Assembly: GCA_021734665.1 (NCBI GenBank)
Contig: JAIPIN010000003.1
Location: 1 to 47,658, forward strand
Direction: 5' to 3'
Origin: Kiritimatiellales bacterium
GTDB lineage: Bacteria; Patescibacteriota; Gracilibacteria; Peribacterales; Peribacteraceae
Length of the DNA: 47,658 bases
Shown: one piece after another, positions 1 to 47,658 of the stretch
How the letters are laid out: each line of letters opens with the position of its first letter
Numbering within the stretch: the stretch's first letter is position 1
Notes under the pieces: generated by a model
Seen by the model: only the letters and a program-made list of their open reading frames with translations
Database searches by the model: none
What the model was told of the DNA's origin: nothing
Translations under genes and position numbers: made by a program

Positions 1-69
1 TTTTGTAATCCAAACTATGTGGTATTTAAGATCAAAAACGGTATGGGAACCCTTGCGGTAGTTAAGCAT
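1..69 (-). CDS. tnpA: IS200/IS605-family Y1 transposase TnpA, 5' end only (runs off the window)
   Basis: Manual translation from ATG at 69 gives MLNYRKGSHTVFDLKYHIVWITK, matching the IS200 TnpA N-terminus (SHxxxxxxYHxVWxTK). Not in the ORF track. Confidence 0.85.
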   Translation of the reverse strand, partial: MLNYRKGSHTVFDLKYHIVWITK

Positions 70-137
70 GAAACAACTATATCATCCTAAAGGGATCGCC
101 TGAAGGCGAGGGTTTTGCTCCCAAAGGGTGACAATAA
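1..137 (-). mobile_element. End of an IS200-like element with subterminal hairpin
   Basis: Hairpin TCGCCT-GA-AGGCGA at 96-109, upstream of tnpA. The exact boundary (~137) is estimated. Confidence 0.6.
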
Positions 138-202
138 GAAAAACATATCCTTAAATAGAAATTAACTACTCAATTGAATTGTTGACTATAAACAACCTGC
201 AT

Positions 203-1210
203 TTATTTCATCTCCCCTACCAATCTCTCCACCAACTTTGCCAGACTGTGCTTTTCAATGACTCGATTTCTCAGATCTGCAGTTAACTTCGAACGCTCGT
301 CATCCGACAACCCCAACACTTCCTTCGCCTTCTCCCCCATCGTCTCTTCTGTGCACTGTAAGCTTCCCGGAAGGATAGACTCAGCTGCTTTTGAACATGA
401 AACGACCGGACATTCACTTGCCATTGACTCCAAAACTGCCTTATCTAATCCTCCTCCGCATGCATGCAAGCTTAACGAAGCCTCTTGCAAGAAAGCTCTT
501 ACAACTTCGTGCGGGTACGACTGCATTCCAACGCGTCCTTCCAGACCTAGTTCTTCTATCAATGTCTCAATCTTCTTATATTCCTGTTGATCATCTTTAG
601 TAATGGGCCCACCAGCTACTACCAGCTCAAAGTTCTCCGGAAGTTGAGCAAATGCTTTGATAATAACATCCAAATGTTTTGTCTTTGTTGTTCTGCCAAT
701 GGTCATAACTAGCCCCTTCTTTCTTTCGCCTTCGGGCTTAAAGAATTCAGTATCAATCCCATGACCAGTAATCACACTCTTTCTGGATTTTCTTGGTAAT
801 CCGTAATCTGTTGCAGAGAAAACTTTTCGAACGAACATAAGCGCAAAAGATAGTGCCCATCCACCACCTCTTGCTTCGTACCAAAGATACACCTTCTTAC
901 GTAGAAGGAACCAAGTCTTCCAGCCCAGCACAACCCAGATAGGAGTCATGTGAACAAACACTGAGTCATAATTCTTTCTGAGTTTTAAAATTAGAATCCC
1001 AAACATGAGCATTTGTCTTACACGTGAGTAACCCTTCTCCTTACCCATTGAATGAACCTCTACGTTATACGGAAAATCATGCTCTCCTACAAACTGCCCA
1101 ATAATTGTTACCTTTTCGCAATGTTTAGAAAATTCAATAACCCAGCGATGAAAGAATCCAAGAATGGAATCAGATCTATCAACCTTCTGTGTAATTATAA
1201 GTAACTTCAT
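203..1210 (-). CDS. Glycosyltransferase family 4 (GT-B)
   Basis: MKLLIITQ start, GHGID, GR...K, and a variant D-K-x-x-L-E-S-M acceptor motif. Start moved to ATG 1210 because the upstream codons are repeat DNA. Confidence 0.85.
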   Translation of the reverse strand: MKLLIITQKVDRSDSILGFFHRWVIEFSKHCEKVTIIGQFVGEHDFPYNVEVHSMGKEKGYSRVRQMLMFGILILKLRKNYDSVFVHMTPIWVVLGWKTWFLLRKKVYLWYEARGGGWALSFALMFVRKVFSATDYGLPRKSRKSVITGHGIDTEFFKPEGERKKGLVMTIGRTTKTKHLDVIIKAFAQLPENFELVVAGGPITKDDQQEYKKIETLIEELGLEGRVGMQSYPHEVVRAFLQEASLSLHACGGGLDKAVLESMASECPVVSCSKAAESILPGSLQCTEETMGEKAKEVLGLSDDERSKLTADLRNRVIEKHSLAKLVERLVGEMK

Positions 1211-1224
1211 TGAAGTGATAATAT

Positions 1225-1293
1225 AAGTGCCAAGTACCAAGTGCCAAGTACCAAACCGACTTTTTGGAACTTGGAACTTTCTACTTGGAACTT
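1225..1293. repeat. Inverted pair of 7-mer arrays (AAGT[G/A]CC)x4 / (TTGGAAC)x4
   Basis: Read directly from the sequence. The right arm overlaps the stop codon at 1292-1294. Confidence 0.9.
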
Positions 1294-2425
1294 AGATTGC
1301 TAGAGATTTCAGAAAATCTGCATATGCCTTGATAAGCCTCTCTCTATCAAAATCATCAAGAATCTTGGTGGCTTCTTTGGCCATGCTCTTCTGCAAAGCA
1401 CTATCACTTAATAGATATCTAATTTTCTCGGCAAGATCTTTCTCGGAACCATCTGTAATCAATCCATTCACACCATCTTTAATTATCTCGGGCACTACTC
1501 CAACAGGAGTGGCTATTACTGGCATTCCAATACCCATTGCTTCTAATACACTTCGTGGGCCGCCCTCGCTCTTAGAACACATGACAAAAATATTAGAACT
1601 CGCCACAGCACCAAGTACTGCTTCTAATGTAGGCAGCCAACCAAGGAATGTCACTCGATCTTGCAAGTCTAATGATTGCGCCAGATCCTCGTACTTTGTA
1701 CGCATAGGACCATCCCCGACTACTACAAGCCGTGCACCATTAAGCATGGCAACCGCTCTAATAAGTTCAGGCAATCCTTTATTTGGAACAAGCCGACCAC
1801 AAAATGCTACATCATAAATAATAGGAGGATGCTTAATGGATTGCAGAATAGTTTTATCTAGATAAAAAGATGGAACAACCTGAATTTTTTGATCAGGAAC
1901 TCCCCATTTAATTAATCTATCTCGTACTTTATTATTCACAACACGAACTTTGTTCGCAAACTTTGCATCACGAGGCAAATATAATCGAGACATTATCCTT
2001 CCAATCAATTCTGTTAACGAAGAAGCTTTTGGCATACCAACTATATGATGAATTTCTAATGCGTAAGGAATTCGAATTTTTGCAGCAAGCCGTGATGCCC
2101 CCATACCATTATAGAAAGGAGGATATTCATGAACAGTTGCTATATCATGACCAAAAGTAGAAACCAACTCACGACCTTTTCGCATTATCCAACGTGATTG
2201 AAAACATATATTCCAAGGACATGGATGGAAAAATACAGAACCACCAACAAGTGCAGACTCTCCACCCTTTGTTTCTGATTTTCCATTCTTGGAAACTTTG
2301 GGTACTCGCGGACATATAATATCTATGCGATCAAAGTGCTTCCTAAGCTCTTGCAATGTGTACCAAAACGCTCCTTGCTTACGCTGTAGAATTGAACGGT
2401 CGCCAGAGATCATTAGTAATTTCAT
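1292..2425 (-). CDS. Glycosyltransferase family 4
   Basis: FCGRLVPNKG, GDGP and EGGPRSVLEAM (E-x7-E). Start at ATG 2425 (MKLLMISGD). Confidence 0.9.
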   Translation of the reverse strand: MKLLMISGDRSILQRKQGAFWYTLQELRKHFDRIDIICPRVPKVSKNGKSETKGGESALVGGSVFFHPCPWNICFQSRWIMRKGRELVSTFGHDIATVHEYPPFYNGMGASRLAAKIRIPYALEIHHIVGMPKASSLTELIGRIMSRLYLPRDAKFANKVRVVNNKVRDRLIKWGVPDQKIQVVPSFYLDKTILQSIKHPPIIYDVAFCGRLVPNKGLPELIRAVAMLNGARLVVVGDGPMRTKYEDLAQSLDLQDRVTFLGWLPTLEAVLGAVASSNIFVMCSKSEGGPRSVLEAMGIGMPVIATPVGVVPEIIKDGVNGLITDGSEKDLAEKIRYLLSDSALQKSMAKEATKILDDFDRERLIKAYADFLKSLAI

Positions 2426-2523
2426 AGATGCGTAAGAAGAAAAAGATTTCACTTCTTGCCCCTCGAAGCTACGAGCAAAGCGAGGAGCGAAGTGGGGTCG
2501 CCAGAGATCATTAGTAACTTCAT
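2398..2523 (-). repeat. 28-bp duplication of the GT gene 5' end flanking a CTTCGCT...AGCTTCG palindromic element
   Basis: ggtcgccagagatcattagtaaYttcat at 2398-2425 and 2496-2523 (1 mismatch). Hairpin element at ~2454-2498. Confidence 0.9.
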
Positions 2524-2544
2524 GATTAAAAGAACAATAACAAA

Positions 2545-2628
2545 TGGCTTGGGTTTGGGCTAGGGTTTGGGCTAGGGTTTGGGCTTGGGCTAGATCATAT
2601 TCTACTCCAAGCCCTAGTCCTAGCCCTA
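2545..2628. repeat. Inverted pair of hexamer arrays GGG(C/T)T(A/T) / (T/A)AGCCC
   Basis: About eight G-rich units at 2545-2593 and complementary units at 2608-2628, ending in the stop codon of the next gene. Confidence 0.9.
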
Positions 2629-3705
2629 AATCAGCTGTTCAAACAATGCACCATGCTCACCAGCTACCACATCCCATCCTCTCTTCTCCAAAGACTCAGA
2701 TGCCTTTTTAGAATATTCAACATAGTGCGAACGCACATTCTCAATTGCTGACACAATATCCTCTTCTCTTCTAAGATTTTTTAGAATCATTCCTTCTGAA
2801 AGATCTGTACTCAAACCTGTTTCGCTAGATAGTAAAACTGGCAGCCCGGTCGCCCTCGCTTCTAGCGCAACATTAGGACTAATTTCTGTAATAGATGGAA
2901 TCACCATCAAGTCGTGGCTCTGGAAAATCTTCTGTTTTTCTTCTCCGCTTGTTGGTGAAACAAAAACAACCTTCGGACTTGCAAGCTTCTTCAACTTAAT
3001 ATTCTTAGGACCATCTCCGACCATTGTTACACGAGCATCTATTTGATCAATCGCCTTTAAGAATGTCTCTAAATTTTTAAACGCTACGAAACGCCCCATA
3101 AATAGAATACGAAGTGGAGCATTCATGCTGTGCATCTCTGGTTGTCCTTCGGGCAATGCATTTTCTACAACTGAATGAGCAGGCAACTGCTTAAATTTAT
3201 TTTCATAAATCTCTTCTTGAAACTTAGTTGAAAAAACAATGTGATGGAACGAACTCAATATCCAACGATAAACCAAAAACCAGCAACTAGAAACTAGTGA
3301 ACTTTTCGCGTACCACTCCCTCAGCCCTCGCCTCCCTCCCCAGTCCGTATAACGTTCCCATCCAAAGTCTCCTCCAAGCCGCAAAACTTTCTTAGGCTTC
3401 TTTAGACGTGCAAATTCAAGAGGTGCCCCAACGCTTACTGATGAAAATACATATACAACGTCCGCATCTTTCCCAACTTTCTTAAGAGCCTTGGCATATC
3501 TGAACCATCGCAATATTGGAAAACTCTTATTCACTCTCACAACTTCCCATTTGGAACTTGGAACTTGGACCTTGGAACTTTCACCATAGGTGATAACAAC
3601 CACCTCCATCCCCATCTTCGTAAACTCCTCCGCCAAATGCCTGACGTAAGTAGCCGGCCCACCAATATCTGGAGGATAGATGCCAGTGGCAAGAACAATT
3701 TTCAT
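2626..3705 (-). CDS. Glycosyltransferase family 4 with two repeat-derived inserts
   Basis: MKIVLATGIYPPDIGGPA, FMGRFVAFKN, EISPNVALEA. Start at ATG 3705. Confidence 0.9.
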   Translation of the reverse strand: MKIVLATGIYPPDIGGPATYVRHLAEEFTKMGMEVVVITYGESSKVQVPSSKWEVVRVNKSFPILRWFRYAKALKKVGKDADVVYVFSSVSVGAPLEFARLKKPKKVLRLGGDFGWERYTDWGGRRGLREWYAKSSLVSSCWFLVYRWILSSFHHIVFSTKFQEEIYENKFKQLPAHSVVENALPEGQPEMHSMNAPLRILFMGRFVAFKNLETFLKAIDQIDARVTMVGDGPKNIKLKKLASPKVVFVSPTSGEEKQKIFQSHDLMVIPSITEISPNVALEARATGLPVLLSSETGLSTDLSEGMILKNLRREEDIVSAIENVRSHYVEYSKKASESLEKRGWDVVAGEHGALFEQLI

Positions 3706-3709
3706 AAGT

Positions 3710-4654
3710 TTATGATGTGTATTTCCCCTGATACCACTCCACCGTCTTCTTAATTCCATCTTCAAAACTTACCTTGGGTTCCCACCCGAGTGCTTTTATA
3801 GAACTTGAATCTAGAGCGTAACGCCAATCGTGCCCGAGACGGTCTTTTACAAATGAAATTAAATCCTGAGACTTGCCGAGTACTTCCAACATCAACTTCG
3901 CTGTTTCTATATTTTCTCGTTCGCTATCCGCACTAATCAAATAGATCTCTCCGTCTTTACCTTTTTCCAAAACTGCTTCCACAGCATCTGTGTGATCCGT
4001 TACATATAACCAATCACGTTTCTGTTTTCCTTCTCCATAAACTGGAATCTTCTCATCATTTAATGCTGTTCTGATTATTGTTGGTAAGAACTTCTCTTCT
4101 GCCTGATGTGGACCATAGTTATTTGTACAACGAGTGATACGTGCGCGGATTCCATATGTATTAATCGCTGCTTTAATAAGCAAATCGCCCGCAGCCTTGG
4201 AGGCTGAATATGGATTGCCCGGGTTAAGCGGAGATTGAGGAGTGCTGGATTGCTCGCCATCTTGTAATCCTCCATAAACTTCGTCAGTAGAAACATGTAG
4301 GAGCAAAACTTCTGGATGTGCTTTGCAAACTTCTATCAAACTCTGCACCCCAATAACATTGGTATGCAAAAACGGAGCAGCATCAGATATAGAATTATCC
4401 ACATGTGTTTCTGCTGCAAAATCTACAATCACATCTATACCACGATCTTCAACAATCTTTGTGACAAGTATCTGATCAGCAATATCTCCATGAATAAACT
4501 GCATCTGTTCTTCTACCGATTCTAGATATGACCTATCTCCAGCATATGTAAGTAGATCCAGCACAATAACCTGATCATCAGGATTGTTCTGCACATGTCG
4601 CAGTACAAAGTGCGATCCAATAAAGCCGGCGCCACCTGTGACAAGTAGATTCAT
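3710..4654 (-). CDS. rfbB: dTDP-glucose 4,6-dehydratase
   Basis: GGAGFIG, AAETHVD, VSTDEVYG, YSASK, CTNNYGP, DRLGHDWRY. Alternative start at 4660. Confidence 0.93.
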   Translation of the reverse strand: MNLLVTGGAGFIGSHFVLRHVQNNPDDQVIVLDLLTYAGDRSYLESVEEQMQFIHGDIADQILVTKIVEDRGIDVIVDFAAETHVDNSISDAAPFLHTNVIGVQSLIEVCKAHPEVLLLHVSTDEVYGGLQDGEQSSTPQSPLNPGNPYSASKAAGDLLIKAAINTYGIRARITRCTNNYGPHQAEEKFLPTIIRTALNDEKIPVYGEGKQKRDWLYVTDHTDAVEAVLEKGKDGEIYLISADSERENIETAKLMLEVLGKSQDLISFVKDRLGHDWRYALDSSSIKALGWEPKVSFEDGIKKTVEWYQGKYTS

Positions 4655-4704
4655 AGACATATGCTAGCAGGAAATTTGAATACTGAACGAAAATTCGCAA
4701 GTAA

Positions 4705-4772
4705 AGCTTGTAGCTAGTAGCTTGTAGCTTTAGGCTAGATTCCGTTCCTACAAGCTACCAGCTACCAACTAG
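4705..4772. repeat. Inverted pair of 7-mer arrays (TAGCTTG)n / (CAAGCTA)n
   Basis: Lies between divergent rfbB and rfbA. Same family as 44012-44065. Confidence 0.85.
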
Positions 4773-4776
4773 AAAT

Positions 4777-5487
4777 ATGAAAGGAGTCCTCATCTGCGGC
4801 GGAACAGGGTCTAGGCTACGTCCTCTTACGGACGTTACAAACAAAAGCCTGCTTCCGGTCTACGATAAACCACTTTTGTTATTCCCTCTTCAGGTTCTGC
4901 TAGATGCTGGAATCAAAGAGATAGCAATAATCACAGGCACCGAGCATGTAGATCAGATTGCACAGTTCTTGGGCTCTGGATCACGATTTGATTGCGAGTT
5001 CACTTTTAAAGTACAAGAGAAAGCGGGCGGGATTGCTCAGGCTCTAGGTCTTGCCGAAGAATTTTCGGATGGCGATAGTATCTGCGCTTTGCTTGGTGAC
5101 AATATTTTCTTTGATGACCTTACCCAAGCAATTACAAGTTTCGAAAATGGAGGACATGTGTTCTTAAAGGAGGTTGCTGACCCAAAACGCTTTGGAGTTG
5201 TAGAAATTGATGGCAACAAAGTAACTTCGATAGAAGAGAAGCCCGAAAATCCTAAGAGCAACTTGGCACAAACTGGTTGCTATCTATTTGACCATCGTTG
5301 CTTTGATGTAATTAAAAACATGAAACCTTCCGGCAGAGGAGAATTAGAAATTACCGATGTGGCTAGATGGTATATGGAACAAAATGAGCTAACTTGCACG
5401 AAGTTAACAGAGGAATGGATAGATGCAGGTACGTTTGAGAGCTTGTTTAGGGCTGCTCAATTAGTTCGAGAAAGGAGAGAGTCATAA
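4777..5487 (+). CDS. rfbA: Glucose-1-phosphate thymidylyltransferase (short form)
   Basis: GGTGSRLRPLT, KSLLPVYDKP, LGDN, EEKP, SGRGELEITD, WIDAGT. Confidence 0.9.
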   Translation: MKGVLICGGTGSRLRPLTDVTNKSLLPVYDKPLLLFPLQVLLDAGIKEIAIITGTEHVDQIAQFLGSGSRFDCEFTFKVQEKAGGIAQALGLAEEFSDGDSICALLGDNIFFDDLTQAITSFENGGHVFLKEVADPKRFGVVEIDGNKVTSIEEKPENPKSNLAQTGCYLFDHRCFDVIKNMKPSGRGELEITDVARWYMEQNELTCTKLTEEWIDAGTFESLFRAAQLVRERRES

Positions 5488-6536
5488 ACAGCGCTATATT
5501 TAGTAGCAATCTGCGCCCAATCATAATTAGCAGCATTTCCTTTGCCTGCTTCGGAAAGTTTTCTTCTTAAATCCTCATCAACAAGCAATTTGGCTAGGGC
5601 CATAGATGCTGCATCTGCATCGTCTGGATCAACTAGAATACCCGTCTCTCCATCTGTAACAATATCTGGAATACCCTCGATATTTGTGCCAACTACTGCA
5701 CAACCTGCAGCCTGAGCTTCTAGGAATACGTTACCGAGCGCTTCGTGGCGAGATAGCCCACAAAAAATCTCTGCCTGTGCGAATTCTTTGTATACATCTG
5801 GAGAAGAAATATATCCAAGGAACCTTACACGGTCTTTAATGCCCAAAAATTCTGCTTGTCGCTCTAATTTGTTTCGTAACGGACCATCACCAACTATGTG
5901 CAAATTGAACTCTTCTTTTTTTAGAATCTTGATAGCTTCCAATAGTGTATCAATCCCCTTCATTGCTCTAAGTCTTCCAACAAAAAGAATTCTCCCTGGA
6001 ACTTTTGAGTACCAACTATTCATATCCGCAATTTCTTTCAAACTTATTCCGTTTGGAATGAGAATTGCATCTTCTCGTTTGAATTTTTTAGCACGTTCTA
6101 TAAGCGGTGAGCTGATACATGTAATTTTATGTGCGGCCTTATGCATTTTATCAAGATGCAATTTTGTATTAGTACTCTGGCATGTAAGCATTCGCTTTGC
6201 TCGTGGAACTATGAAAATGCAATGTACCATTGCAAGCCCAGCAAATGATTCAAGAACAGCATGAATAAGACCCGGCTTTAATTTGCGCGCTGCAAGCGGT
6301 GCCAAAAAAGGAAACAGCCACTTATCAAATCCAAGCCCAAGCCCAAGCCCTACTCGTACAATAGGAATTTTCCCCTGCAACAAATCATGCTTTGGCAATG
6401 ACTTCTTCCCCCTCACTGTGATAATCGTAAAGTCATACCGGTCAGCAAGATGCAACGGTACCTCTTCTGCACATGCCTCTGCACCACTTCGGAAAGGGGT
6501 TAGAAATGCCGATAATATGACGATCTTTGGCTTCAT
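5457..6536 (-). CDS. Glycosyltransferase family 4
   Basis: IPNGI, FVGRLRAMKG, EALGNVFLEA. Its 3' end overlaps convergent rfbA by 31 nt. Confidence 0.9.
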   Translation of the reverse strand: MKPKIVILSAFLTPFRSGAEACAEEVPLHLADRYDFTIITVRGKKSLPKHDLLQGKIPIVRVGLGLGLGFDKWLFPFLAPLAARKLKPGLIHAVLESFAGLAMVHCIFIVPRAKRMLTCQSTNTKLHLDKMHKAAHKITCISSPLIERAKKFKREDAILIPNGISLKEIADMNSWYSKVPGRILFVGRLRAMKGIDTLLEAIKILKKEEFNLHIVGDGPLRNKLERQAEFLGIKDRVRFLGYISSPDVYKEFAQAEIFCGLSRHEALGNVFLEAQAAGCAVVGTNIEGIPDIVTDGETGILVDPDDADAASMALAKLLVDEDLRRKLSEAGKGNAANYDWAQIATKYSAVYDSLLSRTN

Positions 6537-7699
6537 TAAGCTAGAAAGCTATTAAAGAGTTTCTTATACTTCTCCCCCACCTTTGCCCAATCAAACTCAT
6601 CTTCAATTCTTTTACGGGCAGCCTCCCCCAATGCCTTGCGCTTAACATCATCTTCTATTAGACGACGCAAATGTGCCTTAAGTGCTTCGCGATCTCCCGG
6701 TTGGAATAAGAAACCAGACACACCGTTATGTATAAGGTAACGATTGCCACCAACTTCAGTTGCAATACATGCACACCCCGATGCCATCGCCTCCATGAGT
6801 GCATTGCTTAACCCTTCGGAGTAACTTGGAAGCACAAATATATCTGACTCGCCTAGAACTTGTGGAATGTCGTCACGCAAACCTGTAAACCTAACTACTT
6901 GGGCGAACTTTTGAACAAGAGGATGGCCTTCTTTATACCAACCAACTACTTGAATATTTAAATTAGGAAAATCTTTTTTAAGTGATGCTGCTGCAGATAC
7001 AAAGTCATCTACACCTTTTACGGATTCCAACCGCCCAACATATGTAATAGTTAAGGATTCGTTCCGCGTAACGCGTTCCGCGTAACGCGTAACGTCTATA
7101 CCTGTAGGAATAACCTCAACTTTCTTAGATATCCCCAATCTCCTCAAAATCGAATCTGGCTGTGGATGAAAAGTGACCACCTTCTTTGCGCAGAGAAGAA
7201 CCAGCCATCCAAGAGTCCATGCATATATTGCTGCACAAACCTTTGGCACTAAACTACGTGGCCACCACGTAATACCCACAAATGCATCTGTAAGAACAAT
7301 TACTTTGCGTCCAGTTAGCCTGAGAAAAATCACAGAAAGTGAAGTCCAAAAGAGAAGCTTATTTGCAATAATCAGATCCGGCTTCTCTTGCTTGATCAAC
7401 TTACGAACATATCCGGTAAATCCAAACGCAATTCCATAATTCCATGGATCTGGAATAAAAATATCTCTCATCCTATGTATCTCTAATGTTTCTGATACTT
7501 TATCAACTGAAACTTTCGACCTTTTGACCTTACGACCTTCTGACCTTTCGACCTTTTGACCTTTCGACTTATCTCCCCCCATACATACAACAAACACCCG
7601 ATATCCCAATCGCTGCCAAAGCTCAGCAAGCTTAACCGAGCTCACCATCCAACGATGGTCTTCTTTCCAGTAAGGGCTAATTAAGAGAATGGACTTCAT
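6536..7699 (-). CDS. Glycosyltransferase family 4 with two repeat-derived inserts
   Basis: YVGRLESVKG and PSYSEGLSNALMEAM. Confidence 0.9.
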   Translation of the reverse strand: MKSILLISPYWKEDHRWMVSSVKLAELWQRLGYRVFVVCMGGDKSKGQKVERSEGRKVKRSKVSVDKVSETLEIHRMRDIFIPDPWNYGIAFGFTGYVRKLIKQEKPDLIIANKLLFWTSLSVIFLRLTGRKVIVLTDAFVGITWWPRSLVPKVCAAIYAWTLGWLVLLCAKKVVTFHPQPDSILRRLGISKKVEVIPTGIDVTRYAERVTRNESLTITYVGRLESVKGVDDFVSAAASLKKDFPNLNIQVVGWYKEGHPLVQKFAQVVRFTGLRDDIPQVLGESDIFVLPSYSEGLSNALMEAMASGCACIATEVGGNRYLIHNGVSGFLFQPGDREALKAHLRRLIEDDVKRKALGEAARKRIEDEFDWAKVGEKYKKLFNSFLA

Positions 7700-7703
7700 G
7701 CGA

Positions 7704-7786
7704 AATGGAAAATGTAAAATTAAGAATTGAGAATTGAGAATTTAGAATTAATTGTCCATTATCAATTGTCAATTATCAATTATTCT
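7704..7786. repeat. 7-mer arrays (GAATTGA-like) and (ATT[G/A]TCA)
   Basis: Fills the whole intergenic gap and includes the stop codon at 7776. Confidence 0.75.
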
Positions 7787-8135
7787 CTGGAGCTTCTTCG
7801 CCCAAATTTGAATTTTTGAGAGCCATCTTCCTCACAATCTTCGTCTGCTTTTGCTCCAATTCTTCTAAACGCATAACTAGATAAAATACGATGAAGAATA
7901 TCACTCCGAAGAAAGTGATAAATACTGCATTCTCGCGATTTTTAATACCCATTAATGATGAAATATACGTCATGACACTCGGAAAGAGCGCGATTGCTGC
8001 AACCAATCCCCAAAATATTGTCCACAAGATCCCCTCCCACAAAGTCTTTTTGTGTCTAAATACAAGACTCCATGCATACAGAATCGCAACTATTGCGACA
8101 AGAGGAGTAAGGAGTTGGTAGAGGCTGATTTCCAT
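7776..8135 (-). CDS. DUF2304-family small membrane protein
   Basis: Three hydrophobic segments, W...P...GI, and C-terminal LEELEQKQTKIVRKMAL. Adjacent to a GT2, the usual context. Start at ATG 8135. Confidence 0.8.
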   Translation of the reverse strand: MEISLYQLLTPLVAIVAILYAWSLVFRHKKTLWEGILWTIFWGLVAAIALFPSVMTYISSLMGIKNRENAVFITFFGVIFFIVFYLVMRLEELEQKQTKIVRKMALKNSNLGEEAPENN

Positions 8136-8231
8136 ATATTTGAATTGTACATTATTCTGTAAGATTCTAATAGAACCGAATGGCAATTAGATTGCCAGTC
8201 ATTAGCTAATTAGATAGCTGCTAATTGCTAA

Positions 8232-8900
8232 TTATCGAATGAACGACCTCAGTAATATCTTTAAAGCAGTCTTCACCCCATTCGCAAATGACTGCCCCTT
8301 AGCAAGGGTATATTCAGAATAAATGACCTTTGTAGGAACTTGTGCCGTGCGCCACTTATGTTGTGCAGACTCACGAACTATCTCTGTGCAAAATTCAAAT
8401 CCACTCATTTTTAGATCAATCTGCTTTAGTGCTTTTGGTCCAAATACTTTGAATCCACATTGGCTATCTGCAACCCACTTACCTGTAACACCAAACGTAA
8501 TTATATTTCCTATCCCGTTAAACAGTCTGCGAATGAATGGAATACGATTTCGCTGCCCGAAGCGATTAGCAAAAACAATATCTGCTTCATCTTTTTCTAT
8601 AGGCGCAAGTAACGCAGGAATATCGTCAGGACTGTGCTGCTCATCCGCATCAAGAGTTACCAATACATCTGCACCAAATCGGCGTGCCGCCTCTATGCCT
8701 GTCATGGTTGCAGCCCCTGCACCACAATTTTCTACATGATGAACAACAATCGCTCCTGCCTTGGTTGCAGCATCTGCTGTTTTATCTGTAGAACCATCAT
8801 CAACAACAATTACACTATCAACAAACTTAAGCACATCTCTAACCACTTGAGCTACACGCCCTTCTTCGTTATATGCCGGAATAACTGCAATTGTTCTCAT
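8232..8900 (-). CDS. Glycosyltransferase family 2 (DPM synthase-like)
   Basis: IPAYNEE, VDDGSTD, DADEQH, DSQCGFK. Confidence 0.9.
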   Translation of the reverse strand: MRTIAVIPAYNEEGRVAQVVRDVLKFVDSVIVVDDGSTDKTADAATKAGAIVVHHVENCGAGAATMTGIEAARRFGADVLVTLDADEQHSPDDIPALLAPIEKDEADIVFANRFGQRNRIPFIRRLFNGIGNIITFGVTGKWVADSQCGFKVFGPKALKQIDLKMSGFEFCTEIVRESAQHKWRTAQVPTKVIYSEYTLAKGQSFANGVKTALKILLRSFIR

Positions 8901-8943
8901 AAACTCAATTATAGATGATTATCACACAGAGGCTATCGCAGAT

Positions 8944-9020
8944 TTGTTATTTAGTTAATTCGTTACTTCGTTTTTTTATATGTGTCATTTAAATGAAATA
9001 ACTAGGTAACGAAATAACGT
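8944..9020. repeat. Inverted pair of 8-mer arrays (TTCGTTAN / NTAACGAA)
   Basis: Degenerate arms at 8944-8972 and ~8993-9020. Same family as 15471-15556. Confidence 0.7.
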
Positions 9021-9051
9021 TGCTATATGCAGGAATCAGACCAGAATAAAA

Positions 9052-11889
9052 TTAAGGAATGAGTATGAATGCTATCCCCGCCTTACTATCACTAATCACC
9101 ACATCAAGCCCCAGATCTGAATTATTTATAAATTCGATAAAGGTATTTACCTTTTGATGCAATGTTCCGTTCTGATCTTTCTCTATAGTTGCAGTATTGG
9201 TATCAAATACAAAACTATTGAAACCAAGCGCCTTAATACGTTCCAACGTAAGTTTTGGATCGCGCTCTTGATACAGACAATTAAAGAAGTCCAATTGATG
9301 ATCAGAAATCCCAATAATTTCTAAATTACGCGGAATGAAGTACGGAATAAATGTTCCTACACGATATAGATAAGGACGATCTGGCATATCTCGATGACGT
9401 TGAACAACTGTATCTGCCACATCATCATAATGTGGAACTGTGCGTTCTATCATTACTTCTGCAGACGCTTTCCCGAGCGGATATTCCAGAAGGTTCTTCT
9501 GTGTTTCGTACTGCCACATTCGCATAGCAAGTGCCCCAAATAGTGCCAATCCTATAAGCACGCTCGCAATAGATCGGCCTAATGTATCTGGCGCCTTTGC
9601 AACCAACACTTCTATAAATACCACTAATCCTAAGAACATCCCGATGCCATACCATATAATTCCGTTAGCCATAAACATCCACTGCACAATCATGAAGATA
9701 GTCCCTGTAAATAACCATCTAAGCCATCTGCCACGCCTGGTCCAGAAGAATGGCAATAGCAATAGAAGTGGTATTAGCAGCAGCGCAGGCGAAGTAGTTA
9801 CGTAATACCCTGTACTATCCATGTTCATTGTCGTTCTCCATGGCAAGGTTAGATAGTGACCCCACCCTTTCTCAAATCCCCAGTAACGATCAAGCTCTTC
9901 TACACCACCAGAAGGTTTGCATAACGGATGTTCACGGTCTACAAGAAGCTCTGCTGGAAGCTGACTAATATTTTTACCATCAAAGTCGTCAGATATTTCG
10001 TAAATGCGCAAATCCGGTGAAATATTATTTGGTGCTTTAAATTCAAGTCTAGGAATAATATTGCCATGAAGGAAATTGTTATGTGCTACCCACGGCAAAA
10101 TAGCTACAAAGAATGAAGCTCCAAAAATTGCAGCTGCTAATAGAGTTGATTTGATATTCTTCTTATATCTCACAGAAACTGCACTAATAACTACTAGACC
10201 AATAGCAGCTGAAGTAATAAGAAAAGCCTTAGGAGAAATATTTACGCTGCCTCCAAATATTCTCTCTAGAGTACGAGTGATATTTAGTCCCTGCCATGTA
10301 AATATTGCAATTGCTATAAAAATCATTCCTATAAATGCAGACCAGTTCAGCATTACTCCAACCAATATTGTTCCAAGTGTAATGAGTACCATTACAGCTG
10401 TTGGCTTTATAGCAAATGCAAATCCTCCAAATATACCAGCTGCAATAAGCCATCGCATAGACCTGTAAGAGTCTCTACATTCTCCATCTTCATCTGGATT
10501 GAACAGGAATAAGAAAACGCATAGCATACTAAGAACACCCATTAAGAAGACTGCGTTATCAATCTTCATGTCGGCAAAAGAGAAGTGCCCAACCATTGGT
10601 AGTGTGTAATACATAAGTGCCGCCAAAACCCCCCTACCCTTACCAAGAAAAGCACTTGTAAATGTGAATACGGAAAGAGTCGCAAGTAATCCTGCACTCC
10701 AGTTAATCATCATAGATGCAGATGCCCCAAAGCTGCTCTCGTATCCAAAGAGCAAGAACCCAAGTGACGTAAGATACTCCCAGAAAAATGGAGCCATAGA
10801 GAATATGAAGTGACCATAACTGACCATTAGCCTTGGCCTATTCAAATAACTTCCAAGATCATCCCACCCAATAGGGAATGGGCGTACTACAGAAAGGAAA
10901 TTGAATGCTAGATATGTAATTAGTAACCATGAAAGAAGAATGAAAGGATCACGCCATGATCGATTACATTCCCATGAAGCAGACAGTAATTGTTCATGCC
11001 AATATTTAGCATGTTTGTATCCAATTAATGGTATTACAATCAAAAGTCCCCATCCCACAGGTGCCGAAAATAATGGCAGGAATGGCATGTGCAAACTGAT
11101 AACTGCCAAAAACCATAGTAGTGCAATAAAAGCGCATGCCCCAAGTCCTACACTTAACATTGATTCAATAAGAAGCCTCTTTGGTTTTAATTTCAACCAT
11201 GTAATAATCGCATGCCCCATAACCAACATCTCAAATAATAGAACCAAAATAAAAATCAAAAGAGGAACCACGCGAGTAACGAATGATTTTTGAATACAGA
11301 TTCCTTTCATGTTAAAAACCTTTGCTCCGTTATTAAATGTGCCTACTTGAGTAAGGCAATTATGACTCATCAACCGATCCATATTGTCTTGAAGTGTTTG
11401 CAGACCTTCTTCTCCTACATTTGTATAAACTCTAGGCAAAGGTTCTACAAGTCTACGTATAGAAACATCCCCAACACTAAGAGTAGAAAATACTGTAAAT
11501 ATTAACCATAAAGATCCAACAAATAGCAAAAGCATGTGCCATGGCTTTACCTGCCATTTGAGCTCTACTCTCCCCGTCTTAAAGGCGATATAGCCAATAG
11601 CTAATCCATAAATAATTGCGCTTACAACTGCATATGCAAAGAATGGTGACATGCGATTAATACTGTGTTCTAAGAAAGGCCAAAAGCTATTTAAACCACG
11701 ACATATATATGGAACAACTCCATTCGCTGAGCTGTCACAAGAACTGGCCAAAGCATCAAAAACAGGACGTTCCAAGAATACAATGCCGTGATATGGCACT
11801 CCCAAGTAGTAAAGGAATGTGTATGCCCCCCATATAAGGAGAACCACAAAGAAGGCAATTGATAGATACTTGATAGTCTGCTTCTGCAT
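9052..11889 (-). CDS. Large polytopic membrane protein, probable GT-C fold glycosyltransferase
   Basis: Many TM segments, GWDDLGSYLNRP (WD..Y..P loop), MKID and FAIKPT motifs typical of PMT/ArnT-like proteins. Sits in the GT cluster. Confidence 0.65.
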   Translation of the reverse strand: MQKQTIKYLSIAFFVVLLIWGAYTFLYYLGVPYHGIVFLERPVFDALASSCDSSANGVVPYICRGLNSFWPFLEHSINRMSPFFAYAVVSAIIYGLAIGYIAFKTGRVELKWQVKPWHMLLLFVGSLWLIFTVFSTLSVGDVSIRRLVEPLPRVYTNVGEEGLQTLQDNMDRLMSHNCLTQVGTFNNGAKVFNMKGICIQKSFVTRVVPLLIFILVLLFEMLVMGHAIITWLKLKPKRLLIESMLSVGLGACAFIALLWFLAVISLHMPFLPLFSAPVGWGLLIVIPLIGYKHAKYWHEQLLSASWECNRSWRDPFILLSWLLITYLAFNFLSVVRPFPIGWDDLGSYLNRPRLMVSYGHFIFSMAPFFWEYLTSLGFLLFGYESSFGASASMMINWSAGLLATLSVFTFTSAFLGKGRGVLAALMYYTLPMVGHFSFADMKIDNAVFLMGVLSMLCVFLFLFNPDEDGECRDSYRSMRWLIAAGIFGGFAFAIKPTAVMVLITLGTILVGVMLNWSAFIGMIFIAIAIFTWQGLNITRTLERIFGGSVNISPKAFLITSAAIGLVVISAVSVRYKKNIKSTLLAAAIFGASFFVAILPWVAHNNFLHGNIIPRLEFKAPNNISPDLRIYEISDDFDGKNISQLPAELLVDREHPLCKPSGGVEELDRYWGFEKGWGHYLTLPWRTTMNMDSTGYYVTTSPALLLIPLLLLLPFFWTRRGRWLRWLFTGTIFMIVQWMFMANGIIWYGIGMFLGLVVFIEVLVAKAPDTLGRSIASVLIGLALFGALAMRMWQYETQKNLLEYPLGKASAEVMIERTVPHYDDVADTVVQRHRDMPDRPYLYRVGTFIPYFIPRNLEIIGISDHQLDFFNCLYQERDPKLTLERIKALGFNSFVFDTNTATIEKDQNGTLHQKVNTFIEFINNSDLGLDVVISDSKAGIAFILIP

Positions 11890-12026
11890 ATGTGGATGTA
11901 GGTTAGCAATGATTGAGAGAAAAGGAAATCTAGGTGATTATTATGATTAAATAAATTGATAACCTTTCATATCTTTGGCTGCTTCAATTGCTTCCAATTA
12001 GACATAGAAACCAGTATAAAACACCC

Positions 12027-13238
12027 GTGTCATTCAACCATTCTGATATTCGGCTTCAATTCCCCATCTTAAAGAAGGGCACATATCTTGATAGCGCCGC
12101 AACTGCACAAAAGCCCCAAGTAGTAATTGACTCAATGAAACATTTTTACGAAACAGAAAACGCAAATGTCCACCGAGGAATGCATATGCTTTCGGAAAAA
12201 GCTACAACCGCCTTCGAAGAAGCGCGCACTTCTGTACAAAAATTTATTAATGCTAAATCAGCAGAAGAAATTATATTCACTTCTGGTAGTACTGAGGGCA
12301 TCAACCTAGTTGCAAAAACATGGGGGAAAGAAAATTTAGGAGAAGAAGATTCAGTTTTGATAACTCTGCTGGAACATCATTCAAACATTACACCTTGGAT
12401 ACAGCTAAAAGATGAAAATGACTGCGCAGTAGAATGGGTGGAACTTGATCAAAATGAAAATATTGATATAACTCAGCTAGACAAACATCTGGCGAATGGA
12501 AATGTAAAACTAGTTGCGATCACTGGGCAGAGCAATGTAACTGGTGTGCGAACTCCTCTTAAAGAGATAATAAATAAGACACACGAAGCAGGTGCATTGG
12601 CACTCGTAGATGCAGCACAACTTTCTGCACATCATCCAATTGATGTACAAGATTTAGAATGTGACTTTTTGGTTTTGTCTGGACATAAACTTTATGGTCC
12701 TACAGGAATAGGAGTTTTGTATGGCAAACGTGAACTGCTCGAAAGTATGCCCCCCTTCTTAACTGGCGGAGGAATGATAAAAGAAGTTAAACGTGATCAC
12801 TTCACATGTGCAGCCATTCCAACAAAATTTGAAGCAGGCACTCCACCAATCGCACAAGCAGTGGGGCTGCGGACTGCCATAGATTGGCTTTTGCAATTTA
12901 ATTGGGAAGATATAGAAGCACATGAGCGCTCACTTATAGAAAAATCATTTTCTGAACTCAGAAAAATTGAAGGGCTTACAATCCTAGGACCAAGTGATCC
13001 AAAAAATATTTCTGGATGCTTAAGTTTTGTAATTGATGGCATTCATCCGCATGACCTTACAGATATTATTGGGCAGAAAGGCGTGTTCATGCGTGCAGGC
13101 CATCACTGCGCTCAACCTTTGCATGAGCATTACGGAATCCCAGCATCCACCCGCCTCTCGATTGGAATTTATAATAATGGAGAGGACATAGAAAAAATAA
13201 CTCCCGCCATCCAAGAGGCAATAAAGATATTTTCCTAG
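12027..13238 (+). CDS. sufS: Cysteine desulfurase, SufS type
   Basis: YLDSAATAQKP, EHHSN, DAAQ, SGHK (PLP Lys), RAGHHCAQP. Start chosen at GTG 12027 (the track gives 11988). Confidence 0.93.
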   Translation: MSFNHSDIRLQFPILKKGTYLDSAATAQKPQVVIDSMKHFYETENANVHRGMHMLSEKATTAFEEARTSVQKFINAKSAEEIIFTSGSTEGINLVAKTWGKENLGEEDSVLITLLEHHSNITPWIQLKDENDCAVEWVELDQNENIDITQLDKHLANGNVKLVAITGQSNVTGVRTPLKEIINKTHEAGALALVDAAQLSAHHPIDVQDLECDFLVLSGHKLYGPTGIGVLYGKRELLESMPPFLTGGGMIKEVKRDHFTCAAIPTKFEAGTPPIAQAVGLRTAIDWLLQFNWEDIEAHERSLIEKSFSELRKIEGLTILGPSDPKNISGCLSFVIDGIHPHDLTDIIGQKGVFMRAGHHCAQPLHEHYGIPASTRLSIGIYNNGEDIEKITPAIQEAIKIFS

Positions 13239-13275
13239 CCCCAGCCCCAGCCCTAGCCCCAGCCCAAGCCCCACC
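13236..13275. repeat. Hexamer array (NAGCCC)x6 forming the entire sufS-sufU spacer
   Basis: tagccc cagccc cagccc tagccc cagccc aagccc cacc ATG. Confidence 0.95.
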
Positions 13276-13698
13276 ATGGACCTCTACGCAGAAAACATCC
13301 TTGACCACTTCAAAAGCCCTCGTAATAGAGGAGAGATCAAAGACCCAACTGTAGAGCATGAAGAATTGAACCTGAGTTGTGGAGATAAAATCACAATTCA
13401 ATTGGCCATAGAGAATGATGTGATTAAAGAAAGCCAGTGGAAAGGAAGCGGATGCGCGATCAGCATTGGAGCAATGTCTATATTATCCGAAGAACTGGAA
13501 GGGAAATCTGTAGAAGAAGCCTCAGCTTTATCTATAGATGATGTTAAGAAGTTACTTGGAGTACCAATCAGCCAAAGAAGACTGAAGTGTGCGATGCTGT
13601 GTTTACATACATTGAAGAATGCGCTGCATTCATTTAAGCATGAAGATACTCAAAGTTGGACAGAGACTATTGGACAAGAAGAAATGAAAAATGAATAA
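13276..13698 (+). CDS. sufU: Fe-S cluster scaffold / sulfur transfer protein (SufU/IscU family)
   Basis: LYAENILDHFKSPRNRG, NLSCGD, GCAIS, RLKCA. Confidence 0.9.
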   Translation: MDLYAENILDHFKSPRNRGEIKDPTVEHEELNLSCGDKITIQLAIENDVIKESQWKGSGCAISIGAMSILSEELEGKSVEEASALSIDDVKKLLGVPISQRRLKCAMLCLHTLKNALHSFKHEDTQSWTETIGQEEMKNE

Positions 13699-13754
13699 TG
13701 AAAAATGAATAATTAGTTCAAGGTAGCATTTTTCATTCTTAATTATTAATTTTC
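13681..13754. repeat. Inverted pair of 7-mer arrays (AATGAA[A/T]) / ([T/A]TTCATT)
   Basis: Encodes the last SufU codons and the stop. Same family at 20760-20856, 37841-37931 and 39408-39459. Confidence 0.8.
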
Positions 13755-13756
13755 CA

Positions 13757-14014
13757 GCCGCCCTAGCTCCAGCCTTCGCTAACAGCCGTCGCCAAGGCTA
13801 TGGCCGTCAAGAAGCTACGGCTGGCAGGCAGTGCCCAGACCCGCGCAGCGGGGCGTGATAAAAAAGACTAGCTCGATTGCGGAGCAATTAGAATCATTCA
13901 CCTCAACGGAACAAGCCGCACTAGCTCCAGCCTTCGCTAAAGCTACGGCCGGCAGGCAGTGGTAGAGCACCTCGGTTGCGGAACCATTAGACTCATTCAC
14001 ACTCAACGTAACAA
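13757..14014 (+). pseudogene. Two tandem 5' fragments of tRNA-Thr, each interrupted by a 30-nt palindromic element
   Basis: GCCGC(C/A)CTAGCT at 13757 and 13915. Inserts at 13769-13828 (nested, 30+30 nt) and 13927-13956. A shared ~40-nt spacer follows each fragment. Confidence 0.9.
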
Positions 14015-14089
14015 GCCGCCCTAGCTCAGTGGTAGAGCACCTCCATGGTAAGGAGGGGGTCACGAGTTCAAATCTCGTGGGCGGCTCCA
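14015..14089 (+). tRNA. tRNA-Thr(GGT)
   Basis: Acceptor stem GCCGCCC/GGGCGGC, D arm AGCTCAGTGGTAGAGC, anticodon arm CCTCC-ATGGTAA-GGAGG, GTTCAAATC, encoded CCA. Confidence 0.97.
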
Positions 14090-14527
14090 TTCGTCTTCGC
14101 GGTATACAAGCAACAAGGCTACGATCAATCAATTCCATTAATAATGTTGGCGATCCCGCTACGACGCAATGGTGTTTTGTGTTACATTTCATTGCTATGG
14201 ATTACGTTTATATCTTGGAATCAGCACGCAGCACGCAGCATTGGTATGTAGGCATAACTAATGACCTACAAAGACGACTTAATGAGCATAATAAAGGCGA
14301 TTCAATACACACGAATAAATACAAACCTTGGATCATTAAAAATTACATTGCATTTAAAGATAGGGCAAAGGCAGAAGCATTTGAACAATACTTAAAAACA
14401 CAATCGGGAAGATCATTTGTAAAGAGACACTTTTAAATAACAAGCCCGTCGCGCCGAAGCGGGATCGCCACTGCAAGGATATCATTAATGGACACAAGCA
14501 TACCGATTACGTTACCGCGAAGGCGGA
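14090..14527. mobile_element. Candidate element: GIY-YIG gene flanked by ~80-bp imperfect inverted repeats
   Basis: 14090-14172 is inverted relative to 14446-14527. The best block is 14148-14172 vs 14446-14470 (21/25 match). Confidence 0.65.
14197..14436 (+). CDS. Small stand-alone GIY-YIG nuclease (79 aa)
   Basis: YVYIL...YVG.T.DL.RRL.EHN.G...T...P....E..LK. Start moved to ATG 14197 because the longer ORF runs through the tRNA. Confidence 0.92.
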   Translation: MDYVYILESARSTQHWYVGITNDLQRRLNEHNKGDSIHTNKYKPWIIKNYIAFKDRAKAEAFEQYLKTQSGRSFVKRHF

Positions 14528-14546
14528 CAAAAAAAGCACATAAATC

Positions 14547-14575
14547 TTGACGCCTCGTGCCTACCCCCTTAATCT
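14547..14575 (+). promoter_or_regulatory. Sigma70-type promoter for rpsF-rpsR
   Basis: TTGACG-N17-TAATCT. Confidence 0.65.
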
Positions 14576-14581
14576 GCGTCA

Positions 14582-14627
14582 GCACGATTTCCTCATATCC
14601 AAATATGAGGTTTCACCCAAGAATCGT
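14582..14627 (+). promoter_or_regulatory. Structured rpsF leader, candidate S6:S18 autoregulatory RNA
   Basis: ACGATT/AATCGT outer stem and CCTCATAT/ATATGAGG inner stem with a C-rich 3' internal loop, abutting the ATG. Confidence 0.5.
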
Positions 14628-15227
14628 ATGATATCTTTACAATCAACAGCGGCAACAGATACAGATTTAGACGATCAGGAGACTGATGTGCGTCTTTATG
14701 AGTGTTCTGTGCTGTATCCTTTCCCTCTTAACCAAAAAGAGGAAAAAGATATTATTGATGGTGTAGAAGAGATATTCAAAGAGGCAGGCGCCAGAGAAGT
14801 AGCCAAAGATAAATGGGGACGCAGAGGGCTCGCCTACCCTATTAAAGGACACAACGAAGGTGCATTTATTATCTACCATCTTGAAATTGATCCTTCTAAA
14901 GTTAAAGAAATTAATGAAGCTTTGCGCATTTCGCACGGAGTACTTAGACATCTTATGATCAAGCCCCCTAAGGGATACCAAATTACAAAGTTTTCAGCAT
15001 CTTACGAAAAGTGGCTAAATGAACGCGAGACTGTAGAAGAAAAACGAGAATCAGAGAAAGAAGAAGAGCTACAGCGCCGTGTAACAGAAAAAGCCAGACG
15101 CCAAGCTAAGCGTGTAGAAAAAGAACAGAAGGATAAGCCCCCTGTAACAAAAGAAACTACTGTAGAAAAAGACAAACTCTCCGAAGAGTTGGAAAAGCTT
15201 ATTTCCGATGATGAACTAGATCTCTAA
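14628..15227 (+). CDS. rpsF: 30S ribosomal protein S6 with long charged C-terminal tail
   Basis: YE..., WGRRGLAYPIK, G.F, VLRHL. Start at ATG 14628; the TTG at 14547 is the -35 box. Confidence 0.92.
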   Translation: MISLQSTAATDTDLDDQETDVRLYECSVLYPFPLNQKEEKDIIDGVEEIFKEAGAREVAKDKWGRRGLAYPIKGHNEGAFIIYHLEIDPSKVKEINEALRISHGVLRHLMIKPPKGYQITKFSASYEKWLNERETVEEKRESEKEEELQRRVTEKARRQAKRVEKEQKDKPPVTKETTVEKDKLSEELEKLISDDELDL

Positions 15228-15235
15228 TTTCTATT

Positions 15236-15472
15236 ATGGCTAAAAATCCTCAGCAAAGGCGAAGCGATCCAAGACGCAAAAAATGCCCATTCTGCGAAGG
15301 TGGCGCTAAATATATTGATTATAAAGACTATCCAACTATAAAACCTTATACCGATTACTTTGGTTCTGTTCGCCAGCGTTACTACACTGGAATTTGCCTA
15401 AAGCATCAGAAAATGCTGAGAACTGCAATCCAGAGGGCACGATTCATGGGGATGCTCGCCTACAGGAAATAA
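15236..15472 (+). CDS. rpsR: 30S ribosomal protein S18 (zinc-binding form)
   Basis: RRKKCPFC, IDYKD, TGICLKHQ, AIQRARFMGML. Confidence 0.95.
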   Translation: MAKNPQQRRSDPRRKKCPFCEGGAKYIDYKDYPTIKPYTDYFGSVRQRYYTGICLKHQKMLRTAIQRARFMGMLAYRK

Positions 15473-15556
15473 CGTTATTTTGTTACTACACTATTTCGTT
15501 TGCAGAATAGAACTTTTTGCAAAAAAAATGAATTAACGAATTAACGAAATAACGAA
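15471..15556. repeat. Inverted pair of 8-mer arrays (TTCGTTAN / TAACGAA[T/A])
   Basis: Starts at the rpsR stop codon. Right arm is aattaacgaattaacgaaataacgaa. Confidence 0.75.
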
Positions 15557-15610
15557 TCTGCGATAAACTTTGCTATAGTAACAACTTACATCTTATTAAC
15601 TACTTCTATC

Positions 15611-16357
15611 ATGTCAGGACACAGTAAATGGGCCAGCATCAAACATAAGAAAGGCGCCGCAGATGCTAAACGCGGTAAAATTTTTACGCGACATGCAAAA
15701 CTAATCGAGATTTGTGCACGCGAAGGTGGTGGCGGTGATCCATCTATGAACCCTAGCCTAAAAACTGCTATCGATAATGCAAAGGCAGAAAATGTTCCTA
15801 ATATGAACATTGATCGAGCGATCAAAAAAGGAACAGGCGAACTTAAAGGAGATCAAACTGTAGCTGTAACATACGAAGCATATGCCCCTGGCGGAGCGGC
15901 AGTCATTATTGAATGTCTAACAGACAATAAGAATCGAACTCTCTCTAGTGTTAAATCTACAATCGAGAAGCGCGGAGGCAAGTGGGCAGAAAGCGGAGCT
16001 GTTATGTGGATGTTTGAGCAAAAGGGAATTGTAATAGGAAGAGGAGCTCCTCTATCTGAGGATACAGAACTAACATTAATTGATGCGGGAGCAGAAGATA
16101 TCGAGTTTTCGGATAACTTGATTGAAGTTAAGACAGAGGCTGCAAGTTGGCCAAAGGTTCGTGATGCTCTTAAAGAAGCTGGTTATGAAATAGAAGAAGC
16201 AGGAATGAAATATGTAGCCAAGCAGGAAGCTGATATAAAAGATGCAGAAGCAGCTAGCAAACTTATGAACTTCACTGACGCACTGGAAGAAGACGAGGAC
16301 GTTGCAGAGGTCCACACAAATGCGAATATTAGTGATGAAGTTGCAGCACAACTATAA
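15611..16357 (+). CDS. yebC: YebC/PmpR/TACO1 family protein
   Basis: MSGHSKWASIKHKK, YEAYAPGG, TDNKNRT, LEEDEDV.EV.TN. Confidence 0.95.
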   Translation: MSGHSKWASIKHKKGAADAKRGKIFTRHAKLIEICAREGGGGDPSMNPSLKTAIDNAKAENVPNMNIDRAIKKGTGELKGDQTVAVTYEAYAPGGAAVIIECLTDNKNRTLSSVKSTIEKRGGKWAESGAVMWMFEQKGIVIGRGAPLSEDTELTLIDAGAEDIEFSDNLIEVKTEAASWPKVRDALKEAGYEIEEAGMKYVAKQEADIKDAEAASKLMNFTDALEEDEDVAEVHTNANISDEVAAQL

Positions 16358-16359
16358 AG

Positions 16360-16632
16360 TCAACTCAGTGTTTTTAGAACTGCCTTAAGAACTTCTGGTC
16401 TTTTGAGTGGAAGACGATAGTACACATGCATCCCTCTCTTGCGTCTTGAAACTAGATTGGCTGCTTCCAGTTTTTGTAAATGCTTGGAAGCCGGTCTTAT
16501 TCGAAGAGAAATAAATTGAGCTATTTTACTTACGGATTCCATCCTTCCATTTTCCAAATGACGAAGAATATTTAGACGTTTTGCGTTACCAAGTGCTTTA
16601 CATTGAAGCTCTAGAATTCTGTATTTATTCAT
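16360..16632 (-). CDS. ArsR/SmtB-family HTH regulator
   Basis: KALGNAKRLNIL, SKHLQKL..ANLV....G..VYY. Confidence 0.85.
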   Translation of the reverse strand: MNKYRILELQCKALGNAKRLNILRHLENGRMESVSKIAQFISLRIRPASKHLQKLEAANLVSRRKRGMHVYYRLPLKRPEVLKAVLKTLS

Positions 16633-16706
16633 GCTTTTTGGTTAAAAATATAATATTTTAAGCATGGTACCATTCGGGCGAATAGTCTACTAAATATTAT
16701 TGAAAA

Positions 16707-19700
16707 TTAGTGTACATCAACCGTTCTGGTCACCCACTCCTCTTCTACACCATTTCTATTTTCTGTAACTAGACGAATAGTGTATGTACCCGGACGTTCT
16801 GCTTTCCATGGACGTACATATATCCCCTGTCCATCTGATAGATCCAAAAGTACTTCATCTTCAACTAGAACATTACTCTCGATAATAATACGAATACGAT
16901 TCAGATCTCCACCCAAAGCAGGAACGTCAACGCGAATATCTACAACCTCATTAATTCTTATATCCAACAGGGACTCGGGCGGTTCTAACATGCGTGGTTC
17001 TGCAGCAGAAGGGGTAACTGGTGCTGGCCCACCATCACCAATAGTGATTTTAATGCTGTCTTCAGCTTTATTTTTGGCAAGATCCTCTGCCACTGCACGA
17101 AGTATATACACACCATCTGGAAGTCCAATCATATATGTAAGCTCATAAGGCTCCTTTGGTTTTGTAGATAACAATGTATCTCCAAGATAGAACTGAACGA
17201 ACTTTATGGCACCATCTGGATCGCTTGCCTCTGCAAGCATAGATACCTCTTGCTCAGATTTAATAGAGATGTCTTTACTTGGTTTTATCAAGCGAATGAT
17301 CGGATCTCGCTTATCTTCATCAAATCGGAATGAGACAGACTTAGTAACTTCATTAAAATACTCATCGATCAGAGTTACAGACAAAGAATGCACACCACTC
17401 TCTGCAACCGATCGTGGTACGCGCATCGCATTATCAAAAGGTGCTTGTGTATAAGATGCAACTTGCTTGCCGTCAACTTTGTAAATTACTTCTCGCACAT
17501 TAGAACCAACATTAACATCTATCTTAGGTCTAAATGCAGGGTAAGATGCAATTCCTCCGGCTTGTGGATAAGTGATGGACAGTTCCGGAAGCACCAATCT
17601 GCCTGGAGTAAGTGCTGGATCACATTCCTCTGTTGGTGCTATTGGCAAAGGGATAATCGCACCAGAATGCGTTTCATCCGCGTACCATTTTTCCATTTGA
17701 TTTGCTATCCATGCCTGTACTCCTTCCTCCCACAATGGCCAACGATCAGGAAGTATGCTGCGAGCCGCAAGGAAGCTGCCAGCCTCCTGCGCTTCTACTG
17801 GACACTTATCAGATGCAAGCAAGTGTGTGAGCTTGTCTACTATTAGCTCTTTGCAACCTGGATCCATCTTAGTTGGGGCATTTTCTTCTAAGAATACATC
17901 CGCACGACGCAAATTAACTGGTGTACATTTTGCTGGAAGCTCACCAGAAAGTAGTGAGACCTGTGGCTGTACTACTCCCTCTGGAACCTCGAATACTTCT
18001 CCGTCTTTTTCTATTAAACGGTGCGCACGCATCATGTAATCGCGCCAAATTGGACTGGCAGTGTTTAGCCCTCCCCCCTTATCGAACATAGAAGAACTAT
18101 CCGCATTACCAACCCAAACACCAGTAACAAGGTGAGGAGTGTAACCTAGTAACCATGCATTATCGGGCTTGCGCAGTAAACAAGTGTCTTCATCCTTCCA
18201 TTCCAAACATTTATTACTTGTCCCAGTTTTTGCAGCAGTCTGATATCCAGGCACTGTGAGTTGTGTCTTCCAATATTCTTCTGGACGAGCCCACTCATCA
18301 CTAAGCACTGATGTAATTTGATATGCAATACGAGGATCAATTACAGGTATTGGCTTCTCCTCCAAGTCAGCCTCAAATAGAATATTCCCCTTTTTGTCTG
18401 TAATACGCCTGATACGAATCGGAGGAGAATATTCCCCGTCGGCAGCAAATGTTGTATATGCCTGAGTCATCTCGAAGAGTGGAGTTTCCGCTGCACCAAG
18501 GGCCAAAGGCCAACCATAATCAAAGCCATCAGGACGTTCTTCGTTGAGCTCTTGGCGACGCTGCTTAGGGCTTGGCGCACCCATGTCTTCCACCAAATTC
18601 AATATACGATCTTCTCCACCTGCTAAGAAGAATGCTTTAGCAGCTGGGATATTACGCGAAGCACCAAGTGCCTGACGCATAGTCATAAGTCCTTTGAATT
18701 CTCCATCAAAGTTTTGTGGCTCGTTGTCACCAATTTTAGTTGGCACATCAAAAAGCACTGTTGCTGGACTGTATCCTTGATCGAAGGCTGCCGCATAAAC
18801 AAAAGGTTTAAAGCTTGAACCTGGCTGGCGTGGAGCCAAAGCCATATCAATCTTTCCACCGTGCTCCTCGTCTGAATAATCCATATTGCCTACATATGCC
18901 AATACCTCACGTGTATCTGGATCAATAGTTACCAATGCCATATTGTACGCACCGTAGCGCGTGAGAATATCTTCACGATGGAATTCGATTACTTCTTCTG
19001 CAGCTTGTTGCAAATCCCAATCCAAAGTCGTTTCTATAGTCAGCCCGCCCTGTTCAAACAATCCTTCTTCTGCACTGCCTGCAAACATTTGCTCTATCTC
19101 TTCGCGTACCCACAAAACAAAATGCGGTGCACGAATGCTTTCTCGTGATGGTTGGAATTCCATCATTTCTATTTCACCAAGCGCTTTTAGTTTCTCCTGC
19201 TCAGTAATATAACCTTGCTCCTGCATGTTTTGTAGAACCTGATCTGTGCGACCTCCTATATATAAAGTAGTACTTCCTGTTCCAATGTACGAACCAAGCA
19301 ACCCAATTGTAACGCTTTCATTTGGAACCTGAGTTGAACGTGTAATACTTCCATCTATTACCTTTTGATGCATTTCGTCTGTAACCTCCGTATATAGATG
19401 ACGACCATAAGGACTGAAATATGTAGGGCGCTGTGGAAGTGATGCCAGTACTACAGCCTGATCAAGCGAGAGATCCTGAGCTGAAATCCCAAAATAAACT
19501 TGGCTGGCTTGTTCTACTCCATATGCATTATGACCAAATGGAATCCAGTTTAGATACAATACAAGCAGGTCATCTTTTTCGAATTTGTGTTCCAACTGGC
19601 ATCCCAAAATTACCTCTTTAATTTTGCGCTGATAACGATTGTCTTCAAATAGATTTAACGCATTACGTGCCAACTGTCTTGTAATAGTTGAACCTCCTCC

Positions 19701-20228
19701 AGCACGCCCAAGCAGCAGTACTGCACGAGCTATGGCTCGCATATCCAAACATCCACGTTCATAAAAGCGCTCATCTTCAATAGAAATTGATGCCTGCTTC
19801 ATTACAGTCGGTATCTGATCGCTCTCTACATACGTTCTATCTTCCTCGGAGAAAAGACGATATAACTCCACTCCTTCCCTGTCGGTAATTATAGTACTTT
19901 GCGATGCCAAGAAACTCTTTGGATCTTGTATATCTGGCAAAGTAATCCAAATGAACAAAAAGTAGAGTATAAGGAAAGCAATAAACCCAACTACACTCTT
20001 AATAAAGAAGCGCTTCCATTCTCTTCTATTGCGCGGACGATTTTTATAAAGATGCGCAGCTGCCTGCTTAATGGCACCAGAGGATTTCTGAGATTTATAT
20101 GGTGGCCGCGGAATTTGCCTGCGTGCCTTAATGCCATATTGTCGAGCTGACTCTTCTCTTGTCGACTTATCGGCACGGCGGCGCGAATCAGGATCATTCT
20201 CAAGTGGGCGTGTTTGAAAACCGTTCAT
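16707..20228 (-). CDS. Class A penicillin-binding protein (PBP1A-like) with C-terminal Ig-like domains
   Basis: EDERFY and GGSTITRQLARN (transglycosylase). RQPGSSFK, SRN and KTGT (transpeptidase). Start at 20228 or 20255. Confidence 0.92.
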   Translation of the reverse strand: MNGFQTRPLENDPDSRRRADKSTREESARQYGIKARRQIPRPPYKSQKSSGAIKQAAAHLYKNRPRNRREWKRFFIKSVVGFIAFLILYFLFIWITLPDIQDPKSFLASQSTIITDREGVELYRLFSEEDRTYVESDQIPTVMKQASISIEDERFYERGCLDMRAIARAVLLLGRAGGGSTITRQLARNALNLFEDNRYQRKIKEVILGCQLEHKFEKDDLLVLYLNWIPFGHNAYGVEQASQVYFGISAQDLSLDQAVVLASLPQRPTYFSPYGRHLYTEVTDEMHQKVIDGSITRSTQVPNESVTIGLLGSYIGTGSTTLYIGGRTDQVLQNMQEQGYITEQEKLKALGEIEMMEFQPSRESIRAPHFVLWVREEIEQMFAGSAEEGLFEQGGLTIETTLDWDLQQAAEEVIEFHREDILTRYGAYNMALVTIDPDTREVLAYVGNMDYSDEEHGGKIDMALAPRQPGSSFKPFVYAAAFDQGYSPATVLFDVPTKIGDNEPQNFDGEFKGLMTMRQALGASRNIPAAKAFFLAGGEDRILNLVEDMGAPSPKQRRQELNEERPDGFDYGWPLALGAAETPLFEMTQAYTTFAADGEYSPPIRIRRITDKKGNILFEADLEEKPIPVIDPRIAYQITSVLSDEWARPEEYWKTQLTVPGYQTAAKTGTSNKCLEWKDEDTCLLRKPDNAWLLGYTPHLVTGVWVGNADSSSMFDKGGGLNTASPIWRDYMMRAHRLIEKDGEVFEVPEGVVQPQVSLLSGELPAKCTPVNLRRADVFLEENAPTKMDPGCKELIVDKLTHLLASDKCPVEAQEAGSFLAARSILPDRWPLWEEGVQAWIANQMEKWYADETHSGAIIPLPIAPTEECDPALTPGRLVLPELSITYPQAGGIASYPAFRPKIDVNVGSNVREVIYKVDGKQVASYTQAPFDNAMRVPRSVAESGVHSLSVTLIDEYFNEVTKSVSFRFDEDKRDPIIRLIKPSKDISIKSEQEVSMLAEASDPDGAIKFVQFYLGDTLLSTKPKEPYELTYMIGLPDGVYILRAVAEDLAKNKAEDSIKITIGDGGPAPVTPSAAEPRMLEPPESLLDIRINEVVDIRVDVPALGGDLNRIRIIIESNVLVEDEVLLDLSDGQGIYVRPWKAERPGTYTIRLVTENRNGVEEEWVTRTVDVH

Positions 20229-20397
20229 AAGATTACGAGATCGAAAGTGTAGCATATTTAATAAAGTGAGAATGATATTTTAGTATCTTTGCGAAAGGGC
20301 TTTTGGCTTATTAACAATTAGCTATTTAGCTAAATGCCAATAGCTATAAGCCCTCTGAGCTTTGTTACCATATGCCAAAACATGCTATACTTGACAT

Positions 20398-20730
20398 GTG
20401 CTGACCCGTTTCCGTTACACAAAGGCCCTCTTCCTTGCTCTAATTCCACAAATAACTTTGGCTTATACTAGCGGAGGAATGAATGTACCCAATGGCAACA
20501 AAACGATTATTGATGTAATCCATAATGTAGGAAATATTCTGGTTGTTACAGGTTGGACTGTATGTACAGCTATATTTGTCGTGGGCACGTTCTTCTATAT
20601 TATTTCGCTTGGAGACGATCAGAGAAAAGGATACGGAAAAGGCATGATGATTGGTTCGATTATCGGTGCAATTATTATTGCTAGCGCCAAAGGAATCATG
20701 AATACGGTGTTGTTCTTTGTATATGGATAG
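20398..20730 (+). CDS. TrbC/VirB2-like pilin-type small membrane protein
   Basis: Signal-like N-terminus ending in TLA, then two hydrophobic helices separated by GDDQRKGYGK. Confidence 0.6.
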   Translation: MLTRFRYTKALFLALIPQITLAYTSGGMNVPNGNKTIIDVIHNVGNILVVTGWTVCTAIFVVGTFFYIISLGDDQRKGYGKGMMIGSIIGAIIIASAKGIMNTVLFFVYG

Positions 20731-20759
20731 TACGGATTATATTTAATATGTGATCATAC

Positions 20760-20856
20760 AAAAGTGAATAGTGAAAAATGAATAGTGAAAAATGTGAAAA
20801 TTTTGAAGAATCGATAAATTTGCATCCATTTTTAACTATTAACTTTTCACTTATTC
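20760..20856. repeat. Inverted pair of 7-mer arrays (AGTGAA[T/A]) / ([T/A]TTCACT)
   Basis: aaagtgaatagtgaaaaatgaatagtgaaaaatg ... catttttaactattaacttttcactt. Confidence 0.8.
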
Positions 20857-20924
20857 CTAATTCTATATAAAAAGAGGGTTTTATTCCTATACAAACCTTA
20901 TCGTACGATATACTTGTGTGACCT

Positions 20925-21527
20925 ATGACAGATAGCCACGATTCCACAGCAAATGTACTAGAACGCCTAGAAAAAGCAGAGCAGCTCAAAATCATGGGCG
21001 AACACAAAGAAGCTCTGACAATTTTAGAAGAACTACTAATAGAAGATCCGCAGAATATTTCGGCTTTGGAAGAGGTAGCAGATAATGAATTAAGCTTGGA
21101 ACATTTTGGCAGAGCCAGCAAAGCTGCCAAGCAAGCTATCACCTTAGACAAGGATAGCTACACAGGATATTACATATTGGGCTTCTTACATTCTCGCAAG
21201 GAAGAATGGAACGAAGCACTTAAAAATCTGCAAAAAGCAAATACGCTTAAACCAAATAATCCAGAAATTTTGCGATGCTTAGGTTGGGCATTATTCAATG
21301 GAGGACAACGAACTCAGGGAATCGTAACACTGGAACGTGCACTAAACTTAGATAGTGAAAATCCACTCACGCTCTGTGATTTGGGAGTTACACATCTACA
21401 AGTACACAACTTTGTAAAAGCTAAAGCTCTATTCCTCCGAGCACTTGATCTGGATCCAACCAATAACCGTGCAAAGGAATGTGTGGAAGCTGTAGAAAGA
21501 TTAGAGAAGACAATGGTTAAGAAATAA
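20925..21527 (+). CDS. Tetratricopeptide repeat protein
   Basis: 34-aa periodic LG...A...A..L.P pattern, about 5 repeats. Confidence 0.9.
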   Translation: MTDSHDSTANVLERLEKAEQLKIMGEHKEALTILEELLIEDPQNISALEEVADNELSLEHFGRASKAAKQAITLDKDSYTGYYILGFLHSRKEEWNEALKNLQKANTLKPNNPEILRCLGWALFNGGQRTQGIVTLERALNLDSENPLTLCDLGVTHLQVHNFVKAKALFLRALDLDPTNNRAKECVEAVERLEKTMVKK

Positions 21528-21624
21528 ACCTAGAAAGTTTATTAGGTTCAAATTAATTCAGATTTGTTTTATATGTAAATGAGAAACCTAATAAACGTAA
21601 TATACTTAACCAACCTAATAAGCC
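21526..21624. repeat. Inverted 9-mer arrays (TTTATTAGG / AACCTAATA family)
   Basis: Same family as 34098-34198 and 35335-35465. Confidence 0.7.
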
Positions 21625-21679
21625 TTTTTCCTAAAGTATAATCTTATAATTCACTCCAACTTATACTATAATAATCACC

Positions 21680-22648
21680 ATGCTTCGCATGGATCCAAAT
21701 ATTACCCTGCTATACAAACGGGGAATCATCATGGGAATCCAGAGCACCTTTAGAGAAAGGCGCTGGTTCGCAGCATTTGGTGCATTATTTGGAGTACTGC
21801 TGATGCTGCAGATTCTCCTATTTGGGCTGCTTGGCATGCAAACAATCGAATCTGTTCTGCTTTCGCGTACTGATCTTAAAATTGAATTACGACAGGATGC
21901 AAATGATCAAGATCGCCAAACATTTTTTGCACAACTCAATGAGCTTCCTTATGTAAGCGAAGCTGTTTATATAACACGCGAACAAGCTTACGAGCATGCT
22001 CGTCTGCAGGATCCTGAACTTATTACATTCTTGGAGAAATACAATATGGGCAATCCATTCCAAGACACGATAGGTATAACTTTGCGATCGCTGGATGACT
22101 ACACTCCGTTTGCATCATTCATCGAACAAGAATCTTACCAAAATATAATTAACCCCACTCACCTCTCTCAAATTACACAACAAGAAGCAGAATCTAAAGA
22201 ACTTTTGCGCTTTGTAGCCGCAGGACGATCATTAGCATTCCTTGTTCTTATACTGGCAATAAGCGTTCTTATATTTATTGTTACTGAACTTGTTCGAAGG
22301 CGCGCACTCGATAGAGCGGATGAGGTTTTTGTTGAACAACTTGGAGGCGCACATCCTTTGACTATATTTCTACCATTCGCGACCGAAGCAACACTTCTAC
22401 TTTGGGCTGCCATAATAATGAGTGGAGTAGCGCTTGTATTAATACTTGCAGTCACTCCATCTGTATTTCCAGCATTCCAAGGCGCCGTAATGGAAGCACT
22501 TGGCACAGAGTTAGCCCAGAACTTCCGTGGATCTATCCCGCTATTATTACTAGTCGAATTTATTTCTGCCCCAATTCTAGCTAGTTTAGGTGCATGGATA
22601 GGGGTGTGGCCAACTATTAAATCAAAGGTCTTATCTGCTTCTGCCTAA
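21680..22648 (+). CDS. FtsX-like cell division permease
   Basis: N-terminal TM, extracytoplasmic domain with YITREQA and NPFQDT, then LGGA..I..PF..E and three C-terminal TMs. Confidence 0.7.
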   Translation: MLRMDPNITLLYKRGIIMGIQSTFRERRWFAAFGALFGVLLMLQILLFGLLGMQTIESVLLSRTDLKIELRQDANDQDRQTFFAQLNELPYVSEAVYITREQAYEHARLQDPELITFLEKYNMGNPFQDTIGITLRSLDDYTPFASFIEQESYQNIINPTHLSQITQQEAESKELLRFVAAGRSLAFLVLILAISVLIFIVTELVRRRALDRADEVFVEQLGGAHPLTIFLPFATEATLLLWAAIIMSGVALVLILAVTPSVFPAFQGAVMEALGTELAQNFRGSIPLLLLVEFISAPILASLGAWIGVWPTIKSKVLSASA

Positions 22649-22649
22649 A

Positions 22650-22761
22650 CAGAAAGAGACAAAAGAGTAAAAAGATATAAAAGATAAAAAGGATCAAAAA
22701 TTGTGCAGCATCATATCCTTTTTCTCCTTTTCCTCTTTTATCTCCTTTTGCCCTTTTTTCC
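22650..22761. repeat. Inverted pair of ~9-mer purine/pyrimidine arrays (AAAAGAGNN / NNCTCCTTT)
   Basis: Purine arm 22650-22700 and pyrimidine arm 22715-22761, starting right after the stop codon. Confidence 0.75.
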
Positions 22762-22796
22762 TGATACACTCGCACTGATTTTTCTCCTTCTCCCCC

Positions 22797-23402
22797 ATGC
22801 CGCATAGCTGGACCTACGAGGCAATAGTTCTTAAGGCATACGATGTCGGCGAAGCTGACCGCTTCCTAGTCCTATTTACGCGCGAACGTGGTCGAATTTC
22901 TGCTCGAGCACGAGCTGTACGAAAGATGAAGAGTCGACTAGGCGGTTCCCTACTCCCATATCAACATATAACTGTAGGACTTACCGAAGGAAGTGCTGGA
23001 ATGATAGTTACATCTGCCCAATGCAAATCTGAAACTGAAATCACTTCTACCAACTCTTTTTTGTTCATAGAACAGGGAATAGAAATATTTTTGTCACTAA
23101 TCCAAGAAGAAGAACCTCTCCCAGAAATTTTGGATCTTACTATAGAATTTATAAAAAAATGTCAGACAGCAGAATGTGATCCTGTACTACCATTCGTTAT
23201 TAAACTGCTTGCGATTATGGGGCTTTCGCCAGATGCCAAAGCTGAAGAGGAGAATGAATATATTAAGAAATGCATTCAAGGAGAATGGAATAGCCCAAAA
23301 GGTCCAACAAAAATAAGATTAAAAAGACTATGCGCAGCAATAATTACAGAACAAACCAGCAAAGAATTTAAAGTGGCAAAGATCGCTTCGCAAATGAGGT
23401 AA
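22797..23402 (+). CDS. recO: DNA repair protein RecO
   Basis: AIVLK..DVGEADR....FTRERG.I...A..VRK.KSRL.G.L. Shortened C-terminus. Confidence 0.9.
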   Translation: MPHSWTYEAIVLKAYDVGEADRFLVLFTRERGRISARARAVRKMKSRLGGSLLPYQHITVGLTEGSAGMIVTSAQCKSETEITSTNSFLFIEQGIEIFLSLIQEEEPLPEILDLTIEFIKKCQTAECDPVLPFVIKLLAIMGLSPDAKAEEENEYIKKCIQGEWNSPKGPTKIRLKRLCAAIITEQTSKEFKVAKIASQMR

Positions 23403-23407
23403 ACTAT

Positions 23408-24691
23408 TCACCCCCCCAACCAACTCGGTCGTTCATCTGGCGCATCCACAATTCCAATCTGGATATATTCTGGGCGCGCCTCGTAAACTGAGTAAACTGG
23501 TTCCACTATTTCTTCTTCCTCATCTTTTTTTACCACACGAAACCAAGCTGCTTTTAATCCTCTTACACGACCACCCGCTTTACGAGTAGTTCCTGCTGGG
23601 ATTTCGGTTGTGTACTCTGTGCGATCTGGCGGAGGGCTTCTGTGATCCCAAGTAAAAGGCCCAATAATTTCTGAAGCTCTATTATCTTTTGTACCATAAT
23701 AGATATAGTAAGCCTTGTTTCCATCTGTGTAAGTTTGAATTAGCAACGCACCAGGACTATCGTTAATGAACTTCATATCATAGTGCGGAGGATAGATTGT
23801 TGCATCTGTTCCTTGCGGACTATAGTAACTAACTGCAAAACTATGATTGCGTCTTTTGCTTATCGGGAAGCCATATTCCCACACTCCCCTGTACGCAGTT
23901 GTACTGACCTGACAAAGTCCCCCACCATATTCCGGTAATGTCTTATCTCCTAGAATTACAAGCTCGGGCTTGTATCCTGTAGATCTGTTAACAGGGCCGA
24001 GTATCTCGTTAAAAGAAAATTCAGCACCTTGTTCCACTAAAGCACCGTTGAATTTGTTTAATCCAACATTAATATTATGCTTTCTGGCCAATGGCGAACC
24101 GCTGTAATCAGATTCACCTACTGTTACCACTTCCTTAATTCCAATTTTTTTGAGAGATGAATCAATAGTCATTTCTGGTTGAATTTCGTCTACCGGAAGA
24201 ACTATGTCAGATACATTTTGACCTAGTGCAGCAATTGTAACCTCTACTGCTTCATCTAATCTTACTCTGCGCCCTGTTAATCCAACTCCTTCAAATACAA
24301 TGCCACCTGTTGAACTCTTTTTGATAACCACAGAGCCAGGTTCACGATCAATTACTGATGAAACTTTGTCTTGTAACGTTCTTCGGATTACATCTTTGTC
24401 CCATCCTGGGACAGAATGACGAACTACACCCTCTGGCAATGCTGGAATTGTATCGCCATCCACAAGAAATTCAGCCAATGGCTTAATAGGATCGCCGCGA
24501 TAAGTCCATTCCTCTGTACTAGAGTACCAATCTGCATATTCATAAGGTTCTAGGAATATTAGATAATGATTGTGTCGAAAAGTGAGAGTAGGTGAAGCAG
24601 CTGATGCTACAACTGGCATGAGCAAAGTTACAAGTGCCAAGTACCAAGTGCCAATTTGGAACTTGATTTTTGGAACTTGGAACTTATTCAT
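23408..24691 (-). CDS. VanW-family exported protein
   Basis: FSFNEILG, YGGGLCQVSTT.YR, RRNHS, DAT, D.KF.N. Start at ATG 24691, overlapping the rnhA stop. Confidence 0.88.
   Translation of the reverse strand: MNKFQVPKIKFQIGTWYLALVTLLMPVVASAASPTLTFRHNHYLIFLEPYEYADWYSSTEEWTYRGDPIKPLAEFLVDGDTIPALPEGVVRHSVPGWDKDVIRRTLQDKVSSVIDREPGSVVIKKSSTGGIVFEGVGLTGRRVRLDEAVEVTIAALGQNVSDIVLPVDEIQPEMTIDSSLKKIGIKEVVTVGESDYSGSPLARKHNINVGLNKFNGALVEQGAEFSFNEILGPVNRSTGYKPELVILGDKTLPEYGGGLCQVSTTAYRGVWEYGFPISKRRNHSFAVSYYSPQGTDATIYPPHYDMKFINDSPGALLIQTYTDGNKAYYIYYGTKDNRASEIIGPFTWDHRSPPPDRTEYTTEIPAGTTRKAGGRVRGLKAAWFRVVKKDEEEEIVEPVYSVYEARPEYIQIGIVDAPDERPSWLGG
24625..24686. repeat. Inverted pair of 7-mer arrays (CAAGT[G/A]C / TTGGAAC) within the VanW signal-peptide codons
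   Basis: Same family as 1225-1293. Confidence 0.9.
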
Positions 24692-25244
24692 AATGTGGAG
24701 AAGGATGTTCATCCAATGCTTTATTAACCAACTCATCTGCTTTGTAATTATCAGCACGAGGAATGTGATGGAATTCAACCAGAGGCATTTCTAAAACTAA
24801 TTCCTGAATCTCCGCAAAGAATTCCTTAAGCGCTGGCATCTTCACGCGATACTCCCCCTTTAATTGCTTAACAATCAGCTCAGAATCTAAAAAACAAACA
24901 AGTCTATTTGGGTGATAACGCTTGGCAATCTTTAGGCCCTCAATTAAAGCACGATACTCAGCAACGTTATTTGTCTCTATCCCTATACGCTCACCATGTT
25001 CTCTTATTACTTTCCCCTCCGCTGGATCTTCTATAATAAGACCTATCGCTGCTTGTCCTGGGTTACCACGTGATCCGCCATCTGTAAAAAGATGCAATGT
25101 CCCGCCCACTGCTTTTATTTCTTCCTCAGGATTTACATTATCAAGAGCATCGGTAACAACATCTGCAACAAACTTGTCACGTTCACGCACACGAGGAAAT
25201 AATTCTGCTAGTTTACGCTCTAATGATGCAGGAAGCTTTACCAT
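24684..25244 (-). CDS. rnhA: Ribonuclease HI with N-terminal extension
   Basis: TDGGSRGNPG, TNNVAEY, DSELIV.Q..G.Y.VK, HIPR..N..AD.L. Confidence 0.9.
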   Translation of the reverse strand: MVKLPASLERKLAELFPRVRERDKFVADVVTDALDNVNPEEEIKAVGGTLHLFTDGGSRGNPGQAAIGLIIEDPAEGKVIREHGERIGIETNNVAEYRALIEGLKIAKRYHPNRLVCFLDSELIVKQLKGEYRVKMPALKEFFAEIQELVLEMPLVEFHHIPRADNYKADELVNKALDEHPSPHYE

Positions 25245-25350
25245 AGCTACATTCTAACATTATTTTGCCCATTCTACCCTATACACAAGCTTGCTAATTA
25301 TCCTAAGTTCTATGTTCTAAGTTCTATTTACTAAGCTATACTACGCAGGT

Positions 25351-26607
25351 ATGTCAAAAATCTTCAGAACAGGAACCTTGTTTTTGCTCCCACTTATCAC
25401 TCTTTTCTTGGGGTGGCAGATTGGTGCAAGTTACGAACAGAAAAATTTAGTAGAACTCTCTGAGCAGCTTGAGCTTTTGTATACAGGCAAAACAGCAAGT
25501 GGAACTATTTTGGGTGAGCCAGAACAGGAGGTAGATCTATCGTTACTTTGGGGTGTTTGGAGATTACTTCTTAAACACTACATAGTTGAAGATCAACTCA
25601 ATCCACCCGAGATGGTTTACGGTGCAGTTGGAGGGTTGGTTCGTGCCATTGGTGATCCATACACAACATTTATGACACCAACAGAAAACCAGCAATTCAC
25701 ACAATCGCTACAAGGAAAACTAGAAGGTATAGGAGCAGAACTAACAATGCGCGATGGAATGGTGGTGGTGGTTGCTCCACTTAAAGGCTCCCCTGCTTCT
25801 AAAGCAGGATTAGAACCAGAAGATATTATTACAAAAGTAGACGGTGAAGATATCCAAGGAGAAACTCTGCACCAGGTAGTACAGCGCATCCGAGGTCCCA
25901 AGGGATCTAATGTGACATTATCCATAATACGCGAAGAAGAACCCGATCTTATGGAAATTGATATAACTCGAGCTAGTATCACCGTACCTAGTGTTGAATA
26001 TGAAATTAAAGAAACTGCAACTGGCTCCGTTGGCTACATTCAGCTAAATCAATTTGGTGAAGACAGCGTGAAGGAAGTTAAAAATGCACTTAAGGATCTA
26101 CGCAATGAAGATCTACAGGGCTTGATTATGGATGTTCGCTTTAACGGTGGTGGATATCTGGAAGGTGCTGTAGATATGGCATCTATGTTCCTAAAGGAAG
26201 GAAAAGTTGTAACAGTTGAACGTAGAAACGGAGAGCCATCAAACCATTACGTTTCTGGTCGCCCATCTGATCCTGATATTCCATTGGTCGTTTTGATTAA
26301 CGAAGGCTCTGCAAGCGCATCAGAAATTTTGGCAGGTGCATTGCAAGATGCAAATCGTGCAACCATTATCGGGAAAAAGAGTTTTGGTAAAGGAACAGTT
26401 CAAGAAGTCTTTGACCTGCCAGGTAATGCATCAGTTCGAATTACAGTAGCAAGATGGCTTACTCCTTCAGGAAGAGACTTGGGGAAAGATGGAGTGCATC
26501 CTGATATAGAAGTTGAACGTACACGTGAAGATGTGGCTAACCAAGAAGACCCACAGCTAGATGCTGCGCTAGAGTTACTTCTGGATGGGTCAGAATCAGC
26601 AAATTAG
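25351..26607 (+). CDS. ctpA: Carboxy-terminal processing protease (S41A) with PDZ domain
   Basis: DPYT, GIG, D.R.NGGG, SASASEI, FGKGTVQ. Confidence 0.93.
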   Translation: MSKIFRTGTLFLLPLITLFLGWQIGASYEQKNLVELSEQLELLYTGKTASGTILGEPEQEVDLSLLWGVWRLLLKHYIVEDQLNPPEMVYGAVGGLVRAIGDPYTTFMTPTENQQFTQSLQGKLEGIGAELTMRDGMVVVVAPLKGSPASKAGLEPEDIITKVDGEDIQGETLHQVVQRIRGPKGSNVTLSIIREEEPDLMEIDITRASITVPSVEYEIKETATGSVGYIQLNQFGEDSVKEVKNALKDLRNEDLQGLIMDVRFNGGGYLEGAVDMASMFLKEGKVVTVERRNGEPSNHYVSGRPSDPDIPLVVLINEGSASASEILAGALQDANRATIIGKKSFGKGTVQEVFDLPGNASVRITVARWLTPSGRDLGKDGVHPDIEVERTREDVANQEDPQLDAALELLLDGSESAN

Positions 26608-26710
26608 CAGTTAGCATGTTATCTAATGGCTAATATTGCTAATTGCTTTTACTATTAATACTCGAAAAGTTCATCTGAACTCATTTACCACGCATCTTTT
26701 TATAATCCCC

Positions 26711-29700
26711 TCACTGCAGAACCTTCCGAATAAGCACTAGAATCTTGCTTACTTCCGCACGATTAATGAAATCGTCGGGACGGAATGTGTTAAGAGGATT
26801 GCCATTAACGTCTGTATCCCCTTTAATGAATCCATATATTTCAGCCGTAGCAATAGCACTGGCGGCAGGATGATATTTTGAAACGTCTGTAAACGATGCT
26901 TCTTTCTGTGCAACGGGGAAATTGAGGATGTGTAGAATAATCCTGATAACATCAGCACGAGTTGCAGGTGTGTGCACATCTAAATCAGGACTTATACCTG
27001 GTATAGCAAGAGCTTCTGCTTTTGCGACATACGATGACGCCCACGTCCCTTTGGCTGATGTGTTTCTTGATGGCGGTAGTCCGGTGAGATCTTCATCTGC
27101 TGAAACCAACGTCATCTTTAATACTTCTGCTGTAGTTACAGGATTGGCTACACCGAATTCACCCGTTGGTTCGCCCTCCAAATCCCTGTACCCCTCTGCA
27201 ATACCATCATCAATGAGCATAGCAATATATGGGGAATACCACGCATCTATAGGGACGTCTCTATAAATGACATCTACTGAGTTAACTTGTGCCATCAGAA
27301 GACCGCGTTGCTCTGCAATACGAGCCGTTCTCCCTACTTCTTCGGTACCAGCAGCCGTGTGAGGGAATCCAGAAGATGCTGACGACTCTGCTGCAAGTTG
27401 TGACTGAAAGTATGAGAAAATTGCTTCCTGTGCAGCAATAGTTCTACGACGCACTGCCTGTTCTTCTTCGCTCAAATTTTGAATGTACTCCGATCGTATT
27501 CCTCCTGTAGCCAGACCAGCATAGCTTGGTGTAAACGCTGATTCTGTATTTGTTGCAACGCTTCCATCCCCGCTGCCCCCGCTGCTGCCGCTTCCCTGAT
27601 TGCGCTGACGAGCAACGCGGCCCCCGGCTCCATGAGTAGTTGTGTTAGATGCAGTAGATTCCCCCATAGTTAATGTAATAGACTTTGTTGCATCCATTGT
27701 AATAGAACCTGTTGCTGTTTGACCATTGTAGGTAGCAGTAACAAGATATGGGTTATATTGAGTTAAAGAACCAGAACTGTTTCTGAATTCAGAAAGCATA
27801 GCAGACCCTGTACCATTGCTATTTGTAGTACCTGTATGAGTAACATTACTACCAGAATCTGTAATCGTAACAGTGGCTCCAGATAATTCTGTGCCGTCAT
27901 TCGACTCAACAGTATAAGTAAGAGTCCAGTCGTAATTGAAGGAAGAGTGCTCTTCAGGAGTGGTTGAACCGCCTGCCAGAACAATACTTGCACCTTCAAA
28001 AGCTTGCTCCGTACTTATGTCCGTATAACTATTATCAACAAACCGAATATCATGGATACTATATCCTGCGTTGGATGAAAGTAGAGAAAATGGTAAAAAT
28101 GGGCTTGATGGATTGCTTAATTGCTCAAATGTATTCGATCTGAATTGAAGACTGTTGACTAGATAACCAGCAAACCACTCGGAATTTGTACTAATAGTAT
28201 TATTTTCTACAAGCACCTCGCCAGTTGCCGTTTCAATTTCGGTAAAGCGGAATACAGTTGCATTCTCACTACCAGATAATTTTATTGCGCTTAGAGCGTT
28301 ATCATGAATATGCAACCCAGATGCAAACTCGCCTCGTATGCGAAGTGCACGTGCAAGACCTCCCTCTGCATATGCAGTAATAGTATTATCATAAATTTCA
28401 ATATCATTTAGAAGATTAACATTACCATCACGGATTTGAATTCCAAACGATCCATCATACTCGAATCCATTGTATTCTTGGTTGTTTGATAAAACCCGTG
28501 CTGTAATTGTATTATTATATATTTTAGCGTTTCCTCCAACTGCTTCACCATAAATGGAAATACCATGCCCAGAATACTCATCATCAGGACTACCAGCATT
28601 AATAGTATTATTGTAAATATATGATCCTGAATCATTTGCTAAAAAGATACCATATCCATTGGTATATCTAGACTGCAGAGAAATCGTATTATCGTGAATT
28701 CTAAGATTCTGTGCCGAGGCAGATATATCTCCAGTTGCTACAATTCCACAATGTGGACCACCCGTAATAGTATTGTTGTAAATTTCACCACCTGGCATAT
28801 CATCTGCATTAATAATTCCATGCAATGCATCCCTTGATCTAATAACAGTAACCGAACTAAGAAGTTCGTTATTATTTATACTTACATCAGATGCATCACT
28901 AAGATAAATAGCCTTTGCGTTTGCTCCAAATACAGAAATAATAAGATTGGAATATGTCGCACTATTAACACTACCCCTAGCATAAATACCATTAGATTCA
29001 TCTCCTGCATCAGCACCTTGATTAATCTTTCCATTTTTCACTATGGGACTATCTGCATAACCTATCCGAGTAATATCAGGATGATAAATATCTGCAAAAG
29101 ATTTTGGGCCAACTAAAACTCCATGCTGTCTTATTCGCTGTATTCTAACATCATCAATATAAACATATCCCGATGAAGCAACAGTTGCACCAGACATTCC
29201 AACTCTTACGTAATAAGTTTCTGCACTAGAACCAGTGGTTATTGTATCCGATCTATATCCAAATCCTCTTGTTGATAATCCTTCATCATATGCCATAACG
29301 GATGTGCCCTCCAATTCAGCATAAAGAGTAATAGCACTATCTGTCATGTTATAAAACATGGCTGAAATAGCGTACGTAGTATTCGGCGCAAGAGTAACCT
29401 GTTGTGAAGATCGAATATACTGATCGCTCGCTGGAGCAGAAAATCGCAATGCTTGTGATCCTGAAGAAACCGTTACCGGCTGAACAAATGTGCCAGCAGC
29501 CACATCTGCATCTGCCGCACTTGCGAAGCTCCATCCAGATACTGGTGATCCTGACCCTATTTCAAAATCTCCATTTACTCCTAGATTGATTGGAGTTGCA
29601 TTGTCATATGTAATTGTATAACCATTCAAATCAAAAGTTACATCGTCAGCAATAATTGCGAACGCAGTTCCAGAGCCAGATACATTGGTATGCAATGTAT

Positions 29701-32221
29701 ATGTGGTATCGTCCTGATCTAGATAATAAGGAGTGGCTCCACTTCCTGTTGTTGCAAGCCAAGCAGAATTAATAGAAACATATGTTCCCTGGATAGCTCC
29801 AAAAGTAGCCGTAACAGACATGTCTGTATTTAAAGTAATAGTTTGCATGTTCAAACTACCAGAAAGATCACCTGTAAATCCAGAAAAACTATAACCTTCA
29901 TTCGCATGGGCATAGAGCCTTAGTACAGACCCAGAGTAGTACACATTTGTCGAAACTTCTCCTCCTGATATTACCTCTACATCTAAAGAGCCATTTATAG
30001 TAGTAGATGACAAGGTATGGCTTAAATTACTTGTTGTAAAATTCCATGTGGTTGCATCTGAAATACCTGCAAAATTATTTCCTGCATCATCGTAAAATGC
30101 CATGTTATCTATAGTTATGTAATACTCTGTATTAGAATTAAGAGTGGTACTCGGATTAATGGTTATTGTACTGGTTCCAGACCCTGTAACTTTAGAACCA
30201 GTGGTTGTTATATTCTCTACAAGTAATCCACCTGTAGATGTACGTAATTGTATGGCGCCAGTTCCTGTCTTAGAAATATTCTCTGTAAAATTAAGAATAA
30301 AATTGGCATTAAGGGTAGAGCCAGTAGAATTATCTGCAGGAGTTGTAGAGGAAAGAATAGGCGCTTCAGAATCGATTGTCGTGAAATTCCACGTCGTCGT
30401 ATCGCTTATTCCAGCAAAATCATTCCCCGAAGAATCATCAAACGCATCCGCTCCTACTTGAATGTAATAAGAAGTAGCACTTAGCAAATCTGAAGAAGGA
30501 TTTATTGTAATAGTTGTGGTACCACTTCCTGTAACCAAACCACTTTGTACATCAATAGTTTCTACAGTGGAATTGTCACTTGTTTTTTTAATAATAATGT
30601 CATTATTTGCTCCACTCTCTGGAATTACCGCTTCAGAAAAAATAATTACTAGATTTTCTGTAAGAGAAACATCTACCTCTCCATCAATAGGAGAAATTGA
30701 ATTGATAGTTGGAGAAGTAGAATCGGACGTAAGTGTCCAGTTTTTGTTATTACCAAGATTTAAGATACCAGTGCCTCCAGTAATAGGACTGCCACCTGAT
30801 GCATCAGAATAAGCAACACTTGCATATGTTGCAGATCCTGCGCCGCTCACATTAAGTATCCATGCACCAGACGCATTCAATGATAAAAGATCACCACTTG
30901 AACCATTTGCAGAAAAATCACCGCCTACCGTAAGTACAGATCCCGAAAGACCAGAAGCAAAAATATTTCCACCTGAACCGATGGTAAAATTACCAGACGT
31001 AGTAATAGCTTGGCTATTTATATCTATCTCTCCTTGTGTAACAGTAAAGGAATCTGTTACTACTGCTCCCGTCATGGTTAATAATCCACTACTTTTATTA
31101 ACTGTAATATCTTCCACAGATTTTCCAAGAAAATTTACCTCTTGAGCAGTGCTGCCTGAAAGAAGAATAGAACCAGTACCTTTTGTCCAAACCAAAGTTC
31201 CACCTCCTGTATTTTCAAAAGATACATTGCCTCTAAATTCCCAGTTAGTATCTGGCGACGCTGTAGTATTGTTTATAGTAAAAGTAACTGCAGCAGTATT
31301 AATAAAACTTACATTTCCAGTAAAAATATAAGTTCCTGCATTAGAGGTAAAGGTTTCTGTTGCATTTGCAGATATGGTTACTGTAGTAGCATCATATTGA
31401 GCCGCTGCAATATTCTGATTATGACCTCTCGAAATAGATAATATAGAAACATCAATAGTACCATCCATCTGAGATAGACCTGCATTGTCATCTATAAGAA
31501 TAGTATTGTCTCCAGTAATTCTCGCTAAGGCATGAGTTACTTTAAGATCGCCAGAAACTCCATACATTCTAAGCTTATCTTCCAGTATTAATACTCCCGA
31601 TGCAGTAGATACATCCAGAACTCCTTGTACAACAAGGTAGCTATTTGTATCTGCAGATATGGTTACATAACTAGAAATAGTAAGATTATTTAATGAAGAC
31701 AAACTTGTTCCAACTATTGCAGTCCCAGTTCCATTCATTACTATTGTGCTTGTATTTCTATTAAATGTTGCCACATCCCTAAAATCAAAACTGCCACTAA
31801 CTGTCATAGTTGTGTCTCCTACAGAAACCTGTTTGTTATCTAAAGTTACATCTCCGGATACTGTAATAGATTGGTTGTTTGTTGCATTGTCTATGTGCCC
31901 ATCATTTGCACCTGCACCTGTATATGCAGAAGTAGCTGTTATAGAAGCAACACTTACTGCTGTATCTATTACTACACCTCCAACCTTACTTCCTCCACCA
32001 TCAAAAATAACATCATCACTCGAAGTAGGAACACCAGCACCTCCAGCTCCTCCAGAAGTTGTAGACCAGTTACTTGCACTATTCCATGTACTTGTTGCTC
32101 CTGTATCTGCACCTACCCAGTAACGGTTTGCAGCAGAAGCTGAATTTGGAATAGCAAAAATAAGAAACCCCATGCAAAGTATCTTTGAAAATCGCCTAGC
32201 TATACAGCTATACTGATCCAT
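26711..32221 (-). CDS. Large exported surface protein: beta-strand repeats, two Ig-like (Big_5-type) domains, beta-helix region, C-terminal SLH domains
   Basis: Signal peptide ending ASA, then RYWVG...W....NW...VP...DDV.FD. Duplicated FAGISD.TTWNFTT and I.NN.I repeats. YRDVPIDAWY, FTDV and FRPDDFINRAE SLH motifs. Confidence 0.85.
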   Translation of the reverse strand: MDQYSCIARRFSKILCMGFLIFAIPNSASAANRYWVGADTGATSTWNSASNWSTTSGGAGGAGVPTSSDDVIFDGGGSKVGGVVIDTAVSVASITATSAYTGAGANDGHIDNATNNQSITVSGDVTLDNKQVSVGDTTMTVSGSFDFRDVATFNRNTSTIVMNGTGTAIVGTSLSSLNNLTISSYVTISADTNSYLVVQGVLDVSTASGVLILEDKLRMYGVSGDLKVTHALARITGDNTILIDDNAGLSQMDGTIDVSILSISRGHNQNIAAAQYDATTVTISANATETFTSNAGTYIFTGNVSFINTAAVTFTINNTTASPDTNWEFRGNVSFENTGGGTLVWTKGTGSILLSGSTAQEVNFLGKSVEDITVNKSSGLLTMTGAVVTDSFTVTQGEIDINSQAITTSGNFTIGSGGNIFASGLSGSVLTVGGDFSANGSSGDLLSLNASGAWILNVSGAGSATYASVAYSDASGGSPITGGTGILNLGNNKNWTLTSDSTSPTINSISPIDGEVDVSLTENLVIIFSEAVIPESGANNDIIIKKTSDNSTVETIDVQSGLVTGSGTTTITINPSSDLLSATSYYIQVGADAFDDSSGNDFAGISDTTTWNFTTIDSEAPILSSTTPADNSTGSTLNANFILNFTENISKTGTGAIQLRTSTGGLLVENITTTGSKVTGSGTSTITINPSTTLNSNTEYYITIDNMAFYDDAGNNFAGISDATTWNFTTSNLSHTLSSTTINGSLDVEVISGGEVSTNVYYSGSVLRLYAHANEGYSFSGFTGDLSGSLNMQTITLNTDMSVTATFGAIQGTYVSINSAWLATTGSGATPYYLDQDDTTYTLHTNVSGSGTAFAIIADDVTFDLNGYTITYDNATPINLGVNGDFEIGSGSPVSGWSFASAADADVAAGTFVQPVTVSSGSQALRFSAPASDQYIRSSQQVTLAPNTTYAISAMFYNMTDSAITLYAELEGTSVMAYDEGLSTRGFGYRSDTITTGSSAETYYVRVGMSGATVASSGYVYIDDVRIQRIRQHGVLVGPKSFADIYHPDITRIGYADSPIVKNGKINQGADAGDESNGIYARGSVNSATYSNLIISVFGANAKAIYLSDASDVSINNNELLSSVTVIRSRDALHGIINADDMPGGEIYNNTITGGPHCGIVATGDISASAQNLRIHDNTISLQSRYTNGYGIFLANDSGSYIYNNTINAGSPDDEYSGHGISIYGEAVGGNAKIYNNTITARVLSNNQEYNGFEYDGSFGIQIRDGNVNLLNDIEIYDNTITAYAEGGLARALRIRGEFASGLHIHDNALSAIKLSGSENATVFRFTEIETATGEVLVENNTISTNSEWFAGYLVNSLQFRSNTFEQLSNPSSPFLPFSLLSSNAGYSIHDIRFVDNSYTDISTEQAFEGASIVLAGGSTTPEEHSSFNYDWTLTYTVESNDGTELSGATVTITDSGSNVTHTGTTNSNGTGSAMLSEFRNSSGSLTQYNPYLVTATYNGQTATGSITMDATKSITLTMGESTASNTTTHGAGGRVARQRNQGSGSSGGSGDGSVATNTESAFTPSYAGLATGGIRSEYIQNLSEEEQAVRRRTIAAQEAIFSYFQSQLAAESSASSGFPHTAAGTEEVGRTARIAEQRGLLMAQVNSVDVIYRDVPIDAWYSPYIAMLIDDGIAEGYRDLEGEPTGEFGVANPVTTAEVLKMTLVSADEDLTGLPPSRNTSAKGTWASSYVAKAEALAIPGISPDLDVHTPATRADVIRIILHILNFPVAQKEASFTDVSKYHPAASAIATAEIYGFIKGDTDVNGNPLNTFRPDDFINRAEVSKILVLIRKVLQ

Positions 32222-32303
32222 TGGATGTCAGTATGGCTGATGTACATCTTATATTCAAACTTATTTAATTCTTGTGCCTTGCTAACAGTCGCATTTCTAG
32301 CTT

Positions 32304-32738
32304 TCAATATGCAAATATCTCCTCTTCTTTAAAGAATCTTTCAATTTCCTCAGCAGCAGCCTCTTCGCTATCTGATGCATGGACTACATTGCGCATCTTA
32401 CTATCCCCTTCTTCCTTGCTACCAAACTCGGCACGAATTGTACCTGGTGCTGCTTCTAGACAATCAGTCACTCCCAAATTCTCGCGCATCTTTTCTATAA
32501 TTCCTTCGCCTTCCAAAACCATTCCAATAACTGGAGTAGAACTCATGAACTTTTCTACTTCTGGATAGAAAGGAAACTCTGCAATGTGAGCATAGTGTTC
32601 ACGTAGAGTATCTAGATCTAGCTTAATCATCTTGCATCCTATTATTTTGAATCCAGCATCTTCGAATCGTGCGAGTACCTTGCCGCAGATCTTTTTCTGC
32701 ATGCAGTCGGGCTTTAGGAGAACTAGTGTGCGTTGCAT
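32304..32738 (-). CDS. ndk: Nucleoside diphosphate kinase
   Basis: RTLVLLKPD, PGTIR, NVVHASDS. Confidence 0.96.
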   Translation of the reverse strand: MQRTLVLLKPDCMQKKICGKVLARFEDAGFKIIGCKMIKLDLDTLREHYAHIAEFPFYPEVEKFMSSTPVIGMVLEGEGIIEKMRENLGVTDCLEAAPGTIRAEFGSKEEGDSKMRNVVHASDSEEAAAEEIERFFKEEEIFAY

Positions 32739-32807
32739 ATTTGAGTGGTAGTAAGTTTGGCGATGTTAAATAAGAACCGAGAATAAATAAAGGGAATAGA
32801 GGAACAA

Positions 32808-34070
32808 TTATGAACTAATCATATCTTCTAACTTTGTTTTTCCCTCCTCCTGCCCAATAACTACCAATCTCATCTCTTCTGGCGTTAATAGTCGCTTGGC
32901 CAGAGCATTTACACTCTCCTTACTAACTTTATCCAGCTCTGAGAAGTAGTCTTCTACAGTACGAACCTTGGGATACATAAGCTCTTGCTTGCCATAGAAG
33001 TGAGCCTGCTCTTCTGAGTCTTCAAGTGACAAAGTAATCTTTCCTTTTAAGAAGTCCTTAGCACGTTTTAGTTCTTCATCAGTGATTCCTTTAGACGCAC
33101 ATTCCATGTATTCATGTTTGATAAGTTTGATCGCATCATGCAAACGTGACTGATCTACTCCTGCGCGGGTAGAAAGTGAGCCAGCATCCATGTAACTATC
33201 ATCTTCAGTAGATATGTAATAACAGAGCCCCTTGGCTTCGCGTATATTTAGAAACATTCTTGAGCTCATGTTTCCACCCAAGATTACTGCGAGAAGTTTT
33301 TGTGTGAAGTAATCATCATCCAACGATTTAATTCCAGGTACACCAAGTACAAGATGTGCCTGCTCGGTCTTCTTCGTTCTAAGAAATACTCGATCAGTAC
33401 CATAAGACTCAAATGGCTTGTATTCACGACCTTTTGAACCATTAATTCCCGAGAAGTACTTCTCGGAAAGATCCATAGCACCATCCTCAGAAATCTTTCC
33501 AGCAAATGCCACTACCAAGTTATCGGTTGTATACAAAAGATCTTTGTGAGCTTGAAAATCCGCCTGCTGCACAGACATGATCACATTCTCCTTCCCTATC
33601 GTATCCCATCCCAACGGATTATCGCCAAACAGAAGTGCTTCGAAATCCCATCCCGCACGATACATTGGTGTGTCTTGATACATACGTTCTTCTTCCATAA
33701 TCACTCCACGCTCTCTTTCTATATCTTCTTGAGGGAAGCTTGCGTTCAAAAGCATATCGCTAAGAACATCGCATCCAAGATCAATATGCTCAGCAGCAAC
33801 TTTTACGTAATAGCCTGCATATTCCTTACCTGTGAATGCATTAAAGTCTCCACCAACACCATCAATCGCTACACTCACTTCTTTTGTATTCTTATACTTC
33901 TTTCCGCCCTTAAAGAACATATGCTCTAAAAAGTGGCTTATTCCACGCTCCTCTTCTGTCTCGTATCTAGATCCAGCTCCAGCAAATACCAAGACTGTAA
34001 TAGATGCTGTCCCATCACAAGGAGCTGTGAGTACGCGTAAGCCAGAATCTAGCTTTTTGACTGAATGCAT
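32808..34070 (-). CDS. M16 family zinc peptidase
   Basis: HFLEH inverted zincin motif, NAFT, GGNMSSRMF..IRE..GL.Y. Confidence 0.93.
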   Translation of the reverse strand: MHSVKKLDSGLRVLTAPCDGTASITVLVFAGAGSRYETEEERGISHFLEHMFFKGGKKYKNTKEVSVAIDGVGGDFNAFTGKEYAGYYVKVAAEHIDLGCDVLSDMLLNASFPQEDIERERGVIMEEERMYQDTPMYRAGWDFEALLFGDNPLGWDTIGKENVIMSVQQADFQAHKDLLYTTDNLVVAFAGKISEDGAMDLSEKYFSGINGSKGREYKPFESYGTDRVFLRTKKTEQAHLVLGVPGIKSLDDDYFTQKLLAVILGGNMSSRMFLNIREAKGLCYYISTEDDSYMDAGSLSTRAGVDQSRLHDAIKLIKHEYMECASKGITDEELKRAKDFLKGKITLSLEDSEEQAHFYGKQELMYPKVRTVEDYFSELDKVSKESVNALAKRLLTPEEMRLVVIGQEEGKTKLEDMISS

Positions 34071-34097
34071 TGCGAGCAGTGTACATTAAAGAACCAG

Positions 34098-34198
34098 TAG
34101 GTTCATTATGTTAATTGGGTTTATTAAGTTTATTAGGTCATAATTGAGATATACAATGTCATCTAACCTAATAAACACTATCAACGTAAGAAACCTAT
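34098..34198. repeat. Inverted pair of 9-mer arrays (TTTATTAGG / AACCTAATA)
   Basis: Five degenerate units on the left and about four on the right. Confidence 0.8.
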
Positions 34199-34247
34199 CG
34201 TATTTCTTGACCCATAAAACAGTCCCCTATAGTGTTTCTCGGACTAT

Positions 34248-34388
34248 ATGCTAGGAAAACTCAAATGGCGTCGGCGTCTCCGTAAGCACGGTTTCTTGCA
34301 ACGTAGCTCATCTAAGAATGGGAAGGCCCTGCTTAGTCGTCGCAGGAGAAAGGGCAGAAAGAGGCTAACAGTACAAAAGAAGAAATAA
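34248..34388 (+). CDS. rpmH: 50S ribosomal protein L34 (46 aa, below the ORF-track cutoff)
   Basis: Manual translation MLGKLKWRRRLRKHGFLQRSSSKNGKALLSRRRRKGRKRLTVQKKK contains the HGF..R.....G...L.RRR.KGR..L signature. Confidence 0.9.
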   Translation: MLGKLKWRRRLRKHGFLQRSSSKNGKALLSRRRRKGRKRLTVQKKK

Positions 34389-34446
34389 TAAGCCATCAAG
34401 TCAAAACCACTAGAAGCTAGCAGCTATAAGCTATAAGATATTTTAC

Positions 34447-34773
34447 GTGACTCATTACCTACACAAAGTTACAGGCATTCTATTCTTCCTTTTGGGAATC
34501 AGTCTCTTTGTAGCTTACTTATTAATGCACAACGGAATATATGCTTCCCAAACAGCATGGTGGATTCAGCGAGCCGATCTTTCGTTTGCTCTGACCACAC
34601 TAATATATGGAGGAACTGGGCTTTACTTGAGCATCCATCCAAAAGACAAACCTTCTCGTGCACTGGCACTAACAATAGGTATTCCAGTAGCAGCATTCTT
34701 CGTATTCCTGTTTATCCTAAATTTCTGGGAAGTGCTCGGGCTGCCTCAGGGGGAAATGTTAATAAATCTCTAA
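34447..34773 (+). CDS. Hypothetical membrane protein (3 TM)
   Basis: Three hydrophobic stretches. Fills the gap and overlaps the convergent gene by 4 nt. Confidence 0.7.
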   Translation: MTHYLHKVTGILFFLLGISLFVAYLLMHNGIYASQTAWWIQRADLSFALTTLIYGGTGLYLSIHPKDKPSRALALTIGIPVAAFFVFLFILNFWEVLGLPQGEMLINL

Positions 34774-35306
34774 ACCTCAGTTTCTTTTATCCCCTCTTTT
34801 CTATTTGCATCACGTGCTGCAAGAAAGAGGTAATCGCTTAAACGATTCAGATATATTTTTACATGATTGTTTATATCTTCTTCTTCGGATAATCGAACTG
34901 TGCATCGCTCTGCACGACGACAAACTGTACGAGCCTGATGTAACAAAGCACCAAGCCTTGATCCACTAGGAAGAATAAAATTCTTAAGAGTAGGCAGCGC
35001 CTGCTCAAGTTCATCAATCCAAGATTCAATTTTATATACGTCTTCTTTAGAAAGCCGTACCACACCTGCAGTACTATTAATCGGTGTTGCTAAATCTGTT
35101 CCAACTACGAATAAGACTTTTTGCATCTGCACCAAATGATCTTTTACATCTACTGGGATTCCTTCCTCAGCAAGTACAACTCCAAGAACTGAATTCAATT
35201 CGTCTACTGTTCCATATGCCTCTAGCCTGAGTGAGCCTTTAGATACACGCTCTCCATTAAATAGTCCTGACTTGCCGCTGTCGCCGGTTTTGGTAGTGAT
35301 AGACAT
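34770..35306 (-). CDS. PduO-type ATP:cob(I)alamin adenosyltransferase
   Basis: TKTGD.G, AYGTVDELNS, FILP.G, ARTVCRRAER, YLNRLSDYLF..AR. Confidence 0.93.
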   Translation of the reverse strand: MSITTKTGDSGKSGLFNGERVSKGSLRLEAYGTVDELNSVLGVVLAEEGIPVDVKDHLVQMQKVLFVVGTDLATPINSTAGVVRLSKEDVYKIESWIDELEQALPTLKNFILPSGSRLGALLHQARTVCRRAERCTVRLSEEEDINNHVKIYLNRLSDYLFLAARDANRKEGIKETEV

Positions 35307-35334
35307 GAGATATACATTGTAATAGATAGTCCGT

Positions 35335-35465
35335 GATAGGTTTATTAAGTTTATTGGGCTTATTAGGTTTATTAGGTTCTTATTATCATTCCATTAAGAA
35401 CCCAATAAACATAATCAACTTAATAAACCCAATAAACCGGTATAATTCAATGAATTCAATCAACC
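35335..35465. repeat. Inverted pair of 9-mer arrays (GGTTTATTA / AACCCAATA)
   Basis: Five units at 35335-35388 and about seven at 35398-35465, ending at the pheT stop codon. Confidence 0.9.
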
Positions 35466-37823
35466 CACAAGAGCTAGCACTGCCTTATGCTCCTCTTTGG
35501 CCTCCTCCTCTGTAAGGGTTCTGTTCTTAGCCCTATATACACATCTGATTGTTAGATTATATTGGCGAACTTGTCCCGGCTCTGCATATAAATTAGCTAC
35601 TTCTACACTCTCCAATAGATCAGACGTCCTCTTAACTTTATCTACAAACTCACCGGCGCTCTTACCCTGATCAAATGGCAGCGTGACATCGTAAGTCACT
35701 GCAGGGAACTGTGGCACTGCAGATGCAACTGTTGTTACAGGTTCTATAGCAAGTAGCTGATTAAGAGAGATACGAACTGCAGCTGCGCGATTAGGCAGAC
35801 CAAATTGTTCACGCACTTCTGGATGCACTTCGAAAATTAATCCTATTGGATCTTTTCCTACTGTAAGCGCCGCCACTCTGCCCGGATGAGCATACGAAGG
35901 GGCGTTTTTCATAAGTTCAATAGATGAATTGTATCCTGCTTGCTTCAAAGCTCTACCAAGTTTTGATTTGAGCACCAAAAATGGATCATCATTTAATCCT
36001 GTTTCTACCCAGCTACTAATAAGCAATCCCATCTCCATATCATCCTCTTCACCAGATGCAAATACTTGACCCCATTGGAATGTGGATAGTGTCTTATCTG
36101 CATTAAGAATATTTTGCTGCGCATGATCTAAAAGGCCTGGCAATGTGCTTGGTTGCATAATTGATAATTCTTCACCCAACGGATTTTCTATCACGGCTGC
36201 AGAATCTATGTTGATATTGCATTTTTTAAGCAAAGAAGGACCCACCAGCGACAATGGCAATATCTCCATAAAACCCTCTTCTTTAAGTGCATCGCGCAAT
36301 ATATGAATACGCTGATCACGCTCAGGAGGATCTACTTGAGCTGATGGAAGCTGAGGCTCAATGTTATCAAACCCATATATACGTCCAATTTCTTCTATCA
36401 AATCATGCGGACCAGAAATATCTCCTAATCTGAATAGCGGAGGAGTGACCTTGAACCCATTCCCTCTCTTCTTAACATCAAACTCCAAGTTCTCCAGAAT
36501 TTCCTCAACAGTATTTGCAGGAATTTCTACTCCCAACATCTGTGTTACTTTTTCTAGAGGTAAATCGATCGGCTCAGCTTTTCCATTGTCTCCCCAAGAA
36601 TCCATCTTAGAAATTATCTTTGCACCCGGAACCAATTCTAGGAATAGTTCTAGTGCACGATTGAATCCCATCTGCACAATTACATTGGGAACTCCTTTTT
36701 CGTAGATAGTTGCAGCATCCGTTCTATGGCCTGTGGCAATTATGGTTTTGCGAATAGAAACTGGATCTACCCCCGCACTATGCAAATAAACTCTCTTTGT
36801 TCCTTCTTTGGTTGAACTGCGCAATCCTCCCATAATACCAAGTAAATCGAAAATTCCTTCGTCATCACTTAAAACAATTGAATCATTAGGCAGTGAGCGT
36901 TCTGCTTTATCTAAAGTAACAATCTTTTCTCCCTGTTTAGATAACCGCATATGCACATCACCTTTAATATCATCTGCATCAAAACTATGAAGGGGCATTC
37001 CAACTTCCAGCATTACATAATTAGTAATATCGATAGGAAGATTCAGAGACCGTAATCCAACAGATTCCAGACGTCTCTTCATCCAATCCGGAGTTTCGCC
37101 TACGCTATCAATAGATAGTAAACATGCGCAATATCTTGGAATCTGCTCTTCGCAATCGACAATGTTTTTGAATGGGAGAGGATCCTTTGTAAATGAATGA
37201 TCGGCAAACATTGGTCTGTCCTTTCGCCACTTAGCAAGCCCCATGGCTATGCATTCACGAGCAAAACCAAAGTGAGAGAAAAGATCTGCACGATGAGTGA
37301 TCGCATGATTATCTATATCCAATACATCTCCACCACTTCCTAAATATTGTTCTAAAGATTCGCCAACACCATCATCACTATCACCGAGATCAACAATTAA
37401 ATGGCCTGTGCATTCTGGGAATACATCAGCAAGCCCTAGCTCTTCTGCTGCACATATCATTCCAGAACTTTCTTCTCCTCTAATTTTTACTTTCTCTAGA
37501 GTCATCAGCTCTTCCCCATGCCATTTAACCTGTGCTCCAATGTGAGCAAATGCAACCTTCATTCCAACTCTTAGATTTGTGCCTCCGCATACCACACGCT
37601 TGTTGCCTTGATCCGTTTCCACGTCACACAAACTGAGCTTGTCTGCATTTGGATGTTTTTCTACTGTCAGAATTTTTCCAACGCAACACCTACCTAGTTG
37701 CATTTGCTGAGTGCCCATTCCATCTACTTCCGCTGTACAAGCCGTAATTCGCTCAGCAATCTTATTTGAATCTGTTTCTTCCCATTCGAGGAAATCGCCG
37801 AGCCAGTCTAAAGAAATTTTCAT
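35460..37823 (-). CDS. pheT: Phenylalanine-tRNA ligase beta subunit
   Basis: MKISLDWL, HPNADKL, GMICA..ELG, R.D..S..G.ARE, DITNYVMLE.G.PLHSFD, DLIEEI.RIYG, FP....D, RTLT.EE. Confidence 0.96.
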   Translation of the reverse strand: MKISLDWLGDFLEWEETDSNKIAERITACTAEVDGMGTQQMQLGRCCVGKILTVEKHPNADKLSLCDVETDQGNKRVVCGGTNLRVGMKVAFAHIGAQVKWHGEELMTLEKVKIRGEESSGMICAAEELGLADVFPECTGHLIVDLGDSDDGVGESLEQYLGSGGDVLDIDNHAITHRADLFSHFGFARECIAMGLAKWRKDRPMFADHSFTKDPLPFKNIVDCEEQIPRYCACLLSIDSVGETPDWMKRRLESVGLRSLNLPIDITNYVMLEVGMPLHSFDADDIKGDVHMRLSKQGEKIVTLDKAERSLPNDSIVLSDDEGIFDLLGIMGGLRSSTKEGTKRVYLHSAGVDPVSIRKTIIATGHRTDAATIYEKGVPNVIVQMGFNRALELFLELVPGAKIISKMDSWGDNGKAEPIDLPLEKVTQMLGVEIPANTVEEILENLEFDVKKRGNGFKVTPPLFRLGDISGPHDLIEEIGRIYGFDNIEPQLPSAQVDPPERDQRIHILRDALKEEGFMEILPLSLVGPSLLKKCNINIDSAAVIENPLGEELSIMQPSTLPGLLDHAQQNILNADKTLSTFQWGQVFASGEEDDMEMGLLISSWVETGLNDDPFLVLKSKLGRALKQAGYNSSIELMKNAPSYAHPGRVAALTVGKDPIGLIFEVHPEVREQFGLPNRAAAVRISLNQLLAIEPVTTVASAVPQFPAVTYDVTLPFDQGKSAGEFVDKVKRTSDLLESVEVANLYAEPGQVRQYNLTIRCVYRAKNRTLTEEEAKEEHKAVLALVG

Positions 37824-37840
37824 ATGAAAGAAGCATACAC

Positions 37841-37931
37841 GAATAGAAATGAAGAATGAAAAATGAATAATGAAGAATTACATCAAAATCATCACTTTAT
37901 TTTCCATTTTTCATTATTCACTATTCATTTT
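37841..37931. repeat. Inverted pair of 7-mer arrays (AATGAAN / NTTCATT)
   Basis: aaatgaagaatgaaaaatgaataatgaagaatt ... catttttcattattcactattcatttt. Confidence 0.85.
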
Positions 37932-37981
37932 ATGGCATATTGTGCGAATTGGCATAAACGAGTACGCTTATAAGCAATCCT

Positions 37982-38233
37982 ATGCCTTTCCCCTTCTCTA
38001 TTATGGCCAAATCTAACAATTCTGGAATGCTACAAACTTTACAGTGGGTCGTCTCGGTTCTCATGTTCCTAGCAATGCTCGCAGCTATTGCTGGTGTTTA
38101 TGAAACTCACTTCATAGGTAGCGGTGCCACCTTTGGAACAACGGGAGCTTCCCTTTCGCTACTTACATTCGCAATTACAGCACACCTATGGATCAGATCG
38201 TTAGCGTGTTGCTTAGGAATGTGTCAGAAGTAA
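37982..38233 (+). CDS. Hypothetical small membrane protein (2 TM, Cys-rich C-terminus)
   Basis: Two hydrophobic helices. The start may be 38003. Confidence 0.65.
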   Translation: MPFPFSIMAKSNNSGMLQTLQWVVSVLMFLAMLAAIAGVYETHFIGSGATFGTTGASLSLLTFAITAHLWIRSLACCLGMCQK

Positions 38234-38300
38234 TTGGCTTTGCCAAAAATTATCGATAATCCTCTTTGCTGAAAAGCGGTCTGCAAGTACATTTGTCTGT

Positions 38301-38390
38301 GGAGAGATCGCATAGTGGCCTAGTGCGCTCGCTTGGAAAGCGAGTAGACCTGCAAGGGTCTCGGGGGTTCGAATCCCCCTCTCTCCGCCA
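38301..38390 (+). tRNA. tRNA-Ser(GGA)
   Basis: GGAGAGA/TCTCTCC acceptor stem, CTCGC-TTGGAAA-GCGAG anticodon arm, long variable arm, GGTTCGAATCC, CCA. Confidence 0.97.
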
Positions 38391-38432
38391 TTCTGCGTGC
38401 CGCTAAAGCGGTATCTTCTGATGTCAGGCCAT

Positions 38433-39386
38433 TTAAAGAACCAAATTAAACCCATATCCAATTAGCATAATCCCAACTGTAACCACTACAAAGAATGCAA
38501 GGAGGAGTTTTAACTTCATCACTTTCTTTAAAATCAATGCTTCAGGAAGCGAAAGCCCAACAACTGCCATCATAAAAGCCAAAGCAGTTCCAAGTGGAAT
38601 GCCTTTATCTACAAGAGACTCGATTATAGGAATTACGCCACTCGCGTTAGCATAAAGTGGAACTGCCAATATTACTGCAGCAGGTACTGCAAACAGGTTA
38701 TCTTTTTGAATATATTGCTCAAAGAACCCTTCTGGAACATACCCGTGAATCAATGCGCCAACCATTACACCTACCAAAACAAACGGTGCCACCTGTTTAA
38801 CAATACCCATTGCTTCTTTAGATAACATCAAACAAATACTCCCAGCCGAAGCCTTGGCTGAATTTTGTTTGCATTTACAAGCAGGCTTTTGCACAAACTC
38901 TGCGACATGTTTCTCCAAATGCATCCTGCCCAAAATCATTCCGCCTATCATTCCCACGGCAATTCCTGCTGCAACATAAAGCATTGTAACTTTCCACCCA
39001 AACATCGTAATGAACAAAGCAACTGCCACCTCGTTTATTAATGGAGAAGTAATAAGGAAAGACAAAGTGACTCCTAGTGGAATCCCTGCTTCTACAAATC
39101 CAATGAATAGTGGAATAGAGGAACAAGAACAAAAAGGAGTTGCAGCTCCAAAGAGAGTTGCCAGAAAATAATCAGCCCCATAGAACTTATGCGAAGTAAG
39201 GAACTTTCTCATCTTTTCTATAGGCAAGTAGTACCTAAGCACACTCATAAAATGAGTGATGACTACAAGCAATAGAAGTATCTTTATGGAGTCATACAAA
39301 AAGAAATGTATAACGGCAGCCTGAGCTGTATCTGGCTCTATTTTGAGCACAGTGAATGTAAGAAAATCAGCGAGTTGAGTGAGCAT
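38433..39386 (-). CDS. ArsP/DUF318-family permease
   Basis: TPFCSCSSIP, SPLINE, PLY, GLSLPE. Start at 39386 or 39407. Confidence 0.9.
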   Translation of the reverse strand: MLTQLADFLTFTVLKIEPDTAQAAVIHFFLYDSIKILLLLVVITHFMSVLRYYLPIEKMRKFLTSHKFYGADYFLATLFGAATPFCSCSSIPLFIGFVEAGIPLGVTLSFLITSPLINEVAVALFITMFGWKVTMLYVAAGIAVGMIGGMILGRMHLEKHVAEFVQKPACKCKQNSAKASAGSICLMLSKEAMGIVKQVAPFVLVGVMVGALIHGYVPEGFFEQYIQKDNLFAVPAAVILAVPLYANASGVIPIIESLVDKGIPLGTALAFMMAVVGLSLPEALILKKVMKLKLLLAFFVVVTVGIMLIGYGFNLVL

Positions 39387-39407
39387 AGTCAGACAATAAG
39401 CTAGCAC

Positions 39408-39459
39408 ATTATTCTAATCACTATTCACTATTCACTATTCACTTTTAACTTTTCACTTT
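39408..39459. repeat. Single-arm 7-mer array (CACT[A/T]TT)n
   Basis: cactattcactattcactattcacttttaacttttcacttt. Confidence 0.85.
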
Positions 39460-39460
39460 C

Positions 39461-40411
39461 TTATAACCTTCCTCCCCTTGCCCTGGGTTCACAAAACTCC
39501 AATCCCAGCTTCTTATAAATATCTTCTTCTGTTTTACTCGCAAGCAAGGCATCCCCATCAAAAAGACCATATTCATTTAGCTTCCACCCTTTTTTAATCG
39601 CTACCTTTCGCATTGCGATGTTATGCTCCTTGGATCCTGTGAAGTATAGAAGTGCAGAACCCCACTGATCTTTTTTTACAAAGCGAACATCAACTCTTAG
39701 TCCTGACTTTAGATCGAATGAAAGTTTTCGTTCTCCATGTGCAACTACATCCCGAACAATACTTAAACTCGCGATAGCATCCGATACTTCTTTGGGCGAC
39801 TTAGTGACTACGAGGATATCTATATCACCAACTGTTTCTTTTTCACGACGATACGATCCCGCCACCGAACATTGATCTACACCTTTCACACTTTGGATCT
39901 TCTTGAGAAGCTTATCCACATCAACCTTGATCTCATCACGTGGAAAACGCTTTACTCTCTCGCCGACACGTTTCGCACTTTCCAAAACTTTCTGCTCCAT
40001 AAGCTCGGAGAAACGAGGAAGTGTGCGCAGCTTACCCTCTTCCGCAGCCTTGATAAGATCTGCGACGGTTTTTACGCCAAAAGTTGATTGGATCTGACGC
40101 ACGCGTTTAGGACCCAAGTTCTCTATGTCCATAAGCTCTGCAGGAATTCCTCCTTGCTCAAGTCGTAAATTATCAAGCGCAGTCATCTTTCCAGTTTCTA
40201 AGTACTCAATTATTTTGTGAGCAATTGCATCACCAATACCAGGGAGCTTTTTAAGTTCCTTTGTGTCTCCGTAGGTAGAAACATCTCGTGGCAATTCTTC
40301 TATCACCTGCGCTGCTCGCCTATAAGCCGCAGGTTTAAAAGCGACCTCCTGCTCTTGGAGCAGAGCAGCGATCTGACGTAATAAACCGGAAATAACTTTA
40401 TTATTCTCCAT
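39461..40411 (-). CDS. polX: DNA polymerase X family protein lacking the PHP domain
   Basis: AYRRAA, LPGIG (HhH), GSYRR.KETVGDIDIL, VDVR, YFTGSKEHN, LNEYGL. Ends right after the polymerase domain. Start at ATG 40411. Confidence 0.9.
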   Translation of the reverse strand: MENNKVISGLLRQIAALLQEQEVAFKPAAYRRAAQVIEELPRDVSTYGDTKELKKLPGIGDAIAHKIIEYLETGKMTALDNLRLEQGGIPAELMDIENLGPKRVRQIQSTFGVKTVADLIKAAEEGKLRTLPRFSELMEQKVLESAKRVGERVKRFPRDEIKVDVDKLLKKIQSVKGVDQCSVAGSYRREKETVGDIDILVVTKSPKEVSDAIASLSIVRDVVAHGERKLSFDLKSGLRVDVRFVKKDQWGSALLYFTGSKEHNIAMRKVAIKKGWKLNEYGLFDGDALLASKTEEDIYKKLGLEFCEPRARGGRL

Positions 40412-40523
40412 AAATTGAAGAGCGAAGACATTGTACCTCTTTTTATCTCTTCCACTAACTCCATCATAGAAAACACCCCCCCCCAAAGGTGCCCCACAGG
40501 GTATAACCCCCTCTCCGAATAGA

Positions 40524-40644
40524 CCTCCACCCCTAACCCCTCCTCCACAGGAGGAGGGGAACGCCGCTTAAAGAGAAACACATTTATTATCATAATAACA
40601 AAGCTCCCCTTCCTCCCCCGGAGGAAGGGGTCGGGGGATGGAGG
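40524..40644. repeat. Inverted pair of C-rich REP-like palindromes (CCTCCA-CCCC..ACCCCT-hairpin-AGGGGA)
   Basis: 40524-40560 and the reverse complement of 40605-40644 share the same architecture. Degenerate fragments at 40473-40516. Confidence 0.85.
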
Positions 40645-40683
40645 AATTTTATGACCAATGAGCTGCCCTCTTTGAAAGATGAG

Positions 40684-40739
40684 CCCGGCCCCCGCGCGTA
40701 CGCGAGGACCGGGTAAAGAGTTCGACCCCCTAAGGGGTC
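40684..40739 (-). terminator. Two GC-rich hairpins downstream of a small minus-strand ORF
   Basis: GACCCC-ctaa-GGGGTC (40724-40739) and CCCGG...CCGGG (40684-40713), each followed by a short T-rich run on the minus strand. Confidence 0.5.
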
Positions 40740-40841
40740 TTAGGAGGGTACACGCGGTCGCCGGCGCACAGTGCGTGGCGGTGCCTTCGGCCTCGAAGGT
40801 CCCCGAGTTGTTTTACGCCGGTTGAGACTGCGTCTCTTCAT
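40740..40841 (-). CDS. Candidate 33-aa Arg/Pro-rich peptide
   Basis: GGAGGG-N6-ATG, MKRRSLNRRKTTRGPSRPKAPPRTVRRRPRVPS, followed by hairpins. No family recognised. Confidence 0.4.
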   Translation of the reverse strand: MKRRSLNRRKTTRGPSRPKAPPRTVRRRPRVPS

Positions 40842-40971
40842 TAGAAGCCCTCCGAAAAAAAACAAGTGCCACTTCGGGCTACAACCATGTAGTCCATCCA
40901 AAAGCAGCTCATTAATCACAAGATGTAAAAGATCAAATAACAAGAAATCCACTTCCTAAATTTTAAGGGAT

Positions 40972-41005
40972 GACCAAGGAACGAGACGAAGCTCGTTCCT
41001 TGGTC
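40972..41005. terminator. Perfect 14-bp hairpin between two small ORFs
   Basis: GACCAAGGAACGAG-acgaag-CTCGTTCCTTGGTC. No strong U-tract. Confidence 0.5.
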
Positions 41006-41036
41006 GGTTGCGCCGCGCTGGGTCGACGCGGAAGAA

Positions 41037-41243
41037 TTAGGCGCCCACTAGGGCGCCGATCACTTCTTCTTCGGAGGCCTCTTCGTCAAACGGCTGCTTC
41101 TCCGGATAGCCGCCGATCAGATGACATTGAAATCGCTCCATGTCCTCAAGATCGGAGCTGCAACCAGCAGCACGGCTTGGGCAGTTCCTAGGACAACTTA
41201 CAGATGAAGTCGTCCAACCCATTTTTGGTCCAAGAATGACCAT
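41037..41243 (-). CDS. Candidate 68-aa protein with four Cys and an acidic C-terminus
   Basis: GGAGG-N7-ATG at 41243, CPRNC......C...CH. No family recognised. Confidence 0.5.
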   Translation of the reverse strand: MVILGPKMGWTTSSVSCPRNCPSRAAGCSSDLEDMERFQCHLIGGYPEKQPFDEEASEEEVIGALVGA

Positions 41244-41496
41244 GACAGAACCTCCGAGGGGGTCACAAACCGACATTCTTTATGTTGGCCATTCCATCGG
41301 GCCAATAAATCCTCATAAAGAAGCGGGTTTCTCGTTATTTAAACGATGCTTTCAAAGACCAAAAACCCTAGTCTAGTAGGGTCAACTTGGGAAATACCTA
41401 TTCAATTAGCACACTTTTCCCAGACCCCTATCCGTTGGCTTACGGAAGCAGAGAACTGCCGGATAAATAAACCACGTGTGCATCATAACAAGCGTT

Positions 41497-41525
41497 AATC
41501 TACGCTTGTTTATAGTATCCGTCAA
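41497..41525 (-). promoter_or_regulatory. Sigma70-type promoter overlapped by a 9-bp inverted repeat
   Basis: TTGACG-N17-TAGATT on the minus strand. AACAAGCGT-N6-ACGCTTGTT at 41487-41510. Confidence 0.6.
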
Positions 41526-41576
41526 GGTTGATGTACCGCTTCAGCAAGACAAAAAGTCGATGATTATATGCCCTCC

Positions 41577-42827
41577 TTATGTCCCCTCCTGCCACTGCCC
41601 CAGATATGCCACTTGTTCGGGCGTTAACGTATCTATAGATAGCCCCATTGCCTGCAATTGCAGCAGAGAAATCTGATCGTCTACTTCGTCTGGAAGTGTG
41701 ATCACATCTACAGGAAGATTCCCTCTGTTCTTGGCTAGGTACTCACATGCCAATGCCTGACCACAGAAGCTCAAGCTCATAACTTCCGAAGGATGCCCTT
41801 CTGCCGAAGACAAGTTAACAAGCCTTCCTTCGCCTGCAATGTATATGACCTTGCCAGACTTTAGCATGTACTCATCTAAGTAATGACGCACGCGACGCTT
41901 GCGCTTGGCTTCAGATTCCAACGACTTCATATCAATCTCGTTATCAAAGTGACCGGAGTTACAAATTACCACTCCATCTTTCATCTTATCTATGTGCTCC
42001 ATTCGGATAACATGCAAATCACCGGTTACAGTGATGAATATATCACCCAAAGATGCAGCTTCTGTCATTGGCAATACTCTGTGACCATCCATTGCTGCCT
42101 GCAACGCTGCAAAGTTGTCTACTTCTGTAACAACCACTTGTGCACCAAGACCCTTTGCACGCATTGCGCATCCTTTTCCGCAACTTCCGTATCCTGCAAC
42201 CACTACTGTTTTACCTGCAATAAGAATATTTGTAGAACGAAGTATTCCATCAAATGTAGATTGTCCTGTTCCATAGTAGTTATCCATCAAATGCTTTGTC
42301 TTGTTGTCATTAACAGCAATCATTGGATACCTAAGAGCTCCATCTTTGATCATTGCATGCAAACGAATGATTCCTGTGGTTGTTTCCTCACATCCTCCAA
42401 TAATATTTTCCATTAGTTCTGGATGCTTGGTGTGAATTTCGGTAACCAAATCACATCCATCATCAATGGTAATGTTTGGCTCGGTTTCTATTACTGCTGT
42501 TAGAAACTTGTAGTAATCCTCGTCACTCTCTCCCTTATATGCCCACACCAATACATCCTCTTCTGCGAGAGCAGCGGCAATATCATCTTGAGTACTTAAA
42601 GGATTGCATCCAGTAATCGCAACCTTTGCTCCACCTGCTTTAAGTGTTCTTACAAGTACTCCGGTTTCTTTGGTTACATGAAGTGCCATTCCAATTGTTA
42701 GTCCTTTTAGAGGCTTCTCTTTTTCGAATCGCTCTTTAACTTTCATTAATGCTTCCATGCGTTTTTCGGCGATCTCTAGATTGAGTCGCCCTTGTTCGGC
42801 CAGTGATGGATCTTTTATGTAAGACAT
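41577..42827 (-). CDS. ahcY: Adenosylhomocysteinase
   Basis: CNPLSTQD, DDGCD, EETTTG, K.L.DN.YG, GYG.CGKG, GRLVNL...GHP. Start at ATG 42827. Confidence 0.96.
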   Translation of the reverse strand: MSYIKDPSLAEQGRLNLEIAEKRMEALMKVKERFEKEKPLKGLTIGMALHVTKETGVLVRTLKAGGAKVAITGCNPLSTQDDIAAALAEEDVLVWAYKGESDEDYYKFLTAVIETEPNITIDDGCDLVTEIHTKHPELMENIIGGCEETTTGIIRLHAMIKDGALRYPMIAVNDNKTKHLMDNYYGTGQSTFDGILRSTNILIAGKTVVVAGYGSCGKGCAMRAKGLGAQVVVTEVDNFAALQAAMDGHRVLPMTEAASLGDIFITVTGDLHVIRMEHIDKMKDGVVICNSGHFDNEIDMKSLESEAKRKRRVRHYLDEYMLKSGKVIYIAGEGRLVNLSSAEGHPSEVMSLSFCGQALACEYLAKNRGNLPVDVITLPDEVDDQISLLQLQAMGLSIDTLTPEQVAYLGQWQEGT

Positions 42828-42907
42828 TGGGAGAAATAGTAGCATTCTAATGCTAAAAAGGAACCAATATATCTATCAATTTAAATAGTATTAGAAGGCT
42901 TCGCATC

Positions 42908-42997
42908 CATCCTTCGATACACCCCGCCGTGTCATACTGAATAGCTCTGGCTTGCCGGAGCGTATCGAAGTACGACCGGCGGGGCACTCAGGATGAC
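42908..42997. repeat. Nested REP-like palindrome (GTCAT-NN-TGA...TCGAA-NN family)
   Basis: Outer copy at 42908-42929 plus 42977-42997. Inner copy in opposite orientation at 42931-42976. Confidence 0.85.
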
Positions 42998-43013
42998 ATG
43001 TTGATTATTAGTC

Positions 43014-43967
43014 CTATCCAATTGCAGGCAACTCGGTTTTATAAGCCTGCTCTACCCTCACCTTAACCTCATCAATATCAATTGCGGGCAAAAGTGTTCC
43101 TTCACTTTCTACAGCCAACGATCCCATTGCTGCTCCTAATTTGCATGCATCTATCACTTCCCATCCTGCGACGAATCCTTTAAGTAAGCCTGCGCGGAAA
43201 GCATCACCTGCCCCTGTAGGGTTAACAACATTTACAGATTTGCACGCATTCATTTTCTGCTCACCGTTTTCATCAATCACAATAAGGCCTTTGTCACCAA
43301 GCGTGACTATTACTAATGGAACTAGTTCCAAAATACTTTTTTCATCACAGGATAATTTCTTTTTAACCAAATCCCACTCGTATTGATTTGCGATAAGAAC
43401 TGATCCCATCCGCACTAATCTATCTAGTGCATCTTCTCCAAATGCAATGATCTGCTGACCCGGATCGAAGATTACAGGAACCGAAAACTTATCACACCAC
43501 TCCATTCCACTAACCATCGCATTGGTGTCACGCGGACTAACAATTGCGTATGCAAAATCATCACGATCTTGCGAGAGATCTGGCCACGTGCCATGTGAAT
43601 CTGCTCCTGGATGAAAGAATGTGATCTGCCTTTCTTTACTATCCGTTCCCACAATCGCAGTGGCAGTCACTTTGTCCTCTATTATTTCTATACGGCTAGT
43701 ATCAATTCCCCTCTCATCTAATACCGAGGTATATTCACGACCGTCTTTTCCAACAGAACTAACAAGCAATGGATCTTCACCAAGCAACTTAAGGCTCCAT
43801 GCAATGTTTGCGCCTGTTCCTCCGTGATGCCGTGCGTAATGCGGAGAGAAGAAGGAAAGCGACAAACTGTCGATTGCCGCTGGATCGATAGCATCAGCAA
43901 AGGAGCCGTCATATCCAAGCATGACGTCGTAAGCTACGGAGCCAGTGACTAGAATCTTCTTATTCAT
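43014..43967 (-). CDS. PfkB-family kinase, bacterial adenosine kinase type
   Basis: VTGS.A.D, SLSF, GG.GANIA, FDPGQQ, N.YE, VTLG.KG, PTGAGDAFRAG. Directly upstream of ahcY. Confidence 0.85.
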   Translation of the reverse strand: MNKKILVTGSVAYDVMLGYDGSFADAIDPAAIDSLSLSFFSPHYARHHGGTGANIAWSLKLLGEDPLLVSSVGKDGREYTSVLDERGIDTSRIEIIEDKVTATAIVGTDSKERQITFFHPGADSHGTWPDLSQDRDDFAYAIVSPRDTNAMVSGMEWCDKFSVPVIFDPGQQIIAFGEDALDRLVRMGSVLIANQYEWDLVKKKLSCDEKSILELVPLVIVTLGDKGLIVIDENGEQKMNACKSVNVVNPTGAGDAFRAGLLKGFVAGWEVIDACKLGAAMGSLAVESEGTLLPAIDIDEVKVRVEQAYKTELPAIG

Positions 43968-44011
43968 GAACAAAGGATCGCATAATTTGAGTAGTATTAC
44001 TAGATCTGAAA

Positions 44012-44065
44012 AGCTTGTAGCTTGTAGCTAGTAGAATCATGTCTACAAGCTACTAGCTACAAGCT
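44012..44065. repeat. Inverted pair of 7-mer arrays (TAGCTTG / CAAGCTA)
   Basis: 23-nt arms with 2 mismatches, between divergent genes. Confidence 0.9.
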
Positions 44066-44113
44066 CATGTTTTTTCATGCAAATAATGCAAGATCCGCTA
44101 GAATCCTTACACT

Positions 44114-45421
44114 ATGAAAATCGCAGTTATCGGTACCGGCTACGTAGGCCTTGTCTCAGCCGCCTGCTTTGCAGAGTTGGGGCATGAAGTATTTGGAATA
44201 GATATTGATGAGAAAAAAATCGCCAAAATTAAGAAAGGAGAAAGCCCAATATATGAACCTGGGCTAGAAGAGCTTTTGCGTGCAGGACTTAAGAATGGAC
44301 GACTTTCGTTTACAACTGATTTGAATGAAGTACTACCAGAATGCCAGATTGTTTTCTCTGCTGTTGCCACTCCTCCAGGCGAAGGATACAAAGCAGACCT
44401 TAGAGCAGTTTTCACCGTTGCAGAAACTGTGGCAAAGAATGCAGATCGCGATTTGGTATTTGTAAATAAGTCTACAGTGCCAGTTGGCACCGGCAAGCAG
44501 TGCGAAGAGCGTATTGCAAAAATTCTACAAGAGCGTGAAGTAAATTATGCAATTCCAGTTGTTTCTAATCCTGAATTTTTAAGAGAAGGAATGGCAGTAA
44601 ACGACACCCTCATGCCAGACCGTGTTGTGATTGGAATTAACCACAATGAATGGGCAGCTGAATTGATGGAAGAGCTATATCGTCCAATTACAAGAGTAGG
44701 CAAACCGCTCGTATTTATGAGCAGAGAAAGCTCAGAGATTGTTAAGTACGCATCAAACTCATTACTGGCAACCAAGATCAGCTTTATAAACATGCTTTCT
44801 GAACTCACAGAGAAAACAGGAGCCAACATTCGTGATGTTGCAAAAGGAGTAGGGCTGGATGATCGTATTGGACCACGCTTTTTACATGCAGGAATTGGAT
44901 ATGGCGGAAGCTGTTTCCCAAAAGATGTAAAAGCACTTCTGGCTACTGCCAAAGAACTTGATATACCTATGGAAATTGTAGAAGCAACAGATCAGATTAA
45001 TGCCCGACAGCGAAAGCGCTTCTTCAAAAAGATCATAGATGCTCTTCCTCCCAAAGCTACGATTGGAGTGTGGGGACTTAGCTTTAAACCTAAGACAGAT
45101 GACATGCGAGAAGCGCCTAGCCTAGATCTGTTACCTGATCTTGTAAAAGCAGGGCACACTGTTCGTGCGTTTGATCCAGCAGCAATAGAAACTGCTACAC
45201 CATTACTTCCAAAAGAAATTGAATTCACAAAAAATCCATTCGAAGCAGCCAAGGAAGCTGACGTTGTAATAGTTCTTACAGAATGGGATGAATTCCGCGG
45301 AGTAGATCTGAACAAGCTAAAAGAAATTATGAAGGGCAACGACATCTTTGACGGAAGAAATATTTATGAACCAGAAGAAATGCGAGAAGCAGGACTTCAA
45401 TACCATGGAATAGGATTATGA
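44114..45421 (+). CDS. ugd: UDP-glucose 6-dehydrogenase
   Basis: IGTGYVG, KSTVPVG, SNPEFLREG, KY.SN, GYGGSCFPKD, FKPKTDD.RE, DGRN. Confidence 0.95.
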   Translation: MKIAVIGTGYVGLVSAACFAELGHEVFGIDIDEKKIAKIKKGESPIYEPGLEELLRAGLKNGRLSFTTDLNEVLPECQIVFSAVATPPGEGYKADLRAVFTVAETVAKNADRDLVFVNKSTVPVGTGKQCEERIAKILQEREVNYAIPVVSNPEFLREGMAVNDTLMPDRVVIGINHNEWAAELMEELYRPITRVGKPLVFMSRESSEIVKYASNSLLATKISFINMLSELTEKTGANIRDVAKGVGLDDRIGPRFLHAGIGYGGSCFPKDVKALLATAKELDIPMEIVEATDQINARQRKRFFKKIIDALPPKATIGVWGLSFKPKTDDMREAPSLDLLPDLVKAGHTVRAFDPAAIETATPLLPKEIEFTKNPFEAAKEADVVIVLTEWDEFRGVDLNKLKEIMKGNDIFDGRNIYEPEEMREAGLQYHGIGL

Positions 45422-46365
45422 AAATTCTCTTAACAGGAGCGGCTGGTTTTATAGGTTTTCATACAGCCAAAACATTACTCGCACGCGGTGATGAAGTAAT
45501 CGGCCTTGATAACTTTAATCCTTATTATGATCCTCAACTTAAAGAAAATCGCATTAAACAACTAGAAGGACTAAAAGGATTCACATTAATACGTGGAGAT
45601 ATAACAGACCGCGAAACTATTAGGGGCGCAATGAAAGGAGTAGATCGCATATGCCACTTGGCAGCACTTGCTGGAGTGAGGTATTCGTTTGAGCATCCTG
45701 ATGAATTTATTTTGAATAATATTCAAGGAACGTTTGAGATGATTGATGAAGCACGTATGCAAGAAATCCCTGGCTTCATATATGCATCATCCAGTTCTGT
45801 GTATGGAGGCAACGAGCAGTCTCCTTCTTCCGAAGAAGATCGCGTAGACGATCAGCTCGCGCTTTATGGTATGACAAAGAAGGACAATGAACTAATGGCT
45901 CACACATTCCATAATCTCTATGGATTACCAGTAACAGGACTGCGATTCTTCACGGTATATGGTCCTTGGGGCAGACCTGATATGGCATTGTTTCTATTTA
46001 CAGATGCAATTTTGCATGACCGACCAATCCAAGTATTTGGAGAAGGAAAACAACAGCGCGACTTCACCTATGTAGATGATATTGTCTCAGGAATTGTCGC
46101 TTCTATAGACAAAAATCATGATGAAGAAATAATCAACTTAGGATGCGGAAGAAAAGAAGAGCTTATGGACTTCATCAAAATTATTGAAGAGTCTTGTGGC
46201 AAAGAAGCACAAAAAGAAATGCTACCAATGCAACCAGGAGACGTGCGATCAAGCCTTGCAGATATTTCTAAGGCGCAAAAACTTTTAGACTATGAACCCA
46301 AGACTCAGATTAAAGATGGCATACCGCAGTTTGTTGAGTGGTATCGGGAGTACTATGGAATTTAG
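45418..46365 (+). CDS. NAD-dependent epimerase, UDP-glucuronate 4-epimerase type
   Basis: GAAGFIG, LAA.AGVRYS, ASSSSVYG, Y..TK, LRFFTVYGPWGRPDMA. ATGA overlap with ugd. Confidence 0.9.
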   Translation: MKILLTGAAGFIGFHTAKTLLARGDEVIGLDNFNPYYDPQLKENRIKQLEGLKGFTLIRGDITDRETIRGAMKGVDRICHLAALAGVRYSFEHPDEFILNNIQGTFEMIDEARMQEIPGFIYASSSSVYGGNEQSPSSEEDRVDDQLALYGMTKKDNELMAHTFHNLYGLPVTGLRFFTVYGPWGRPDMALFLFTDAILHDRPIQVFGEGKQQRDFTYVDDIVSGIVASIDKNHDEEIINLGCGRKEELMDFIKIIEESCGKEAQKEMLPMQPGDVRSSLADISKAQKLLDYEPKTQIKDGIPQFVEWYREYYGI

Positions 46366-46415
46366 AATTAAGAATGCAGAATTAAGAATTAAGAATGCAG
46401 AATTGAGAATTGAAT
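46361..46415. repeat. Single-arm 7-mer array (AGAATTA/AGAATGC/AGAATTG)x7
   Basis: Begins inside the epimerase stop codon. Confidence 0.9.
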
Positions 46416-46464
46416 ATTCATAACTTCAAAGTAAGGAGTTTTTTGTTTTGTGATTCGCCACTAA

Positions 46465-46554
46465 GTCACCCTTCGAGATGCCCCGCCTGTCATGGTGAGG
46501 AGTTCCGCGTATGCGGAACGTCTCGAACCATAAGGCGGGGCTCCTCAGGATGAC
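46465..46554. repeat. Nested REP-like palindrome (same family as 42908-42997)
   Basis: Outer copy at 46465-46488 plus 46533-46554. Inner inverted copy at 46489-46531. Confidence 0.85.
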
Positions 46555-46612
46555 ATGAGTGACTCACTACACTCATATAAGTAAACTAGAACTAATTCTA
46601 TGTTTTGAATTT

Positions 46613-47658
46613 TCACTTTTTCCAAGTAAACATCCTATTCATAGTGTAATTCCACATCACTCCTGTAAGTGCTCCAATGAATACCGCAAGAAGTTCCAGC
46701 CAACCAAGAGAGAACAGATATGCACTTACTGCCCAATTTGCCAATGCTCCAAACAAGCAGGCAAAATTGAACTTTATAAATCCAATAATCGCATTCACAC
46801 CTCGTAATTTCTGATGAGCAAAGGTCCACGCATTATTCAAAAGATAATTAAAGACTACTGCTGTTTCTGTCGCGCCAATAACCGCGAGAGAGAACCCGCC
46901 AATAGTCAAAGTTTCTCCGTGAGTTATCGCTCTAGAGATTAAAACGTATGCAGTCATATGCACAAATACTCCCAGAGTTCCTACCAAACAAAATTTTAAG
47001 AACGTAAGCGGTATAAGCTTTCCGATCGTTACATCATAAAGATATTCCAAAAATTCTACCTGCACTTTCCATGATAATTTGCTTTCGCCAAGCTGACGCA
47101 AACCAAATTTATAAGGAAGCTCTGTAGCCTGAGCTTCTTTAGGAACGTGAACCAATAAATCGAGAAGTATTTTAAAACCCTTTGGATTTAAACTTTCGCG
47201 CACTGTATCAAATACAGATCTATCTAATGCAAAAAACCCACTCATTGGATCTTTCACTTTAACGCTGCAAAGATGAAGTGCCATTTTTGTAGCAGTCTTG
47301 CTCAAAAAGTGTCTTCTCTCATCCCAATCCCCAACACTCCCTCCTTCAATGTAGCGTGAGCCGATTGCAATCCCCCTATTTTCTTTGGCTGCTTTGTACA
47401 ATGCCGGAAGCAACTCCATATCATGCTGACCATCACTGTCCATAACTGCAAATATATCTCCCTTTGCAGATAAAAATCCCTCAATTACCGCAGAAGAAAG
47501 CCCTCGTCTATCAATCCTGCGAATCACATGAACATTGTCTTTGTTTTGAGATAAATCCAAAGCTATCTGCCATGTTTTATCTGGAGAATCATCATCAACA
47601 ATAATTATTTCGTATGAAATATCTTTTAGAACTGCTTCTAGCTTTGGCAAAAGCTCTG
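46613..47658 (-). CDS. GT2 polyprenol-phosphate glycosyltransferase fused to a GtrA-like domain (5' end beyond the window)
   Basis: VDDDSPD, RGLSSA, MDSDGQH, DPMSGFF, then KF.LVG..G...N..WTF GtrA helices. The frame is open to the window edge. Confidence 0.9.
   Translation of the reverse strand, partial: ELLPKLEAVLKDISYEIIIVDDDSPDKTWQIALDLSQNKDNVHVIRRIDRRGLSSAVIEGFLSAKGDIFAVMDSDGQHDMELLPALYKAAKENRGIAIGSRYIEGGSVGDWDERRHFLSKTATKMALHLCSVKVKDPMSGFFALDRSVFDTVRESLNPKGFKILLDLLVHVPKEAQATELPYKFGLRQLGESKLSWKVQVEFLEYLYDVTIGKLIPLTFLKFCLVGTLGVFVHMTAYVLISRAITHGETLTIGGFSLAVIGATETAVVFNYLLNNAWTFAHQKLRGVNAIIGFIKFNFACLFGALANWAVSAYLFSLGWLELLAVFIGALTGVMWNYTMNRMFTWKK

Follow-up and report, generated by a model that had tools for sequence, protein, structure and literature searches.

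Arrays in the window

The 47,658-nt stretch analysed here (the window) is part of a 1.05-Mb Patescibacteria genome, G000, which was compared with its sister species, G001, and with further genomes likewise designated by G numbers. TRF returned 66 rows in the window, which merged into 48 arrays. TRF and inspection by eye confirmed that the arrays reported in a preliminary description are real and that the unit families named there lie at or near their positions, except for a TAGCTTG array near 34410, where the actual unit is CTAGAAG x4 (34410..34437; same word at the G001 site). The arrays around 8185, 15471, 20317 and 26600 are degenerate, were seen by eye and are weak or undetected by TRF.

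The hairpin at 1225..1293 consists of a left arm AAGT[G/A]CC x4.3 (TTGG[C/T]AC on the minus strand), a 9-nt loop and a right arm TTGGAAC x4.3, which overlaps the stop codon (1292-1294) of a glycosyltransferase gene (1292-2452, minus strand); identical words occupy the orthologous G001 site. A 6-mer word forms the hairpin at 2546..2628 (GGGCT[N] x7.7 and AGCCCT x3.2), which overlaps the stop at 2626, and G001 carries a single 16-copy array of this word there. Further arrays are read in frame on the minus strand of glycosyltransferase genes. TTGGAAC x4.3 (3551..3580; gene 2626-3765) is translated as SSKVQVPSSKW, and its G001 counterpart is interrupted by a 60-nt GC-rich hairpin insert. CCAAGC x3.3, a GGGCTT word (6331..6350; gene 5457-6536), yields GLGLGLG. 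Gene 6536-7699 contains the heptamer array CGCGTAA/CGTTCCG (7060..7094) and the octamer array CTTTCGAC x7 (7513..7568; translation KSKGQKVERSEGRKVKRSK); at these codon positions G001 has AAGTTCC x4 and ATCAACC x5, respectively.

Of the arrays between genes, a hairpin of AGCT[N]GT x3.7 and CTAC[N]AG x3.4 (4705..4771) separates a divergent pair and is missing from the orthologous region of G001. Paired AATT[N]AG x4.9 and AATT[N]TC x4.9 arrays (7718..7783) overlap the stop at 7776, and a degenerate TTAGC-type paired array with a TRF score of only 30 (8185..8233) touches the stop at 8232. The octamer array ATTCGTTA x3.9, a TAACGAA[N] word found by TRF (8942..8972), corresponds to a different word in G001. 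AGCCC[N] x6.2 (13234..13273) starts in the stop at 13236 and fills the gap between cysteine desulfurase-like and NifU-like genes; at the orthologous site, G001 carries CCTAGC x14 and G002 a 9-mer hairpin. AAATGAA x4.6 (13682..13713) overlaps the stop at 13696 and has an inverted partner less than 90 nt away. A TAACGAA[N] hairpin (15469..15557) combines a degenerate left arm, beginning at the stop of an S18-like ORF (15470-15472), with a right arm GAATTAAC x3.5.

The block at 20760..20852, a hairpin of about seven AGTGAA[N]/AATGAA[N] copies and TTTTAAC x3.3, is missing entirely from the orthologous region of G001. It is followed by the 9-mer array AAACCTAAT x4.7 (21584..21625, TRF), a purine/pyrimidine 9-mer hairpin, AAAGATAAA x5.3 / TCCTTTTTC x5.4 (22653..22762), a second TTGG[N]AC hairpin (CAAGTGC x3.4 / TTGGAAC x2.3; 24631..24685) ending at the stop of an RNase H-like gene (24684), and CTAAGTT x3.4 (25303..25335, TRF). 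A degenerate TTAGCA/TGCTAA hairpin, visible by eye and below the TRF threshold (26603..26650), extends from the stop TAG at 26605-26607. At 34098..34138 lies the 9-mer array GTTTATTAA x3.9, on the other strand a AACCTAATA word. The hairpin TAGGTTTAT x4.7 / AACCCAATA x4.4 (35337..35438) corresponds to unrelated sequence in G001. The same words are retained there for the hairpin AATGAAG x4.4 / ATTTTTC x4.7 (37848..37931) and for CTATTCA x6.3 (39414..39457), which fills a 54-nt gap between two genes. Different words are found in G001 for the hairpin AGCT[N]GT x3.3 / CTAC[N]AG x3.3 with its 8-nt loop (44012..44065). Finally, GAATTA[N] x7.7 (46358..46411) starts in the stop at 46363. At 45418..45421 on the plus strand the window holds an 'empty' site, where two genes overlap by ATGA; G001, G005 and G002 have repeat hairpins of 94-115 nt at this site, and G004 has a GC-rich palindrome.

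Abundance, placement and turnover

Genome-wide, 976 tandem arrays were detected in G000, compared with 163-191 in five dinucleotide shuffles; for periods of 6-9 nt the counts were 784 and 69-85 rows, respectively, and the most frequent period was 7. The 246 heptamer arrays draw on only 63 canonical units. These words are few and have a '6+1' form (TTGG[N]AC and AGCT[N]GT are examples), and each recurs at many loci. Among 133 neighbouring pairs of equal period, the units were reverse complements (at most two mismatches) in 111 and matched directly (at most one mismatch) in one. At least two copies of the reverse-complement unit lay within 90 nt of 204 of the 409 arrays, compared with 61 and 68 for two control units. 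Among the 306 intergenic arrays, 175 are inversely paired, so that 'mostly' inverted pairs amounts to slightly above half. The two arms of a pair vary independently, as had been proposed: complementarity was 23.8 matches, and 24.0 when the units of one arm were permuted (89 pairs).

Intergenic arrays started between positions -10 and +5 of a stop codon in 92 of 306 cases, compared with 23.4 ± 4.8 when arrays were scattered at random over the intergenic DNA. All eleven stop positions listed in the preliminary description are true ORF ends. Arrays reach ten of them; for the eleventh, 35460, the distance to the array end is 22 nt. Genes were called with a crude custom ORF caller, for which reason their 5′ ends are over-extended.

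Comparison with relatives revealed a patchy distribution in which each word is all-or-none. Three-copy matches to TTGG[N]AC numbered 21 in G000, 58 in G001, 0 in G002-G007 and 39 in G018; those to AGCT[N]GT numbered 53 in G000, 0 in G003-G007 and 20 in G028, and a reversed-pattern control gave 0. In G001, 53 of 84 arrays used a G000 unit, compared with 7.8% for the control. Presence of arrays per intergenic region was shared between the two species at 15 sites, with 15.6 expected by chance. Orthologous arrays of one word differ in copy number (7.7+3.2 and 16.2; 6.2 and 14.3). Gain, loss and replacement at orthologous sites are thus demonstrated, together with copy-number shifts in a retained array.

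Four-helix-bundle gene cassettes

A search of G000 for ORFs between arrays of the same word yielded five mutually homologous ORFs of 119-147 aa, each precisely enclosed by inverted arrays 382-400 nt apart. Pfam places them in PF05635 (E 1e-27 to 1e-40), and in NCBIfam they match TIGR02436, 'four helix bundle protein' (FHB); this is the family named in the preliminary description. The description also named 'GxxExxY' genes; the motif in print for the FHB family is GxxRxxxSxxxNxxE (PMC3936711). In total, G000 encodes 11 FHB genes, 9 of them with flanking arrays and each with a different word, and the stops of FHB genes are likewise abutted by arrays. A complete cassette measures about 450 nt (about 445-467 nt in G000), and its arms are predicted to pair across the ORF in both MFE and centroid folds.

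The same layout was found elsewhere. Among 39 FHB genes in 10 genomes of relatives, 28 are bordered by arrays at both ends and 10 at a single end, which leaves 1 without (38 of 39 flanked). In other phyla 18 to 20 of 20 genes were array-flanked, depending on the window used; these included genes from Anaerolineales, Alcanivorax, Bacteroidales, Pyrinomonadaceae, three cyanobacteria and a Vibrio. Taken together, the 59 FHB genes retrieved outside G000, which represent the relatives as well as Chloroflexota, Bacteroidota, Acidobacteriota, Gammaproteobacteria and Cyanobacteria, comprise 42 with arrays at both ends, 14 at one end and 3 at neither (56 of 59 flanked), and the arms of the 42 are inverted in 32 and direct in 4. 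These data demonstrate the cassette architecture and its conservation across phyla. We found no published link between this gene family and heptamer arrays.

No FHB gene or remnant was found in the window, in agreement with the preliminary description, and the link to its arrays is therefore made by word and architecture rather than by adjacency. The GGGCT[N] word of 2546..2628 flanks an FHB gene in G001 (L425), as does the pair ATTAGCTG/CTAATCAG, of the TTAGC type (L423). AATT[N]TC and AAACCTAAT flank FHB genes on G000 contigs C22 and C57, and 9-mers related to those of 22653..22762 do so on C36 and in G001 (L422). Genome-wide, 120 of 399 gene-less arrays were within one mismatch of an FHB-flank word of G000 (control 50 ± 19), and 282 of 399 when the words of relatives were added (control 166 ± 18). 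Gene-less arrays of such words outnumber FHB genes about 40-fold. For the commonest words, AGCT[N]GT (27 loci) and TTGG[N]AC, the G000 assembly, which is 83% complete, contains no cognate FHB gene; these words do flank FHB genes in G016 and a Pyrinomonadaceae genome.

Furthermore, PF05635 copy number correlated with array density (Spearman 0.78, n=40; outside the genus 0.74, n=32), density in relatives being that of one 7-20-kb locus per genome and the genomes being related rather than independent samples. Array-dense genomes made up 0 of 10 without an FHB gene and 18 of 22 with one, the remaining 4 of 22 genomes outside the genus being FHB-positive and array-sparse. A further point against the link is the low FHB number in cyanobacteria (only 1-6 copies). 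Gene-bearing and gene-less arrays thus demonstrably share words, and gene copies correlate with array density.

Thirteen FHB loci of relatives could be mapped two-sided onto G000, where 3-4 are filled and 9 unfilled; gene-less arrays occupy 6 of the 9. At filled/empty orthologous sites the gene-less hairpin of G000 is often built from a different word, and such sites cannot be accounted for by mere ORF loss.

Origin of the gene-less arrays

Given the FHB cassette layout across phyla and the tracking of gene copy number by array density, the arrays of the window are probably gene-less members of a family of small IVS-like selfish FHB cassettes. Only gene-less forms are present there: hairpins of two arms and a loop, isolated arms, and arms read in frame within protein loops. 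As an observation, the preliminary description is confirmed, and its interpretation is partly supported: array density and placement at stops exceeded the shuffled and random nulls, one gene family is enriched between arms, and orthologous sites vary by presence/absence and unit replacement, so that none of the three tests refuted the interpretation. The suggested 'empty sites' of a mobile gene agree with the link to FHB cassettes but not with the frequent change of word between filled and empty sites. An active writing or deposition process was not borne out: we found no target-site duplication, identified no enzyme for element movement and detected no reverse transcriptase (RVT_1) in G000. 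In addition, PF05635 had no match in at least two genomes that do bear arrays, namely a gammaproteobacterial MAG of 1.6 Mb and a Pseudomonas fluorescens.

Those two genomes also fit an alternative in which the arrays are ordinary long SSRs that arose through replication slippage, the polymerase favouring heptamers, and the FHB genes are unrelated small mobile genes that land, or survive best, in hairpin loops. In most prokaryote genomes no long SSR class is more abundant than that of heptanucleotide repeats, for which slippage was proposed as the cause (Mrazek 2007, as reported in PMC4679880). Copy-number variation between orthologous arrays of one word, the double and triple super-periods of 12, 14, 18 and 21 nt returned by TRF in the window, and the finding that an arbitrary shuffled heptamer array matches at least 120 loci over many phyla point the same way. 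However, slippage does not account for one word at tens of unlinked loci, as already argued in the preliminary description, for the all-or-none distribution of words among congeners or for new sites in G001 drawn from a shared vocabulary. Heptamer copy number shows a maximum at 4.5-5 and collapses above 5.5 instead of decaying, and none of the 10 FHB-negative relatives is array-dense. We consider this origin unlikely.

Less likely still, the hairpins would be host-selected RNA elements of a Rho-less lineage, acting as terminators, 3′-end protectors or intercistronic processing sites. Consistent with such a role, in 123 tandem-gene contexts the blocks hug the stop (median 4 nt) rather than the next start (median 29 nt), the mean hairpin measures about 85 nt with -27 kcal/mol, Rho_RNA_bind is absent from 41 of 41 genomes searched, canonical terminator-like sites are not enriched (22 compared with 15.8 ± 4.2), and the cyanobacterial hupS-hupL STRR hairpins have been suggested to stabilise transcripts (PMC2670836). 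In contrast, the more stable strand was sense in 26 and antisense in 32 of 58 hairpins, divergent intergenic regions carry arrays as well (1.64 per kb, compared with 2.2-2.5), 72 of 409 arrays lie deep within ORFs, presence at a site is conserved no more than by chance, the gene pair at 45418..45421 manages without any spacer, and Rho is lacking in all 41 genomes but arrays occur in only some. The hairpins are not canonical terminators, T-runs following only 4 of 58, and they show no RNA-strand bias.

It is highly improbable that the hairpins are REP/REPIN-like and moved by RAYT-like Y1 (IS200-type) transposases: although three Y1_Tnp genes (about 150 aa) in G000 have inverted hairpins beside each, Y1_Tnp copies correlate with array density (Spearman 0.51) and such transposons leave no target-site duplication, the adjoining repeats are GC-rich fixed hairpins of 17-32 nt in 2-10 copies instead of arrays of 6-9-nt words, the correlation falls short of that for FHB genes, and several Y1-rich genomes are array-poor (G035: 6 copies, density 0). 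True RAYT/REP pairs exist in G000 as a separate repeat class, and one RAYT-adjacent hairpin type carries a 5′ GTAG.

The closest known relatives of the FHB cassettes are the rRNA IVSs with an S23p ORF (23S/16S; Leptospira and other bacteria). They share the gene family (PF05635), a similar size (428-444 nt; PMC4990558), an ORF bordered by complementary, stem-forming sequences, and a sporadic, horizontally patchy distribution, and both are regarded as selfish; rRNA insertions with an S23p ORF are in print for CPR bacteria (PMC11270868). Unlike the IVSs, the cassettes reside in ordinary intergenic regions instead of rRNA helices, their stems are made of tandem 6-9-nt words, and there are 11-24 copies per genome, each having its own word, alongside hundreds of gene-less stems.

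Repeats of the STRR type were reportedly studied earlier by Mazel (1990), Vioque (1997) and Elhai (2008). Like the arrays studied here, cyanobacterial STRRs, the TAACTGA repeats of Beggiatoaceae and the paired hepta-/octanucleotide families of Geobacter metallireducens are dominated by heptamers, with few words per genome at many loci each, are mainly intergenic and hairpin-capable with some copies in genes and a function given as unknown, and occur as opposite-strand pairs with degenerate consensus (GTTGCTYN, MTYCTGA); in contrast to the arrays studied here, which belong to Patescibacteria, they are tied to no gene family in the parts of these reports consulted (PMC2670836, PMC4679880, PMC2700814, PMC4692102). 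Rotations of TAACTGA border an FHB gene of Westiellopsis.

REPIN/RAYT systems and MITEs are comparable in that short hairpin-forming intergenic repeats greatly outnumber a small associated gene and reportedly behave within genomes like non-autonomous elements. They differ in that the gene here encodes a four-helix bundle without a known catalytic fold and no transposase, and in that the arms are variable-length tandem arrays without fixed sequence or a detected target-site duplication. A distant homologue of FHB proteins, with bAvd and DivGenRetAVD matches below cut-offs, is Avd, which serves diversity-generating retroelements as accessory protein and forms a small, basic oligomer of helical bundles acting with nucleic acid; besides the lack of RVT_1, no template/variable repeat pair was seen in G000.

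If the window arrays are gene-less FHB cassettes, they may spread to further intergenic positions, either as non-autonomous derivatives or as remnants of gene-bearing copies, and slippage could alter their copy number afterwards. They would abut stops because this is the only side of a gap without required sequence in a compact genome. Stems folded in transcripts may be cleaved, like rRNA IVSs, by RNase III, whose gene is present in G000. Xanthomonas S23p is a homopentamer (PMC4990558) and PDB entry 2gsc contains five chains; a homopentameric FHB protein might read about five tandem words. Derivation from FHB cassettes would offer a testable origin for bacterial repeats of a class that has so far lacked an explanation.

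Abundance, placement and words of the arrays

The window (contig C58) belongs to a 1.05-Mb genome assembly (G000; 62 contigs, 83% complete, about 41% GC). Its gene content is of the housekeeping and cell-envelope kind, comprising glycosyltransferases, a sugar epimerase, a cysteine desulfurase and NifU-like pair, S6/S18, YebC, a class A PBP, RecO and RNase H. Two tRNAs and no rRNA gene were found with Rfam. A 140-kb stretch of the congener G001 is syntenic with the window, the proteins being 70–97% identical. An 1836-aa ORF on the minus strand (26711–32221) has no counterpart in this otherwise collinear stretch (no tblastn match at 1e-10) and constitutes a large difference in gene content between the two congeners. 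Positions 40487–41576 form 1.09 kb without an ORF of at least 100 aa and without an Rfam match; the GC content is above that of the surroundings (0.486 in the 40–42 kb bin), and the counterpart in G001 measures 1.7 kb.

Screening of the window with TRF gave 66 rows, which merged into 48 arrays. Throughout G000 we counted 976 arrays compared with 163–191 in five dinucleotide shuffles, confirming the excess of short tandem arrays that the preliminary description had claimed from the sequence alone. Units of 7 nt were commonest (385 period rows), followed by 9 (195), 8 (118) and 6 nt (86). The arrays occupy 2.2% of the genome and about 9% of its DNA outside ORFs, and 260 of 538 gene gaps of at least 40 nt contain them. 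The inverted pairing is likewise real. Units of adjacent arrays with the same period were reverse complements in 111 of 133 pairs, and for 175 of 306 intergenic arrays an inverted partner lay no more than 90 nt away, whereas control units reached about 16%. Complementarity between arms was no higher than after permutation of the units of one arm, demonstrating that the arms vary independently, as had been proposed.

Stop codons were abutted by 92 of 306 intergenic arrays, where 23.4 ± 4.8 were expected. Ten of the eleven stop codons originally listed for the window are indeed touched by an array, while the eleventh lies 22 nt from its array. In 123 tandem-gene contexts the median distance was 4 nt from the stop codon to the block and 29 nt from the block to the next start. 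A Shine-Dalgarno motif was not obvious upstream of predicted starts that follow arrays in G000, an impression gained from 25 examples. Divergent gene gaps also hold arrays. Moreover, 72 of 409 arrays in G000 lie deep inside ORFs and are translated in frame, and four in-frame arrays occur in three glycosyltransferase genes of the window.

The unit families (words) form a limited set, with 63 canonical units accounting for 246 heptamer arrays in G000; AGCT[N]GT alone occupies 27 loci. In a word family, six positions are conserved and one is almost free to vary, as in TTGG[N]AC, AGCT[N]GT, AATGAA[N], AGAATT[N], AATT[N]TC and GGGCT[N]. No common flank or loop sequence was detected within one word family. 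Heptamer copy number peaks at 4.5–5 units and collapses above 5.5, a distribution unlike the decay expected of slippage alone. Arrays of TTGGAAC and AGCTTGT gave at least 120 matches each in many phyla. As a shuffled control heptamer array was found just as easily (likewise at least 120 matches across phyla), we dropped the idea that these two are universal special words. Heptamer arrays as such thus appear to be a general bacterial feature, in agreement with Mrazek 2007 as summarised in PMC4679880; such cross-phylum scans show wide occurrence and provide no enrichment figure.

Comparison of 28 gene gaps between the window and G001 revealed arrays in both genomes in 15 cases, only in the window in 4, only in G001 in 8 and in neither in 1; 15.6 shared gaps are expected under independence. 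About 9 of the 15 shared gaps carry the same word and 6 carry different words. One gap of the window, in which the genes overlap by ATGA, is empty. Among the congeners, G001 and G005 have a heptamer hairpin at this place, G002 has a hairpin built from a different word, and G004 has a GC-rich palindrome. In glycosyltransferase genes of G000 and G001, arrays of differing words are found at identical codon positions. Words are all-or-none among relatives without regard to kinship. Three tandem units of TTGG[N]AC were matched 21 times in G000, 58 times in G001, never in six other congeners and 39 times in another genus. The corresponding matches of AGCT[N]GT numbered 53, 12 and 6 in three congeners, 0 in five and 20 in another family, and AATT[N]TC was found throughout the family.

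Comparison with known repeats and mobile elements

Tandem heptamer repeats have been catalogued since 1990 as STRR, LSSR, TAACTGA repeats and 'global regulator sites', and we know of no agreed origin for them. STRR were originally defined as confined to heterocystous cyanobacteria, of which heptamer arrays are a hallmark. The arrays described here resemble STRR and heptamer-dominated long SSRs in having units of 5–11 nt with 7 nt commonest, and in the recurrence of one unit at many dispersed loci of a genome. They depart from the original definition of STRR in their host: the nearest public records by desulfurase are 'Patescibacteria group bacterium' MAGs (83% and 75% identity), and assignment to a Nostoc-like cyanobacterial STRR was therefore rejected. 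Paired, hairpin-forming families of tandem heptamers are described for cyanobacteria (PMC2670836), Geobacter (PMC2700814), Xanthomonas and Nostoc (PMC4692102) and Beggiatoaceae (PMC4679880).

A classical REP/RAYT-like system coexists with the word arrays and is distinct from them. Outside the window, G000 encodes three RAYT-like Y1 (IS200-type) genes of about 150 aa (C25:26000–26640, C20:4830–5400 and C16:17740–18460). Every one of these genes lies between copies of a GC-rich hairpin repeat of its own, which is present in only 2–10 copies per genome; one of the repeats is preceded by GTAG. The repeats beside these genes are of another class than the arrays, which argues against RAYT as the mover; a fixed palindromic unit of 20–40 nt, as in REP/REPIN, describes the GC-rich hairpins beside Y1 genes and not the 6–9-nt arrays. 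GC-rich long palindromes form a second class of repeats in gene gaps (42880–43000 in the window; further loci in G001 and G004). The AAGTTCC array of a G001 glycosyltransferase gene contains an in-frame insertion of a GC-rich hairpin of 60 nt, reminiscent of the small dispersed repeats reported inside cyanobacterial heptamer arrays.

The arrays are not canonical intrinsic terminators, as only 4 of 58 hairpins possess a T-rich tail. Terminator-like sites numbered 22 compared with 15.8 ± 4.2 in shuffles, and none of those listed lies at an array. Folding gave no advantage to the sense strand (sense 26, antisense 32 of 58 hairpins), so that selection acting on G:U pairs in RNA is not indicated. 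The Rho RNA-binding domain (PF07497) was found in 0 of 41 genomes of this class (G000–G040) and in 9 of 14 control genomes. Lack of Rho as the cause of the arrays was discarded, since the domain is missing from genomes with and without arrays alike. The target-site duplications of a MITE are absent from the flanks of 111 hairpins, whose longest common string was 3.32 nt compared with 3.36 nt in the null. The unit permutation gave no sign that the arms are copied from a hairpin template or evolve in a compensatory manner. A reverse transcriptase as writer, as in a diversity-generating retroelement, was dismissed with 0 matches to RVT_1 in the 83% complete G000.

Four-helix-bundle genes and the arrays

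The preliminary description had mentioned a link of such arrays to four-helix-bundle (FHB) and GxxExxY genes and had suggested looking for genes between arms of the same word. This search in G000 yielded five mutually homologous ORFs of 119–147 aa, located exactly between inverted arrays 382–400 nt apart. All five were assigned to PF05635 ('23S rRNA-intervening sequence protein') and TIGR02436 ('four helix bundle protein'); DGR Avd models scored below cut-off. A GxxExxY family was not identified. An HMM census found 11 PF05635 copies in G000, of which 9 are flanked by arrays, each with a different word. As had been stated, the window contains no FHB gene; neither a copy nor a remnant was found there or, apart from one gene, in the syntenic stretch of G001. 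Other ORFs between arrays of the same word (GreA, RNase HII, a sigma factor and an unannotated, secreted-looking ORF of 166 aa) were judged to be housekeeping neighbours, and a second cassette family was rejected. Locus L431 of G001 (C37:27900–29000) carries an inverted AGCT[N]GT pair at 373–402 and 698–721, separated by 296 nt, with no detectable FHB gene between the arms; it may be a cassette with a decayed ORF or with other cargo.

The association extends to other genomes. In ten relatives, arrays accompany 38 of 39 FHB copies, 28 of them on both sides. Among 59 FHB loci outside G000, arrays were present on both sides in 42, on one side in 14 and on neither in 3, and the 42 two-sided loci included 32 clearly inverted and 4 direct pairs. 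PF05635 was detected in 4 of 5 array-bearing genomes of other phyla in each of two samples compared with 1 of 14 named control genomes. TTGGAAC flanks a Pyrinomonadaceae FHB copy, and a Westiellopsis FHB gene (L484) lies between ATCAGTT (5.3 units, 426–462) and ACTGATA (5.0 units, 853–887), rotations of the TAACTGA reverse complement and of TAACTGA, respectively. TAACTGA is the unexplained cross-phylum heptamer of Beggiatoaceae, Cyanobacteria and Bacteroidetes (PMC4679880). For the element on contig C26, MFE and centroid folds alike place the ORF between paired arms.

Gene-less arrays share the words of gene-bearing ones. In G000, 120 of 399 gene-less arrays are within one mismatch of the 15 words found beside its FHB genes (control 50 ± 19); addition of the words from FHB loci of relatives raised this to 282 (control 166 ± 18). 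Nearly all unit families listed for the window in the preliminary description flank an FHB gene in at least one of the genomes sampled. PF05635 copy number correlated with array density, measured at one locus in each relative, with a Spearman coefficient of 0.78 (n = 40), or 0.74 outside the genus (n = 32), the relatives not being independent samples; the correlation for Y1 transposase copies was weaker (0.51). Array-dense genomes made up 0 of 10 without PF05635 and 18 of 22 with it. From two congeners, 18 FHB loci were compared with G000, and 13 could be mapped onto it on both sides. G000 has the gene at three to four of these sites and lacks it at 9; gene-less arrays, often of another word, are present at 6 of the latter.

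Relation to the rRNA intervening sequence and implications

The PF05635 'IVS protein' is widespread and its structure is solved, and we know of no function for it. The rRNA intervening sequence is a selfish element of 428–444 nt with complementary borders and sometimes an S23p ORF; it is cut from the transcript by RNase III, and the Xanthomonas S23p protein is a homopentameric toroid (PMC4990558). S23p ORFs were also noted in CPR rRNA insertions (PMC11270868) and wedged between cas genes (PMC3936711). This intervening sequence is the closest known thing to the cassettes (FHB genes between two arms) and arrays. Both share the PF05635 ORF and complementary borders forming a stem, and an RNase III gene is encoded in G000. 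In contrast to the rRNA element, the arrays of the window lie between or inside protein genes. The stems consist of tandem words, with a separate word for each copy of the gene, and stems without a gene occur alongside in their hundreds. As far as we see, the cassette here lives in ordinary gene gaps; neighbours of the G000 FHB loci were unannotated ORFs of our own caller, which sets the scope of the comparison with rRNA insertions.

On the basis of this resemblance and the association between words and genes, we read the arrays of the window as non-autonomous or remnant stems of the FHB cassette family. Several observations count against this reading: two array-bearing genomes have no PF05635 match, the cognate FHB gene of the two commonest G000 words is absent from the incomplete assembly, words often differ between filled and empty orthologous sites, heptamer arrays are generally widespread and the window has no FHB gene. 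For arrays originating from such cassettes, slippage would alter the copy number. Contact with stop codons could result from genome compaction or be a property of the cassette, in which the downstream arm lies directly against the stop codon of the gene. Arms have about five words and the protein is pentameric, a match which hints that the FHB protein might read the array. A more far-reaching proposal, which we put forward tentatively and consider rather unlikely, is that PF05635 pentamers recognise about five tandem words in a sequence-specific manner, each paralogue having its own word, and that the cassette seeds and maintains gene-less arrays of that word throughout the genome.

Heptamer array families and intervening sequences with S23p ORFs are already in print, and we found nothing connecting the two. 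Our literature search, in which subscription journals were thinly covered, returned no published link between PF05635/S23p/four-helix-bundle genes and heptamer or STRR arrays, and no report of such arrays in Patescibacteria. The connection brings together two puzzles, as inverted own-word arrays surround nearly every FHB copy examined in six phyla and the sampled relatives without the gene lack dense arrays, and leads to the hypothesis, testable at the bench, that a pentamer binds its own five-word array. There is a fairly high chance that the old question of the origin of heptamer repeats becomes testable in this way. The arrays are also of practical weight: they account for about 2% of a genome of 1 Mb, occupy about half of the longer gene gaps, insert in frame into enzymes and break assemblies, as judged from several FHB loci at contig ends. 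If the more far-reaching proposal on sequence-specific pentamers is true, the heptamer STRR/LSSR of Cyanobacteria, Patescibacteria, Chloroflexota, Bacteroidota and Proteobacteria would be traces left by a single class of protein-associated selfish elements, widespread but so far unrecognised, and the orphan IVS protein family would gain a function.

Follow-up and report, generated by a model that had tools for sequence, protein, structure and literature searches.

Introduction

The small dispersed repeats (SDRs) of heterocystous cyanobacteria, SDR1 to SDR8, which Elhai and colleagues reportedly described in 2008, are said to be 21–27 nucleotides (nts) long, to carry a compensated hairpin, to nest within themselves, to be embedded in tandem heptamer repeats and to be confined to one cyanobacterial group; we know of no link between SDRs and either tRNA genes or a nuclease gene. 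The Rickettsia palindromic elements (RPEs), reportedly described by Ogata and colleagues in 2000, are said to be 100–150 nts long and restricted to the genus, and we know of no account in which their target is regenerated through partial duplication. Fungal mitochondria contain GC clusters and double-hairpin elements of 30–80 nts, which are GC-rich and mobile in an AT-rich genome, as well as free-standing GIY-YIG genes that bring with them a duplicated end of the invaded gene; we know of no evidence that the hairpin elements and the GIY-YIG duplication are mechanistically coupled.

In the Ssn family (CDD clade cd10448), stand-alone GIY-YIG proteins are reported to cut single-stranded DNA (ssDNA) next to hairpin repeats flanking the genes that encode them (passages in PMC11893778). 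The passages of that paper considered here mention neither duplicated gene ends nor nesting, and the word “tRNA” is absent from its text. Fragments of tRNA genes are dealt with in another paper (PMC9897764).

Here we describe a tRNA locus in a metagenome-assembled Peribacterales genome (62 contigs, 1.05 Mb, 83% complete), where a 30-nt hairpin, which we call E, splits two upstream copies of the 5′ end of an intact tRNA gene. The window, by which we mean the whole stretch of DNA that was analyzed, is 47,658 nts long. Literature searches, including a text search for the core sequences and peptides, returned no description of E and none of tRNA 5′ stubs into which hairpins are inserted.

By description, E can be set beside the SDRs, being very small (30 nts) and self-nested, with a covarying hairpin and copies in heptamer repeats, but its range, which takes in Patescibacteria and a large number of further phyla, contrasts with the reported cyanobacterial range of the SDRs. 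It also recalls the RPEs, which are reportedly selfish palindromes found in frame in protein genes and in RNA genes of a host that survives. The mitochondrial case is similar in that GC-rich hairpins move and GIY-YIG genes are associated with partial gene duplication, but it is organellar and shares no sequence with E. Like the REP/REPIN sequences, which flank the RAYT (Y1 HUH) transposase genes whose products mobilize them, E is a short, GC-rich, imperfect and non-autonomous palindrome in many copies, with inverted doublets near a nuclease gene. REPs conserve GTAG at their 5′ foot; the complement of E (..CC GTAG C..loop..G C GAA GG..) contains GTAG where the inner hairpin has its base, but inside a further 6-bp stem. 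Unlike REPs, E is not extragenic, and its copies are found within tRNA fragments and, in frame, within open reading frames (ORFs).

A truncated tRNA copy beside an intact gene, together with tandem accretion, resembles the attL/attR arrangement of islands and phages. Here, however, the 5′ end rather than the 3′ end is duplicated in units of 88–158 nts, the arrays are without ORF, integrase or cargo, and not one tRNA species but a third of them is affected. We rejected an IS200/IS605-type element, which has subterminal hairpins at both ends and is moved by TnpA to sites 3′ of a fixed tetra- or pentanucleotide, because E is a single 30-nt hairpin, is unlinked to Y1 genes and has only a weak target consensus. 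The NTS/dRS3 and Ssn-related motifs (SRMs), to which SsnA-type nucleases bind, are again similar, as hairpin repeats of ~28–30 nts in tens to hundreds of copies that flank a small single-domain GIY-YIG gene and whose orientation matters (passages in PMC11893778). E lies outside the published SRM pattern HGTCWY..RNCYNB, which is matched by none of its copies and has three matches in the genome versus 0–1 in shuffles, and the nearest solved structures of the GIY-YIG ORF in the window are, weakly, UPF0213 proteins (E-value = 2.4e-4).

Layout of the tRNA-Thr(GGU) locus

A single intact tRNA-Thr(GGU) gene lies at 14015–14089 on the forward strand, and two truncated copies of its 5′ end start upstream at 13757 and 13915. 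The original prediction of three tRNA starts, of which the last alone is complete, was confirmed by ARAGORN, by the sequence and by a repeat finder (families D1–D4). Both 5′ copies are interrupted between tRNA bases 12 and 13 by E, and the two units are composed as follows.

13757–13914 (+): unit 1, 158 nts, with fragment 1, nested E, block X, remnant and spacer S1
13757–13768 (+): 5′ fragment 1, tRNA-Thr(GGU) bases 1–12, identical to 14015–14026
13769–13828 (+): outer 30-nt E (13769–13781 plus 13812–13828), its loop interrupted by the inner E
13782–13811 (+): inner 30-nt E variant, ACAGCC GTC GCCAAGGC TAT GGCCGT CAAG, between two loop A's of the outer E
13829–13833 (+): tRNA bases 13–17 (CAGTG), resumed after the insert; repeat family D3
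13834–13866 (+): block X, hairpin CCCGC-GCA-GCGGG then GTGATAAAAAAG; another insert, within the fragment 1 D loop
13867–13914 (+): decayed remnant of tRNA bases 22–29 (ACTAGCTC, 13867–13874) and spacer S1 (13875–13914), aligning with 13966–14014
13915–14014 (+): unit 2, with fragment 2, E, tRNA bases 13–29 and spacer S2
13915–13926 (+): 5′ fragment 2, tRNA bases 1–12 with one mismatch (C7 to A); families D1 and D2
13927–13956 (+): uninterrupted 30-nt E, CCAGCC TTC GCTAAAGC TAC GGCCGG CAGG, of the family-wide architecture
13957–13973 (+): tRNA bases 13–29, exact copy (17/17); family D4
13974–14014 (+): spacer S2, 41 nts, homologous to S1 by alignment
14015–14089 (+): intact tRNA-Thr(GGU), called by ARAGORN; 67.4 bits against the Rfam tRNA model

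Fragment 1 sits at the ancestral position of the tRNA 5′ end, and the upstream flank gcatttttcattcttaatt.ttaattttcca directly adjoins the intact tRNA in the relative L001/G180, whose tRNA sequence is identical to that of the window. The insertion site lies within the D stem, immediately 5′ of the conserved CAGTGG. Its position has a 1-nt ambiguity, and placement after base 12, as first proposed, fits the pairing of the first base of E throughout the family. When 13782–13811 is removed, the outer E is 29/30 identical to the E of unit 2, and the removed part is indeed a second 30-nt variant nested in the loop of the first. Without its inner E and X, unit 1 has the same make-up as unit 2, where tRNA bases 13–29 are clean. 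The duplicated spacer and tRNA start together span 57 nts with 87.7% identity, and S2 ends in ACAA, as do the tRNA-Thr leaders of other Peribacteria.

Repeated insertion and duplication had been proposed for this array. Because the E's of the two units differ at only one of 30 positions while other members of the family are far more different, the two E's at the same tRNA base are most simply explained as one insertion copied by unequal crossover and not as two insertions. The promoter-like TTGCGG...CACACT that had been read in the spacer was not called in a consensus scan of the region, which gave two sites elsewhere versus 1.9 expected. An Rfam scan of 13000–15000 with E-values up to 1 returned the tRNA only, plus a sub-threshold antisense match, and no family for E.

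Block X and the decayed remnant of tRNA bases 22–29 in unit 1 had been missed earlier. X has a folding z of −1.95, and this same block, its stems covarying, is found also at tRNA-Thr(CGU) on contig C56, in the genomes G184 and G182 and at many tRNA-Thr loci of Peribacteria. A dispersed family was ruled out for X, which in this genome has copies in tRNA fragments only. Since X is not dispersed in this genome, some of the hairpins in the fragments are not mobile repeats.

Element E is a family of covarying hairpins

E is 30 nts long, and up to about 45 nts in some copies. Its 6-bp outer stem pairs Y-C-C-N-C-C with G-G-N′-G-G-R; inward of this stem are a conserved TTC/TAC internal loop and a variable inner stem-loop, and the element has a CARG tail. 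There are about 40–55 copies in the genome, and a structural scan gave 79 matches versus 8–18 in Markov shuffles. Covariation was determined for 122 copies from other genomes that had been selected by the 18-nt core alone. The four flanking pairs were Watson-Crick in 95, 104, 105 and 105 of these copies, whereas shuffles for the first three pairs averaged 51, 77 and 96 of 122 and reached at most 63, 87 and 102. The inner Y/R pair was C-G or T-A in 118 of the 122, and the compensatory change of GCC/GGC versus GCT/AGC noticed between the window copies is therefore real across the family. The loop that this inner pair closes is 2 nts long and is rejected by the energy model, and the window copies, taken as ssDNA, were no better folded than shuffles (z = +0.72, +0.11 and −0.96); thus the structure is supported by covariation and not by folding energy.

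That E is a discrete insertion unit of 30 nts was borne out by its precise recurrence at many other loci, so that the refutation originally named, the lack of precise insertions anywhere else, clearly does not apply; no target duplication was found at its insertions. A 1-nt target duplication was considered and rejected, because identity between the base that starts E and the one directly following it, seen in 54 of 121 copies versus 38 expected, is too weak a signal, and because E copies that start with T in tRNA fragments contradict it. Besides the tRNA fragments, E lies in frame within long ORFs, namely uvrC and ORFs of 408–807 amino acids (aa), and in heptamer repeats, both in this genome (contigs C40, C43 and C36) and elsewhere (loci L262, L280 and L252). 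Nesting of E in the hairpin loop of another E occurs at three independent places, position 13782 of the window, C30:3918 and C46:502; the insertion at C30:3918 is between the loop A's, that at C46:502 is within one base of that position, and a deleted derivative of E is nested at C56:429. The suggestion that insertion is targeted to hairpins holds only in part: of 121 copies in other genomes, 9 have a larger perfect hairpin around them and occupy its loop, versus 1.3 expected, but most do not.

tRNA 5′ fragments recur in the genome and in the order

When other tRNA loci were searched for arrays of a 5′ fragment plus the element, 13 of the 36 tRNA genes in the genome were found to be preceded by a copy of their own 5′ end that an E variant interrupts. 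A copy of the first 13 nts of the gene, with at most one mismatch and at most 600 nts upstream, is present for 11 of the 36, and the chance of such a match is ~4e-4 per tRNA by our own arithmetic. E directly follows the copy in 10 of these 11 genes, and three more tRNAs (Arg-TCG, Pro-TGG and Pro-CGG) have E after a decayed copy. E is always in the orientation of the tRNA, and a full copy is always retained downstream of the fragments, in agreement with the original prediction that the intact tRNA is preserved. The Gln locus on contig C8 contains three identical 88-nt units. According to our own reading, a spacer-like sequence precedes the leftmost fragment at Leu-GAG (C49), at Gln (C8) and at the tRNA-Thr of G184.

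The junction motif TAGCT+YCNNCCTTCG has 120 matches, spread over 53 of the 81 genomes scanned in the order, and the reversed motif, used as control, gave 28 matches in 23. The fragments are partial tandem duplications, and the pattern is seen throughout the genome and the order.

Filled and empty sites among relatives

The 18-nt core of E is present in 88 of 200 Peribacterales genomes and 17 of 120 other Patescibacteria, and the identical core is found in many other phyla, including Acidobacteriota, Verrucomicrobiota and Bacteroidota. The tRNA-Thr site is filled in G000, G184, G182 and G185 and empty in G180/L001, G183/L002 and G181, and the layout of fragment, E, X and spacer is common to G000, G184 and G182. 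One site in uvrC carries an in-frame E in G000, G180 and, decayed, G183, and none in G179, G184, G181 and G182; at a second site, different variants of E are present, and this in G180, G183 and G182 alone. The uvrC comparisons come from a protein alignment without the rows G132 and G200, whose translations were in a wrong frame, and a DNA alignment without G116. E is polymorphic between species of the genus.

A small GIY-YIG nuclease as candidate enzyme

The intact tRNA is directly followed by a cassette with two features.

14090–14512 (+): cassette with the GIY-YIG ORF, enclosed by an inverted repeat that is long and imperfect (I2 and I4)
14197–14436 (+): 79-aa ORF of a stand-alone GIY-YIG nuclease (Pfam PF01541, E-value = 1.8e-15)

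The ORF starts 108 nts downstream of tRNA-Thr(GGU). PF01541 is the only family that Pfam gives for it, and NCBIfam gave nothing above the cut-off. In L002 the cassette is missing between the tRNA and rpsF.

E-type hairpins are associated with GIY-YIG genes and tRNAs. Hairpins flanking a small single-domain GIY-YIG gene, a trait of Ssn, were found as E-scanner matches at 25 of 29 loci with homologues of the window ORF, versus 6 of 30 loci of Y1 transposases, and a tRNA is present at 21 of the 29 GIY-YIG loci versus 0 of 29 Y1 loci. Many inverted pairs of the form CCGGC TTC G..C TAC GCCGG lie between the tRNA 3′ end and the GIY-YIG gene. RAYT was rejected as partner of E, because the three RAYT-like Y1_Tnp ORFs of the genome (~150 aa) are each flanked by their own, different hairpins or REPs and not by E, and because only one clear E was seen among the 30 Y1 loci, which come from 29 genomes. 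No reverse transcriptase that could serve an RNA route was found in the genome at its 83% completeness.

Our tentative choice for the mobilizing enzyme, the likeliest that we can name and still a doubtful one, would be the small stand-alone GIY-YIG nuclease, acting on ssDNA hairpins. Against it, the cassette in the window is bounded by a long inverted repeat and not by clear E doublets, and GIY-YIG enzymes are hydrolases for which we know of no strand-transfer activity.

Discussion

We propose, with a probability of roughly 60%, that E is a tiny selfish hairpin, mobile but non-autonomous, whose insertions in tRNA genes persist only beside an intact copy that is regenerated by partial tandem duplication and unequal crossover. 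Its movement would presumably involve an ssDNA intermediate. At the locus described here, E would have entered the tRNA-Thr(GGU) gene at the D stem, after base 12 and before base 13, and because this tRNA gene is needed, the lineages that persisted would be those with a regenerated intact copy. Rescue may have come from illegitimate or unequal exchange between sister copies, by which the leader and the 5′ third of the tRNA were partially duplicated in tandem to give the order of 5′ fragment with E, spacer and intact tRNA. The array could then have grown by unequal crossover between tRNA bases 22–29 and the decayed copy in unit 1, in which case unit 2 would be the 5′ part of the formerly intact gene; the last step would be the insertion of a further E into the loop of the unit 1 E. 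As to the order of the first two steps, we would give about even odds that insertion came first and rescue second.

Of the other histories, the one that survives best, although we consider it rather improbable, reverses this order. Spontaneous tandem duplications of the leader and the tRNA 5′ end, for example by slippage at highly transcribed and structured genes, would provide a dead copy as a neutral landing pad for E, and the inserted E would break the repeat and shield the duplication from deletion. It fits with this that a hairpin-free tRNA-Ser fragment exists in L018, that arrays expand by duplication of units (three at Gln, two in L052 and two in the window) and that E is found in dispensable DNA elsewhere, such as the heptamer repeats of C40, C43 and C36. 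However, nearly all fragments in the genome carry a hairpin (13 with E and one with only X), none of the 11 genes with a 13-nt upstream copy has a hairpin-free fragment, and the right end of each duplication lies 0–22 nts past the insertion point, as rescue of an interrupted gene predicts.

The association of E-type hairpins with GIY-YIG genes beside tRNAs, seen at 21 of 29 loci, would also be expected if the fragments were scars of larger tRNA-targeting elements, either GIY-YIG homing cassettes or integrase-type islands with a replacement tRNA end, and E were a leftover terminal hairpin that is not itself mobile. At contig C54, for instance, the intact tRNA is followed by a 3′ piece of tRNA-Asp together with E hairpins and a GIY-YIG gene. 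We regard such scars as quite improbable, because no cassette remnants accompany the precise insertions of ~30 nts that lie in frame within uvrC, among heptamer repeats or inside other E's, and because a GIY-YIG gene between a 5′ fragment and its tRNA was found nowhere in this genome, the C21 locus included.

The exact conservation of the 18-nt core across phyla could alternatively reflect a host function. The fragment and hairpins may be a module selected as the 5′ leader of the tRNA, for processing, transcription control or sites for host proteins, and the compensatory changes that preserve the stems, the constant orientation of E with the tRNA and the retention of one layout in G000, G184 and G182 are in line with this. 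The same E is, however, found in frame in proteins, within heptamer repeats and inside other copies of E; close relatives lack it at the same tRNA, the fragments decay at two Pro loci, and a matching Rfam family is absent, which makes such a module quite improbable too.

The contigs from another assembler (run X1) match 13400–14051 and 14033–14400 with 0 differences, and no X1 contig skips the array; as X1 is probably the source sample, this reproduces the array with a different assembler and is not independent data, and runs X2, X21 and X3 cover the stretch at low depth or at the tRNA only. That the tandem units are reads mis-joined from strains or other tRNA loci is scarcely credible, in spite of the 62 contigs of a metagenome-assembled genome and of tRNA sequences shared by many organisms in the sample (depth peaks at 14012–14079), since the second assembler gave 13400–14051 without any alternative joint, 13 tRNA genes here show the same architecture with unique sequences, and it recurs in independently assembled genomes.

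There are practical consequences. The tRNA stubs, spurious peptides such as SFAKATEDK or YGGQA and the 10-residue inserts in UvrC and other conserved proteins become explainable and maskable in annotation, and in assembly these repeats are places where contigs break. For enzymology, E is a cheap and concrete test substrate for a group of GIY-YIG nucleases that is uncharacterized, and nucleases of this group may serve as site-specific ssDNA cutters. A wider proposal, which we think unlikely, is that E and the stand-alone GIY-YIG protein form a pan-bacterial ssDNA mobile system that homes to tRNA genes and hairpin loops, with insertion into essential genes systematically coupled to regeneration by partial duplication. 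If true, a GIY-YIG hydrolase, and not an HUH, DDE or recombinase enzyme, would be at the core of a transposon-like class, and the 5′ stubs before a third of the tRNA genes would be the footprint of the system.

If E is as it seems, it would be among the smallest mobile DNA units known, with an identical 18-nt core from Patescibacteria to the three phyla named above, and a streamlined 1-Mb genome would tolerate hits in single-copy essential RNA genes by duplicating the interrupted end.

Organization of the tRNA-Thr array

The window holds a single intact tRNA-Thr(GGU) gene, preceded by two truncated copies of its own 5′ part, each split by a 30-nt hairpin-type element, E.

Features of the array
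13757-13914, unit 1: tRNA bases 1-12, split E, bases 13-17, block X, remnant, 40-nt spacer
13782-13811, inner E of unit 1: 30 nt, nested within the outer E (30 nt)
13834-13866, block X (hairpin) of unit 1: after tRNA bases 13-17
between X and the 40-nt spacer: decayed remnant of tRNA 22-29
13915-14014, unit 2: tRNA bases 1-12 (one mismatch), E, exact bases 13-29, 41-nt spacer
13927-13956, uninterrupted E of unit 2
14015-14089, intact tRNA-Thr(GGU): ARAGORN; Rfam tRNA model, 67.4 bits

The original prediction of two 5′ copies upstream of one intact gene, of a second E nested in that of the first copy, and of a spacer duplicated together with the fragment is borne out by the sequence and the repeat tables. 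The inner E divides the outer one into 13 + 17 nt, and, in an alignment of both units, the intact tRNA and relatives, spacer plus tRNA start showed 87.7% identity across 57 nt between the units. Block X had been missed. Folded as DNA, the E copies of the window were no better than shuffles (z = +0.72, +0.11 and -0.96), and block X gave z = -1.95. The array was reproduced in contigs of run X1, probably the sample from which the genome itself came, which were built with a different assembler: they matched 13400-14051 and 14033-14400 with zero differences, and none skipped the array.

Two other repeats lie nearby. AT-rich heptamer arrays (TGAATAA/TGAAAAA), inverted and forming long hairpins after genes, occupy 13682-13752 and are a genome-wide intergenic repeat (e.g. 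contigs C43:23229-23297 and C45:11086-11177). A tandem hexamer run, whose minus strand reads GLGLGLGLG, lies between sufS and sufU (about 13235-13277), and similar GGGCTT/GGGCTA arrays occur elsewhere too, e.g. C36:12541-12618.

Ancestral state of the locus

All SufU relatives came from Peribacteria/Peregrinibacteria (Patescibacteria) metagenome bins, and tRNA-Thr adjoined sufU in 26 of the 30 loci scanned (25 GGU, 1 UGU). In the closest relative (locus L001 of genome G180, SufU identity 81%), the upstream flank of the window directly abuts an intact, identical tRNA, and the first 9 nt downstream are also the same. Fragment 1, now 258 nt from the working gene, is therefore located at the former position of the tRNA 5′ end. 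Within the same genus, the stub is absent in G180, G183 and G181. It is present in G184 and G182, with the order stub, E, AGTG, X and spacer and with covarying differences in the stems of E and X, and as stub plus E in G185, indicating that the layout predates the species of the genome analysed (G000). Its absence from G180 is most simply explained by deletion between direct repeats.

E at other tRNA genes

Splitting of tRNA stubs by E is a real and general phenomenon. ARAGORN found 36 tRNA genes in G000, and for 11 of them the first 13 nt (≤1 mismatch) are copied within 600 nt upstream, with E directly after the copy in 10. E also follows a decayed copy at Arg-TCG, Pro-TGG and Pro-CGG, so that stub plus E is found at 13 of the 36 genes, and other loci do carry 5′-fragment arrays. 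The tRNA-Phe stub carries an X-like hairpin only, and the tRNA-Met stub is doubtful. E always has the orientation of the tRNA; beyond it come another 0-22 nt of tRNA sequence, then 10-60 nt of AT-rich spacer and finally the intact gene. There are three identical 88-nt units at tRNA-Gln, and tRNA-Thr(CGU) on C56 shares with unit 1 the outer E, X and, in a form shortened by deletion, the inner E, but has a stub that corresponds to its own gene. At Leu-GAG, Gln and the G184 Thr gene, the sequence ahead of the first stub is spacer-like by eye, as expected if leader and 5′ tRNA were duplicated in tandem. Among the 76 tRNA genes in 80 loci of relatives, 16 were preceded by a copy of their first bases, and 53 of the 81 genomes examined in the order together contained 120 instances of the junction TAGCT+YCNNCCTTCG (reversed control: 28 matches, 23 genomes).

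Some loci share modules. The genes for tRNA-Lys(CUU) (C24:16099-16173) and tRNA-Lys(UUU) (C30:10857-10931) are identical except for the anticodon and have homologous stub, E and spacer modules, indicating that the module was copied along with the gene; two tRNA-Pro loci show the same pattern. Locus L138 (G003:C8:396530-399754) has a pair of oppositely oriented tRNA-Val genes close to a GIY-YIG gene, both with tandem stub-E junctions 94 nt apart. One and the same hairpin, CGTAAAGGCG.GAAGC..CTTTACG, begins directly past the CCA end of three tRNA genes of G000: tRNA-Arg(TCG) on C8, tRNA-Leu(GAG) on C49 and tRNA-Arg(TCT) on C21.

Structure and distribution of E

When the genome (1,046,436 bp, 62 contigs) was searched by fuzzy and structural matching, 79 structural matches were obtained, versus 8-18 in Markov shuffles, and a stricter filter leaves about 42 copies. 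They follow the consensus Y-CCNCC TTC G[inner stem-loop]C TAC GGN'GG-R CARG, whose inner stem-loop varies between GCTAAAGC and hairpins of 18 nt. The exact core CCTTCGCYAARGCTACGG was found in 88 of 200 genomes of the order (reversed control: 1 match), in 17 of 120 other Patescibacteria genomes (control: none) and in at least 122 stretches of species-representative genomes, the listed matches including Acidobacteriota, Verrucomicrobiota, Bacteroidota, Planctomycetota, Proteobacteria, Nitrospirota and others. Because the 122 listed copies were selected on the core alone, their flanks are an unbiased test of pairing. The four flanking pairs were Watson-Crick in 95, 104, 105 and 105 of the 122 (shuffles for the first three: means 51, 77 and 96; maxima 63, 87 and 102), and the inner Y/R pair was C-G or T-A in 118. 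The first base of E (T or C) pairs with the A or G preceding the CARG tail, which fixes the length at 30 nt and the insertion point between tRNA bases 12 and 13, both as originally proposed.

Precise insertion elsewhere, on which the original prediction depended, was found in heptamer repeats on C40, C43 and C36. Self-nesting like that in the window recurs at C30:3918 and C46:502, where one E occupies the loop of another, and for 9 of 121 copies the surrounding sequence forms a larger perfect hairpin with E in its loop (expected 1.3; ≤5 in 200 shuffles). E also occurs in frame within long ORFs of G000. In uvrC (C7:22392-22421; L151 893-922; relatives L153-L159) it contributes PPVASAKGGG, and the inserts, of 10-12 residues and in frame, occupy two neighbouring sites inside the N-terminal GIY-YIG domain. 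The first site is filled in G000, G180 and G183 (decayed) and empty in G179, G184, G181 and G182; the second, 40 nt off, is occupied in G180, G183 and G182 alone, by other E variants. (The mis-framed rows G132 and G200 were left out of the alignments, and G116 is absent from the DNA alignment.) Such presence/absence differences within a conserved gene provide the strongest support for the gain or loss of E as a unit.

Proposed mechanism

E is probably a hairpin mobilised in trans that leaves no target duplication on insertion, perhaps through a single-stranded DNA intermediate. It favours a position immediately 5′ of the conserved CAGTGG-type D-loop sequence, its own loop and some other hairpin loops. 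In a single-copy tRNA gene, E would persist only when an intact copy is regenerated, possibly by illegitimate exchange between the interrupted and an intact sister copy, which would duplicate the leader together with 13-35 nt from the start of the gene; the array would afterwards have grown by ordinary unequal crossover. We give a probability of about 0.5 to insertion of E having preceded the duplication. For the window array, a crossover joining tRNA 22-29 to the decayed copy GACTAGCTCG would have converted the 5′ part of the former gene into unit 2, which would account for its clean tRNA 13-29 and its lack of X. The original prediction of repeated insertion holds in part: the inner E of unit 1 would have arrived later, but the outer E and the E of unit 2 agree at 29 of 30 positions, compared with 87.7% identity for the spacers, and the latter E is therefore a carried or converted copy instead of an independent hit.

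Candidate enzyme

A stand-alone GIY-YIG ORF follows the tRNA-Thr gene.

Features of the cassette
14090-14512, cassette: long imperfect inverted repeat in three segments, ORF in the loop
14094-14105/14497-14510, 14134-14145/14481-14492 and 14148-14172/14446-14470, inverted-repeat arms
14197-14436, GIY-YIG ORF: 79 aa, 108 nt after tRNA-Thr

The cassette is wholly missing between tRNA-Thr and rpsF in locus L002, and the nearest solved relatives of the ORF product are UPF0213 proteins. Besides uvrC, G000 has seven small GIY-YIG genes, four of them beside tRNA genes: that of the window, one on C8 after tRNA-Arg, one on C54 after tRNA-Asp, accompanied by a tRNA 3′ stub and E hairpins, and one on C21 about 100 nt upstream of tRNA-Arg(TCT), where there is no stub. 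Homologues of the window ORF in other genera (29 loci) had a tRNA in 21 and E-type scanner matches in 25, many of the matches being inverted pairs (CCGGC TTC G..C TAC GCCGG) between the tRNA 3′ end and the gene. According to PMC11893778, Ssn-family proteins are single-domain GIY-YIG proteins that cleave single-stranded DNA next to hairpin repeats flanking their own genes. Many homologues of the window ORF likewise have E-type hairpins beside them, and by this analogy a GIY-YIG protein might move E, an assignment that we regard as tentative.

A RAYT-type (Y1, HUH) transposase was rejected as partner: one clear E was found among 30 Y1 loci of the family, and no tRNA near Y1 in the 29 loci other than that of G000. 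In G000 itself, the RAYT-like Y1 ORFs number three, at C25:26226-26558, C20:4921-5130 and C16:18078-18239; they encode about 150 aa, and each lies between copies of its own, different REP, one of which is a classical GTAG hairpin. No reverse transcriptase was found in G000 (83% complete).

Relation to known repeats

Literature searches, including the core sequence as text, found no description of E or of tRNA 5′ stubs. E behaves like REP/REPIN sequences, cyanobacterial SDRs, Rickettsia RPEs and mitochondrial GC clusters, but fails two tests that define REP-RAYT, as it does not flank the RAYT genes and is not restricted to extragenic DNA. The complementary strand of E does carry GTAG at the foot of the inner hairpin, enclosed by a further 6-bp stem. 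E also behaves like the Ssn-bound NTS repeats, but does not match the Ssn-related motif (SRM) pattern of PMC11893778. E is best filed among the small palindromic mobile repeats, where its unusual features are the systematic coupling to partial tRNA gene duplication and the candidate GIY-YIG partner.

What the first reader, a model, noticed from the sequence alone, without database searches (positions are those of the whole stretch)
14090..14527. GIY-YIG nuclease gene bracketed by two inverted copies of a hairpin element that is also dispersed on its own (REP/RAYT-like system with a GIY-YIG enzyme)
Seen: immediately after the tRNA-Thr CCA, a 79-aa GIY-YIG gene lies between ~80-bp imperfect inverted repeats. 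Each arm is itself a long-loop hairpin with a shared core. The left arm reads CGT-CTTCGC-GG...CC-GCTACG-ACG and the right arm (reverse complement) reads CGC-CTTCGC-GG...CC-GCTTCG-GCG, so the outer stem covaries (CGT/ACG vs CGC/GCG). The same CTTCGC...GCT(A/T)CG core occurs as short-loop copies at 13769-13828, 13782-13811 (variant), 13927-13956 and ~2454-2498. Known: REP sequences flank, and are processed by, the HUH nuclease RAYT/TnpA-REP. Inference: this is an analogous enzyme-plus-non-autonomous-repeat system built around a GIY-YIG nuclease. This is my best candidate for an undescribed system here.
Basis: partly seen in the sequence, partly recalled or inferred. Interest (0 to 1): 0.88.

Follow-up and report, generated by a model that had tools for sequence, protein, structure and literature searches.

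The report
Hairpin-flanked GIY-YIG cassette behind tRNA gene
A tiny nuclease gene bracketed by two folded DNA repeats was inserted directly behind a tRNA gene of a small uncultured bacterium; it belongs to a recently described kind of nuclease-plus-hairpin-repeat system, and here there are unusually clear signs that the unit has moved.

Summary
Window 14092-14527 is a roughly 436-bp insertion that is absent from the same nifU / tRNA-Thr / rpsF site of a congener. It holds a 79-aa Slx1/UPF0213-type GIY-YIG nuclease gene between two ~82-nt inverted arms. Each arm is a hairpin whose stem covaries.

The same core (CTTCGC...GCTACG) forms about 40 short hairpins in this 1.05-Mb genome. A covariance model of it hits 132 of 150 related genomes.

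Homologues lie directly after the CCA of tRNA genes in 25 of 32 loci, with the same hairpins. In 8 of those 25 a 12-21-nt duplicate of the tRNA end follows.

A second GIY-YIG subfamily carries its own, different hairpin in 29-30 of 30 loci, and the two types are never mixed.

Short hairpins are true insertions: a 33-nt copy in carA is missing in 5 of 5 congeners.

The Ssn family (Nat Commun 2025) is a single-domain GIY-YIG ssDNA nuclease flanked by its own dispersed hairpins.

New here are the different hairpin motif, the CPR host, the targeting of ...CCA ends, and the target duplications and empty sites that argue for mobility. That the nuclease acts on the hairpins is inferred, not shown.

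The parts
13757..13833 (+). Truncated 5' copy 1 of tRNA-Thr. tRNA positions 1-12 lie at 13757-13768 and positions 13-17 at 13829-13833. It is split between positions 12 and 13 by hairpin copies.
   Evidence: Sequence read. Direct repeats D2 and D4. Absent from congener G128.
13769..13828 (+). Short-type hairpin copy: CCAGC CTTCGC ... GCTACG GCTGG CAGG. Its loop holds a second copy.
13782..13811 (+). Nested variant hairpin: ACAGC CGTCGC CAAG GCTATG GCCGT CAAG.
13915..13973 (+). Truncated 5' copy 2 of tRNA-Thr (positions 1 to about 30), split between positions 12 and 13.
   Evidence: D2, D3, D5. (tRNA positions 13-29 at 13957-13973, 100% identical)..
13927..13956 (+). 30-nt hairpin copy: CCAGC CTTCGC TAAA GCTACG GCCGG CAGG.
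   Evidence: Covariance model R1 scores it 42.1 bits.
14015..14089 (+). Intact tRNA-Thr(GGT) with encoded CCA. This is the target behind which the cassette sits.
   Evidence: It is 75 of 75 identical in the congener with the empty site.
14090..14172 (+). Left arm: a long-loop hairpin. Its outer box is around 14092-14102 and its inner box around 14156-14167.
14197..14436 (+). 79-aa single-domain GIY-YIG nuclease gene of the Slx1/UPF0213 type.
   Evidence: Pfam. Invariant Y5, Y17, R27, H31 and E63 in 55-61 homologues. Profile against PDB: 1zg2 at 7.8e-11 and SLX1 at 6.6e-7. AF2 pLDDT 93.3. Foldseek TMq 0.70-0.75 to Slx1 and HIGLE.
14446..14527 (-). Right arm: an inverted copy of the left arm.
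14092..14527 (.). The whole inserted unit relative to the empty site of a congener. The ends are known to within about 2 nt.
   Evidence: Alignment with L036 (G128).
2455..2497 (-). Dispersed hairpin copy with a longer interior, lying inside a 448-aa open frame.

Best explanation
The segment 14092-14527 is a small cassette of the Ssn kind. It consists of a minimal single-domain GIY-YIG nuclease gene together with two inverted copies of its cognate hairpin module. It was inserted (shown) right behind the CCA end of tRNA-Thr.

The hairpin modules fold in single-stranded nucleic acid; covariation shows this. I infer that they are the cis sites that the nuclease binds, as SsnA binds its NTS hairpin in ssDNA and cuts a few nucleotides 5' of it. 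Because the two arms are inverted, such cuts would fall on opposite strands at the two outer borders of the cassette. On the tRNA side that border is the ...CCA junction.

I infer that spread happens through host repair or replication of such nicks. This leaves either no duplication or a duplication of 12-48 nt of the target that always ends in ...CCA.

Gene-less doublets and single 30-nt hairpins with the same core are non-autonomous derivatives. They land after ...CCA, between positions 12 and 13 of tRNA gene fragments, and in frame inside protein genes.

Expression is probably by read-through from the tRNA promoter (inferred).
For: Insertion of the cassette.
- Congener G128 keeps nifU, an identical tRNA-Thr (75 of 75) and the rpsF leader, but lacks 14092-14527 and the upstream tRNA fragments.

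Conserved architecture.
- In 25 of 32 distinct homologue loci (54-70% identical proteins, many genera) the gene starts 98-276 nt after a same-strand tRNA: Thr, His, Cys, Gly, Leu or Gln.
- In those loci the CCA is followed at once by [TC][TC]CG[GT]CT[TC]CG.
- The closest homologues have both arms. The arm boxes are conserved while the arm loops are unalignable.

Folding.
- Compensatory changes occur within the arms and in the outer stems of the short copies.

Enzyme-hairpin specificity.
- Of 29 loci of the window's subfamily, 26-27 carry the CTTCG type and 0 carry the CGTAAA type.
- Of 30 loci of a second subfamily (32-37% identical to the window's protein), 29-30 carry the CGTAAA type and 0 carry the CTTCG type. 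Of these 30, 25 lie after tRNAs.
- The three Y1 (HUH) transposase genes of this genome are each flanked by their own, different palindromes.

Target duplications.
- In 8 of 25 loci a 12-21-nt copy of the tRNA 3' end (from T-loop position ~56 to CCA) follows the cassette.
- In this genome a gene-less doublet behind tRNA-Thr(TGT) has a 21-nt duplicate.
- One cassette lies inside a 5S rRNA gene between 48-nt direct repeats that end in ...CTACCA.

Short copies are insertions.
- 33 nt in the CPSase small-chain domain of carA are missing in 5 of 5 congeners.
- The trinucleotide 5' of 46 copies is CCA 7 times (0.72 expected) and GCT 6 times (0.65 expected).

Protein.
- 60 of 61 ORFs are intact, with invariant Tyr, Tyr, Arg, His and Glu.
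- The fold is Slx1/UPF0213, not I-TevI.

Precedent.
- SsnA (94 aa; Y6, Y17 and E64 essential) binds its flanking, dispersed hairpin as ssDNA and cuts upstream of it (PMC11893778, sections 7, 8, 10 and 12).

Counts across genomes.
- Hairpin-model hits against GIY-YIG matches give Spearman 0.54. The median is 11 hits in genomes with a GIY-YIG match and 1 in genomes without.
Against: - No biochemistry exists. Binding or cutting of these hairpins by this protein is inferred only.
- The arms are not thermodynamically unusual as ssDNA (z = 0.08, 0.53, -0.97 and 0.14). The right arm's minimum-energy fold is not the covarying stem.
- The published SRM search sequence of the Ssn family finds 3 sites in this genome, against 1-6 in shuffles, and none lies near a GIY-YIG gene.
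- Hairpins exist without a small GIY-YIG gene. G095 (100% complete) has 10 model hits and only UvrC.
- 11 genomes with GIY-YIG matches have no model hit.
- Hairpin number is just as associated with presence of Y1 transposases (median 14 against 5). General repeat richness therefore confounds the correlation, and related genomes are not independent.
- The window's own copy has no target duplication.
- No empty-site variant was seen in the contigs of three runs.
- In the more distant homologues both hairpins lie upstream of the gene, so cuts at the hairpins would not free the gene.
- The mismatch bias (A.C 18 against G.T 4) points to the reverse strand as the folder. The border-cut model reads more simply on the forward strand.
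Confidence: 0.6

Rival explanations
1. This is a domesticated Ssn-like nuclease with a host function, such as control of incoming or replicating ssDNA as proposed for Neisseria SsnA. On this reading the hairpins are its genomic recognition sites, and the cassette and hairpins no longer move. Their positions behind tRNA genes would reflect old events or selection for a safe, transcribed harbour.
For: - The authors of the Ssn paper propose domestication.
- The exact 16-mer core with a CAAG or TAAA loop is conserved across 39 of 68 genera. That fits long vertical persistence.
- No polymorphism was seen in the contigs.
Against: - Genomes carry 1-13 matches each.
- Congeners carry the near-identical second-subfamily gene behind different tRNAs: Arg-TCG, Arg-TCT and Met.
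- Within one genus there are an empty site and the clean 33-nt carA insertion. Both argue for recent movement.
Confidence: 0.2
2. The GIY-YIG protein is a free-standing homing endonuclease that cuts tRNA genes lacking it, like Seg enzymes of phage T4 (recalled). On this reading the hairpins are an unrelated MITE/REP family that shares the same insertion hot spot.
For: - The gene is always next to tRNA genes.
- tRNA 3' duplicates and truncated 5' tRNA copies look like scars of breaks inside tRNA genes repaired from a donor.
- Hairpins also occur behind tRNAs without the gene.
Against: - The protein is only 79 aa and has no DNA-binding domain.
- Its fold is closest to Slx1/UPF0213 and far from I-TevI (TMq 0.43).
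- Hairpin type tracks nuclease subfamily without exception across 59 loci. Chance co-location does not predict that.
- One cassette sits in 5S rRNA behind ...ACCA, not in a tRNA.
Confidence: 0.1
3. The hairpins are ordinary REP/REPIN elements mobilised in trans by the HUH Y1 (RAYT-like) transposases of these genomes. The GIY-YIG gene is cargo caught between two of them.
For: - Three Y1_Tnp genes are present in this genome, and such genes occur in 96 of 151 genomes.
- Hairpin counts are higher in Y1-positive genomes.
Against: - Each Y1 gene is flanked by its own, different palindrome and not by the CTTCGC type.
- 21 of the 78 genomes with the exact 16-mer have no Y1 match, including the closed genome G015, which has 4 copies.
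- Cargo capture does not explain the subfamily-specific hairpins.
Confidence: 0.05
4. The hairpins act in RNA as tRNA 3'-trailer processing or termination signals. On this reading the GIY-YIG protein is a tRNA-related RNase that is co-transcribed with its substrates.
For: - The hairpins are co-oriented with the tRNA and start at CCA+1.
- UUCG-type loops read on the tRNA-sense strand.
- A TrmH fusion led Dunin-Horkawicz et al. to suggest RNA roles for bacterial Slx1-like proteins (passage seen).
Against: - Copies lie in both orientations inside protein genes.
- There is no T-run terminator.
- The site is dispensable in a congener.
- SsnA does not touch RNA.
- Only 2 of the 36 tRNAs in this genome have this hairpin type directly behind them.
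Confidence: 0.05

Closest known systems
Ssn site-specific ssDNA nucleases with NTS/SRM hairpin repeats (Chenal et al., Nat Commun 2025, PMC11893778; abstract and sections 6, 7, 8, 10, 12 and 17 read)
   Same: - Both are single-domain GIY-YIG proteins of about 80-100 aa.
- The essential Tyr, Tyr and Glu sit at nearly the same numbers (Y6, Y17, E64 in SsnA; Y5, Y17, E63 here).
- The gene is flanked on one or both sides by a directional hairpin repeat, which is also dispersed in the genome.
- Different homologues have different cognate hairpins.
- The layout resembles an insertion sequence.
   Different: - The hairpin sequence does not fit the published SRM search sequence.
- The host is a CPR (Peregrinibacteria-like) bacterium, and the paper's main text mentions neither tRNA nor Patescibacteria.
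- Here the unit sits at tRNA ...CCA ends, and there are empty sites and 12-48-nt target duplications.
- Each genome has several gene copies.
- 25 of 61 loosely defined hairpin copies lie inside long open frames. NTS copies are inside genes in only 2% of cases.
- Assignment to cd10448 could not be tested.
REP/REPIN with RAYT (TnpA-REP) HUH transposases
   Same: - The enzyme gene lies between inverted hairpin repeats.
- Single hairpins and inverted doublets are dispersed.
- Each enzyme has its own hairpin.
- Bona fide examples occur in this very genome.
   Different: - The nuclease fold and chemistry differ. GIY-YIG enzymes hydrolyse DNA without the covalent tyrosine intermediate, so strand transfer must come from the host.
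- RAYT is usually present in one copy per genome, according to abstracts seen in the listing. Here there are up to 13 matches per genome.
Rickettsia palindromic elements (RPE)
   Same: Palindromic elements inserted in frame into essential protein genes. Passages of the review PMC10969869 were seen. Here the affected genes are carA, uvrC, alaS and valS.
   Different: RPEs are about 150 bp and have no associated enzyme named in the passages seen. The elements here are 30-33 nt and share their core with the arms of a nuclease gene.
Free-standing and intron-borne GIY-YIG homing endonucleases (I-TevI, Seg; recalled, plus passages of PMC1564403)
   Same: A GIY-YIG nuclease gene that behaves as a selfish insertion next to or within conserved RNA genes.
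   Different: - Those enzymes carry DNA-binding modules and recognise an uninterrupted duplex target, not their own ends (passage seen).
- This protein is the bare domain.
- It is structurally nearest to Slx1.
tRNA-gene-targeting integrative elements with tyrosine integrases (recalled: Williams 2002)
   Same: Insertion at the 3' part of a tRNA gene, with a direct repeat running from the T-loop to CCA that keeps the tRNA intact.
   Different: - The unit is about 390-440 bp in the window and in L083, and 414-442 bp in six duplication-bounded tRNA loci. It holds no integrase.
- The genome has one tyrosine recombinase gene, located elsewhere.
- The duplication length varies from 0 to 48 nt.
Slx1 / UPF0213 (YhbQ-like) structure-specific GIY-YIG nucleases
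   Same: These give the best sequence and fold matches: 1zg2, 1ywl, SLX1 and HIGLE. The C-terminal Asn of the UvrC lineage was not checked.
   Different: Eukaryotic Slx1 needs Slx4 and a RING domain. Dunin-Horkawicz et al. regarded bacterial members as vertically inherited, with the selfish GIY-YIG enzymes deriving from the UvrC lineage (passages seen).

Membership tests
Ssn (cd10448) nuclease with cognate SRM hairpins | Single-domain GIY-YIG protein of about 90-100 aa without a DNA-binding module | tested here: met
   79 aa. The Pfam GIY-YIG domain covers residues 3-72. The AF2 model is one compact domain.
Ssn (cd10448) nuclease with cognate SRM hairpins | Catalytic Tyr, Tyr and Glu conserved (Y6, Y17 and E64 in SsnA) | tested here: met
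   Y5, Y17 and E63, plus R27 and H31, are invariant in 61 of 61 and in 55 of 55 sequences.
Ssn (cd10448) nuclease with cognate SRM hairpins | Gene flanked by hairpin repeats that are also dispersed in the genome | tested here: met
   Arms lie on both sides. The hairpin model gives 40 hits in the genome.
Ssn (cd10448) nuclease with cognate SRM hairpins | Repeats fit the published SRM degenerate search sequence | tested here: not met
   3 matches in the genome, against 1-6 in 10 shuffles, and none near any of the 6 GIY-YIG genes.
Ssn (cd10448) nuclease with cognate SRM hairpins | CDD assignment to cd10448 rather than cd10456/UPF0213 or another family | not testable with these tools
   No CDD library and no SsnA sequence were at hand. 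The nearest solved relatives are UPF0213 proteins.
Ssn (cd10448) nuclease with cognate SRM hairpins | Strand-specific ssDNA binding to the hairpin and cleavage a few nt upstream, with no action on dsDNA or RNA | not testable with these tools
   This needs purified protein.
REP/RAYT | The enzyme is an HUH Y1 transposase | tested here: not met
   The enzyme here is GIY-YIG. The Y1 genes of the genome lie elsewhere and have other palindromes.
GIY-YIG homing endonucleases (I-TevI/Seg type) | Nuclease domain joined to DNA-binding modules, with a fold of the UvrC/I-TevI lineage | tested here: not met
   79 aa only. Foldseek gives I-TevI E=0.84 and TMq 0.43, against Slx1 TMq 0.70-0.75. TIGR01453 scores 16 bits against a cut-off of 56.
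Insertion sequence / MITE | Terminal inverted repeats and a target-site duplication of fixed length | tested here: inconclusive
   Inverted arms are present. Duplications measure 0, 12-21 and 48 nt, so they are not of fixed length.
Integrase-borne tRNA islands | A tyrosine or serine recombinase gene within the inserted DNA | tested here: not met
   The 436-bp unit holds only the GIY-YIG ORF. The single PF00589 match lies on another contig.

The most novel reading that the evidence does not exclude
These cassettes are autonomous mobile elements of a class not yet recognised. Their only protein is a bare GIY-YIG ssDNA nuclease that nicks beside its own terminal hairpins and at ...CCA targets (tRNA ends, and once 5S rRNA), and host replication or repair does the copying. 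If so, this would be the mechanism by which Ssn-type hairpin repeats spread. It would also explain the truncated, hairpin-split tRNA gene copies as scars of such events.
Probability: 0.35. Interest if true: 0.85.

Novelty: new variant of a known kind. Interest (0 to 1): 0.62.

Why it matters
The Ssn paper left two questions open: how its hairpin repeats multiply, and whether the hairpin-gene-hairpin unit is or was a mobile element.

This lineage offers comparative material that makes the question testable:
- filled and empty sites within one genus;
- a defined target (...CCA);
- target duplications;
- gene-less doublets and 30-nt single copies;
- at least two nuclease subfamilies with non-overlapping hairpin types in the same genomes.

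It also gives ready-made orthogonal enzyme/hairpin pairs for the ssDNA-tool uses proposed for Ssn.

For genome annotation of CPR bacteria it explains three recurring features. These are the peptide inserts of the SSFAKATED type in essential proteins, the pseudo-tRNA fragments upstream of tRNA genes, and the many small 'GIY-YIG' ORFs next to tRNAs.

Tried and rejected
- **Loose pattern count.** The pattern CTTCGYN{2,16}RCTACG over 151 genomes was uninformative. The reversed control was as frequent as the pattern in most genomes.
- **Exact 16-mer.** The pattern CTTCGCYAARGCTACG (78 of 151 genomes, 2 control hits) gave only weak association with GIY-YIG presence (74 of 134 against 4 of 17, Fisher p=0.019; Spearman 0.30). 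The association with Y1 presence was similar. The covariance model superseded it.
- **Single-protein 'absence'.** The absence of GIY-YIG in 17 genomes, judged with the single protein query, was partly false. The Pfam profile found small GIY-YIG ORFs in 3 of the 5 genomes re-examined.
- **The search for homologous proteins** returned only 5 proteins, so it gave no view of breadth.
- **Rfam** found nothing but the tRNA in 13000-15500.
- **Folding energy.** DNA folding energies do not single out the arms.
- **Sequencing runs.** No RNA holder was listed.
- **Laid contigs.** Contigs of three runs from one study showed the filled form in X1 (possibly the source) and across 13994-14325 in X2, and no empty form. 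Contigs cannot show rare variants.
- **D-arm script.** My first script to detect insertions in the tRNA D-arm was too strict and found 1 case. The relaxed one found 6. Further cases were read by eye: the copy at 13769, Thr-CGT on C56, Arg-TCG on C8, Lys on C24, Trp on C62, and C40.
- **RNA-mediated origin.** I considered reverse-transcribed tRNA fragments and dropped the idea. No PF00078 match exists in an 83%-complete genome, and copies occur in both orientations in ORFs.
- **Integrase-mediated origin.** I considered this and dropped it.
- **Exact insertion point.** The insertion point at the tRNA-Thr site cannot be fixed to better than about 2 nt. The congener differs in the T/A runs there.
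- **Literature searches.** Searches found nothing on GIY-YIG with REP-like repeats or tRNA targeting. One search found the Ssn paper.
- **Not in print, as far as searched.** I found no paper on tRNA-end targeting by such cassettes in those 7 searches. This covers the held library only.
- **Supplements closed.** Supplementary Data 3-5 of the Ssn paper list homologues and genomes and could show whether CPR homologues were already included. I could not see them.
Full report
**What is there**

The window is contig C58 of a 1.05-Mb, 62-contig, 40.6% G+C genome. Its nearest named relatives are Candidatus Peregrinibacteria/Peribacteria MAGs (record titles).

- Between a NifU-like gene (13276-13698) and rpsF (S6 domain, ORF 14547-15227) lies tRNA-Thr(GGT) at 14015-14089.
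- From 14090 comes an 83-nt arm, then a 79-aa ORF (14197-14436) that matches Pfam GIY-YIG at E=1.8e-15, then an 82-nt inverted copy of the arm (14446-14527).
- Each arm has an outer box (CGNCTTCGCGG) and an inner box (CCGCT[AT]CGNCG) that pair, with two conserved mismatches, around a variable loop of about 50 nt.

**Is it more than chance, and does it fold?**

I aligned sixteen arms from eight loci (window, L001, L003, L007-L012). They keep the boxes while the loops cannot be aligned.
- In the named stem, 93.8% of cells pair, against 26-61% when the partner is slid.
- One pair switches cleanly between U-A (8), G-C (7) and C-G (1) with no unpaired case.
- None of 500 shuffles reaches the covariation score.

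For the short copies I avoided selecting on pairing.
- All 38 exact-core matches in the genome were taken (controls: 7 and 11).
- Of these, 29 have at least 4 of 5 outer pairs, against 10.4 (maximum 17) after shuffling partners, and they carry 22 different outer arms.

Against a strong structure:
- ssDNA folding energies of the arms are ordinary (z between -0.97 and 0.53).
- The right arm's minimum-energy fold is a different one.

Mismatches are A.C 18 times and G.T 4 times, so the reverse strand would pair better. The 30-mer folds as expected only on that strand (-5.3 against -1.6 kcal/mol).

**It is an insertion**

A congener (G128, locus L036) has the same gene order with an identical tRNA-Thr (75 of 75) and a recognisable rpsF leader.
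- It has nothing between them. About 436 bp (14092-14527) are extra in the window.
- The ~258 nt upstream of the tRNA, which hold two truncated 5' copies of tRNA-Thr, are also missing there.
- This copy has no target duplication beyond 1-2 ambiguous bases.
- An independent sample's contig covers 13994-14325 without a difference, so the tRNA/arm/gene joint is not an assembly artefact of one run.

**The architecture is conserved and tied to tRNA ends**

The protein finds matches in 134 of 151 genomes of the order (65 of 68 genera), with 1-13 matches per genome. I examined 32 distinct loci.
- In 25 loci the gene starts 98-276 nt after a same-strand tRNA (Thr, His, Cys, Gly, Leu or Gln) whose CCA is followed at once by [TC][TC]CG[GT]CT[TC]CG.
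- Of the remaining 7 loci:
  - three are cut by a contig end;
  - the others show a ...GCTCCA remnant at that place, or a tRNA further away.
- The closest homologues (63-70% identical) have one arm on each side of the gene.
- More distant ones (54-64%) have a forward and a reverse hairpin both upstream of the gene.
- In 8 of the 25 loci a 12-21-nt copy of the tRNA's own 3' end follows the unit. In the longest cases it starts at T-loop position ~56 and it ends in CCA.

In this genome:
- tRNA-Thr(TGT) is followed by a gene-less doublet: a short hairpin plus a long arm homologous to the window's right arm. A 21-nt duplicate of the tRNA end follows it.
- tRNA-Asp, tRNA-Gln and tRNA-Asn also have 16-20-nt duplicates downstream.

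**A second subfamily with its own hairpin**

The genome has six small GIY-YIG genes.

The one on C8 is 32% identical to the window's. It lies behind tRNA-Arg(TCG), after a different module that begins CCA|CGTAAA. Its 30 best loci in the order (68-100% identical) behave as follows.
- 25 are behind tRNAs: Arg, Met, Leu, Pro or Phe.
- 29 have the CCA|CGTAAA junction.
- None has the CTTCG type.

Conversely, 26-27 of 29 loci of the window's subfamily have the CTTCG type and none has the CGTAAA type.

Congeners carry the near-identical gene behind different tRNAs.

One such cassette lies inside a 5S rRNA gene (Rfam). It sits between 48-nt direct repeats ending ...CTACCA, and one intact 5S copy is kept.

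A third subfamily (C60, C16, C27) is followed in 3 of 3 cases by yet another hairpin type. A gene-less copy of that type sits behind tRNA-Gln with a 20-nt duplicate.

This one-to-one match of nuclease subfamily and hairpin is the strongest argument that the protein and the hairpin work together.

**The short hairpins**

The consensus is a 5-bp variable stem, then CTTCGC, then a loop (CAAG, TAAA or a small stem-loop), then GCTACG, then the returning stem, then CA[AG]G. The total is 30-36 nt.
- A covariance model built from 40 copies finds 40 copies here. It finds hits in 132 of 150 genomes (61 of 68 genera).
- The exact 16-mer occurs in 78 of 151 genomes, against 2 control hits.

They are insertions.
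- A 33-nt copy in the CPSase small-chain domain of carA is lacking in 5 of 5 congeners.
- Other copies lie in frame in uvrC, alaS and valS.
- In all, 25 of 61 loosely defined copies lie in an open frame of at least 250 aa (that list includes some chance matches).

Their left flanks are non-random.
- CCA occurs 7 times and GCT 6 times among 46 copies, against 0.7 expected for each.
- The GCT cases are copies inserted exactly between positions 12 and 13 of truncated 5' tRNA copies. These fragments lie within about 260 nt upstream of the intact tRNA.
- Six such cases were found by script. More were read by eye.

I have no tested explanation for these fragments. One-sided repair of breaks in tRNA genes is a possibility.

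**The protein**

- 60 of 61 homologous ORFs are intact.
- Y5, Y17, G19, R27, H31, T39, W45, A59, E63, K67 and G71 are invariant.
- A profile of 55 sequences hits UPF0213 BH0048 (7.8e-11), EF2693 and several SLX1 chains (6.6e-7 to 2.7e-4). It hits no UvrC or I-TevI chain at E up to 0.01.
- The AF2 model (pLDDT 93.3) is closest to 1zg2, the HIGLE catalytic domain and Slx1 (TMq 0.70-0.75, rmsd 1.7-1.9 A for the best). I-TevI is far (TMq 0.43).
- No sigma-70-like site lies between the tRNA and the ORF on the plus strand, so read-through from the tRNA promoter is the likely source of expression. This is an inference.

**Rival enzymes**

- The genome has three Y1 (HUH) transposase genes, each bracketed by its own distinct palindrome. 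These are textbook REP/RAYT-like pairs and serve as an internal control.
- It has one tyrosine recombinase on another contig.
- It has no reverse transcriptase match (the genome is 83% complete).
- Across the order, Y1 is found in 96 of 151 genomes.
- 21 of the 78 genomes with the exact 16-mer have no Y1 match.

**Correlation test**

- Hairpin-model hits correlate with GIY-YIG matches (Spearman 0.54). The median is 11 in 133 genomes with a match and 1 in 17 without.
- The same holds for Y1 presence (14 against 5).
- Of five 'negative' genomes re-examined with the Pfam profile, three do have small GIY-YIG ORFs. One has a fragment and a weak match beside UvrC, and one (G095) has only UvrC yet 10 hairpins.
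The coupling is nonetheless loose.

**Comparison with what is known**

Seven literature searches were made, and six found nothing relevant. The seventh found Chenal et al. 2025. Its main findings, as read:
- SsnA of Neisseria is a 94-aa single-domain GIY-YIG protein (cd10448).
- It binds a directional hairpin repeat (NTS) only as ssDNA and cuts a few nt upstream of it.
- The gene is flanked by the repeat, and the repeat is dispersed.
- Homologues have their own variants (SRM).
- The authors note that the unit looks like an insertion sequence, compare it with REP/RAYT, and propose domestication.

The present system works like it.

Membership in the Ssn family remains open, for two reasons.
- The published SRM search sequence does not find these hairpins (3 hits, at chance level).
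- The CDD assignment could not be tested.

Dunin-Horkawicz et al. 2006 (passages) placed bacterial minimal GIY-YIG proteins with Slx1. They regarded them as vertically inherited, with the selfish GIY-YIG enzymes deriving from the UvrC lineage. These cassettes do not fit that picture.

**Verdict**

This is a real, conserved nuclease-plus-hairpin cassette of the Ssn kind, in a new lineage and with a new hairpin. It shows targeting of ...CCA ends of stable-RNA genes and direct comparative evidence of insertion. The mechanism is inferred. I rate it a new variant of a known kind, with interest 0.62.

Noticed in passing
own genome, contigs C25:26226-26558(-), C20:4921-5130(+), C16:18078-18239(-) (outside the window): Three RAYT-like Y1 (HUH) transposase genes of about 150 aa. 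Each is flanked upstream and downstream by its own distinct palindromic repeat, so they look like classical REP/RAYT pairs in a CPR genome.
   Followed up: partly
It lies between 48-nt direct repeats ending ...CTACCA, and one intact 5S copy is kept.
   Followed up: yes
own genome C8:1290-1600(-), upstream of tRNA-Gln: Three tandem 88-nt units. Each is a leader plus tRNA-Gln positions 1 to about 20, with a hairpin copy in the D-arm.
   Followed up: partly
own genome, first ~133 nt of contigs C6, C10, C17, C52 and C62, and the end of C31: An identical terminal sequence ending ...tttatagattaa, after which each contig becomes unique. It is probably the end of an unassembled multi-copy element.
   Followed up: no
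own genome C7:22391-22416 (uvrC), C26:11753-11778 (valS), C28:23671-23696 (alaS), C4:25153-25181 (carA): 30-33-nt hairpin copies lie in frame inside catalytic domains of essential genes. They add peptides such as SSSAKATED or AGRSSQSEGW. The uvrC copy lies in the N-terminal region of UvrC, where its own GIY-YIG domain would be expected (by eye; Pfam at E<=1e-10 listed only the RNase H-like domains).
   Followed up: partly
own genome: tRNA-Ser(GCT) C21:3407-3496, tRNA-Ile(TAT) C38:505-581, tRNA-Trp C62:7544-7620: The CCA is followed by a short near-perfect palindrome and then a reversed long-loop copy of the CTTCGC...GCTACG hairpin. This is a further arrangement behind tRNAs without a GIY-YIG gene.
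   Followed up: no
own genome C60:7039-7233, C16:24371-24574, C27:23966-24160: A third small GIY-YIG subfamily of about 100 aa. Each copy is followed by long hairpins that begin GTCATCCTGAG. A gene-less copy sits behind tRNA-Gln (C8) with a 20-nt tRNA-end duplicate.
   Followed up: partly
L035 (G125), about 780 nt upstream of rpsF: In this congener only a 28-nt 3' fragment of tRNA-Thr remains near rpsF. An unrelated stretch of about 780 nt, with a long reverse-strand open frame by eye, lies between them. This is another rearrangement at the same tRNA site.
   Followed up: no
window 38301-38390: tRNA-Ser(GGA) is followed directly by ttctgcgtgccgctaaagcgg..., a small hairpin that may be a degenerate relative of the family.
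   Followed up: no
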